Shown here piece by piece: positions 1 to 32,000 of a stretch of DNA of 32,000 nt. Source of the DNA: Candidatus Methylomirabilis limnetica. Its GTDB lineage: Bacteria > Methylomirabilota > Methylomirabilia > Methylomirabilales > Methylomirabilaceae. The notes beneath the pieces are model-generated. The model saw nothing but the letters and a program-made list of their open reading frames with translations, searched no databases and was not told the DNA's origin. The number at the start of each line of letters is the position of its first letter. Positions within the stretch are counted from its first letter, which is position 1. The translations under genes and the position numbers were made by a program. The stretch covers positions 60,001-92,000 of the forward strand of contig NZ_NVQC01000028.1 of assembly GCF_003044035.1 (NCBI RefSeq), read 5' to 3'.

Positions 1-510
1 GCGATCGTTGCCAAGGTGATCGGAAAGGACGCCACGAACTGGTTCAGAACGATCCTGATCGACAGGGGTGCGGACCAGGGGATCGCGCGCCACATGGCGG
101 TCGTGACCGCCGAAGGGTTGGTAGGGAGAGTGGTGGACGTGATGGCGCGCACGGCTCGGGTACAGCTCATTACCGACCCGGAGAGCGCCGTGGGCGTTCT
201 CATCCAGCGAAGCCGCGTCGTCGGGGTAGCAGCGGGGAGCCTGGGGGGGACCACCCAGATCAAGTATCTTCCGTTAATGGCTGACGTGGCCGTCGGCGAT
301 CGGGTCATCACCTCGGGGATGGGCGGTATCTTTCCGAAAGGCATCCCGGTGGGTAGGGTCGTACGATCAGGTCGGCCGACGAGCGGGGCCTTGTTCCAAT
401 CTACTGAGGCGCAGCCTCATGCTAACTTCTCGCGTCTGGAGGAAGTGCTGGTCCTGAAATGGCCACCCTCGCGAGACTTGTCATGGGCAGACAGGGAGCC
501 TCTGCCGTGA
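1..510 (+). CDS. mreC: Rod shape-determining protein MreC, C-terminal part (5' end outside window)
   Basis: Frame is open from base 1 (listed ORF 16..510). The translation has MreC-like segments AEGLVGRVV, VQLITD and VITSGMGGIFPKGIPVGRV. It is followed by mreD-mrdA-rodA in the canonical order. Confidence 0.85.
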   Translation, partial: AIVAKVIGKDATNWFRTILIDRGADQGIARHMAVVTAEGLVGRVVDVMARTARVQLITDPESAVGVLIQRSRVVGVAAGSLGGTTQIKYLPLMADVAVGDRVITSGMGGIFPKGIPVGRVVRSGRPTSGALFQSTEAQPHANFSRLEEVLVLKWPPSRDLSWADREPLP

Positions 511-989
511 TCGCATTCCTGCTCGCGCTCTTCAGCACTTGCCTCCTTCAGACCGCCATCGTCCCTAGCCTGGCCATAGGCGGTATTCAGCCGGACCTGT
601 TTCTGATCCTTCTCTTCGGGCTGAGTCTGTCGGCAGGACCAGAGCTGACAGCAACCGCCGGTTTCTTCATCGGGCTATACCAGGACTCCCTCTCCGGCGC
701 CCCCCTTGGCCTAAACGCGTTCGCGTTGAGCCTGATCGGCTTCCTGGTGAATCGGTTGAGTCGACAGGTAAAGACGACGGATCTCCTGGGGCGATTTGCT
801 ATGCTCTGCCTGGCTGGCCTGTTGTCCGGGCTTATCACCCTCCTGCTCCTCCGCTTCTTCCATGCTCCCCGCCCCATCGCTTCAGCTCTCCTGTGGACCG
901 CGCTGCCAGGAGCGCTCTACACCGCGATGGTAGGGACCGGGCTGCTCGCCATGCTAAAGCCACATACCACCATGGGTCTCACCCGATGA
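507..989 (+). CDS. mreD: Rod shape-determining protein MreD
   Basis: Polytopic hydrophobic ~160-aa product (IAFLLALFSTCLLQ...QPDLFLILLF...) at the expected operon position. I prefer GTG 507: it has an AGGGAG Shine-Dalgarno at 493-498 with an 8-nt spacer and a GTGA overlap with the mreC stop. Alternative in-frame starts are ATG 459 and ATG 483. Confidence 0.75.
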   Translation: MIAFLLALFSTCLLQTAIVPSLAIGGIQPDLFLILLFGLSLSAGPELTATAGFFIGLYQDSLSGAPLGLNAFALSLIGFLVNRLSRQVKTTDLLGRFAMLCLAGLLSGLITLLLLRFFHAPRPIASALLWTALPGALYTAMVGTGLLAMLKPHTTMGLTR

Positions 990-2827
990 GCTGGGAACAT
1001 GAGACCCCGAACCCCTATGCCCCCTTCCAGAAGCGGATCATGGTTGGAGCCTTTCTGATCTCCGGAGCCATTCTGTTACTACTGCTCCGTCTCTGGGCTC
1101 TACAAATTCTGGAAGGCGAACGCATGCTCCTCCTCTCTCGCAATAACCGCCTGCGCTTGCGTCCGGCCGAGGCACCCCGAGGGCTCATTCTCGACCGAAA
1201 CGGAGAGCTCATGGTGGAGAATCTGGCGTCCTTCGACCTGTATGCCTTGCCGGAGGACATGCCTGATATCGAGGAGACTACGCGCCACCTCGCCGCGATC
1301 CTTCAGTCCTCACCAGACGAGCTGAGACAGCGCGTCTCGCAACGGCAGGGCTCGCAGCTAGAGCCTGTGCTGCTGCGCAAAGGAGTAGATGAGCGAACTG
1401 TGATGGCCATCGAGGAGCAAAAGATCGATCTTCCGGGGGTCAGCCTTCGAGTCAGACCGGTGCGCACCTATCCGAAGGGCAGCTCGGCCGCCACCCTGCT
1501 GGGCTACGTTACCGAGGTGAGCCAGGCGCAGCTCAAGTCGAAGGATTTTCAGGACTTCCGCTCGGGTGAGACAATGGGGCAGGCCGGTATCGAGCGGCGA
1601 TACGACGCGTTCATTCGAGGCGTCGACGGTGGGGAGCAGGTGGAGGTGGACGCGATCGGAAGAGTCAGTCGGTTGATCCAGGCGGTTGAACCGCAGTCCG
1701 GGTTTAACCTGCACCTCACTCTCGATAGCCGGCTACAGCGGGTCGCAGAGGAGGCCTTCCAGGGCAGAAGCGGCGCGCTCATCGCCATCCACCCGTCCAC
1801 TGGTGAAATCCTGGCCATGGTGAGCCAACCAACGTATGACCCAAACCAGTTCTCCCAGCGGATGACCCCGGAGCAGTGGCGTGGGCTTATCTCGAGTCCT
1901 CATCATCCCATGCAGAATAAAGGGCTCCAGGGCCAGTACCCACCCGGCTCCATCTTCAAGCTGGTGACCGCGCTTGCCGCCCTCGAGAAGGGCGTCATCA
2001 CTCCCGAGACGAAGTTTTCCTGTGACGGCTCCTTCAGCCTCGGCTCCCACGTCTTCCATGACTGGAAGAAGGGCGGTCACGGGACGCTGAATCTTCAGCA
2101 GGGGATCGCCAACTCTTGCAACATCTACTTCTACATCACCTCCCTCAAAACCGGGATAGAGGAGATCGCCCGCGTTGCCCGGGAGCTGGGGCTTGGCGCC
2201 ACCTCCGGGCTTGGGCTGAGCGATGAAGCGAGAGGGGTTATCCCATCCCCTGGGAGTACCTCAAAAAAGTCTGGTGGATGGTATCCCGGCAACACCTTGA
2301 TGGCCGGGATCGGTCAAGGGATGGTCACCGTCACACCGATACAGGCAGTGATGATGGTCTCCGCCATCGCGAACGGGGGAACCCTCTACCGTCCATGGGT
2401 CGTGCGAAGGGTAGAGACGCTGAACGGGGAACCGATTGAAGAGTACGGCCCGGAATTCGTCCGAAAGGTGAACATCGACCCCGATAACCTCGCCATCGTC
2501 CGGGAGGGGATGCAGGCGGTCGTAAGCGAGGGAACAGGGATCCGCGCCAAAATCCCCGGGCTCAGGGTGGCCGGAAAGACAGGGACGGCCCAGGTAGTAG
2601 GGAATGGTGGCTCGCAGAGAGGTGATCAACGGGACCATGCCTGGTTCGTCGCCTTCGCGCCCGCAGACGATCCCCAGATCGCTATTGCCGTAGTGGTGGA
2701 GCATGGCGGGTTTGGCGGCCAAGTAGCTGCACCGATTGCGAAGAGCCTCCTGGAGGCGTGGTTTAAGCTCCCCAAGGAGCCACAGACAGTTCAGGCTGCT
2801 GAGCCGGAATCGGCTGAAGGGGACTGA
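986..2827 (+). CDS. mrdA: Penicillin-binding protein 2 (elongasome transpeptidase)
   Basis: N-terminal TM segment, then the SxxK (GSIFK), SxN (NSCN) and KTG (GKTGTA) transpeptidase motifs. ATG 986 overlaps the mreD stop as ATGA. The ORF-track start at 893 lies inside mreD and is unlikely. Confidence 0.9.
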   Translation: MSWEHETPNPYAPFQKRIMVGAFLISGAILLLLLRLWALQILEGERMLLLSRNNRLRLRPAEAPRGLILDRNGELMVENLASFDLYALPEDMPDIEETTRHLAAILQSSPDELRQRVSQRQGSQLEPVLLRKGVDERTVMAIEEQKIDLPGVSLRVRPVRTYPKGSSAATLLGYVTEVSQAQLKSKDFQDFRSGETMGQAGIERRYDAFIRGVDGGEQVEVDAIGRVSRLIQAVEPQSGFNLHLTLDSRLQRVAEEAFQGRSGALIAIHPSTGEILAMVSQPTYDPNQFSQRMTPEQWRGLISSPHHPMQNKGLQGQYPPGSIFKLVTALAALEKGVITPETKFSCDGSFSLGSHVFHDWKKGGHGTLNLQQGIANSCNIYFYITSLKTGIEEIARVARELGLGATSGLGLSDEARGVIPSPGSTSKKSGGWYPGNTLMAGIGQGMVTVTPIQAVMMVSAIANGGTLYRPWVVRRVETLNGEPIEEYGPEFVRKVNIDPDNLAIVREGMQAVVSEGTGIRAKIPGLRVAGKTGTAQVVGNGGSQRGDQRDHAWFVAFAPADDPQIAIAVVVEHGGFGGQVAAPIAKSLLEAWFKLPKEPQTVQAAEPESAEGD

Positions 2828-2843
2828 TGAGAGATCCTGTCTC

Positions 2844-3947
2844 GTGTTGATCGACCGCCGCGTCCTGCCCGCCGCCTTCGACTGGCGATTGGCTGCCTCT
2901 GCTGCCGGGCTTGCCGCCCTGAGCGTACTGATTATCTACAGTACGAGCGGTCTACACTCCTCCCTCTTCCGGAGATCGCTTTACCTTAAGCAGGCGGCCT
3001 GGGCGGTGATGGGGCTCTTCGCCATGATCCTGCTCTGCGGGCTCCACTACCGGACGATCTGGCGTCTTGCCTATCCTATCTATGGCGTGATCCTTGCGAG
3101 CCTACTGCTCACCAGCCTGACCGGCCGAGCCGGCATGGGCGCCCAGCGATGGCTCGGCATCGGATCGTTCGCATTCCAACCGTCAGAGTTCATGAAGCTG
3201 TCACTCATCCTCCTGCTGGCCCGCTACTTTGAAGATCACAAGGACGATCTGCGCGCGCCTCGGACCTTTATCCCACCGATCCTCCTGACCCTCTTGCCTG
3301 CAGCTTTCGTCATGCGGCAACCCGACCTTGGCACCGCCATCATGCTGCTCTTGATCTCCGCCAGCATCCTGGTGCTGATGGGGCTGAAGGTGCGCTACTT
3401 CGTCATGCTCGGCACGTTGGGAGCGGTCATCGCCCCTGTACTCTGGCGCTTCCTGCATGACTACCAAAAGAGCCGGATCCTCGTGTTTATTGATCCTGAC
3501 ATGGATCCCATGGGTGCGGGCTATCACCTCGCCCAATCGAAGATCGCCGTCGGCTCTGGAGGACTCCTCGGAAAGGGATGGATGGTGGCCACGCAGAGCC
3601 AGCTTAACTTTCTGCCGGCGAATCACACCGACTTCATCTTCGCCGGCCTTGCGGAGCAATGGGGCTTCATCGGCTCCATCGGCCTGCTCCTGCTCTACGC
3701 CTATCTCTTTTCAAAGGGCCTGCGCCTCGCCAAAGATGCCCGCGACCTGTTCACCATGGTCACTAGCTTCGGCGTCGTCAGCATGATGGCTATACAGGTC
3801 GTCATCAACATCGGGATGGTGGTCGGGATCATGCCGGTGGTCGGCATCCCTCTCCCGCTACTCTCCTACGGCGGCTCTGCCATGCTAGCGAATATGCTGG
3901 CCGTCGGTCTCCTGCTCAACATCCGGATGCATCGCTATCTGTATTGA
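2844..3947 (+). CDS. rodA: SEDS-family peptidoglycan polymerase RodA
   Basis: Multi-TM FtsW/RodA/SpoVE-like protein with QPSEFMKL, RQPDLGTA and GIPLPLLSYGGSA. The start is set at GTG 2844 (VLIDRRVL...), just after the mrdA stop. The ORF-track start at 2736 overlaps mrdA. Confidence 0.85.
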   Translation: MLIDRRVLPAAFDWRLAASAAGLAALSVLIIYSTSGLHSSLFRRSLYLKQAAWAVMGLFAMILLCGLHYRTIWRLAYPIYGVILASLLLTSLTGRAGMGAQRWLGIGSFAFQPSEFMKLSLILLLARYFEDHKDDLRAPRTFIPPILLTLLPAAFVMRQPDLGTAIMLLLISASILVLMGLKVRYFVMLGTLGAVIAPVLWRFLHDYQKSRILVFIDPDMDPMGAGYHLAQSKIAVGSGGLLGKGWMVATQSQLNFLPANHTDFIFAGLAEQWGFIGSIGLLLLYAYLFSKGLRLAKDARDLFTMVTSFGVVSMMAIQVVINIGMVVGIMPVVGIPLPLLSYGGSAMLANMLAVGLLLNIRMHRYLY

Positions 3948-3962
3948 GGCTGCACTGAAGCC

Positions 3963-3991
3963 TTGACAGGTCCCGTTGTCGCTGCTATGAA
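3963..3991 (+). promoter_or_regulatory. Candidate sigma70-type promoter for ileS (TTGACA-17 nt-TATGAA, with TGc extended -10)
   Basis: TTGACA at 3963-3968, 17-nt spacer, TATGAA at 3986-3991 preceded by TG at 3983-3984. Lies in the rodA-ileS spacer. Confidence 0.35.
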
Positions 3992-3995
3992 ATAC

Positions 3996-4070
3996 AGGGT
4001 TTAGGGTCTAGGGTAAAGGGTTTAGTTCAGCCTCTGCGTCCTGTACCCTAGACCCTAAACCCTATACCCT
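3996..4070. repeat. Inverted heptamer-repeat hairpin, AGGGTNN x4 / NNACCCT x4, with a 20-bp perfect stem
   Basis: Left arm 3996-4023: AGGGTTT AGGGTCT AGGGTAA AGGGTTT. Right arm 4043-4070: GTACCCT AGACCCT AAACCCT ATACCCT. Bases 3996-4015 are the exact reverse complement of 4044-4063. Confidence 0.85.
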
Positions 4071-4081
4071 GGAGTTTGGGG

Positions 4082-6907
4082 ATGAATTATAAAGAAACGC
4101 TGAACCTGCCCAAGACCGCCTTTCCGATGAAGGCGGATCTCCCTGTGCTCGAGCCGTCCATCCTAAAGCGGTGGGAAGTCTTGGATCTCTATGGTCGGCT
4201 CCGAGAGGTCCGAGCTGATCGGCAGGCTTGGATCCTCCACGATGGCCCCCCCTACGCAAATGGCCACATTCATATCGGCCATGCACTCAATAAGATATTG
4301 AAGGACATCGTCGTCAAGTCGAAGTCGATGTTCGGCTACGACACTGCCTTCGTCCCAGGATGGGATTGCCACGGGCTCCCGATCGAACACCAGGTCGATA
4401 AAGACCTGGGTAGTAGGAAAGCGGAGGTGTCGCTGGTCGAGAAGCGGCAGCTCTGTCGGGAGTACGCCGCCAGGTTCATCGATATTCAGCGGGAAGAGTT
4501 CAGGCGTCTCGGAGTGCTCGGCAACTGGTCAGACCCCTATCTCACCATGGATTACAAGTATGAGGCGACGATTGTCCGCGAGTTGGGGAGGTTGTTCGGC
4601 GCGGGGGTCGTCTACAAGGGGAAAAAGCCGGTTCACTGGTGCGCCTCTTGCCGGACCGCCTTGGCTGAGGCCGAGGTCGAATACGGCGATCATGCCTCTC
4701 CGTCCATCTACGTCAAGTTTCCCCTCGACCCGGGCGCCGCGGAGCGTCTGCCGGTACTGCAGGGCGCACGATCGTTCGTCGTGATCTGGACCACGACACC
4801 ATGGACGCTGCCGGCGAATCTGGCTATCGCCGTGCATCCGGATGCATCCTACGCGATCGTCGAAACGTCCGGTGAGTTCTTCATCATCGCCAAAGATCGG
4901 CTACAAGAGACGCTTGCAGCCGCAGGAGTAACAGAGAGCCGGGTCGTCGAGGAGATGCCTGGCCGTGCGCTGGAAGGGCTTATGGCCAGACACCCCTGGA
5001 TTGACCGGGGCTCGAAGGTCGTGCTGGCCGATTACGTCACCATGGATCAGGGCACCGGGTGCGTACACACGGCTCCGGGGCACGGGGTAGAGGATTACGA
5101 GACCGGCATGAAGAACGGCCTCGACATCTATAACCCCGTAGACGCTGCCGGGAGATTCGTCGCGGACCTGCCGCTTGTCGGAGGCCTGAGCGTATGGGCG
5201 GCCAACAGCACGATCGTTGCAGAGCTTCAGCGCCGAGGTCTCCTGCTATCGGAGGCGAAACTCTCGCACTCCTATCCTCATTGCTGGCGGTGCAAGAAAC
5301 CAACGATCTTCCGGGCGACGGAGCAGTGGTTCGTCTCCATGGACGCCGCGGTCCTGCCTGACGAGGGGGGCGGGCAGACCGGCCTCCGCGCCAAGGCCCT
5401 GGCGGAGATCAAGCAGGTCCAATGGATCCCCTCCTGGGGCGAGGAGAGAATCAGCAATATGGTCGCTTACCGCTCCGACTGGTGCATCTCGCGACAACGA
5501 GTCTGGGGGGTCCCGATCGTCGCCTTCTACTGCACCCATTGCGGCCACATCCTGGCGGACCAGCGACTCGCAGAGCACGTCGCGACCATGATCGAACGCG
5601 GGGGAGCTGACATCTGGTACACGGCTGCGGCAGCGGACCTGCTTCCGCCCGGGACCGCCTGTCCCAACTGTGAGAGGGCCGACTTCGAAAAGGAACGCGA
5701 CATCCTGGATGTCTGGTTCGATTCCGGTGTGAGCCACGCGGCCGTCCTTGAGGTCCGGCCCGACCAACGATGGCCCGCCGACATGTACCTCGAAGGGAGC
5801 GATCAGCATCGGGGGTGGTTCCATAGCTCGCTGCTCACCGCGGTCGGAACCCGGGGACGCGCACCATATCGTGCGGTTTTGACCCACGGCTTCGTGGTGG
5901 ATGGTGCGGGGAAGAAGATGTCCAAGTCCCTCGGCAACGTCGTGGCCCCACAAGAGGTGATTGAACGGTATGGCGCCGAGATTCTTCGCCTCTGGGTGGC
6001 GGCCGAGGACTACCGCGACGATATCCGGATCTCTGAGGAGATCTTAAAGCGGCTGGCTGAAGGATACCGACGAATCCGGAATACCTGTCGCTATCTGCTC
6101 GGCAACCTGTCCGACTTCCAGCCTGCTCACGATGCGCTGCCGCTCAACGAACTCGATGAGATCGATCGGTTCATCCTGCACCGGCTAGGGCGGCTCACCG
6201 AACGAATACGCCGGGCCTACGAGACCTGCGAGTTTCACCTCCTCTACCATAGCCTGCATAACTTCTGCGCAGTGGACCTGTCGGCTTTTTACCTGGATGT
6301 CCTGAAGGATCGGGTCTATACCTCCGCCCCCCGCTCCCGCGCCCGGCGCGCGGCCCAAACCTCGATGTATCAGATCCTTGACGCGCTCGTCAGACTCATG
6401 GCCCCGGTCCTCTCCTTCACCGCCGATGAGGTCTGGCAGGCGATGCCTAAGCAGGGCGGCGAGATGGAGAGCGTGCACCTTGCCGAATTCCCGCCCATCC
6501 GATCCAGTCTTCTGGACGAAGCCCTTGAAGCCCACTGGGAAGACTTGCTGTCAGTTCGGGATGATGTGCTGAAAGCCCTCGAAGCCGCTCGCAAAGCCAA
6601 GCTCATCGGGACATCACTGGAGGCACGCGTTGACCTCCTGGTAGAGCCCACCTTACTGCCAGTCCTCACTCAGTACGAAGCCGATCTGCCGACGCTGTTC
6701 ATCGTCTCGGCCGTGAGCGTAGGGAGCCTGGCAGAAACAGAGGCGGCCGGAAAAAGGGTTGAGGTGCGAGTAGGGCGAGCAGAGGGACAGAAGTGCGCCC
6801 GCTGCTGGACCTACAGCGAAAGCGTGGGCCGATCCATCCCTTATCCGGATGTCTGCGGCCGCTGCGCCGGCGTCCTGGAAGAAATAGGGTATGGGGACAG
6901 GGTATAG
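4082..6907 (+). CDS. ileS: Isoleucyl-tRNA synthetase
   Basis: Class I HIGH motif (NGHIHIGHALNK), KMSKS motif (GKKMSKSLGN), and a C-terminal zinc-finger Cys pair (CARCW...CGRC). ATG 4082 sits 7 nt after GGAG at 4071-4074. The ORF-track start is TTG 4076. Confidence 0.95.
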   Translation: MNYKETLNLPKTAFPMKADLPVLEPSILKRWEVLDLYGRLREVRADRQAWILHDGPPYANGHIHIGHALNKILKDIVVKSKSMFGYDTAFVPGWDCHGLPIEHQVDKDLGSRKAEVSLVEKRQLCREYAARFIDIQREEFRRLGVLGNWSDPYLTMDYKYEATIVRELGRLFGAGVVYKGKKPVHWCASCRTALAEAEVEYGDHASPSIYVKFPLDPGAAERLPVLQGARSFVVIWTTTPWTLPANLAIAVHPDASYAIVETSGEFFIIAKDRLQETLAAAGVTESRVVEEMPGRALEGLMARHPWIDRGSKVVLADYVTMDQGTGCVHTAPGHGVEDYETGMKNGLDIYNPVDAAGRFVADLPLVGGLSVWAANSTIVAELQRRGLLLSEAKLSHSYPHCWRCKKPTIFRATEQWFVSMDAAVLPDEGGGQTGLRAKALAEIKQVQWIPSWGEERISNMVAYRSDWCISRQRVWGVPIVAFYCTHCGHILADQRLAEHVATMIERGGADIWYTAAAADLLPPGTACPNCERADFEKERDILDVWFDSGVSHAAVLEVRPDQRWPADMYLEGSDQHRGWFHSSLLTAVGTRGRAPYRAVLTHGFVVDGAGKKMSKSLGNVVAPQEVIERYGAEILRLWVAAEDYRDDIRISEEILKRLAEGYRRIRNTCRYLLGNLSDFQPAHDALPLNELDEIDRFILHRLGRLTERIRRAYETCEFHLLYHSLHNFCAVDLSAFYLDVLKDRVYTSAPRSRARRAAQTSMYQILDALVRLMAPVLSFTADEVWQAMPKQGGEMESVHLAEFPPIRSSLLDEALEAHWEDLLSVRDDVLKALEAARKAKLIGTSLEARVDLLVEPTLLPVLTQYEADLPTLFIVSAVSVGSLAETEAAGKRVEVRVGRAEGQKCARCWTYSESVGRSIPYPDVCGRCAGVLEEIGYGDRV

Positions 6908-6910
6908 GGT
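6884..6910 (+). repeat. Heptamer repeat (ATAGGGT family) covering the last codons and stop of ileS
   Basis: ATAGGGT ATGGGGA CAGGGT ATAGGGT. Same core as the 3996-4070 element. The ileS TAG stop (6905-6907) lies inside the last unit. Confidence 0.6.
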
Positions 6911-6928
6911 AAATGACCAAGGATTTAT

Positions 6929-6955
6929 GCACCTCGCACCCCCCACTCCGCATCC
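6929..6955 (+). repeat. GCACC-type heptamer repeat, copy 1
   Basis: GCACCTCGCACCCCCCACTCCGCATCC. It matches 8498-8524 at 23 of 27 positions in the same orientation. Confidence 0.6.
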
Positions 6956-6968
6956 TAAATCCTCCCAC

Positions 6969-6989
6969 CCCCCCTTTGCAAAAGGGGGG
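6969..6989. repeat. Palindromic element CCCCCCTTT-GCA-AAAGGGGGG
   Basis: 9-bp stem with a 3-nt loop in the ileS-lspA spacer. Same motif class as the three palindromes at 31276-31427. Confidence 0.7.
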
Positions 6990-7020
6990 CACGGGGGGAT
7001 TTCGCACCACGCGCTAATCC

Positions 7021-7509
7021 ATGCGGTTCTATGCTGTCGCTCTGACGGTCATCCTGCTCGATCAGGCTTCAAAGCTGTTGATCCAGGCCACGATGCCACT
7101 CGGCCACAGCATCCCCATCATCTCCGATCTCTTCGCGATCGTCCATGTCATGAACCCAGGCGCGGCATTCGGCCTCCTGGCCGATCAAGCTGCATGGGTT
7201 CGCAAACCTCTCTTCATTGGCGTCTCTCTCCTGGCCATCGGGTTCATCCTGTACCATCGCCATTGCAGGGTTGACGATCATCCGCTTACTATGCTCGGGT
7301 TGAGCCTGATCCTTGGGGGCGCTGTTGGCAACTTGGTGGATCGATTGAGAATCGGCATGGTCATCGACTTCATCGATGTTCATTACTATCAGTACCACTG
7401 GCCTGCATTCAATGTCGCGGACTCCGCCATCACCGTCGGCGTGTCGCTCATGATGCTCACGTTGATCCTTGGAGAACGTCGGGAGCGAGATCGGGGGCGG
7501 GCCTCATGA
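7021..7509 (+). CDS. lspA: Lipoprotein signal peptidase (signal peptidase II)
   Basis: LLDQASK, NPGAAFG, GGAVGNLVDR and FNVADSAITVG motifs with four hydrophobic segments. Classical ileS-lspA linkage. Confidence 0.9.
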   Translation: MRFYAVALTVILLDQASKLLIQATMPLGHSIPIISDLFAIVHVMNPGAAFGLLADQAAWVRKPLFIGVSLLAIGFILYHRHCRVDDHPLTMLGLSLILGGAVGNLVDRLRIGMVIDFIDVHYYQYHWPAFNVADSAITVGVSLMMLTLILGERRERDRGRAS

Positions 7510-8582
7510 GCGGCGATGAGATTCGCGAACTCATAGCTGACGGCTCGGCCACCGACCTGCGCCTGGACCGCTACCTCTCTACCGCGACAGGGCTCCCACG
7601 ATCACAGATCCAGCGCCTCATCAAAGCCGACCGGGTGCTGGTCGATGGTCGCCACCCAAAGGCGAGCGCCACGGCTCACCCGGGCCAGCACATCAGCCTC
7701 TCTATCCCTCCGCCACAGCCGTCCACCCTCACACCCGAACCGATTCCCCTCGACATCCTGTACGAAGATACTGACATTCTGGTCCTGAATAAGTCGGCTG
7801 GGCTTGTCGTGCACCCCGCCCCCGGGCATCAGACCGGGACGCTGGTCCACGCCATCCTGCATCACTGTCCGGATTTACCCGGGATCGGCGAGGAACGACG
7901 GCCAGGGATCGTTCACCGGCTCGACAAAGAGACCTCTGGGGTGATGGTCGTGGCTAAAACCGATACGGCCATGGCCTCGCTCGCCACACAATTTAAAGGA
8001 CGTCGAGTGAAGAAGACCTACATCGCGCTGGTGCATGGCGAGGTCAAGCAGCCGGAGGGGAAAATCGAGGCCGACATCGGCCGTCACGAACGGGATCGAA
8101 AGCGGATGGCGGTGTGCACACGCAAAGGTCGGGAGGCGGTGACCATCTACCGGGTGATGAAGCGCCTCAATGGCTCCACACTGCTACAGCTCCAGCCACA
8201 CACCGGCAGAACCCACCAGATCCGGGTCCACCTGTCCGCGATCGGACACCCGGTGGTGGGCGATAAGCTATATGGGGGACGAAGGGAAAGGAAATGGCGA
8301 ATGGAGAGTGGAGAGTGGAGAGTGGAGGCGGAGCGACACCTCCTGCATGCCTGGAAACTCGGTCTGTTCCACCCGAGGACTGATGAGTGGATGGAGTTTG
8401 AAGCCCCGCTGCCGCTGGACTTCACAAGCTGGCTTCACGCAGAACCATCGACGGGAACCACCCCGCTCGGATCCCCTCCCGCCAGCGGTTCTTCCGGGCA
8501 CCTCGCACCCCGCACTTCGCACCGTTCACGGTTTCTCCACCGTCACGATTCTGGTGGAGCCACACCGCAGGATCTTTCCTAG
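7506..8582 (+). CDS. rluD: 23S rRNA pseudouridine synthase, RluD subfamily
   Basis: S4-like N-terminus (LRLDRYL), catalytic HRLDKETSGVMVVAKT, and TGRTHQIRVH. The ATG overlaps the lspA stop as ATGA. The last ~45 codons read through a repeat and a hairpin, so the functional C-terminus is uncertain. Confidence 0.85.
   Translation: MSGDEIRELIADGSATDLRLDRYLSTATGLPRSQIQRLIKADRVLVDGRHPKASATAHPGQHISLSIPPPQPSTLTPEPIPLDILYEDTDILVLNKSAGLVVHPAPGHQTGTLVHAILHHCPDLPGIGEERRPGIVHRLDKETSGVMVVAKTDTAMASLATQFKGRRVKKTYIALVHGEVKQPEGKIEADIGRHERDRKRMAVCTRKGREAVTIYRVMKRLNGSTLLQLQPHTGRTHQIRVHLSAIGHPVVGDKLYGGRRERKWRMESGEWRVEAERHLLHAWKLGLFHPRTDEWMEFEAPLPLDFTSWLHAEPSTGTTPLGSPPASGSSGHLAPRTSHRSRFLHRHDSGGATPQDLS
8293..8334 (+). 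repeat. Six in-frame heptamers (AATGGCG AATGGAG AGTGGAG x3 GCGGAGC) inside rluD
   Basis: 42 nt with exact 7-nt periodicity, translated as WRMESGEWRVEAER in the variable loop between the YGG and LHAW motifs. Confidence 0.75.
8498..8524 (+). repeat. GCACC-type heptamer repeat, copy 2 (inside the rluD 3' extension)
   Basis: GCACCTCGCACCCCGCACTTCGCACCG, 23 of 27 identical to 6929-6955. Confidence 0.6.
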
Positions 8583-9095
8583 TGACAGGTCGAGTGCCAT
8601 CACGCGAAGGTCCGCACTCCAATAGCACTCGGGGTCCTTGCAAGGACAAGGCCTGACAACTAAGCCATTGATCGTCGGTTCTATAGGGGCGGAATGTTCA
8701 GTAAAAGCCCCAACCGCTGCCGCGTAGTCGGCGCGATTGGCGGCGCACCATAACTGCTAGTCCCCGTTCGAATCGATACAGGCTCAGCTAAAGAGACACC
8801 GCGATTCGAGCCAACGGCCAGTGACGTTCTCGGCCTTCCGACTGACTACAACATCCTTAGTCCATCGAGAGGCGAGACAATTTGCTCGCGGTTTGAAGGT
8901 TCACTACGAGCGGCGGGTTGTCACTTACTCACCTGCCAACCGCTGCAACATGGCGACTTTCCCCTATCAGGCAGAGAAGAACTCCGGCGGTGTAGCAGTT
9001 TTATTGGAGAGGTACCCCAACCTTCAGCTTGCTGAGGCGTTTCTACGACGATTTTATGAGATTGCGTGATCCTGAAGCTGCATCTACTGGAACAA

Positions 9096-9188
9096 CTAGG
9101 CCATGAACGAAAGTACCATAGCAACCGTCACGAAGAGCAACAAACCACCAGCCGCAATCCACAGCAATATTGTATCGCCACCATCCAT
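9096..9188 (-). CDS. Small hydrophobic peptide, 30 aa (MDGGDTILLWIAAGGLLLFVTVAMVLSFMA), downstream copy of a tandem pair
   Basis: Hand translation of the minus strand. ATG at 9188, SD AAGGGGGA (9194-9201) with a 5-nt spacer, TAG stop. One predicted TM helix. Paralogous to 9205-9294. Confidence 0.45.
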   Translation of the reverse strand: MDGGDTILLWIAAGGLLLFVTVAMVLSFMA

Positions 9189-9204
9189 TGAAGTCCCCCT
9201 TAGT

Positions 9205-9294
9205 TTAGATAAACGAAATCACCATAGCAACCGTCACGAAGGTCAACAAGCCACCAGCCGCAAGCCACAACAGTATCGTATCACCTCGATCCAC
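9205..9294 (-). CDS. Small hydrophobic peptide, 29 aa ((V/M)DRGDTILLWLAAGGLLTFVTVAMVISFI), upstream copy of a tandem pair
   Basis: GTG at 9294, SD AAAGGGGG (9300-9307) with a 5-nt spacer. The TAA stop lies 3 nt before the SD of the next copy. Differences between copies are mostly synonymous or conservative. Confidence 0.45.
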   Translation of the reverse strand: MDRGDTILLWLAAGGLLTFVTVAMVISFI

Positions 9295-9368
9295 TGAAGC
9301 CCCCTTTATTTTACTGGTTAGTGATTACCCCGGTCATTCCACAACATCCACCGCCAGATGTGTTTCGG

Positions 9369-9397
9369 ATTGTATCCTACAGAGGTCAACCTTGCAA
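9369..9397 (-). promoter_or_regulatory. Candidate sigma70-type promoter (TTGCAA-17 nt-TACAAT) driving the mini-ORF pair
   Basis: Minus-strand read: TTGCAA (9392-9397), 17-nt spacer, TACAAT (9369-9374). About 68 nt upstream of GTG 9294. Confidence 0.4.
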
Positions 9398-10074
9398 CTA
9401 TCTATGAAGAACCGGTCTCGTAACGAGTATAGCAACGACGGAGCCACCCTACCAGCGTAGTATAACATCCCGCAGTTCAGAAACCTAACGAAAGCTTTGC
9501 CGCATCGGCCCACACCATTCTTCCCGGAACCCGTAAGGACGGCAGCTCGCAACCCCGCTTTTTTTGCTGCCATGAGCCTTTGTTCCATGCAGATCAATCT
9601 TAGGTAGATCTTCTCTGTGTGCCTGATTGGAGCCGACGGCCAACGCCAACGTAGAAGTCGATATGTCCTTCGATTAAGAGCAGTCCGGAACTCTACTCTC
9701 TGACATGCAAACTTCGTGAAGAAAGTTAACTGAGGTAGAACCTATTGTCAAGACAAAAATGCAGTATCTGGACAGGGCGATGTGACGTCCCATCCACGCT
9801 CTCTCGTTCGCCTAACAAGGGCTCTCTGGCGTGGTTGACGAACGCCTCAAAGACCGCGCCAGGGAAGGGGGGTTCCTCGCACCTTTTGGGGTGGTTTACT
9901 GGCCCGAGCAGGCGCACCGGGAGCAATGGAAAGAAGGAATCCCCTGAGCACCGCTGACTAGAACTCCTCGGAATGGGCATCAGTGAGCCGGCGAGTATGC
10001 CAATGTCAATATAGGGATCGCTCGTACCACTCGCCGCAGAAAACGGGTACTATTTTAGAGTGGTTACTCACCCA

Positions 10075-10103
10075 TTGACACGATACCCGGAGAGAGTTAT
10101 ATC
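10075..10103 (+). promoter_or_regulatory. Candidate sigma70-type promoter (TTGACA-17 nt-TATATC) for the usp gene
   Basis: TTGACA at 10075-10080, 17-nt spacer, TATATC at 10098-10103. The implied transcription start is downstream of the ORF-track start at 10104, which supports ATG 10224. Confidence 0.4.
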
Positions 10104-10223
10104 TTGAACATGCCCCAAGATGCTCAGCGTAAGAGGCGCACCAGGGGTCGTCTGGACGGTCTCCACAATGTCAGCGTAGCGGATAGCAACATAACCCTGC
10201 TTGACGCGAGGAGGTATCGTGCC

Positions 10224-10694
10224 ATGTTGCCAAAATATCAGAAACTGCTGGTGACTACAGATCTCTCACCCCTCGGAAACACCGCAGTCCTCCATGCCTA
10301 TGCTATCCTGGCAGAGCGTGGCGGCACTGTCATCCTTTGGTGTGCGGTTGACGTGTCAGGGATTCCGGACCCGCTCTACGCTCAGCCCACGCCTGGGGAG
10401 ACGCTCGCTGAGGAGCGGACGGAGATCCGGGAAAAGCTGTTCTCCTCACTGGAAGCACTTGTGCCTGAGGAGGTTCGTGCAGAGGGAAAGGTGACCACGA
10501 AGATACGGGTAGTGGAGGTCTCCGGACCGATCCATGATACGATATGCCAAGAGGCTGCAGCTCAGGAGGTGGACCTCATCGTGATGGCATCCCATGGCTA
10601 TTCCGGGATGAAGCACCTGCTCCTGGGCTCAGTGGCAGAGCATGTGGTGCGGTCAGCCGATCGCCCCGTTCTCATTATCCGCGGCCGAGAGTGA
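10224..10694 (+). CDS. Universal stress protein (UspA family)
   Basis: KLLVTTDLS at the N-terminus and the C-terminal ATP-binding-type motif DLIVMASHGYSGMKHLLLGSVAEHVVRSADRPVLIIR. ATG 10224 is preceded by GAGGAGG at 10208-10214 (9-nt spacer to the ATG). Confidence 0.85.
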   Translation: MLPKYQKLLVTTDLSPLGNTAVLHAYAILAERGGTVILWCAVDVSGIPDPLYAQPTPGETLAEERTEIREKLFSSLEALVPEEVRAEGKVTTKIRVVEVSGPIHDTICQEAAAQEVDLIVMASHGYSGMKHLLLGSVAEHVVRSADRPVLIIRGRE

Positions 10695-10721
10695 GGACTC
10701 TCACCGCTCACTTCGCTCGTC

Positions 10722-11096
10722 ATGGCGCGACGGTGGATGATGGACTGCGAATTGCTGACGCCGAAGATTGAGTCGCTGGACAAATCAGATATGGATACTC
10801 GTGGGGCGCAAGAGCCATTCGAGGAACCGGTGATCCTACCCACCGAGGATATCCTCGATCTGCACGCCTTCGCGCCCAAGGAGATCCCGTCGGTAGTCGA
10901 GGAGTACATCGAACAGTGCAGGGAGGCGAAGATGTCAGAAGTTCGGCTGATCTATGGGAAAGGGACGGGGACGCAGCGGGCGATTGTCCAGCGCCTGATG
11001 GCGAGCCACCCAGGCGTCATCTCCTTCACCGACGCCCCACCCGAGGCGGGGGGATGGGGAGCAACGATCGTCCGGTTGAGACCATCGGAAATCTAG
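10722..11096 (+). CDS. Smr-domain protein (stand-alone small MutS-related nuclease domain)
   Basis: ILDLHAF...VEEYI...VRLIYGKGTGTQRAIV...GGWGATIV matches the Smr pattern LDLHG / IHGKGTG. The N-terminal ~45 aa show no recognisable motif. Confidence 0.75.
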   Translation: MARRWMMDCELLTPKIESLDKSDMDTRGAQEPFEEPVILPTEDILDLHAFAPKEIPSVVEEYIEQCREAKMSEVRLIYGKGTGTQRAIVQRLMASHPGVISFTDAPPEAGGWGATIVRLRPSEI

Positions 11097-11800
11097 CGGA
11101 GGCCCTGGCAGAAGCGCACAAAGAAGGTCTGGGCCAGTCGGTTGAGCGTATCAATCCGGACCGGAAGCTGATCAAGGATCGCATCAGGCCGGATATAGTC
11201 CTTGACCCAGTCAAGCTCCTGCGTGAAAGTCCTGACCCAGTCAGAGACCATCGATGCCGTCACCTCGAGGTGAAACAGTAGGCCATAGACATTCCGGCCA
11301 ATCGAGAAGGCCTGACACTCATAGAGTGCCGAACCGGCCAGGTTGACTGCCCTGGACGGCGCATCGAAATACTCGCCGTGCCACTCGAACACCTCAATCG
11401 ACTCGGGGAACCCGCCGAACAGCCGATCGTGCTGCGCCGCCGTGGTGAGCCGGACCGGGTACCAGCCGATCTCCTTGCGCGGCCCCTGCCGGATCGCCCC
11501 GCCGGCCGCCTTTGCGATAAGCTGCGAGCCGAGACAGATGCCCAATGTGGGAACATCGAGCGCCAGCGCCTCTTTCAGGAGTCGATCCTCCGTCCTCAAC
11601 CAGGGGTAATCAGCTTCGTCGTTGACACTCATCGGCCCGCCCATGACCAGGAGCCCGGAATACGGTGACAAGCCTTCCGGTACCCGATCGCCCTCATACA
11701 GCCTTACCGTCTCCACTGGGCGATTCTGCTTCTCAAGCAGGTCAAGGAAGATGCCCGGGGTCTCGCATCCGACGTGCTGGAGGACCAAGAGTGGTTTCAT
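11093..11800 (-). CDS. Class I glutamine amidotransferase-like protein
   Basis: GATase1 fold motifs: LVMGGPMS, nucleophile elbow GICLGSQL, and the His-Glu pair in FHLE. Its stop shares the CTAG at 11093-11096 with the convergent Smr gene. Confidence 0.8.
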   Translation of the reverse strand: MKPLLVLQHVGCETPGIFLDLLEKQNRPVETVRLYEGDRVPEGLSPYSGLLVMGGPMSVNDEADYPWLRTEDRLLKEALALDVPTLGICLGSQLIAKAAGGAIRQGPRKEIGWYPVRLTTAAQHDRLFGGFPESIEVFEWHGEYFDAPSRAVNLAGSALYECQAFSIGRNVYGLLFHLEVTASMVSDWVRTFTQELDWVKDYIRPDAILDQLPVRIDTLNRLAQTFFVRFCQGLR

Positions 11801-11889
11801 CGCAACGGCAGGTAGGGCTTAACGCTTCGGCTTCAAGCTCTTTAACGGTGGTGGGCATGCACCGCTCTCCATGCCTTTGTTGGGCGCAC

Positions 11890-12324
11890 CTAGGTCCGCC
11901 ATGGGTGCTCCGGAAGATCGGAAAGCCCAACGATCTCAACCCCCGCCTTTGCAACAAGATGATCGTTCTCAACCGAACTGCCGCTCACTCCAATCGCTCC
12001 GATAAGAATGCCTTCTGTATTCACAATGGGAAGCCCTCCAGGAAATGTAATTAATCCTTCATTGGAGTGCTCAATCCCAAACAGCGGACCAGCGGGCTGA
12101 GAGAGCTTGCCGATCTGGCCCGTGGGCATCCCGAAGAAACAGGCAGTCTTAGCCTTCTTGATAGCAATGTCGATACTTCCCACCCAAGCATCATTCATCC
12201 GAGCAAAAGCTTTTAAATTAGCCCCGGAGTCCACCACTGCGATACACATCTGGGTGCCGACTTCCTCAGCTTTTTTTATGGCAGCCTCAACGGCTTGCTG
12301 CGCTTCTTCAAATGTCACATGCAT
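11890..12324 (-). CDS. GlcG/HbpS-like (DUF336) haem-binding protein
   Basis: [29 protein letters not shown] and GGLPI...[14 protein letters not shown] are typical of DUF336. SD AAGGAGAAG lies upstream. Confidence 0.8.
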
Positions 12325-12424
12325 TGTCTTCTCCTTCTGTTAGGGCCTCATAAAAGGCGAGGCGTCCATGGTCTTGCTCAAAACTACAACTCCCCCCGTC
12401 TATTGCATGCAGCTTGGGTCATCC

Positions 12425-13345
12425 TCAGAACCAGCCTCGGTACTTGAAATATACTCCCATCGCCACTCCAACGGTAATCATCGCCAGTAACGCATACATC
12501 CAGCCAAGTGAGCTTTCGAGCCATGGCAGGTTGGGAAAATTCATTCCAAAAAAGCCGGTAATGAGCAGGAAAGGAATGGCCACGGTGGCCCAGAAGGTCA
12601 GGCTCTTCATGATTTCATTGGTGCGATTGGCGGTGGCGGAAAGGTGGACGTCAAGCACGCCGGTGAGGATGTCGCGATAGGTTTCAGCAAAATCGAGAGC
12701 GCGGACGATGTGGTCGTAGATGTTACGGAAATATGGCTGTTGCGAACGGAACCATGGTTCGGCGCGGTAGAGAAGATGATTGATCGCCTCGCGCCCAGCC
12801 AGGGCCACGCGGCGAAAATCAATCAACGCGCGGCGGAGCGCAAAGATATCTGCCAGCAGCCGGGGCGTGGGATTATCGAGGATCTGCTCCTCGATTTGCT
12901 CGATGCGGTCCTCCACGGTGTCGAGCACGGGCAGATACTGGTCGGCCATGAAGTCGAGCATGTGCTGAAGCAGGCGGCCCGGATGGGCCATCGTGGGGTC
13001 GGAGCGAAATGTCGGAAGCACGGCCGCCACGGTGCGGCTGGGCGTGGGGCCTTCGCGGACGCTCACCAAAAAATCTTTGCCGACAAAGAAATTGATCTCG
13101 CCAAACCAGCACTCCTGTTTCTCCGGGTTAAAGTGGATGGAGTTGAAAATAAGGAACAGGTGGCCATCATACTCTTCGAGCTTGGCGCGCTGGCGATAAT
13201 TACGGCAGTCCTCGATGGCCAACTCGTGCAGGCCAAGCTGAGCGGCCAGCTCGTCGAGCGCAGGGCCCTTGGGATCGTCCACGTGATACCAGCAAAAGCC
13301 ATTGCGCTCCCCGATCAGGCATGCGGCAGCAGCAGGGCCGATCAT
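12425..13345 (-). CDS. corA: CorA-family magnesium/cobalt transporter
   Basis: Signature GMN motif (FFGMNFPNLPW) between two C-terminal TM helices, with a long acidic cytoplasmic N-domain. Confidence 0.9.
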   Translation of the reverse strand: MIGPAAAACLIGERNGFCWYHVDDPKGPALDELAAQLGLHELAIEDCRNYRQRAKLEEYDGHLFLIFNSIHFNPEKQECWFGEINFFVGKDFLVSVREGPTPSRTVAAVLPTFRSDPTMAHPGRLLQHMLDFMADQYLPVLDTVEDRIEQIEEQILDNPTPRLLADIFALRRALIDFRRVALAGREAINHLLYRAEPWFRSQQPYFRNIYDHIVRALDFAETYRDILTGVLDVHLSATANRTNEIMKSLTFWATVAIPFLLITGFFGMNFPNLPWLESSLGWMYALLAMITVGVAMGVYFKYRGWF

Positions 13346-13490
13346 CTTTGTACCGTAAGTCCCTTGTTATTCATATCAAGAGATTGTTGGCCTGTTCGCC
13401 GGCTTCTTGAAGCATGGGTGTGAGGCTTGGCGGGGGACTTGCGCCAAGTAAGATCGGAGGAAGAGAGGGAATGAGTTAGGCCGAACGACC

Positions 13491-14990
13491 CTAGGCCTCA
13501 CAACGACCTGACAACAGATAGGCGACGACGTCTGCGGCAGTGTAGCTCGTCCGGCCGCCCAGGAAGCCACCGATAGTCGCGAGGTCGTCGCCGCTGGTAA
13601 CGATCGGCGGCTCCTCGGTGCCGTTGGGATTGATCTGCGGGTGGCCGATGACGGAGAGCAGCGCGTTGCACAGGCACTGGCGGTCGATCGTGTCCTCCAG
13701 CTTGCCACCCTTTTTCACGTAGGCGGCCTCAGGCTCACTGGGACACCGATAGTCCACTTTTCCATCCGCCGTCATGAAGGCGACGCGCAGGTACCCCATA
13801 TCGCAGATCCGCTCGCGCGTTGCGCCCACGGCGGGATTCTCGGCCCATTCCACGACCTTGATTGGAAAGCCGGTGGGCGATACGCGGGGCTTCGTGCGAA
13901 CGTCTACCTCGCCGCGGGCCGCATGGGCTAGCACCGAACGCTTGATCGGCTCTGCTAGTCCCGATTCGTCGCAGAAGGCGAAGAGCGTCCCGACCTGGAC
14001 TCCGGCGGCTCCATCCTTACGCGCCTCAATCAGGCGCTCGGGGTGTCCGGTCCCGCCCGCCACCCAAAACGGCAGCCCCAGCTCCTTGATCTTCGCGAGG
14101 TCCACCTTGTCGTTTTCGCTGTAGATCGGCTCGCCGCGCTCGTTGAATCGTGGCTCACCGCGGGGCGGGGCGTTGTGGCCACCGGCGGTGGGGCCCTCGA
14201 TCACGAATCCATCCACCTGGCCGGTCGCCTTACGGGCGAGCATCTTCGCCAGGGAGTTGCTCGCCACGATCGGGAGGAACTTCGGCCGCGCAAGCGGTGC
14301 CGGCGGCGTCTCCCAATGGATGCCGGGGTCAAACTCGAGGTATTCGACGGCGCCGGAGGGTAGTCCCTCCACGTCGAATCGGAGCCGGGCCGGCTGGTGC
14401 CCAGCGAGCAAGTCGAGCACCCCTCCGATCTCTCGCGGGATCCCGGCGCCCATCAGAACGTAGTCGACCCCGGCGAGCATTGCGCCGTAGAGCGTCGGCA
14501 GTGCGAGCATCTGAACTTTGGTGAGCAGGTTGATGCCGACCGGCGCATCGTGTCCCTCCTTGGCGAGGAACACTTCGACGAATGTGGCCAACATGGTGAG
14601 CTCCTGCCGAGCGGGAGAGACCACCTGGCGGTACATGGGGAGCATCGTGTACGGCTCGCCCGGCGCCCGACCCTCGGGCCGATAGTAGCGGCGTATGGCC
14701 TCGTCCGCGGCGCGACGGATCGGGAACTGCTCGATCCCGCGGCGCATGTGGCCGCCGCGATCGCCATCCTGCAGGCGACGTACGAACACCGTATCGATGC
14801 CGGTGCCGGAGACGACACCCATCTGGCCAGTTCGTGCCACGGCGTTGGCCAGCCGCCAGTTGGAGACAGCGGCACCCATACCGCCTTGAATGATCAGGGG
14901 AAGCGTTGAGCGCTCTTTGATGGAAGAAGCATGGCACCGATGATCCGCTCCCGCGCCTTCCCCGGGTGCGCTCGATAAGGGCTTCTTCAT
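13491..14990 (-). CDS. Nitronate monooxygenase (NMO/FabK-like) family flavin oxidoreductase
   Basis: PLIIQGGMGAAVS, LMGAGIP and FVIEGPTAGGH are TIM-barrel FMN oxidoreductase motifs. The start is taken as ATG 14990 (MKKPL...). The ORF-track start at 15152 adds an implausible Arg/Cys-rich leader. Start uncertain. Confidence 0.75.
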   Translation of the reverse strand: MKKPLSSAPGEGAGADHRCHASSIKERSTLPLIIQGGMGAAVSNWRLANAVARTGQMGVVSGTGIDTVFVRRLQDGDRGGHMRRGIEQFPIRRAADEAIRRYYRPEGRAPGEPYTMLPMYRQVVSPARQELTMLATFVEVFLAKEGHDAPVGINLLTKVQMLALPTLYGAMLAGVDYVLMGAGIPREIGGVLDLLAGHQPARLRFDVEGLPSGAVEYLEFDPGIHWETPPAPLARPKFLPIVASNSLAKMLARKATGQVDGFVIEGPTAGGHNAPPRGEPRFNERGEPIYSENDKVDLAKIKELGLPFWVAGGTGHPERLIEARKDGAAGVQVGTLFAFCDESGLAEPIKRSVLAHAARGEVDVRTKPRVSPTGFPIKVVEWAENPAVGATRERICDMGYLRVAFMTADGKVDYRCPSEPEAAYVKKGGKLEDTIDRQCLCNALLSVIGHPQINPNGTEEPPIVTSGDDLATIGGFLGGRTSYTAADVVAYLLSGRCEA

Positions 14991-15369
14991 GCTGCCACGC
15001 GACCGGTTGCACAACCACGCGAGAGCGAGTGGTGGGGCTCGGCTCGATCCGCATCGCAGGCCCGGCATGCTGTAGTGAGTCGTGCGCGATTTGAGCCGGC
15101 CACCAGCCCGCTCCGCGCACCACCGCCTGCTATTGCCGAGCACCCTTCCCAAATATGAGATCGTTGATTGTGGCGCATTCTAGGGGGTCACTGTTTTATA
15201 CATCTTGCGCAAAAATCTGCTTAGGGACGTTTTCTACAGCCTCAATCGTGATAGGGAAGAGCCTCGCGGCCCCGCTCCTCCCACACCACCTTACATACGG
15301 ATCACGTATGTGTGTCACTGGTCACAAGGAAATGTACCACAAATGGTCATGAAAAGTGTATCAGAGTTG

Positions 15370-16120
15370 AAATAGGTACGGGCACTATTTCGTAAGACCC
15401 TTTCTTGGTCTTCCTCTATGCGAAACGCTTATAACTCGCCCCAGTTTCCTGCTCAATTCCCCGATGAACCCATCCCTCCCCAGTGGTCGCCCTGTCATAG
15501 TGTGCCTTCGAATCGTTTCCACGTCTGGGGCATTATCGTCCAAATCGATGTGTTCTCTCCATGACTCCATGGAAACGCCCACTGATTCCTTTATCTCAAT
15601 GACATCGACCATCTCACTCGTTCCACCGATGTGAGCGGCCGCACTGGACCATTTCCATTGCCAAGGCCTGTTGACCATCCTGGCCCGCACCGGATTCCTC
15701 TCAACATATCGCATTGCCGCCATAAGATACGGCTCATCAAGCAGACAGGAATAAAAGCGTCCCTGCCACAAGTGCCCGGAGGCCTTTCTCTCTTTGTTGA
15801 AATACTGAGCATACCGCATATGGGCCACGCTGAACACTTTAGCCAACGATGCCTCTTCCTGCGGTTGGACAATGAAATGAACGTGATTGTCCATTAAGCA
15901 ATAGGCCCATATCGACAGGTGAAATTTGCGGCTGTATTCATTAACCCAGGATAAGTATCGAGAACGATCTTCGTCGTTACGAAAGACCGCCTGGCGATAA
16001 TTCCCTCTTTGCGTAATATGGTAAGGGTGGCCGGGTGCAACGATTCGAGCAATCCGTGGCATGCAAGATCATTAGAGCAAACACCCTAAATTGTCAAATA
16101 AATAGTGTCTGTCCCTATTT
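15370..16120 (-). mobile_element. RAYT/IS200-like unit: Y1 transposase gene bounded by inverted 21-nt hairpin motifs
   Basis: AAATAGGTACGGGCACTATTT (15370-15390) matches the reverse complement of AAATAGTGTCTGTCCCTATTT (16100-16120) at 18 of 21 positions. Each copy is itself AAATAG-N9-CTATTT. The surrounding DNA is AT-richer. Confidence 0.55.
15385..16062 (-). CDS. REP-associated tyrosine transposase (Y1/HUH, IS200-like)
   Basis: N-terminus PYHITQRGN, HUH motif in DNHVHFIV, catalytic Tyr region AMRYVERNPVRA. Confidence 0.85.
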   Translation of the reverse strand: MPRIARIVAPGHPYHITQRGNYRQAVFRNDEDRSRYLSWVNEYSRKFHLSIWAYCLMDNHVHFIVQPQEEASLAKVFSVAHMRYAQYFNKERKASGHLWQGRFYSCLLDEPYLMAAMRYVERNPVRARMVNRPWQWKWSSAAAHIGGTSEMVDVIEIKESVGVSMESWREHIDLDDNAPDVETIRRHTMTGRPLGRDGFIGELSRKLGRVISVSHRGRPRKGLTK

Positions 16121-16160
16121 AATCTGCTAGGATGAGCGAAACAGGAAGCGAGGAGGCTTT

Positions 16161-17360
16161 ATGAAGAGAACAGGCGGCGCGAGCGCGCGACCACCGGCGA
16201 GGGGCGCTCTCATCCATTATCACGAGATCGCCCTCAAGGGGAAAAATCGGAGCTTCTTCCTGAAGCAGCTTGAGGCCAATATCCTGCTGGCCACGCGTGA
16301 TCTCGACTGCGGTCCACTCAAGCGACTAGCCGGTCGGCTGTTCCTGGAGATGCGCGAGGAGACCTCGTGGGAGGTCCTGCGACAGCGGCTGAGCCGTGTC
16401 TTCGGGATTGCGAATTTCGCCCCTGCCGTCATGATGGCGCCTGATCTGGAGTTACTCGCGCAGCGGATCGAAGAGGAGGTCTCCAGCCGTTCATTTCACA
16501 GCTTTCGCGTGGCGGCCCGTCGCGCCTTCAAGACCTTTCCGCAGACCTCCCAGGAGATCAACGAGATAATCGGGGCCAGGGTGCAGCGCATCTGTGGCGC
16601 CCGCGTCGATCTCACCAATCCGGAGCTGACGATATACATCGAGATACTCCCTGCAGAGGCCTTTGTCTACTTCGATAAACTGTTGGGCCCGGGGGGCCTC
16701 CCGGTGGGGACCAGCGGGACGGTCGCGTGTCTGCTGTCAGGCGGGATCGATTCTCCGGTTGCGGCCTACCGGATGATGAAGCGTGGGTGCCGTGTCGTCT
16801 TCGTCCACTTCCATAGCCAGCCGTTCGCTGACCGAACCTCACAAGAAAAAGCGATCGAACTGGCGCGACTCCTCACCCGGTACCAGTTTGCTTCTCGCCT
16901 CTACCTGGCGCCCTTCGGCGAGCTCCAGCAGGAGGTCGTCTCCCACGTCACCGGACGCATGAGGATCGTTGTGTATCGACGGCTGATGCTGCGAATCGCC
17001 GAACAGATCGCCCGCAAGGAAGGCGCCCAGGCTCTGGTGACCGGCGAGAGTCTCGGTCAGGTGGCGTCACAAACCATTGAAAACATCGCCACCATCGAGC
17101 AGGCATCCACCTTACCGATTCTACGGCCCTTGATCGGTATGGACAAGGACGAGATCACGCAGCAGGCACAGCAGATTGGCAGCTACGAGGTCTCCATCAT
17201 TCCCGACCAGGACTGCTGTTCGATGTTTCTGCCAAGGCAGGTGGCGACGCACACGACTCACCGCGAGGCCGAACTCGCCGAGCGCCCCCTTGACCTTGAG
17301 CGACTCGTGGCGCAGGCTCACTCTGCCGCGTACTCCCTTGAGCTGTCGTTTCCTGGTTGA
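16161..17360 (+). CDS. thiI: tRNA 4-thiouridine(8) synthase ThiI
   Basis: THUMP-type N-domain (YHEIALKGKNR) and PP-loop LLSGGIDSPVAAY. SD GAGGAGG lies before the ATG. Confidence 0.9.
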   Translation: MKRTGGASARPPARGALIHYHEIALKGKNRSFFLKQLEANILLATRDLDCGPLKRLAGRLFLEMREETSWEVLRQRLSRVFGIANFAPAVMMAPDLELLAQRIEEEVSSRSFHSFRVAARRAFKTFPQTSQEINEIIGARVQRICGARVDLTNPELTIYIEILPAEAFVYFDKLLGPGGLPVGTSGTVACLLSGGIDSPVAAYRMMKRGCRVVFVHFHSQPFADRTSQEKAIELARLLTRYQFASRLYLAPFGELQQEVVSHVTGRMRIVVYRRLMLRIAEQIARKEGAQALVTGESLGQVASQTIENIATIEQASTLPILRPLIGMDKDEITQQAQQIGSYEVSIIPDQDCCSMFLPRQVATHTTHREAELAERPLDLERLVAQAHSAAYSLELSFPG

Positions 17361-17467
17361 GCAGCGATTCGGCTTTCAGCAATCAGCGGTCAGCGCCTTC
17401 GCTTCCAGAATTGTGGATCGCCTTTCACGGCCCATCATTTTGCTGAAAGCTGATGGTTGATCGCGCA
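17361..17467. repeat. Inverted heptamer-repeat element (NTCAGCN x3 / NNGCTGA x3) between convergent thiI and cytochrome c
   Basis: Left arm: TTCAGCA ATCAGCG GTCAGCG (17375-17395). Right arm: TTGCTGA AAGCTGA TGGTTGA (17440-17460). GCTTTCAGCAA pairs with TTGCTGAAAGC. It shares the 13-mer GCTGAAAGCTGAT with 21863-21875. Confidence 0.7.
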
Positions 17468-17478
17468 AGGGCTGTACT

Positions 17479-17868
17479 TCACTTCTCCGACTGGTACTTC
17501 GGGACGGCCAGTAAGCGGATATAGGCGACGATGTCCTTGATCTCCATGTCGTTGAGCACCCCCCCAAAGCCACTCATCAGCGGGCTGAACTTCTCTGACG
17601 CGCTGCCATTTTTGATGACATTGATCAATTGCGCATCGGTTCTGACATTCATGTACTTGCCGTCCGTAAGGTTCCGCGGCTTGGGATTTAGAAAAGCCGC
17701 TGCCGGCCCATTCCCATCACCCGCTGAACCGTGACACGGAACACAGAAGGTCGTAAACTTCTCCGGAGCCTTGGGCTCGGCGGTAGCCGGCACGGCTGTC
17801 CAGGCCCCTGCGCAGCCCACGACCAAAGCAGTTAGCAGAACCACTTGAACGGTCGCTTTTCTCACCAT
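17479..17868 (-). CDS. Class I mono-haem cytochrome c, secreted
   Basis: Signal peptide (VVLLTALVVGCAGA), CVPCH haem-binding motif, distal Met candidate in PLMSGF. ATG 17868 lies 5 nt after AGGAGGA. Confidence 0.85.
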   Translation of the reverse strand: MVRKATVQVVLLTALVVGCAGAWTAVPATAEPKAPEKFTTFCVPCHGSAGDGNGPAAAFLNPKPRNLTDGKYMNVRTDAQLINVIKNGSASEKFSPLMSGFGGVLNDMEIKDIVAYIRLLAVPKYQSEK

Positions 17869-17996
17869 CGATTCCTCCTGTAAAGTGGTTCCCACTCATC
17901 GCATACAATGAGCAACTAGCAACTTGCTAAAGTCTGCGCTCCAGATTTTCCTATGTCAAGAGGAAGTTGACCTATCCTTTAGAAGCCCAAAACCTG

Positions 17997-18025
17997 TTGA
18001 CTTTTCATGTGATTCCGGCTAGGTT
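17997..18025 (+). promoter_or_regulatory. Possible promoter for ilvE (TTGACT-17 nt-TAGGTT)
   Basis: TTGACT at 17997-18002, 17-nt spacer, TAGGTT at 18020-18025. The -10 element is weak. Confidence 0.25.
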
Positions 18026-18072
18026 GAGCCCGATATTTGGGTATTGTTTGGTGATGCGAAGAGAGGGGTACA

Positions 18073-18984
18073 ATGGCGCACGCGTATTTCAAGGGGCAGT
18101 TCGTTCCGCTTGATCAAGCCAAGGTTAGCATCCAGAACAATACCTTCCAGTACGGGACCGGCATCTTCGAGGGAATTAGAGCCTACTGGAACCCGGATGA
18201 GAGGCAGCTCTACCTGTTCCGCATGGTGGAACACTACGTCCGGCTGCTCAGAAACTGCCGAGTCCTGAAGCTCAACATCGTCAAGGACGAGAAAGAGTTG
18301 TCGGAAATCACCCTGGAATTGCTCAGGAGAAACCACCCCGAAACCGACACCTATATCCGGCCGATTGCGTATGTCGATTCTGATGGGATCGGCCCGAAGT
18401 TCATCGGCTATTCCGCCGGTTTCGCCATGTACACACTCCCGCTTGGCGACTACATCGACGTCTCAAAGGGGATCAAGGTGGGCTTTTCTTCCTGGCGCCG
18501 CATCAACGATAACGCCATCCCGGCCCGCTGCAAGGTCACTGGCGGCTATGTCAACTCCGCATTGGCCAAGACCGAGGCTCTCGAACATGGTTACGATGAG
18601 GCGATCTTCCTCACCGAGGGGGGCTTTATCTCTGAAGGATCGGCAGAGAATATCTTTCTCGTCAGGGGGGGAAAGTTGATCACGCCCGCCCTGTCCGAGG
18701 ATATCCTGGAAGGGATCACGCGCGAGACAGTGATCGAGCTGGCTCGGGAGGAGCTGGGCATCGAGACGATCGAGCGGCCCATCGGCAGGACGGAACTGTA
18801 CGTCGCCGATGAGGCGTTTCTCTGCGGTACGGGCGCCCAGATATCGCCGATGATCGAGGTGGATAAACGGCCGCTGGGCACCGGTAGGATAGGGCCTATC
18901 AGCGCGAAGATTCAAGCGCTCTATTTCGACGTGGTCAAGGGAAAGCAGAAGAAGTACGCGCACTGGCTGACGCCAGTCTATTAA
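18073..18984 (+). CDS. ilvE: Branched-chain amino acid aminotransferase
   Basis: Fold-type IV PLP enzyme motifs: FEGIRAYW, CKVTGGYVNSALAKTEA, EGSAENIF, GITR. Confidence 0.92.
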   Translation: MAHAYFKGQFVPLDQAKVSIQNNTFQYGTGIFEGIRAYWNPDERQLYLFRMVEHYVRLLRNCRVLKLNIVKDEKELSEITLELLRRNHPETDTYIRPIAYVDSDGIGPKFIGYSAGFAMYTLPLGDYIDVSKGIKVGFSSWRRINDNAIPARCKVTGGYVNSALAKTEALEHGYDEAIFLTEGGFISEGSAENIFLVRGGKLITPALSEDILEGITRETVIELAREELGIETIERPIGRTELYVADEAFLCGTGAQISPMIEVDKRPLGTGRIGPISAKIQALYFDVVKGKQKKYAHWLTPVY

Positions 18985-19000
18985 GAACAGGGTGGAGGGT

Positions 19001-19969
19001 TTAGGAAGACCCCTCCAACTGCTTGCGGAAGTATTCGATGGTGAGCACAAGCCCTTCAGCGATCTGCACCTTCGGCTCCCAGCCGAGTTTAGCCCTTGCC
19101 AAGCCAATATCCGGTTGACGGACACGAGGATCATCCAGCGGCAACGGGCAGATCTCAATGCCTGTGGTGAGGGCTGTCGAACCAGCAGACTGACCGCCGA
19201 TTGACTTCAAGACCATGTGGGCAAGCTCAATCACCGTGAATTCATTGGGGTTCCCAACGTTGACTGGGTTGACCTCGTCCGACATCAACAGGCGGTACAG
19301 CCCTTCGACTAAATCAGAGACGTAACAGAAGCTTCGGGTCTGTAACCCGTCACCATACACCGTCAGGGGCTCGTCGCGCAGCGCCTGGTTGATGAAATTG
19401 GACACGACGCGTCCGTCGTTGGGTCGCATCCGGGGTCCATACGTATTAAAGATCCTGGCGATTCGGGTATCAAGCCCATGATACCGGTGATACGCCATAG
19501 TCATCGCTTCAGCGAACCGCTTCGCCTCGTCATACATCCCACGTGGTCCGATCGGATTCACGTTGCCCCAGTACTCCTCCCGCTGGGGGTGGATCAAGGG
19601 GTCGCCGTAGACCTCTGATGTCGATGCGAGCAGGAAGCGGGCGCCTTTGGCCTTGGCCAGGCCCAGGGCCTTGTGAGTTCCGAGAGAGCCAACCTTGAGG
19701 GTCTGGATCGGAAGGCGCTGATAATCGACGGGACTGGCCGGAGAGGCGAAATGGAGCACATAGTCCAGCGGGCCGTCGATGTACAGATACTCGGTGACGT
19801 CCTGCTTGATGAAACGGAACGCATCGTGCCCGCCCAAGTGGGCGACGTTGTCTATCCGGCCGGTGCTCAGGTTATCGAGACAGACGACCTCATGTCCTTC
19901 CTCGATCAAACGGTCGCACAGGTGGGAACCCAGAAATCCGACCCCACCCGTAATCAGTGCACGAGACAT
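19001..19969 (-). CDS. UDP-glucuronate decarboxylase (UDP-xylose synthase-type SDR)
   Basis: [16 protein letters not shown] Rossmann motif, catalytic YDEAK, and NTYGPRM / [12 protein letters not shown] typical of UXS enzymes. Confidence 0.8.
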
Positions 19970-19979
19970 GGAACTCCTC

Positions 19980-20066
19980 TCATCGCCCGATCCCCATGTA
20001 TTCGAACCCCATGGCCTTCATCTTGATCCAGAGCTGATCCTTCGGCTTCTTAAGCGCCTGCGCAAT
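19980..20066 (-). pseudogene. Possible 3' remnant of a UDP-glucose 6-dehydrogenase gene (28 codons plus stop)
   Basis: Hand translation: [28 protein letters not shown]. The GF-Y--IGR ending is, from memory, the usual Ugd C-terminus. The resemblance stops exactly at the left end of the MITE-like element (20067). It sits directly upstream of the UDP-glucuronate decarboxylase gene. Confidence 0.35.
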
Positions 20067-20249
20067 CGTAACTCTCAGGTGTTCAGGCTGTAGGCTGAAG
20101 GCTGTTAGTCTCTGCGCATGGACTGAACCAAGGGCCCAGATACCTTTTCGGTCTCCATCATTTTCGCGTCACATTCAGAAAACGCCTGGCTCATCTGTGC
20201 GCGTTCCAACAGTCTAAAAGACTACAGCCTATCTACCTGAGTAGTTACG
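20067..20249 (+). mobile_element. MITE-like non-coding element, copy A (183 bp)
   Basis: Terminal inverted repeats CGTAACTCTCAGG ... CCTGAGTAGTTACG. Roughly 85-90% identical by hand alignment to 24830-25005. The left end carries CAGGCTG TAGGCTG AAGGCTG heptamers. No credible ORF. Confidence 0.7.
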
Positions 20250-20250
20250 C

Positions 20251-20358
20251 AGGATCTTCAATAACATACTCCTGCCAATCGAGCCCTACCCTCGCGAACG
20301 CGATCTGGACGAGCTACCGAACTGAATAGGTCTCGCCTGTGGCGATGACGTAATCATC
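20251..20358 (-). pseudogene. gmd: Internal fragment of GDP-mannose 4,6-dehydratase (36 codons, in-frame TAG)
   Basis: Hand translation: DDYVIATGETYSVR*LVQIAFARVGLDWQEYVIEDP. This matches the Gmd segment D(D/F)VIATGE.HSVREFVE.AF..VGLDW...V.IDP. It is truncated at the manC stop on one side and 1 nt from MITE copy A on the other. Confidence 0.6.
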
Positions 20359-21427
20359 GAGGCCCACCCGCAAGCTTCCTGACCTCCTGTGCCCGCTCCT
20401 TGGGACAGACCAGTACACCGTCCTTGGACGCTACCACAATCATCTCCGACAGCCCGACGGTTGCCACCCGCGGCCCGGTCGAGACAATGACCGACTGCGT
20501 CGTATCCAGGAGATGCACCTCACCCACGATCACGTTGCCGTCATCGTCTACGGGCAGCACTCGAGCCAACGCATCCCAGGTTCCCAGATCATCCCAGGCG
20601 AAATCGGCCCTGACCATCGCAACCCCCTCCCCCATCCGCTCCAACACGCCGTAATCTACCGACTGCTTCTTGAACGCGCTGTACTCCCGTTCCAGCGCCT
20701 CCTGTACCCCCCACGCCTCGCGGATGCGACAGAGGCCCGCCCACACCTCCGGCATATGCCTGGCAAGCAGACTTTGAATGGCGACATTTCGCCAGAGGAA
20801 GATGCCGCTGTTCCAGTAGTGATACCCGTCTGTTGCCAAACGCTCGGCCGTCTGCCGATCCGGTTTCTCCAGAAATCGACGGACGCGAAAAGCGCCGGGA
20901 GGCGAGGCCAGCGGCTCGCCGACCTCCAGATATCCGTACCCGGTCTCTGGCCGGGCAGGGGGGATTCCGAACATCACGACCCAGTCCGAGTATGAGGCGA
21001 GCAGCTCGGTCGCCCGGCGCACTCCTGCCGCAAACGCCTCGCCATCAGGAACGTAGTGATCAGCCGGCAAAGCAATCATGACCGCTTCAGGGTCAAGTCG
21101 CTCGAGGTGCAGCGAAGCGATCCCAATGGCTGCTGCGGTATCCATACCCTGCGGCTCGAGCAGGAGATTAGCTACGGGGAGCTCCGGGAGCTGCTCTCGG
21201 ACGAGGTCGCCATGCTTTTGCTCAACGACCACGACAATCTGGACCCAGGGCAGCAGGAGCCGCACCCGCCGGACCGTCGCCTGCAGGAGCGATTCGCTCC
21301 CGATCAAGCGAAGGAAGGCCTTGGGTTGTGCTTCCGTGCTGAGCGGCCAGAAGCGCTCGCCCTTCCCGCCGGCAAGCACCACCGCGAAGACATGGGGGTT
21401 ACTGCTCGTCGCTCCGCCCGTAGTCAT
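20354..21427 (-). CDS. manC: Mannose-1-phosphate guanylyltransferase (nucleotidyltransferase domain only)
   Basis: VVLAGGKGERFWPLS signature and a GMP-transferase-like body. The start is taken as ATG 21427, overlapping the upstream cupin gene by 29 nt. The ORF-track start is 21481. Confidence 0.85.
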   Translation of the reverse strand: MTTGGATSSNPHVFAVVLAGGKGERFWPLSTEAQPKAFLRLIGSESLLQATVRRVRLLLPWVQIVVVVEQKHGDLVREQLPELPVANLLLEPQGMDTAAAIGIASLHLERLDPEAVMIALPADHYVPDGEAFAAGVRRATELLASYSDWVVMFGIPPARPETGYGYLEVGEPLASPPGAFRVRRFLEKPDRQTAERLATDGYHYWNSGIFLWRNVAIQSLLARHMPEVWAGLCRIREAWGVQEALEREYSAFKKQSVDYGVLERMGEGVAMVRADFAWDDLGTWDALARVLPVDDDGNVIVGEVHLLDTTQSVIVSTGPRVATVGLSEMIVVASKDGVLVCPKERAQEVRKLAGGPR

Positions 21428-21758
21428 CCTGGAGTCGAACAATGTCATCCTCCCCGAGGTAGGCGCCGTTTTGAATTTCAATAATGGTGAGTAGATGTGG
21501 CCCGGGATTCTCGATCCGGTGATCTGTCCCTGCCGGCACGAACGTCGATTCCTGGGCGGAAATGACTAAGGCCTGGTTCCCGATTATCACCTTGGCCGTG
21601 CCGGCCACAACAACCCAGTGCTCGCTCCTGGAAGCGTGTCGCTGCAGACTCAGACGATGCCCGGGATTGACCTCAATCCGCTTGACCTTGTATCCCTCTC
21701 CCTCCCCAAGGACTGTCCAGCGTCCCCAGGGCCGCGTTGAGGTCAGTACTGTTTGCAT
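21399..21758 (-). CDS. Cupin-type mannose-6-phosphate isomerase domain protein (type II PMI C-terminal-like)
   Basis: RPWGRW, LSLQRHASRSEHWVVVAGTA and PAGTDHRIENPG are cupin metal-site motifs, as in the C-terminal domain of bifunctional ManC/AlgA. Confidence 0.8.
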   Translation of the reverse strand: MQTVLTSTRPWGRWTVLGEGEGYKVKRIEVNPGHRLSLQRHASRSEHWVVVAGTAKVIIGNQALVISAQESTFVPAGTDHRIENPGPHLLTIIEIQNGAYLGEDDIVRLQDDYGRSDEQ

Positions 21759-21790
21759 GTGATCCCTCGTCTGCTCCTTAGAAATAAGCG

Positions 21791-21880
21791 TTCAGCCATC
21801 AGCACTCAGCCGTTAGCTTCAGATAAAGCAGAGGGGTACATCAAAAGAACCGATAGCTGATCGCTGAAAGCTGATAGCTT
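21791..21880. repeat. Inverted heptamer-repeat element, same TCAGC/GCTGA family as 17361-17467
   Basis: Left arm: TTCAGCC ATCAGCA CTCAGCC GTTAGCT (21791-21818). Right arm: ATAGCTG ATCGCTG AAAGCTG ATAGCTT (21853-21880). Confidence 0.7.
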
Positions 21881-21933
21881 CCCCAGAGTTACATTTCCGT
21901 GGGCCGCAGTGCGGTAGTGCCTCTCATGGGGTG

Positions 21934-22956
21934 TTACTGAGATACGTGCGAGAGGTCCCCGTACGTCTTTTGGTAATACTCCCGATACTCCCCCGCTTTG
22001 ATGCGCGTCCACCAGGTCACGTGATCCTCATACCAGCCGACCGTTTCCTTGAGCCCCGTCTCAAAGGGAATGCGAGGTCTCCAGCCCAGCTTTCGCTCCA
22101 ACTTCGACATATCGAGGGCGTACCTTCGATCATGTCCGAGCCGGTCTTCGACGTGTACGATCAGAGAATCGGGCTTACCCAGGGTCCTCAGGATATGGCG
22201 AGCTACGTCAATGTTGGCCCGCTCGCATTTGCCGCCGATATTATAAATCTCACCATTATGCCCATTCCTCAAAATCAGCGCCAACGCCTCGCAGTGGTCC
22301 TGCACGTGCAGCCACTCGCGGACCTGGAGGCCGTCGCCGTAAAGCGGAAGCGCTTCACCGGCAATGGCATTGGTGATAAAGAGCGGAACCGCCTTCTCTG
22401 GAAACTGGTAGGGACCATAGTTGTTGGAGCTCCGGGTGATGATCGCCGGTAACCCGTAGGTACGAACGTAGGCCGCAACCAGAAGGTCTCCCGCCGCCTT
22501 GCTGGCGGCATAGGGGCTGTTTGGAGAGAGAGGGCTGTCTTCCCTAAAGTACCCTGAAGGCCCGAGCGAGCCATATACTTCATCAGTCGATACCTGCACC
22601 ATCCTTGGAACCCGATGCCGACGGCACGCATCCAGAATGACCTGCGTCCCAAGCGTATTGGTCTCCACGAATGCCCTCGCATCCTGGATACTTCGATCCA
22701 CGTGCGATTCGGCCGCGAAGTTCATCAGCGCATCGAACCGCTCCTTCAAGATGGCGTCTACCAACTCAACGTCGCAGATACTCCCCTTGATAAATCGGTA
22801 TCGAGGATCGCGCTCAACGTCGGCCAGATTCTCGAGGTTGCCGGCGTAGGTCAGCTTGTCGAGATTCACGACGCCGCAATCCGGCTCTGTCGCGAGCATG
22901 TGGCGAATGAAGTTCGACCCGATAAATCCGGCTCCACCGGTCACCACGATTCTCAT
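21934..22956 (-). CDS. rfbB: dTDP-glucose 4,6-dehydratase
   Basis: VTGGAGFIGSNF, STDEVYG and YAASKAAGD (YxxxK), with RfbB-like sequence along the full length. Confidence 0.93.
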   Translation of the reverse strand: MRIVVTGGAGFIGSNFIRHMLATEPDCGVVNLDKLTYAGNLENLADVERDPRYRFIKGSICDVELVDAILKERFDALMNFAAESHVDRSIQDARAFVETNTLGTQVILDACRRHRVPRMVQVSTDEVYGSLGPSGYFREDSPLSPNSPYAASKAAGDLLVAAYVRTYGLPAIITRSSNNYGPYQFPEKAVPLFITNAIAGEALPLYGDGLQVREWLHVQDHCEALALILRNGHNGEIYNIGGKCERANIDVARHILRTLGKPDSLIVHVEDRLGHDRRYALDMSKLERKLGWRPRIPFETGLKETVGWYEDHVTWWTRIKAGEYREYYQKTYGDLSHVSQ

Positions 22957-22967
22957 TGTTCAAACAC

Positions 22968-23066
22968 GTTTCGAGTTTCGGGTTTCGGGTTCCAAGACGG
23001 ACACGCATCTTCAGCCGTGGAACCCCGGCCTGGACTCGAAACTCGCAACTCGAAACTCGAAACTGG
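22968..23066. repeat. Inverted heptamer-repeat hairpin (GTTTCGR x3 / CTCGMAA x4) between rfbC-like and rfbB
   Basis: Left arm: GTTTCGA GTTTCGG GTTTCGG (22968-22988). Right arm: CTCGAAA CTCGCAA CTCGAAA CTCGAAA (23035-23062). Inner 7-bp stem: GGGTTCC (22987-22993) with GGAACCC (23019-23025). Confidence 0.8.
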
Positions 23067-23068
23067 CT

Positions 23069-23533
23069 TCATCCCAGCTTCACTGCCCAATCGTATGGGA
23101 TATCCGGACTGTCAGGGGGGATTCGAAACTCATCCGGCTCCTGGTAATTGTAGAGCTCGGTCGGGAAATTCATAATCGCCGACATCCGGTCGCCTACCGC
23201 CTTGTACCCATGGATCACCAGGGGCGGGATCTTGACCAACATCGGATTCTGCTCACCGATGAAAAACTCATTGAGCAAGCCTTTTGTGGGAGAGTTGTCG
23301 CGGGAATCGAACAGAACAACCTTGGACATTCCGAGGACCCCGACAAAGTGGTCGGTCTGTTTCTTATGATAGTGCCACCCCTTCACCACCCCGGGATAGG
23401 CGGCAGTGATGTAGGCCTGCCCAAATCGCTCGAACTCCTCCCAGTCGCTGCGCAGCATCTCTGTAAGGAAACCTCTCTCATCAGGAACCCGCCGTAGCTG
23501 TCTAGTTTTCACACCATCAATAAGCATCATCAC
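23069..23533 (-). CDS. rfbC: dTDP-4-dehydrorhamnose 3,5-epimerase-like cupin (short form)
   Basis: DERGFLTE, KGWHYHKKQTDHF (His of the catalytic dyad) and IPPLVIHGY match the RmlC pattern. At 154 aa it is shorter than classical RmlC. Confidence 0.75.
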   Translation of the reverse strand: MMMLIDGVKTRQLRRVPDERGFLTEMLRSDWEEFERFGQAYITAAYPGVVKGWHYHKKQTDHFVGVLGMSKVVLFDSRDNSPTKGLLNEFFIGEQNPMLVKIPPLVIHGYKAVGDRMSAIMNFPTELYNYQEPDEFRIPPDSPDIPYDWAVKLG

Positions 23534-23575
23534 CCCTCAACCTTGAACCTTGCACGTTGAACCTTGAACGTTGAA
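23534..23575. repeat. Direct tandem heptamers (CCCTCAA CCTTGAA CCTTGCA CGTTGAA CCTTGAA CGTTGAA), with no inverted partner
   Basis: Six consecutive 7-nt units fill the rfbA-rfbC spacer and abut the rfbC-like SD (GAGGGG on the minus strand). Confidence 0.8.
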
Positions 23576-23580
23576 CTTTT

Positions 23581-24645
23581 TTACACCAACCCCACCTGGC
23601 TGCTATCCCCGAGCATCAGTCGATAGGCCTTCGGTTTCCCGTCAGACCGGAACACCTCGACGTTCTTTCCGATGAGACTATCCTCCAACCTCCCGCCGAT
23701 ATCGGTAATGCGGCACTGGTCGAGGATGATGCTATGCTCGATCTCACTATTCTGCACCAGTGTGTCATGATATATGGAGGTGAACGGCCCAATGTAGGAG
23801 TTGATGATGCGGCAGCGCCTGCCGATGATTGCCGGCCCTCGAATGGTGCTGGCCGTAACGCTCGCCCCCTGCTCCACGATCACCTTTCCGATAAGGTGTG
23901 AGGCCTCGTCCACTTCTCCCTCTACCCTGGGGGTGATCGCCTCCAACATGATCCTATTTGCCTCGAGCATGTCTTCAAGCTTCCCCGTATCTTTCCACCA
24001 GCGGCTGATGATATGGGGATGGACCTGATATCCTTTGTCGATCAGATACTGGATGGCGTCGGTGATCTCCAACTCGCCCCGCGCCGAAGGCTGTATGGCA
24101 TGAACCGCCTCAAAGATCGTCTGGTCGAACATATAGACACCCACGAGCGCCAGATCGCTTTTAGGGTGCGCCGGCTTCTCCTCCAGAGAGATTACCTGAC
24201 CATCTCGAAGCTCCGCCACCCCGAACCGCTGTGGATCGCGAACCCTTGCCAGAAGGATCTGAGAGTTGGCGCCCGACCGCTCGAACTCTTCTACCAGGGA
24301 GCAAATCCCGTCCTTGATCAGGTTATCTCCCAGATACATCACGAAGGGATGATTCCCCAGAAACGGCTCAGCGATCTTGACTGCATGGGCGAGTCCAAGG
24401 GGCGCTTCTTGCTCGATATATGAGACCTCGATGCCCCATTGCGCCCCGTCCCCCACCGCCCCCTGAATCTCACGCTTCGTGTCGCCAACCACGATCCCAA
24501 CCTCCCGGATCTTGGCCGCCGCCATTGCTTCCAGCGCATAGAAGAGGATCGGTTTGTTGGCGATAGGCACGAGCTGCTTGGCGCTGGTGTGGGTGATCGG
24601 ACGCAGGCGGGTCCCCTTGCCTCCGCTCAAGATCAATGCCTTCAT
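23581..24645 (-). CDS. rfbA: Glucose-1-phosphate thymidylyltransferase, long form with C-terminal left-handed beta-helix
   Basis: LSGGKGTRLRPIT signature, nucleotidyltransferase core, and a hexapeptide-repeat-like tail (354 aa). Confidence 0.88.
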   Translation of the reverse strand: MKALILSGGKGTRLRPITHTSAKQLVPIANKPILFYALEAMAAAKIREVGIVVGDTKREIQGAVGDGAQWGIEVSYIEQEAPLGLAHAVKIAEPFLGNHPFVMYLGDNLIKDGICSLVEEFERSGANSQILLARVRDPQRFGVAELRDGQVISLEEKPAHPKSDLALVGVYMFDQTIFEAVHAIQPSARGELEITDAIQYLIDKGYQVHPHIISRWWKDTGKLEDMLEANRIMLEAITPRVEGEVDEASHLIGKVIVEQGASVTASTIRGPAIIGRRCRIINSYIGPFTSIYHDTLVQNSEIEHSIILDQCRITDIGGRLEDSLIGKNVEVFRSDGKPKAYRLMLGDSSQVGLV

Positions 24646-24764
24646 GGGATTTCCTTGGTCACACTCAACTCCACTCCATCACACAGGACGATACGTAATG
24701 AGTGTTACCGATATTGAAGTCTGATCTGGCGAGAAGATTCAACGCTTTTTGTAAGACGGAGGGA

Positions 24765-24793
24765 ATTGTACGGAAGGAGACTCGGCTTGTCAA
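24765..24793 (-). promoter_or_regulatory. Consensus sigma70-type promoter (TTGACA-17 nt-TACAAT) for the rfbA-to-manC gene string
   Basis: Minus-strand read: TTGACA (24788-24793), 17-nt spacer, TACAAT (24765-24770). About 113-nt leader to ATG 24645. Lies immediately inside MITE copy B. Confidence 0.5.
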
Positions 24794-24829
24794 TTTTGAA
24801 ATATTCGGCTACTGCGAGTGGAGAAAAAA

Positions 24830-25005
24830 CGTAACTACCCAAGTGTTTAGGCTGAAGGCTGTTAGTCTTTGCGCATGGACCGAATCAAGGAGTCCAGAAC
24901 CTTTTCGATCTCCATTATTTTCGCGTCGCATTCGGAGACGCCTGGCTCATCCGTGCGCGTTCCTACAGTCTAAAAGACTACAGTCTATCTACCTCAGTAG
25001 TTACG
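24830..25005 (+). mobile_element. MITE-like non-coding element, copy B (176 bp)
   Basis: Terminal inverted repeats CGTAACTACCCAAG ... CCTCAGTAGTTACG. Colinear with copy A but lacks one CAGGCTG heptamer. Confidence 0.7.
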
Positions 25006-25053
25006 ATGAGTCAACAGAGTGGCAGAGCAGACGCGTTGTAAGTAGTCAGTCGC

Positions 25054-26673
25054 TTACTTCCCTTCAGACGAGGTCTCGCACCCACCTACATAGCCTCGCT
25101 CAGCCAGGTGCCTTTCGATATCCTCTTTCGCAAAGCCGATTCGTCGAGCGACTTTATCGGCATGGCTCACTCGTGAGATCCCCTCGATCAACCGATGGGT
25201 TGGGGAGCCATGGATAAATTCTGCCTGGCGATACGATCCAACATCTCTTTGTTGAAACTGCTCCGCCAACTCGTGATTGTGGGTAACCAGGATCGTATTA
25301 TTGCCGACTTGGTAAAATCCACCGAGGATGGTGCGGGAGATTTCCAGCTTCTCTTGATAGGTGGTTCCTTCCGCCAGTTCATCCAGAACGACCAGGCTTC
25401 TGGGCGACGATGCGAAAAAGATGGCTTTCGTGCGTTGTAACTCCGTCCCGAATCTCCCCTCCCGATCAGCCAGCGAGTTGCTTTCCGGAACCTGATAGAA
25501 GATCCGATCAGCCACCGAGACCTGCGCCTGTTCGGCAGGCACATAGCAACCGATCTGCGCCAACAGTTGCACCTGGGCAATGGTTTTACAGCAAGCGGTC
25601 TTCCCGCCTCCGTTTGGGCCGGTAATAAACGTCAATCGAGCCCCGTTCAGGTTGATATCGTTGGGTACGTAATCGACATTCCCTTTTCCCAGGATAGGGT
25701 TTCTGACCGTTTTCAAGACCATCGCGTGCTGATCTGATTCGATGAGCGTCGGTAAAACGGTAGAACTCCCGAAGGCCTTGGCATAGCGGTGAAAGGACAG
25801 CAGCTCATCGATCTGCCCCAAAGCCTCTAATGCCTGCTGCACATCGCGTGAGTCTCTATACCCATCCCGCAAGGGATAGATGATACTGTCCCGGTCAAAA
25901 CCTCCGATGAGAGGTCCATACAGCAGGAGTGAGGGGAGTAAGACAACCATCAAGACGGGCATCGCGTGTCGGGAGACCCCAAGAGCTGGGGCGTAATGTA
26001 GCAGGAGACCCATGGCAATCAAGAGCGTGATAATCAATCGTGGCTTGAAGAGGGTTGGTCTGAATTTGATGGCAGGGGCCAGTAACCACTTTTCAGCCTT
26101 CGTCCTGATTGCCCTTTCCGTCAGGTAGACAGGCCCTTTCATCAAGGCATGCGATCGCGTGGAACCAAACGCCTTGAGAGCTTCGAGACGCGCTCGAAGA
26201 TAGGGGCTTTCGGGTGTGGGCAGGCCTTGGGCGCCCTTGACGAGATCGAGCATGAGCTTCGTCCCTTGCCGGTACGTTGCATGCCCAAAGCTCCCTGTCT
26301 CCATTTTGCCCAGGGGATTCCCGAAGGTGCCGACAAAGGTCCCAAACAGCAGTCGGTAAAATTCCTCCTCATATTTTGCGGCATGCTGCACCAACCCCTC
26401 GACTTGTATCCTCAGATCAGCCTTCGAGTCCAGCTCTTTGAGCGCGTCCTGCTTGGCCGTGATGGCCTCGACCGAATTCAACGGGTGGGCTAATGAGCGG
26501 TAAAGCGTTGCTTGCCCGACAACGGTACTGGCGCAATTGACAGCATCAAAGAGTCGATCGACTTCTATAGTGTTGAACGTGCTCTCATCGAGCACGCCTT
26601 CTCCAGTTTTCGCCGCCCTGGCCGAACGAACCGATAGATCCTTGCCGATGGCTGTCAGAAGAGGTTCATGCAT
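25054..26673 (-). CDS. MutS-related ATPase with internal transmembrane segments (no mismatch-binding or Smr domain)
   Basis: MutS domain V motifs: Walker A FITGPNGGGKT, Walker B LVVLDELAEGT, and VTHNHEL. Core-like N-region GQATLYRSLAHPL. Two hydrophobic helices: LIITLLIAMGLLLHYAPALG and VLMVVLLPSLLLYGPLIGG. ATG 26673 lies after GGGAG. Confidence 0.8.
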   Translation of the reverse strand: MHEPLLTAIGKDLSVRSARAAKTGEGVLDESTFNTIEVDRLFDAVNCASTVVGQATLYRSLAHPLNSVEAITAKQDALKELDSKADLRIQVEGLVQHAAKYEEEFYRLLFGTFVGTFGNPLGKMETGSFGHATYRQGTKLMLDLVKGAQGLPTPESPYLRARLEALKAFGSTRSHALMKGPVYLTERAIRTKAEKWLLAPAIKFRPTLFKPRLIITLLIAMGLLLHYAPALGVSRHAMPVLMVVLLPSLLLYGPLIGGFDRDSIIYPLRDGYRDSRDVQQALEALGQIDELLSFHRYAKAFGSSTVLPTLIESDQHAMVLKTVRNPILGKGNVDYVPNDINLNGARLTFITGPNGGGKTACCKTIAQVQLLAQIGCYVPAEQAQVSVADRIFYQVPESNSLADREGRFGTELQRTKAIFFASSPRSLVVLDELAEGTTYQEKLEISRTILGGFYQVGNNTILVTHNHELAEQFQQRDVGSYRQAEFIHGSPTHRLIEGISRVSHADKVARRIGFAKEDIERHLAERGYVGGCETSSEGK

Positions 26674-26698
26674 CCACACACTCCCATCGCGCCAGTGA

Positions 26699-27559
26699 CT
26701 AGGCAAACACCACGGTTTTGTTGCCGTACACCAGCACCTTGTCCTCCAAGTGCCAGGTGACGGCCCGCGCCAGCACCATCCGCTCCACGTGGCGGCCGAT
26801 CCGCTTCAGGTCCTCCACGTTGTTGCGGTGATCTACCCGCTCCACATCCTGCTCGATGATCGGCCCGGCATCCAGCGTTTCGGTAGCGTAATGCGCCGTG
26901 GCGCCAATCAATTTGACCCCACGAGAGTACGCCTGTGCATAGGGATCCGCCCCGACAAAGGCCGGCAAAAAGCTGTGGTGGATGTTGATAATCCGGTTGG
27001 GAAAGCGTCGGATAAAAGATGGCGAGAGGATTCGCATATACCGGGCCATGACAATCAAGTCAACCTTGCCTTCGACCAGTTGAAGCTGTGCGGCCTCGGC
27101 TTGATCTTGTCTCTCCCGCGTAACCGCGATGTGGTGAAAGGGAATGCCGTAGGCCTCTACAAGTCCGCGCAGGTCGGTGTGATTGCTCACCACCATGGCG
27201 ATGTCAGCGACCATTTCTTTAGCCCTCCACCGCCAGAGCAACTCCAGCAGGCAGTGGTCCTCCTTCGACGCAAAGATGGCCATGGGCTTGAGGCGGGCAG
27301 CGTACGCCAACTTCCAATCCATCTGGAACCGGCTGGCGATCGGCTCGAGGGCTCTCGTGAGTGAAGCGCCACGGCTGTCCAACTCCGGGAGGTCGAACTC
27401 GATCCGCATGAAGAAGACGCCCCCTGCCGGGTCGGTGGTATGCTGGTCCGAGTGCACAATATTGGCGCCCTGTTCACACAAGCACTGCGAGACGGCCGCA
27501 ACGATGCCTGGACGGTCAGGACACGAGATAAGCAGGCGGGCACGAGCGCTCGACGTCAT
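26699..27559 (-). CDS. purU: Formyltetrahydrofolate deformylase
   Basis: N-terminal ACT domain ([16 protein letters not shown]) plus formyltransferase motifs [12 protein letters not shown] and [20 protein letters not shown] 27559 lies after GGAGGAG. The ORF-track start at 27655 is unlikely. Confidence 0.9.
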
Positions 27560-27685
27560 AAGCTCTCCTCCATTCAGAACCGCAACAGAAGAAGCGTCGT
27601 CCAATGCGAGAATAGAAGGTTCTTCCGGCATTAGCGTGGGTACGAGGGGGATCAATATCCCTTCCGGGGAAGAGGGTAGCTGTGT

Positions 27686-27709
27686 CCCTCCCCCTCAGTG
27701 GGGGGAGGG
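27686..27709. repeat. GC-rich hairpin CCCTCCCCC-TCAGTG-GGGGGAGGG
   Basis: 9-bp perfect stem with a 6-nt loop in the spacer upstream of purU and downstream of the nfnB-like gene. No T-tract on either strand. Confidence 0.6.
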
Positions 27710-27774
27710 GATGCTGGAAGGCCCGGGTACCCACGGAACACCCGGAAGAACCGAATAGAATAGGGAGTCCGGGG

Positions 27775-27831
27775 ATGGCCTATACGCGTGAATTGAAACG
27801 AGAAGCGGTCGAACGCGTCGGGGGCGAGTAA
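27775..27831 (+). pseudogene. Possible 18-codon remnant of an IS3-family OrfA N-terminus
   Basis: MAYTRELKREAVERVGGE* fits the Y(T/S)xE(F/L)KxEAVxxV start of IS3 OrfA proteins and then ends at a stop. Very short, so weak. Confidence 0.3.
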
Positions 27832-27916
27832 TGGCAGGCGCTCATTGCGCACCACGTAGACACCTATCCCGCGAGTCGGTCCACGCCGGGGGATGTCTGT
27901 CGATTAGAAGCGGAGT

Positions 27917-29419
27917 CTATCGCTTCCCCTTGGCAAAGCGCCCTTCCCACTGCACGCCAGGGGCGTTGGGATCAGTAGAAATGTTGAGCTCGTAGTTGAA
28001 CTGACCCATAAGGTATTCATGGACGTACCCGGCAGCCTGCTTTGCCTGCCCCATGGCCAGGATGACCGTGGAGCCGCCGGTAACGACGTCGCCACCCGCG
28101 AAGACCCCCTTTTTGCTCGTGTGGTAGGTCGTGTGGTCCACCATGACGACACCCCACTTGTTGACCCGAAGCCCTGGCGTCATGCTGGGGATGACCGGGT
28201 TCACCTCGCACCCTAATGAGAAGACTACCGTATCCACCTCATCGATGAAGTACTCGCCGGTTGGGAGGGGCTTTCTTCTGCCGGACTCATCCGGTTCGGA
28301 CAGCCTCATCACCTCGCACTTGATGGCTTTGACGAAGTAGCGCTCGTCGCCGATGAACTCCACAGGGCTGGAGAGCCACTTGAAGTCGATGAACTCCTGC
28401 TCGGCATGCTCCAACTCCTCCGTCCTGGCCGGGGCCTCCTCATGGGAGCGGCGGTAGTAGCAGGTAACATCCGCCCCAAGTCTCTTCCCGGTGCGGAGCA
28501 CATCCATGGCGGTGTTGCCCGCACCGATGACCGCCATCTTCTTACCCTGGTAGAGGGGCGTGGAAGCGCGTGGAAACTCGTTGGCGTTCATCAGGTAGAT
28601 TCGGGTGAGGTACTCGTTGGCGGAATAGACACCATTCAGGTTTTCGCCGGGGATGCCCAGCATCTTTGGCAAGCCTGCGCCGGTGCCGATGAACACCGCA
28701 TCGAACCCTTCCTTTTCCAGAAGGTCCTCGATGGTGAGGATCTTACCGATCACCATGTTATAGACGAACTCCACTCCCATATCTTCAAGCAGCTTGAGAT
28801 CTTCGTCGATGACCTCCAGTGGCAGGCGGAACCGGGGGATACCGTATACCATCACACCCCCGCCCCGATGGAATGCCTCGAACACCGTGATCTCGTGACC
28901 GCGGGTGCGAAGCTCGTAGGCGCAGGTAAGCCCCGCTGGACCGGCGCCGATGATAGCCACTCGCTTGCCGGTGGGAGGTGGGATGACCGGAGTACGGTCC
29001 AGCTTGTGCTCCCGCTCGTAGTCCGCCACATACCGCTCCAGGTTGCCGATACCCACCGGGTCATTCTTCTTGCCTACGATACACACCGCTTCGCACTGCT
29101 TGTCCTGGGGACACACCCGCCCACATGCGGCGGGGAGGAAGTTGGTCTCCCGAATCTTTCCAGCCGCGCCAGCGATATCCCCCGCTTCAACCAGTTTGAT
29201 GAAGGCAGGGATGTCAATGCCCACTGGGCACGCGGGTACGCATTCCGGCTTCTTGCACTGAATGCATCGTATAGCCTCGTCCATGGCCTGCTCTCGTGAG
29301 TAGCCGATGGGCACCTCCGTCCAACTGAGAATGCGCAACTCTGCCGGATGCAAGGGCATAAGATTGCGAGGCTTCTTTATCCGCTCCTTTGAACTTAATC
29401 CCTTAGTTGCTTCTGCCAT
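27917..29419 (-). CDS. GltD/NfnB/SudA-family NAD(P)H-dependent iron-sulfur flavoprotein (large subunit)
   Basis: Two N-terminal Cys clusters (CIQCKKPECVPACP, CGRVCPQDKQCEAVC) and two dinucleotide folds (VAIIGAGPAGL, MAVIGAGNTAMD). Confidence 0.88.
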   Translation of the reverse strand: MAEATKGLSSKERIKKPRNLMPLHPAELRILSWTEVPIGYSREQAMDEAIRCIQCKKPECVPACPVGIDIPAFIKLVEAGDIAGAAGKIRETNFLPAACGRVCPQDKQCEAVCIVGKKNDPVGIGNLERYVADYEREHKLDRTPVIPPPTGKRVAIIGAGPAGLTCAYELRTRGHEITVFEAFHRGGGVMVYGIPRFRLPLEVIDEDLKLLEDMGVEFVYNMVIGKILTIEDLLEKEGFDAVFIGTGAGLPKMLGIPGENLNGVYSANEYLTRIYLMNANEFPRASTPLYQGKKMAVIGAGNTAMDVLRTGKRLGADVTCYYRRSHEEAPARTEELEHAEQEFIDFKWLSSPVEFIGDERYFVKAIKCEVMRLSEPDESGRRKPLPTGEYFIDEVDTVVFSLGCEVNPVIPSMTPGLRVNKWGVVMVDHTTYHTSKKGVFAGGDVVTGGSTVILAMGQAKQAAGYVHEYLMGQFNYELNISTDPNAPGVQWEGRFAKGKR

Positions 29420-29434
29420 ATTCGCGCCTCTCCC

Positions 29435-31081
29435 TTATCGCTGCATCGCCTCGAAGGCGATCTTTTCTTGTGCCACGAACATCTGCTGACGCTTCACCAG
29501 CTCGCCAAAGTCCACCTGGTACGCGTTAAAATCCGGCCCGTGATAGCAGGCGAACCTGGTTTTGCCGCCCACCGTCACCCGGCAGGCACCGCACATGCCG
29601 GTGCCGTCCACCATGATGGCGTTCAGCGAGACCCATGCTTCTATTCCCTTCCCCTCCGTCACCTTGGCGACGGCCATCATCATCGGCACGGGGCCGACCG
29701 CCAAAACCATGGACACCTTCTCCCTCTCCATGATCTTCTCCAGCGCATGGGTGACGAAGCCTTGAATACCAACCGACCCGTCATTGGTGGTGACGAATAC
29801 CTCGTCGCACACCGCCTTAAGTTCGTCCACCAGTATCAGCAGGTCCTTCGTGCGGGCGCCCACTATGCCGTAGACCTTATTGCCGAGCTGCCTCAAATCC
29901 CGTGCCGTGGGAATGACGGCGCCCGTACCGTAGCCGCCGCCGAGCACCACGCAGGCCCCCTCATATTTGGCAACATGGGAGCGCTGGCCCAGCGGCCCGA
30001 CGACGTCCTGGATACTGTCGCCTACGTTTTTCATCGTGGCCTCGGTGGATGTCCTGCCGGCAGCCATAATGACGAGTTCGAGATACCCCTTTTCCCTGTC
30101 CCATCCGGCGATGGAGAGGGGGATGCGCTCACTGTCAAGGTTGGGACGGATGATGATGAACTGCCCGGCCTGTATCTTTTTCGCGAGAAGCGGCGCGTTC
30201 ACCTTAAAGTAGTAGGTGTTGGCGCACAGTTCTCGCTTTTCAAGTATCGTAAAATCCTGGTGGTACCTGCCCCTGGATGGGTTCTCGCTCTCTTTAGAGC
30301 TGCCATGGCAGTAGTGCAGTTGATGTTCAGCCTCACTGCGAACGATAAAGGCATCGTCCCAGTCGAAGTGATCCATTCCGAGGATGGCACGAAGAGCATT
30401 GTGGCTTTTCTCCACCTGCCCCGACGTGAAATAGGAGTGGCGAACGCCTTTCCCTATGGCGCGCACGGCATGCCTGCGAACAAGGGCCGACGGATCTGAA
30501 AGGCCGACGAACAGCTTATCGAACAGCGTCGACCGGTCCGCGTCACTGATCGTTTCGGGGGCAATGCGGTTGAAAATCCGCCCCATACAGTAAAAGGCGG
30601 CGGACTTCACCTGCTTATTGGCAGACCCTGCGCACCTCAAGGCCTCAGGCAGGACCCTGGCAATGGCCGGATCGGTGAAATGTCCCGCCGCCAACAGGAG
30701 GTTGATCTGAGAATAGTCGTCGCCCTTGCTCGTGTCGAACCGGGAAAGAAGCAGATCTACGGCAGGTGCGCCGATGCGCCCTAAGGCGCCGGCGAAATGC
30801 TCCGCCGATTCCGCATCAGCCTCAACAAGTTGCTCAATAGTCCATCCAGCCACCTCTACGCCAAGGGAGGCCAGGATCAACTCGCTCTGATCAATGAGTT
30901 GAGAAAGTTCCTCATCGCCGGAGGGGTCCCGGTAAAAGGTAGTGGAGATCGCTGCTGCCAACTCCTGCTTTTCCTCGTAAGAGAGGTCGGAAAGCGTAGA
31001 GACCTCCGCCAGGGCGGCCTTCAACTGGTCAGTGTTCTGGGACGAGATGTTCGCTGTAATGCTGTTGATTCTATTTGTCAT
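29435..31081 (-). CDS. NfnA/SudB/PyrK-like FAD/[2Fe-2S] subunit with a ~270-aa HEAT-like N-terminal extension
   Basis: The C-terminal ~275 aa has an FNR-like fold with GGGYGTGAV and the DGTGMCGACRV...FACYHGPDF cluster. The N-terminal part contains HEAT_PBS-like helices (LSDPSALVRRHAVRAIGK, SANKQVKSAAFYCMGRI). ATG 31081 lies after GGAGGAAG. GTG 31111 is the alternative start. Confidence 0.8.
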   Translation of the reverse strand: MTNRINSITANISSQNTDQLKAALAEVSTLSDLSYEEKQELAAAISTTFYRDPSGDEELSQLIDQSELILASLGVEVAGWTIEQLVEADAESAEHFAGALGRIGAPAVDLLLSRFDTSKGDDYSQINLLLAAGHFTDPAIARVLPEALRCAGSANKQVKSAAFYCMGRIFNRIAPETISDADRSTLFDKLFVGLSDPSALVRRHAVRAIGKGVRHSYFTSGQVEKSHNALRAILGMDHFDWDDAFIVRSEAEHQLHYCHGSSKESENPSRGRYHQDFTILEKRELCANTYYFKVNAPLLAKKIQAGQFIIIRPNLDSERIPLSIAGWDREKGYLELVIMAAGRTSTEATMKNVGDSIQDVVGPLGQRSHVAKYEGACVVLGGGYGTGAVIPTARDLRQLGNKVYGIVGARTKDLLILVDELKAVCDEVFVTTNDGSVGIQGFVTHALEKIMEREKVSMVLAVGPVPMMMAVAKVTEGKGIEAWVSLNAIMVDGTGMCGACRVTVGGKTRFACYHGPDFNAYQVDFGELVKRQQMFVAQEKIAFEAMQR

Positions 31082-31153
31082 CGCGACAAGCTTCCTCCAA
31101 AGATCCTTCACCTCTTACACTTTTACTATGCTTTGGGCAAGAATTCCCCACTG

Positions 31154-31182
31154 ATGATACACGAAAGTTTACCTGTTCACAA
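31154..31182 (-). promoter_or_regulatory. Candidate promoter (TTGTGA-17 nt-TATCAT) for the nfnA/B-like operon
   Basis: Minus-strand read: TTGTGA (31177-31182), 17-nt spacer, TATCAT (31154-31159). Confidence 0.35.
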
Positions 31183-31275
31183 CCAAATCTGCAATCCCAA
31201 GGTAACCATTCAGTTACGGGTGGAAAATCTCCCCCCGGCTTAACACATGCCGGGGCAGGCCCGCATGGGCAGGCT

Positions 31276-31427
31276 CTAACCCTCTTTTCCAAAGAGGGGG
31301 ACTAACCGTTTCCCCCTTTGAAAAAGGGGGCGGGGGTTTATCTTGAATGGAGGACACCATGATGCGCCGGAGGGCGGAGGGAGAAACCCCCTTCGATCCC
31401 CCTTTGCCAAAGGGGGAGATCGGAAGA
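31276..31427. repeat. Cluster of three palindromic CCCYCTTT-N-AAAGRGGG elements
   Basis: CCCTCTTTCCAAAGAGGG (about 31280-31297), CCCCCTTTGAAAAAGGGGG (31312-31330) and CTTCGATCCCCCTTTGCCAAAGGGGGAGATCGGAAG (31391-31427). The spurious ORF 31214..31573 reads them as PFGKGG / PPFSKGE / PPLWKRG. Confidence 0.75.
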
Positions 31428-31471
31428 ACCAATTTTCTCTTGTGACTTACTCGATAATTTGGCCAATTTTT

Positions 31472-31641
31472 AATCGTAATGTGGCCACGACGGAATCGTA
31501 ATCTGTTGATTTTAAATCGCACGCATTTCTCCACCTCGGCGCTGTTTACAGCATATGTTGGCCGAAAGTGCATTTTATAACCATAACGTTGCCAAAAGTG
31601 CAGTGTTGCGTATTCCGATCAAAGTTGCCACCCATTCCGAT
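31472..31641 (+). repeat. Phased short direct repeats: AATCGTAAT x2 (22-bp period), GTTGSC(N)AAAGTGCA x2 (30-bp period), ATTCCGAT x2 (22-bp period)
   Basis: AATCGTAAT at 31472 and 31494. GTTGGCCGAAAGTGCA at 31557 and GTTGCCAAAAGTGCA at 31588. ATTCCGAT at 31612 and 31634. GTTGCC occurs again at 31624. Confidence 0.6.
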
Positions 31642-31679
31642 TGAACTCGGCCAGGCGTTTCGATACTCGTGTAGGTTAG

Positions 31680-32000
31680 CGTGGACATAATGTCCTGAAG
31701 GTTCAGGAAACTCCAAGACGAGTTGGGCAAAGGGTAGCGAACCGCAAACTCTTCGGGCCGTATTGTCGCAAACGTCCTTCGGAAATGCCGCGCTTGCGCA
31801 CCTAGCTCACCACTACTAATCCACCCTCCGGGGAGTCCACATTACGGGGGTGGAATCTTTTAAAGAGTTTAGCGGCAGGGAGAAATGCGGGAAGGTCTTG
31901 GTGTGCGAGTCGTTTATGGTAGCCTGCGAACGACTCCGGCGATAGCGGCTGGGGTGACGGATCGTGTGGGGAGTTTAGAGGATTTTGTGGATGGGAAGTC
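31680..32000 (+). pseudogene. Degraded transposase 3' region (frame-shifted, runs off the window)
   Basis: Frame A gives ...QRVANRKLFGPYCRKRSFGNAALAHLAHHY*. Frame B gives ...VRVVYGSLRTTPAIAAGVTDRVWSLEDFVDGK. The TPAMAAG(V/L)TD.VWS..E motif is, from memory, a common C-terminal motif of IS-encoded transposases. An ~85-nt hairpin-containing insert separates the two frames. Confidence 0.3.

Follow-up and report, generated by a model that had tools for sequence, protein, structure and literature searches.

Degenerate heptanucleotide arrays at gene junctions of an NC10 bacterium

Genes and arrays of the window

The window, i.e. the whole 32-kb stretch of DNA that was analysed, contains ileS, lspA, rluD, a gene resembling REP-associated tyrosine transposases (RAYT-like), thiI, a minus-strand cytochrome c gene and a minus-strand operon of rml-type genes; the genes flanking its heptamer arrays are ordinary housekeeping genes. 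Its IleS is 94% identical to that of Candidatus Methylomirabilis sp. bin48, and the relatives of RmlB and IleS belong to Candidatus Methylomirabilis/NC10. Judged from these proteins, the host is a methane-oxidising Candidatus Methylomirabilis (NC10) and a cyanobacterial origin is excluded, in line with a first-pass annotation that had seen no sign of a cyanobacterium.

The same annotation had described at least nine loci of three to six consecutive 7-nt units. In the 32-kb window, TRF returned 12 period-7 rows at or adjoining these loci, including 3996-4025, 4045-4070, 6884-6911, 8302-8327, 8498-8523 and 9246-9270 as well as 20085-20105, 21852-21879, 22968-22991, 23034-23064 and 23539-23576. 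A self-shift scan (match +1, mismatch -2, arrays called at a score of at least 9) detected nine strong arrays at period 7 and zero or one at each other period from 3 to 14; shuffled versions of the window held a mean of 0.2 and a maximum of one array (20 shuffles), which bears out the expected enrichment. Four of the named arrays (17376-17395, 21792-21810, 24849-24861 and 6899-6911) have only two to three units and scores of 6-7; taken singly, they are near chance level, and they share core families with the strong arrays. Since independent assemblies from at least four samples carry the identical array sequence, the arrays are not an artefact: they are real and strictly 7-periodic, as had been observed.

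In related loci totalling 2 Mb, 83 intergenic arrays were found at period 7 versus 2-16 at periods 5, 6 and 8-11; 83 of 145 arrays in this set fall in intergenic DNA, which constitutes 12% of the bases. The two most variable unit positions take 0.89 of the mismatches compared with 0.78 +/- 0.02 in simulations that went through the same detector as the real arrays (48 arrays, 2 Mb). The proposed pattern of four to five fixed and two to three variable positions thus exceeds expectation, but only modestly. Within the window, seven of the nine strong arrays are intergenic, though intergenic DNA makes up only 16% of it (P = 7e-5); among the 17 intergenic gaps that measure 30 nt or more, eight contain an array. 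Both figures support the claimed location at gene boundaries. Most arrays reside inside operons or 3' of stop codons rather than at promoters; both divergent promoter gaps of the window are free of arrays.

Core families

The families of the window are AGGGTNN, GCACNNC, TCAGCNN, GTTCAAS and TTTCGRG. AGGGT, GCAC and TCAGC each occupy at least two loci within the window and are found again in other NC10 contigs, at loci that are not orthologous, and CGCACNNCGCAC is nearly restricted to NC10-type loci. The cores form a few lineage-specific families, and the earlier notion that they are locus-specific does not hold. Arrays of this architecture, with inverted arms among them, are frequent in a subset of the compared loci (some Geobacteraceae, Nitrospirota and others) and missing from most of the remainder (49 of 85 loci lack any array, 12 have at least four). 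Reverse-complement cores occur in 21 of 70 neighbouring array pairs of the 2-Mb set.

The arrays could be DNA operator-like sites, with a separate DNA-binding protein reading each core family in 7-bp register; a parallel is the plasmid omega repressor, each dimer of which binds one heptad of an array, whether direct or inverted. The recurrence of a few lineage-specific cores at many loci, core positions less variable than expected, the occurrence of both orientations and of inverted pairs, and presence or absence by lineage are all compatible with such sites, and regulator binding was suggested for intergenic paired tandem repeats by Aklujkar et al. (PMC2700814). However, several proteins would be needed for the five or more unrelated cores in 32 kb, the arrays are placed mostly in operons or after stops and spare the two divergent promoter gaps, they extend into coding sequence, and a module can be absent from a 99% identical strain; operator sites are distinctly unlikely. 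A single phase-reading ligand for all arrays, as raised by the first-pass annotation, seems not favoured either, given the different cores and the presence of both orientations.

The ileS, lspA and rluD loci

3963-3991, plus strand: promoter-like TTGACA-17 nt-TATGAA, putative, read from the sequence
3996-4025, plus strand: AGGGTNN array of four units, 5' arm of the ileS leader hairpin (TRF, scan, inverted repeat, fold); also a G3N4 x4 motif
4045-4070, plus strand: ACCCTNN array of four units, 3' arm of the ileS hairpin (TRF, scan, fold)
6884-6911, plus strand: AGGGT-type array holding the ileS stop codon (TAG, 6905-6907) (TRF, sequence)
6929-6955, plus strand: degenerate GCACNNC array upstream of lspA, 92% identical to 8498-8521
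8293-8334, plus strand: ARTGGAG array of six units (42 nt) inside rluD, in frame (TRF, scan)
8498-8524, plus strand: GCACNNC array of about four units, located where the rluD ORF encodes a non-conserved C-terminal tail (TRF, scan)

The promoter-like site, which has a TG two bases 5' of its -10 hexamer and lies directly 5' of the first heptamer unit, was missed by a consensus scanner because position 6 of the -10 hexamer is A. The related locus L006 keeps both hexamers and a TGC (CTTGACAGG...GCTGCTATCAA) while neighbouring bases differ. The arms of the ileS leader form an inverted repeat (93%) with a predicted RNA fold of -49 kcal/mol; the 3' arm is followed 5 nt later by a GGAG and 11 nt later by the ATG of ileS (4082). 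The hairpin persists in L006, where a double change replaces one A-U pair by G-C, and compensatory evidence for RNA-level selection appears limited to this one pair.

Both 3996-4025 and 6884-6911 contain, on the sense strand, four G3 runs with 3-4-nt loops, and the other families lack G runs. The G-rich AGGGTNN arrays might be G-quadruplex elements, for which Xanthomonas GGGAATC and Nostoc GGGGAYT provide the precedent (PMC4692102), but GCAC, TCAGC, GTTCAA and TTTCG cannot form quadruplexes, leaving a single family, and at ileS the G-rich arm has a perfect C-rich partner within the stable hairpin. Quadruplexes are thus barely plausible as an explanation.

The array at the ileS stop codon comprises about four units in the window and six in each of L005 and L006; among the orthologues, the IleS C-terminus shifts along with the unit number. 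The junction upstream of lspA contains 4 + 3 clean TCGCACC units in L006. In rluD, the in-frame array codes for a variable loop (KWRMESGEWRVEAE) that aligns with a non-conserved loop in L007 and Geobacter RluD, and RluD homology stops near residue 306-310 of 358.

The thiI junction and the repeated element

17361-17395, plus strand: NTCAGCN arm beginning 1 nt 3' of the thiI stop codon (scan score 7, fold)
17440-17467, plus strand: NNGCTGA arm ending 11 nt before the stop of the minus-strand cytochrome c gene (fold)
20085-20104, plus strand: three AGGCTGN units (GCTGA family) within copy 1 of a repeated element, inside its left end (TRF, scan)
24849-24862, plus strand: two AGGCTGN units, copy 2 of the repeated element (scan)

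The junction of thiI and the cytochrome c gene is convergent. The repeated element of about 160-210 nt, copy 2 of which has one AGGCTGN unit less than copy 1, is separate from the hairpin modules and behaves like a MITE. The RAYT-like (Y1) gene at 15385-16062 (NCBIfam, 75.3 bits, below the cutoff of 80) has a 26-nt inverted repeat on either side, AAATAG..CTATTT (15365-15390 and 16100-16125), and no heptamer arrays flank it in the window.

The rml region and its 112-nt module

21791-21822, minus strand: TCAGCNN arm between the rmlB-like and cupin/manC genes of a minus-strand operon (scan, fold)
21852-21879, minus strand: GCTGANN arm of four units, pairing with 21791-21822 (TRF, scan, fold)
22957-23068, minus strand: 112-nt hairpin module between the rmlC-like and rmlB-like genes (TRF, fold, inverted repeat), made up of a GTTTCGR arm (22968-22991), a palindromic spacer and a CTCGMAA arm (23034-23064)
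23534-23576, minus strand: GTTCAAS array (minus-strand reading) of 5-6 units (TRF, scan)

The GTTCAAS array takes up all the sequence that separates the stop codon of rmlA from the ribosome-binding site of rmlC, and its final unit (GTTGAGG) is at the same time this ribosome-binding site. Orthologous arrays have 4-7 units in L086-L089 and L095, and L165, which is 98.2-99.0% identical to the window, has exactly one extra 7-nt unit, GGTGAGG. The arm at 21791-21822 is present in L165 and absent from L085 and L086.

The 112-nt module is found in L085, L088, L089 and L166 and is missing in L086, L087, L095 and also in L165, where the flanks are 98-99% identical; in view of this close strain, it is dispensable. 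In L088 and L089 it is 97.3% identical, the flanking genes only 86-89%; the identity peak covers about 250 nt and reaches into rmlC. Among the compared loci and viral contigs, the spacer was seen only at its orthologous junction. Filled and empty alleles show no target-site duplication and differ in adjacent bases, too. Modules of the same family align in their heptamer arms only, their spacers being unrelated. Within the compared loci and viral contigs, the hairpin modules do not match the definition of a MITE, given the single-junction spacer and the missing duplication.

Nevertheless, the hairpin modules could be small non-autonomous mobile elements (MITE- or REPIN-like) with heptamer terminal inverted repeats, mobilised by a RAYT-like enzyme. 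The discrete presence or absence of the 112-nt module, its conservation above that of its flanks, the RAYT-like gene within the window and the heptamer units at the end of a true multi-copy element point in this direction; moreover, Geobacter IS elements lie at fixed distances from paired sites (PMC2700814). Yet apart from the unrelated spacers, the confinement of the 112-nt module's spacer to one junction and the absent duplication, the identity peak runs into rmlC as expected of a recombination tract, the RAYT-like gene has its own, heptamer-free inverted repeat, and direct-only arrays would be left unaccounted for. Mobile elements of this type are highly doubtful.

Predicted stem-loops

As claimed in the first pass, an arm is followed by its reverse complement at four loci: 3996-4070 (z = -4.95 for the fold), 17361-17467 (z = -1.5 to -1.7), 21791-21880 (z = -2.2) and 22968-23066 (z = -2.9). 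Rfam 15 gave no matches at gathering score in the window. None of the arrays coincides with a predicted terminator-like site, and no hairpin is followed by a U-tract, the sequences 3' of the stems being GGAGTTTGGGG, GTGTTTGAACA and similar; intrinsic transcription terminators were rejected on these grounds. In predicted folds, the stems are not consistently more stable on the sense than on the antisense strand. The rmlC-rmlB hairpin has no covarying pairs, and its three substitutions break pairs.

Array dynamics

Orthologous arrays vary in unit number and order between species. Among contigs 99.7-100% identical to the window, no array change was found, and changes appear only at about 1-3% divergence; phase-variable contingency loci were rejected since unit number is constant at this close range. 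Unit-number polymorphism among close relatives exists in the form of the one extra unit at 98-99% identity, and this unit also upholds the idea of a shared generating process.

Arrays and hairpins could also be functionless by-products of 7-nt-biased mutation, tolerated where harmless. A close strain does without the module, one hairpin lacks covariation, there is no strand bias, and arrays populate all kinds of non-coding space as well as variable protein loops and tails. However, species whose IleS and RmlB proteins are each 81% identical still share array position and core, a distance at which neutral sequence would be expected to be scrambled; inverted partners are far above chance, and specific cores recur. 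Functionless by-products are unlikely.

Comparison with known repeats

STRR (short tandemly repeated repetitive) heptanucleotides were reportedly described in heterocystous cyanobacteria by Mazel et al. in 1990. As cited second-hand in PMC4692102, they comprise three heptanucleotides in Calothrix PCC 7601. Like STRRs, the NC10 arrays are tandem 7-nt units in excess, with several families per genome that are dispersed (over the window and NC10 contigs) and mainly non-coding. Unlike STRRs, they occur in NC10 rather than in a heterocystous cyanobacterium, a taxonomic and not a mechanistic distinction; they are short, degenerate arrays of three to six units, and many are paired with their reverse complement, resulting in predicted hairpins that exactly fill operon junctions.

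According to the accounts of Mrazek, Guo & Shah (2007) in PMC4679880 and PMC4692102, heptanucleotides are over-represented among long simple repeats of prokaryotes; in many bacteria they are the commonest ones, and polymerase slippage has been proposed as the cause (PMC4679880, PMC4692102). As far as these accounts go, the survey resembles the present findings in the prevalence of period 7 over 5, 6 and 8 or more, the intergenic location, the sporadic phylogeny and the proposed slippage, whereas it counted near-perfect repeats and included neither inverted-arm modules nor recurring cores nor NC10. In Geobacter metallireducens, paired tandem hepta- and octanucleotide sites on opposite strands between genes are described along with a (GGACCGG)4 family, and an 'unidentified global regulator' was proposed for the paired sites (PMC2700814). 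With 3-5 units of 7-8 nt, opposite-strand pairs, variable spacers and a placement within operons (e.g. proBA) at tens per genome, they are similar to the NC10 arrays, and Geobacteraceae loci L045, L048 and L024 share the paired architecture; their cores differ, and the authors took them for regulator-binding sites and reported nothing on evolutionary dynamics. Inverted GGGAATC arrays of Xanthomonas, GGGGAYT repeats of Nostoc (PMC4692102) and TAACTGA repeats of Beggiatoaceae (PMC4679880) are likewise genome-specific heptamers near start or stop codons, some in inverted pairs, and array length at the same junction varies among related species. These genomes have one dominant core each, compared with several in the NC10 window, and TAACTGA arrays are oriented and lie upstream of start codons, whereas NC10 arrays occur in both orientations.

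Because heptamer excess (PMC4679880, PMC4692102), paired arrays in Geobacter (PMC2700814) and inverted arrays in Xanthomonas (PMC4692102) have been published, this is a known kind of bacterial repeat, for which NC10 is a new phylum; the first-pass annotation had known of no such description.

Like REP/BIME/REPIN elements of gamma-proteobacteria (PMC2817692), the hairpin modules are intergenic, measure some 75-110 nt, follow stop codons or separate cistrons and are polymorphic among strains, and their genome has a RAYT-like gene. They differ in the internal 7-nt period of their arms, and they do not belong to the REP/REPIN class: the copies have no full-length palindrome consensus, and the RAYT-like gene is flanked by another repeat. 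By analogy, they would nevertheless most plausibly work like REP/BIME/REPIN.

Proposed mechanism

The preferred explanation, with about an even chance of being right, is that the arrays are STRR-type heptanucleotide families, resized by slippage and moved by recombination, whose inverted pairs probably form REP/BIME-like RNA stem-loops. A few lineage-specific 7-nt families would be distributed as short arrays of three to six units over many intergenic spacers. Strand slippage by exactly one 7-nt unit per step would create and resize the arrays and keep them periodic, as supported by the single-unit difference of near-identical L165, the single-unit difference between the paralogous element copies and the changes in unit number and order among species. 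Slippage alone does not account for the about tenfold preference of 7 nt over 5 or 8, for the same few cores at unlinked loci or for the all-or-none presence between related genomes. Whole array-plus-spacer modules may be gained, lost and passed across lineages via homologous recombination, as suggested by the 112-nt module, absent from L165 yet far more similar in L088/L089 than its flanks.

An array beside its reverse complement would let the operon transcript fold into a long stem-loop filling the space from a stop codon to the next ribosome-binding site, a reading supported by the stable predicted folds and the frequent reverse-complement neighbours and, at ileS, by a hairpin that follows a conserved promoter-like site and keeps a pair through a double change. 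Similar to REP/BIME in E. coli, the stem-loops may block exonucleases; the one in the ileS leader would cap its mRNA at the 5' end, and others would uncouple translation and decay of the adjoining cistrons. Direct-only arrays would be unstructured spacers, the units of which may be co-opted as stop codons, Shine-Dalgarno sequences or protein tails, as array units supply the stop codon of ileS and the Shine-Dalgarno sequence of rmlC.

Heptamer arrays and gene junctions

Tandem Repeats Finder confirmed that the heptamer arrays are real, reporting period-7 arrays at or next to every position at which the first-pass annotation had described such repeats. In a self-shift scan (match +1, mismatch -2, an array being called at a score of at least 9), the window yielded nine arrays of period 7, whereas the remaining periods between 3 and 14 gave 0-1 apiece and shuffled sequence gave 0.2 on average; these controls rule out chance or composition as the source of the arrays. 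An assembly artefact is also ruled out, because the sequence is identical in independent assemblies of several samples. Four loci (6899-6911, 17376-17395, 21792-21810 and 24849-24861) comprise only 2-3 units each and are individually below significance; their cores are those of the strong arrays. Although intergenic sequence makes up only 16% of the window, it holds seven of the nine strong arrays (P = 7e-5); of the 17 such gaps that measure 30 nt or more, 8 have an array. The proposed inverted arms were recovered as well, an array being paired with its reverse complement at four loci. No known RNA family, tRNA or tmRNA was found in the window.

The division of the units into fixed and variable positions stands in a reduced form. 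In 48 arrays from 2 Mb, 89% of the mismatches fall in two positions, compared with 78% in simulations run through the same detector (p < 2e-4); the effect is real and significant but small, and largely due to the low number of mismatches (about four per array) and to detection bias. The two most variable positions were adjacent no more often than in the simulations. Higher-order duplication, of 14 or 21 nt, could be an alternative origin of the pattern.

The genes of the window are ordinary (mreD, PBP2, rodA, ileS, lspA, rluD, Usp, Smr, CorA, thiI and cytochrome c), and the minus strand carries an operon, rmlA-rmlC-rmlB-cupin-manC. The closest IleS, 94% identical, is that of a Candidatus Methylomirabilis MAG, and those that follow come from NC10 as well; the host is therefore an NC10 bacterium, and the early impression that it is not a cyanobacterium was correct.

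The strongest of the four hairpins is found in the ileS leader (3996-4070); its stem is perfect over 20 bp and the fold reaches -49 kcal/mol (z = -4.95). It starts 4 nt past promoter-like hexamers (TTGACA-17-TATGAA, with a TG two bases before the -10) and ends 5 nt upstream of the ileS GGAG. The hexamers are kept in the relative L006; since a consensus promoter scanner did not call this site, owing to the A at the last base of the -10, the promoter is a putative one. At the other end of the gene, the ileS stop codon lies inside an AGGGT array. Between rmlA and rmlC, a GTTCAAS array starts 4 nt past the rmlA stop codon, and its last unit is the Shine-Dalgarno sequence of rmlC; the rmlC-rmlB hairpin leaves only 2 nt from the stop codon and 11 nt to the start codon. 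The convergent junction of thiI and cytochrome c is filled by a hairpin. Within rluD, six in-frame ARTGGAG units (42 nt) encode a loop without conservation in other RluD proteins, and a GCAC array lies in the C-terminal tail, past the end of homology. A strong non-heptamer hairpin between ileS and lspA (6957-7000, AAATCCTCCCACCCCCCCTTTGCAAAAGGGGGGCACGGGGGGATTT) is kept in L005, missing from L006, and could be a terminator or attenuator with a weak U-tract only.

Core families

The cores had been described as specific to each locus, which proved incorrect: they form families that are shared between loci in the window and with other NC10 contigs. AGGGT arrays stand at both ends of ileS; the GCAC arrays before lspA and in the rluD tail are identical at 22 of 24 nt; TCAGC/GCTGA is shared by two hairpins and the ends of a repeated element. 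At non-orthologous places in NC10, AGGGTNNAGGGT was found in five contigs (L086, L090, L091, L095 and L105) and CGCACNNCGCAC in L006, L088/L089, L091 (two loci) and L105; outside NC10, the latter was found in only one locus. Across all taxa, 196 arrays contain 126 different cores. A universal core is absent, the sets being lineage-specific only; single-linkage clustering of all cores percolated into one cluster and was uninformative.

Recurring cores would fit arrays that serve as protein-binding heptad operators, for which the omega-repressor heptads are a precedent. Five unrelated cores, positions within operons and dispensability are difficult to reconcile with this explanation. A 'global regulator' has been considered for the paired repeat sites of Geobacter (PMC2700814). 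A G-quadruplex reading could at most hold for arrays of the AGGGT family.

Occurrence in other genomes

A wider survey covered 2.0 Mb of loci around ileS and rmlB homologues, 12% of the bases being intergenic.

Arrays by period in the 2.0-Mb survey
Period 5: 2 intergenic, 12 coding
Period 6: 4 intergenic, 70 coding
Period 7: 83 intergenic, 62 coding
Period 8: 14 intergenic, 9 coding
Period 9: 16 intergenic, 70 coding
Period 10: 6 intergenic, 7 coding
Period 11: 5 intergenic, 13 coding

The phenomenon is much wider than this genome. Neighbouring arrays have reverse-complement cores in 21 of 70 pairs, where chance would give about 1% by a rough estimate rather than a computed control. Examples from Geobacteraceae and other 'Deltaproteobacteria' are AGTTTTG/AAAACTC, AGTGATG/ATCACTT and GACTGGT x16 / ACCAGTC, and several inverted pairs also occur in Nitrospirota. 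Between loci, the trait is all-or-none: among the 85 loci of at least 12 kb, 49 are without an array and 12 carry at least four, the variance being 5.9 for a mean of 1.4.

Composite modules, consisting of an AGTTTTG-type arm, an internal AGAYGTG array and a complementary arm, lie just downstream of rluD in two different Geobacterales genomes (L024 15818-15999; L048 10059-10152 and 10988-11144); some core combinations are therefore common to different genera.

Turnover of arrays and modules

The ileS leader hairpin and the 3' AGGGT and GCAC arrays are kept in L005 and L006 (IleS 94% and 81% identical) with different unit numbers, and because those of the ileS 3' array differ, the C-terminus of IleS changes with it (GYGDRV, GYKDRV or GYRV). 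The rmlA-rmlC array is kept in five species with 4-7 units in varying order. In L007, from a more distant NC10 genome, the core at the ileS-lspA junction is a different one, ACGTKGA; two copies of a TTTTTGCGCGC...GCGCAAAAA palindrome (12775-12875) interrupt this array and look like another small element inserted into it.

At closer range, L165 (98.2-99.0% identical to the window) has exactly one additional 7-nt unit, GGTGAGG, which duplicates the Shine-Dalgarno unit, and two paralogous copies of the repeated element differ in length by one AGGCTGN unit. Contigs 99.7-100% identical to the window showed no array change, in a comparison in which exact-protein matches mostly represent the same clone and few diverged strains; the arrays are not hypermutable.

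Whole modules are also gained or lost. Besides the window (22957-23068, minus strand), L085, L088, L089 and L166 carry the 112-nt rmlC-rmlB module. It is missing from the 99% identical L165 and from L086, L087 and L095, whose rmlC and rmlB genes are separated by 3 nt; L091 has a different hairpin, GTGCGNN/GCACNNC, at this junction. Between the window and L088/L089, identity reaches 97.3% in the module, compared with 87% in rmlB and 86-89% in rmlC; the peak of identity, of ~250 nt, takes in the end of rmlC and looks like a recombination tract. Differences between filled and empty alleles extend to the neighbouring stop codon and to codon 2 of rmlB.

Such a presence/absence pattern, together with a RAYT-like gene in the window, would suit hairpin modules that move in the manner of MITEs or REPINs. 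Against such mobility, no target duplication was found between filled and empty alleles, the sole module copy found is orthologous, and the repeat flanking the RAYT-like gene differs from the heptamers, by which a link between this gene and the arrays is rejected; TAGGGAC was not enriched either. A single mobile sequence is rejected as well, since spacers of same-family modules are unrelated and the module spacer was found nowhere else in 178 loci or viral contigs.

Conservation of RNA structure is faintly indicated. In the ileS hairpin of L006, one pair has changed on both sides from A-U to G-C, one has become a wobble and two are mismatched; the rmlC-rmlB hairpin has no covarying pair, all three substitutions breaking pairs. 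Fold energies of sense and antisense strands for 23 inverted pairs showed mixed preference and were equal on average.

Nature and possible function of the arrays

Most likely, the arrays are dispersed heptanucleotide repeats of the STRR type, whose anatomy they match. The 7-nt indels point to in-register slippage as the process that would make the arrays and keep them periodic, and recombination would transfer whole modules; both steps are partly shown. Arrays that are pure junk would be dispensable, as observed; long-term retention and the excess of inverted partners make this a poor fit. The most plausible role of the modules is that of transcribed stem-loops comparable to REP/BIME elements, which in E. 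coli protect from exonucleases, cap 5' ends and separate cistrons; we infer the same effects here because the modules are located within operons and exactly fill stop-to-start spacers, one of them lying where the ileS mRNA is predicted to begin. Direct arrays may be spacers that lack structure, and may supply sequence from which protein tails, stop codons and ribosome-binding sites arise.

Three points are not accounted for by slippage: the length of 7 nt, the recurrence of a few cores and the all-or-none split between lineages. They leave room for a trans-acting driver. That the heptad hairpins of NC10, some Geobacteraceae and some Nitrospirota form one class with cyanobacterial STRRs, created or maintained by a dedicated, sporadically inherited driver, appears unlikely to us; such a driver may be a nuclease, transposase, polymerase accessory factor or heptad-reading protein. 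If it existed, it would account for units of exactly 7 nt, few cores per lineage and related genomes that either teem with arrays or lack them; this sharp split is usable in a search for the causal gene, and phylogenetic profiling could then identify it.

Cyanobacterial STRRs are already published, and the question of the bacterial preference for 7-nt repeats and of the role of STRR-like arrays reportedly goes back to Mazel et al. 1990. An excess of heptanucleotides among long simple repeats, with sporadic distribution, is described by Mrazek 2007, as related in PMC4679880 and PMC4692102. Further cases are TAACTGA arrays in Beggiatoaceae (PMC4679880), GGGAATC arrays in Xanthomonas, including inverted pairs and between-species length variation (PMC4692102), and paired tandem hepta- and octanucleotide sites between operon genes of Geobacter metallireducens (PMC2700814). 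The first-pass annotation, which knew of no description, had thus missed those in Xanthomonas and G. metallireducens; of its interpretation, 7-nt periodicity and junction placement hold, locus-specific cores do not. Since comparable repeats are published, the window arrays belong to a known kind. Compared with the published repeats, this locus adds (i) a new host phylum, NC10, no paper linking Methylomirabilis with such repeats having been found in the literature searched; (ii) an inverted-arm type of module that NC10 has in common with Geobacteraceae and Nitrospirota; and (iii) strain-level evidence for 7-nt steps and module turnover. The one-unit indel and the module presence/absence polymorphism between strains ~1% apart are handles for follow-up in an organism maintained by enrichment culture and repeatedly sequenced.

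Contig ends and neighbouring features

The L005 contig begins 3 nt upstream of the ileS ATG, and L165 and L166 begin within the GTTCAAS array. As related contigs start or stop exactly at heptamer arrays, these seem to break short-read assemblies, whose contig ends also fall at the nearby repeated element. Arrays also shift stop codons and protein C-termini, which is relevant to annotation.

The repeated element (~160-210 nt) has at least three copies, 84-94% identical (window 20091-20249 and 24848-25005; L001 3094-3184), and is bounded by inverted ends CGTAACT...AGTTACG, inside which lies a stem, AGGCTGTTAGTCT...AGACTACAGCCT. In other samples, short-read contigs (L174, L177 and L178) stop within the element, which may represent a MITE or a family of small-RNA genes. 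The RAYT-like gene (15385-16062, minus strand) encodes a 225-aa Y1 transposase-like protein, whose best NCBIfam model, at 75.3 bits for a cutoff of 80, is REP-associated tyrosine transposase. An inverted repeat of 26 nt with AAATAG...CTATTT hairpins lies on either side of the gene (15365-15390 and 16100-16125), as is usual for RAYT genes; this repeat is unrelated to the heptamers.

A 550-aa protein (25054-26706, minus strand) has the MutS ATPase/core region only, with best partial matches to MutS and MutS2; an Smr-domain protein of 124 aa is encoded separately at 10722-11096 (plus strand); presence or absence of canonical mismatch repair in the genome could bear on slippage rates. Downstream of rluD follows a 1.6-kb ORF-poor stretch of lower G+C (8583-10223, 51%), within which a 106-nt tandem duplication (9103-9313, 84% identical) carries on the minus strand of each copy what looks like a ribosome-binding site and a hydrophobic peptide of ~30 codons (MDGGDTILLWIAAGGLLLFVTVAMVLSF...).

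Follow-up and report, generated by a model that had tools for sequence, protein, structure and literature searches.

Small membrane proteins are badly under-annotated. The known ones include non-toxic proteins that modulate larger ones, such as MgtS (31 aa), AcrZ (49 aa), KdpF (29 aa), and CydX (37 aa). Small ORFs are also found near the 5' end of regulatory RNAs, which is the layout of RNAIII/hld in S. aureus, of SgrS/SgrT, and of AzuCR. In txpA/RatA and bsrG/SR4, an antisense RNA reads into the 3' end of a toxin ORF. Among type I toxins, chromosomal copies arranged in tandem are known for ZorO/ZorP (29 aa), Ibs, and Ldr (PMC2887945). We took the criteria for type I toxins from Fozo et al. 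2010: the predictors are small size, a transmembrane (TM) segment, tandem intergenic copies, and distance from the flanking genes, and a polar or charged cluster at the C-terminus is a further criterion (PMC2887945).

The locus analysed here lies in a stretch of 32,000 nucleotides of Candidatus Methylomirabilis limnetica, hereafter called the window. A sequence-only reading of this stretch had proposed that two mini-ORFs on the minus strand, carried by a tandem repeat of about 106 bp, encode a type I toxin or a small membrane peptide. Tandem Repeats Finder recovers this repeat at 9106-9313 (106-bp period, 2.0 copies, 84% matches, score 304), and each unit of the duplication consists of a Shine-Dalgarno sequence (SD), an ORF, and a 16-nt spacer. 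Copy 1 (9205-9294, minus strand) starts with GTG at 9294, stops with TAA, and encodes a 29-aa product, MDRGDTILLWLAAGGLLTFVTVAMVISFI, which is listed as VDRGDTILLWLAAGGLLTFVTVAMVISFI and also as (M)DRGDTILLWLAAGGLLTFVTVAMVISFI. Copy 2 (9096-9188, minus strand) starts with ATG at 9188, stops with TAG, and encodes 30 aa, MDGGDTILLWIAAGGLLLFVTVAMVLSFMA. The SD of copy 1, AAAGGGGG (9300-9307, minus strand), is 5 nt ahead of the GTG, and that of copy 2, AAGGGGGA (9194-9201, minus strand), is 5 nt ahead of the ATG and 3 nt past the stop of copy 1. The starts, products, SDs, and spacings are those that the sequence-only reading had given. It had also counted 7 synonymous and 5 residue-changing differences between the copies, which agrees with our recount of 7 synonymous and 4 nonsynonymous differences in codons 2-28, plus I29M. 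The window lineage carries a duplicated minimal cassette of SD and ORF, i.e., a bicistronic pair behind one promoter.

The pair is located inside a 1.6-kb gap without a conserved large ORF. The gap is flanked on one side by an RluD-type pseudouridine synthase gene (7506-8582, plus strand), which lies downstream of ileS and lspA, and on the other by a Usp gene, followed by a Smr-domain gene. The Usp ORF opens with TTG at 10104, and both gene callers and conservation place the start 40 codons later, at 10224. The setting is AT-richer, as had been noted: the GC content is 0.48 in 9001-9500 vs 0.55-0.63 around it.

We collected relatives of the locus by several searches. The protein P0001, from locus L001, was found by a word-indexed protein search. 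The loci L006-L009 belong to three MAGs that were identified in a degenerate-pattern scan of species-representative genomes; two of these are labelled Ca. Methylomirabilota and one Patescibacteria, the latter with the same synteny. The loci L010-L016 come from a scan of JGI metagenomes. A second copy in the MAG nzgw240 (L006 and L007) was rejected, since the two contigs share 120 identical overlapping bases and are counted as one copy. The comparison sample contains 13 full copies, with 12 distinct core DNA sequences from about 9 lineages, and it is small and composed of close relatives (Usp dS 0.05-0.69). By gene neighbourhood, we distinguish group A (the window and L010-L014) from group B (L006-L009, L015, and L016).

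Other searches delimit the family. A second word-indexed protein search, using other family members as queries, gave no matches. An exhaustive profile search with HMMER, covering 1.84 billion representatives, matched the peptide's own cluster only. The family is thus a narrow one, and on the same grounds we rejected the idea that the peptide is a fragment of a larger membrane protein. The sequence-only reading had recognised no known family, and we found none either: at E <= 10 there was no match in Pfam, NCBIfam, or PADLOC except for a single chance one of 11 bits, and there was none in the PDB. It had expected an ORF caller with a 60-aa cutoff to miss both peptides, but existing pipelines do call them. 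Both exact peptides are already public under the name "hypothetical protein", on four short metagenome contigs that represent the same organism as the window (99% identity), with copy 1 called in ENA and JGI/IMG and copy 2 in JGI/IMG, Logan, and ENA. So far, the family appears in Ca. Methylomirabilota and related metagenome contigs only.

The substitution pattern indicates that the mini-ORF is, with high probability, genuinely protein-coding and under purifying selection. Each of the 13 full copies has an SD, a start codon (ATG or GTG) at a shared position, and a stop 29-32 codons on. We computed pN/pS with the Nei-Gojobori method on the 81-nt ungapped core. The peptide frame has a pN/pS of 0.20 and no stops, while the other five frames range from 0.44 to 5.1, and the variable columns of this core number 12, 4, and 17 at codon positions 1, 2, and 3, respectively. 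Six non-overlapping sister pairs, which were chosen greedily and are possibly not fully independent, accumulate 37.5 synonymous vs 15.5 nonsynonymous changes, where 73% nonsynonymous are expected (binomial P ~6e-11, omega ~0.15). The check that had been suggested for relatives, i.e., that the minus-strand frame is the conserved one, is borne out by both the pN/pS values and the sister-pair counts. Copy 1 of the window and copy 1 of L014 are separated by 5 synonymous and 0 nonsynonymous changes, and the ORFs contain one within-species SNP, a synonymous one. The omega of Usp in the same genomes is 0.21-0.39, vs ~0.15 for the peptide, and purifying selection on the amino-acid sequence of the peptide is as strong as on this neighbouring gene.

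These data bear directly on the reading that there is no gene in this place, either because the frames are open by chance in a duplicated non-coding segment or because the real gene is the 64-aa ORF on the plus strand (9103-9297). The lengths of the peptides, at the lower limit of gene callers, would fit this, as would the lack of a match to any known family and the fact that the antisense frame is likewise open (0 stops). Against it, the synonymous bias is strong and restricted to the peptide frame, and the SD, start, and stop are kept in every full copy. The 64-aa ORF, which the sequence-only reading had discounted, reads the two units in different frames because 106 is not a multiple of 3. 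We rejected it as a gene, given also its pN/pS of 0.44 vs 0.20 for the peptide. Its sequence is absent from a collection of 15 billion proteins, and the antisense ORF varies in its length and ends among the single-copy relatives. Another plus-strand ORF, of 82 aa (8821-9069), was rejected because its frame is lost in L011, and neither of the two has a family match. The plus-strand ORFs preferred by some callers are, judging from these comparisons, artefacts. We consider the absence of a peptide gene to be very improbable, and the conserved gene signals together with the substitution pattern have effectively refuted it already.

To place the peptide among the other parts of the gap, we used the synonymous divergence of Usp as a neutral yardstick (dS of 0.05 for L014, 0.23 for L011, and 0.30-0.69 for group B). 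The raw identity across the whole gap is 70-83% among relatives. We rejected the view of the entire 1.6-kb gap as a conserved ncRNA, since the flank identity of 65-85% is about neutral given a Usp dS of 0.05-0.69. The third positions of the ORFs and the leader are also about neutral by this yardstick, and the distal 3' UTR (identity 0.27-0.80) is at or below the neutral expectation. Codon positions 1 and 2 have an identity of 0.89-0.96 in 6 out of 7 comparisons, and of 0.80 with L011. Since only these positions are clearly above neutral, the peptide is the main selected element of the locus and the only clearly constrained element of the gap. Among the non-coding segments, only a block of about 46 nt after the stop (GUUCCAG.AGAUGCAGCUUCAGGAUCACGCAAUCUCAUAAAAUC; 9050-9095, minus strand) slightly exceeds the synonymous sites in conservation, with an identity of 0.72-0.98 vs 0.55-0.95 for the yardstick.

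The peptide itself is 29-32 residues long and consists of an acidic N-terminus (MDRGD), a helix (TILLWLAAGGLLxFVTVAMVxSF), and almost no C-terminal tail. No position other than 2, 3, and 5 (D, R or G, and D) is charged, and the 1-4 residues past F28 are uncharged. The best 19-residue Kyte-Doolittle window scores 2.3-2.5, and AF2 predicts one helix over residues 3-29 (pLDDT 94). W10, F19, S27, and F28 are invariant, as are A12, G14, and G15 in a patch of small residues at positions 12-15, which reads AAGG in most copies and AVGG in L010/L011. We regard a RiPP or bacteriocin precursor as unlikely, for this anionic, hydrophobic peptide lacks a leader and its neighbourhood contains no genes for modification or export.

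In several respects the peptide resembles MgtS, AcrZ, KdpF, and CydX: it is of their size, has one TM helix that is under purifying selection, is preceded by its own strong SD, and contains small residues grouped in a patch that suits helix packing. It differs from them by the lack of detectable sequence similarity and by being encoded in a separate unit whose 3' UTR is long, and, unlike kdpF and cydX, the gene is outside any operon with a candidate partner. The best reading of the locus, from its sequence and conservation, is a new, uncharacterised small membrane protein family, of a kind already known in bacteria. Hence, of the two possibilities put forward in the sequence-only reading, the membrane peptide is favoured by the selected frame and the single TM helix, while most of the testable features of a toxin are missing, as detailed below.

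The number of copies varies among relatives. The gene is single-copy in L001, L007/6, L008, L009, L010-12, L015, and L016, and L013/L014 have three units, the middle one being decayed (it lacks 27 nt, including the start). The two copies of the window differ from each other by 13 nt and from L011 by 15-19 nt, and each of them pairs with its counterpart in L014. This pattern places the duplication between two splits, the earlier one from the L011 lineage and the later one from L013/L014, and it points to further birth and decay of copies in L013/L014, a close relative.

One promoter and one 3' UTR serve both copies. The sequence-only reading had described a promoter TTGCAA-17-TACAAT about 68 nt upstream, and we found it at 9397-9369, with the same position kept in relatives. 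The -35 hexamer (9392-9397, minus strand) is TTGCAA or TTGTAA in L011, L010, L014, and L008, and it is weak or absent in L007, L009, L015, L016, and L001. The -10 hexamer (9369-9374, minus strand) is TACAAT or TATAAT at the aligned position in 7 out of 10 sequences. The promoter scan is not significant when taken alone (3 promoter-like matches vs 1.0 +/- 1.1 in shuffles), and a sigma70-like promoter was recovered independently in L008 (10/12 matches) and L011 (9/12). From such a sigma70-type promoter, the transcript would start near 9362. Its 5' UTR would span ~68 nt (9295-9362, minus strand) and include the conserved leader GCTAACCAG...AAGGG. Close to the putative 5' end there is a small stem-loop, CAUC-UGGCGGUG-GAUG (9345-9360, minus strand), where 85% of cells are paired and 2 pairs are changed on both sides, which is not significant vs shuffles. 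Visual inspection of the leader also suggested a sigma54-type motif (TGGCGG-N6-TTGT), which we dropped because its spacing is wrong and its GG is not conserved. We also rejected a leader peptide or attenuator, as the unit reaches its terminator without a further gene on the same strand and the genes beyond are convergent.

Downstream of the promoter, both cistrons would be translated, each from its own SD, and the RNA would extend over a long 3' UTR (~395 nt in the window) and end at a hairpin terminator. In relatives, the ORF is followed by a 3' UTR of ~230-365 nt and then by a GC-rich hairpin with a T-run; this terminator-like hairpin is TAGCCGGGCGC...GCGCCCGGCUUUUU in group B and has a weaker form in L011, L013, and L014. 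The window lineage lacks it, owing to a deletion of ~28 nt with a junction near 8785. At the site of the relatives' hairpin, the window has two distal hairpins (8765-8884, not assigned to one strand), with z = -3.0 on the plus strand and -1.2 on the minus strand. The window transcript probably ends instead at 8744-8700, where the minimum free energy (MFE) fold of the tile 8645-8764 (minus strand) includes an imperfect GC-rich hairpin followed by CUUUUAC (8700-8744, minus strand). This probable terminator is aligned in L013, L014, and L011, and a simple terminator scan raised no flag there.

The extent of the putative transcript raises the question of whether the RNA has a role of its own. In a dual-function RNA, the transcript of ~0.4-0.7 kb would itself act as a regulatory or structured RNA, besides carrying a small ORF near its 5' end. 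The ORF represents only ~90 nt of the unit between the promoter and the GC hairpin, which in all relatives lies, with its T-run, ~230-365 nt past the stop. RNAalifold finds seven helices in the 3' UTR of 9 related sequences, and the consensus has 92% of cells paired vs 31-40% when the partners are slid. In total, 19 cells are changed on both sides, vs 8.0 +/- 2.2 in shuffles (0/500 reach 19). These changes affect 10 of the 42 pairs, including 4 of the 6 pairs of helix 4, the hairpin UUGGGG-UACCU-CUCCAA (9004-9020, minus strand), and the 9 sequences used to test the structure are also those from which it was derived. The covariation term is mildly better for the sense strand (+0.18) than for the antisense (+1.27), and the opposite strand folds almost as well as the sense 3' UTR. 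A structured 3' UTR is possible. Its net covariation term is ~0, however, and the sense tiles fold with unremarkable z-scores (-1.2 to +1.3). The whole region has no Rfam family at the gathering threshold, only chance snoRNA-like matches (E ~0.4). Moreover, the distal 3' UTR is conserved at or below the neutral level, the coding sequence is the only strongly selected element, and the window lineage has kept the ORFs despite losing the terminator hairpin by deletion. The locus shares with RNAIII/delta-haemolysin, SgrS/SgrT, and AzuCR/AzuC a short 5' ORF, a (putative) transcript of several hundred nt, and a terminator hairpin, along with some covariation in the non-coding part. It departs from them in that its non-coding sequence changes at the neutral rate or faster and in that its peptide is a predicted TM helix, not an amphipathic or soluble peptide. 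We find it quite improbable that the locus is a dual-function RNA.

The other half of the original proposal is a type I toxin-antitoxin locus, in which a membrane-damaging toxin would have its translation held down by an antisense or trans-acting sRNA as yet unseen. The peptides have fewer than 70 aa and a predicted TM segment, their copies are in tandem in an AT-richer intergenic region, and they are distant from the flanking genes, all of which fits the predictors of Fozo et al. (PMC2887945). As in ZorO/ZorP, Ibs, and Ldr, the product has ~30 aa and a single hydrophobic helix, the copies are arranged in tandem within a long intergenic gap, the nucleotide similarity extends past the ORF, the distribution is lineage-restricted, and the sequence is easily overlooked by annotation (PMC2887945). 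The turnover in copy number, with the decayed unit in L013/L014, and the narrow, lineage-specific distribution of the family are also compatible with a toxin. So is the different context of L001, which in our own reading is possibly beside IS remnants. The block at 9050-9095, slightly above neutral, would be the non-coding 5' part of an antisense RNA.

The differences from known type I systems are nevertheless substantial. The repeats are not complete modules of promoter, toxin, and sRNA: the 106-bp unit consists of the 90-93-nt ORF and the SD spacer and is too small for a promoter and an sRNA in each copy, in contrast to ibs/sib, ldr/rdl, and zorO/orzO (PMC2887945). The two copies here share one promoter and one 3' UTR. 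The peptide has no charged, polar, or bulky cluster at its C-terminus. There is no conserved SD lock, for RNAalifold finds no conserved anti-SD, the probability of the SD being unpaired varies from 0.10 to 0.75, and its MFE partner differs in every relative. A consensus scan of the window, L008, L011, and L016 found no sigma70-like promoter on the opposite strand, and antisense folding over the ORFs is poorer than in shuffles (z = +0.0 to +2.0). By eye, a weak candidate promoter can be discerned on the plus strand at ~9029-9057 (TTGCTG-17-TTTTAT; TTACTG-17-TATTAT in L008), with a poor -35 and, in most sequences, a -10 without the conserved A at position 2. An antisense RNA from this promoter into the 3' end of the ORF is a weak candidate for the regulator. 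Finally, the gene is mostly single-copy and beside Usp (in 8/9 independent lineages), and no toxin model of Pfam, NCBIfam, or PADLOC matches the peptide. These comparisons weaken the reading: we do not think that the peptide is a canonical type I toxin, and we consider a type I locus of any kind unlikely. The broader proposal, an RNA-controlled membrane-toxin module or a dual-function RNA in which the peptide would be released only under stress, through the 3' UTR or an antisense RNA from the post-stop block, seems to us doubtful.

The gene neighbourhood provides information on the possible role of a non-toxic membrane peptide. In group A, Usp is upstream of the peptide unit and divergently transcribed, and in the window the RluD gene is on the other side of the unit and convergent. 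In group B, the order is CstA, inositol monophosphatase (Inositol_P), YtxH-like, DUF948, the peptide unit, and a convergent Usp. Usp thus adjoins the peptide gene in both arrangements. The exception is L001, where a luciferase-like monooxygenase is upstream and no Usp is found on the 1.9-kb contig. The peptide gene is never co-transcribed with its Usp, CstA, YtxH, or DUF948 neighbours. Apart from L001, Usp appears to be the constant neighbour, and the setting of group B looks stress-themed. We lean, by a modest degree, towards the view that the locus is a small independent transcription unit for a single-pass membrane peptide that acts by helix packing within the membrane under stress or starvation. 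The peptide would insert into the cytoplasmic membrane, and its helix could pack, via the patch at residues 12-15, on another membrane protein or on itself. The peptide may be part of a stress or starvation response, a role we propose because Usp adjoins the gene and because CstA, YtxH-like, and DUF948 genes accompany it in group B. What we say of the function derives from this neighbourhood and from sequence features only.

Methylomirabilota (NC10-type bacteria) are the nitrite-dependent methane oxidisers and their relatives, and full-text searches of one library of papers returned none that describes a small-protein or type I toxin family for them. The locus provides an evolutionarily supported case of a lineage-specific peptide of 30 residues that has its own putative promoter, lies beside stress genes, and has undergone recent tandem amplification. 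It also shows that the heuristic by which a tandem hydrophobic mini-ORF means a type I toxin can mislead. Should the locus prove to be a toxin module or a dual-function RNA, it would be the first such system described in the phylum. If the peptide does modulate the membrane or a membrane complex under stress, it would offer a handle on the stress physiology of organisms that are hard to culture.

The unit encoding the membrane peptide, which lies on the minus strand and holds two tandem copies in the window, ends in relatives with a GC-rich hairpin followed by a T-run; this is found at L014:3480-3510 in a close relative, at L011:2415-2445 in a more distant one, and at L008:6400-6435 in a locus where the peptide gene lies next to a convergent Usp gene. 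In the window lineage this hairpin was removed by a deletion of about 28 nt at window ~8785. A second hairpin followed by CUUUUAC (8744-8700, minus strand) probably replaces the lost one. Among the tiles, only 8765-8884 stood out for the stability of its fold, with z = -3.0 for the plus strand and -1.2 for the minus strand. It contains two hairpins, and its inner stem, GACUA/UAGUC in the window, covaries with GGCUA/UAGCC in L011. The structure could correspond to a distal 3' UTR or to a plus-strand RNA downstream of the RluD gene.

Metagenome pipelines called three other ORFs of 77-87 aa in this region on same-organism contigs (L002-L004), at 8821-9069 (plus), 9334-9597 (minus), and 9726-9980 (minus). 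They are probably not genes: none of the three matches a family, and either L011 or the window itself shows a disrupted or shifted frame. The same-species contig L002 has an 8-nt C-rich insertion (ACCCCCCG) in non-coding DNA that lies upstream of the promoter of the peptide unit and aligns to window ~9874. Further along, the Usp ORF that opens at TTG 10104 (10104-10694, plus) probably includes 40 codons in excess: conservation and gene callers both place the start at M41 (ATG 10224). At synonymous sites, Usp has diverged less than the neighbouring non-coding DNA.

The contig of L008 (DATMXF010000169.1) is labelled "Patescibacteria group bacterium" and is probably misbinned: its gene order (CstA, Inositol_P, YtxH, DUF948, peptide, Usp) is that of the Methylomirabilota contigs, and the sequences are near-identical. 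Downstream of the single peptide copy of L001, positions 1560-1640 read LDEFVFRFSRRT in one frame, a sequence that appears similar to the C-terminal motif of IS1595-type transposases. This hints at an IS remnant and at a third genomic context for the peptide.

The number of repeat units also changes. The middle unit of L013 and L014, two close relatives (L013:55-144 and L014:2974-3063), is a decayed copy that has lost 27 nt, including the start codon, with a unit spacing of 79 nt. The birth and death of units is thus ongoing, probably through unequal crossing-over.
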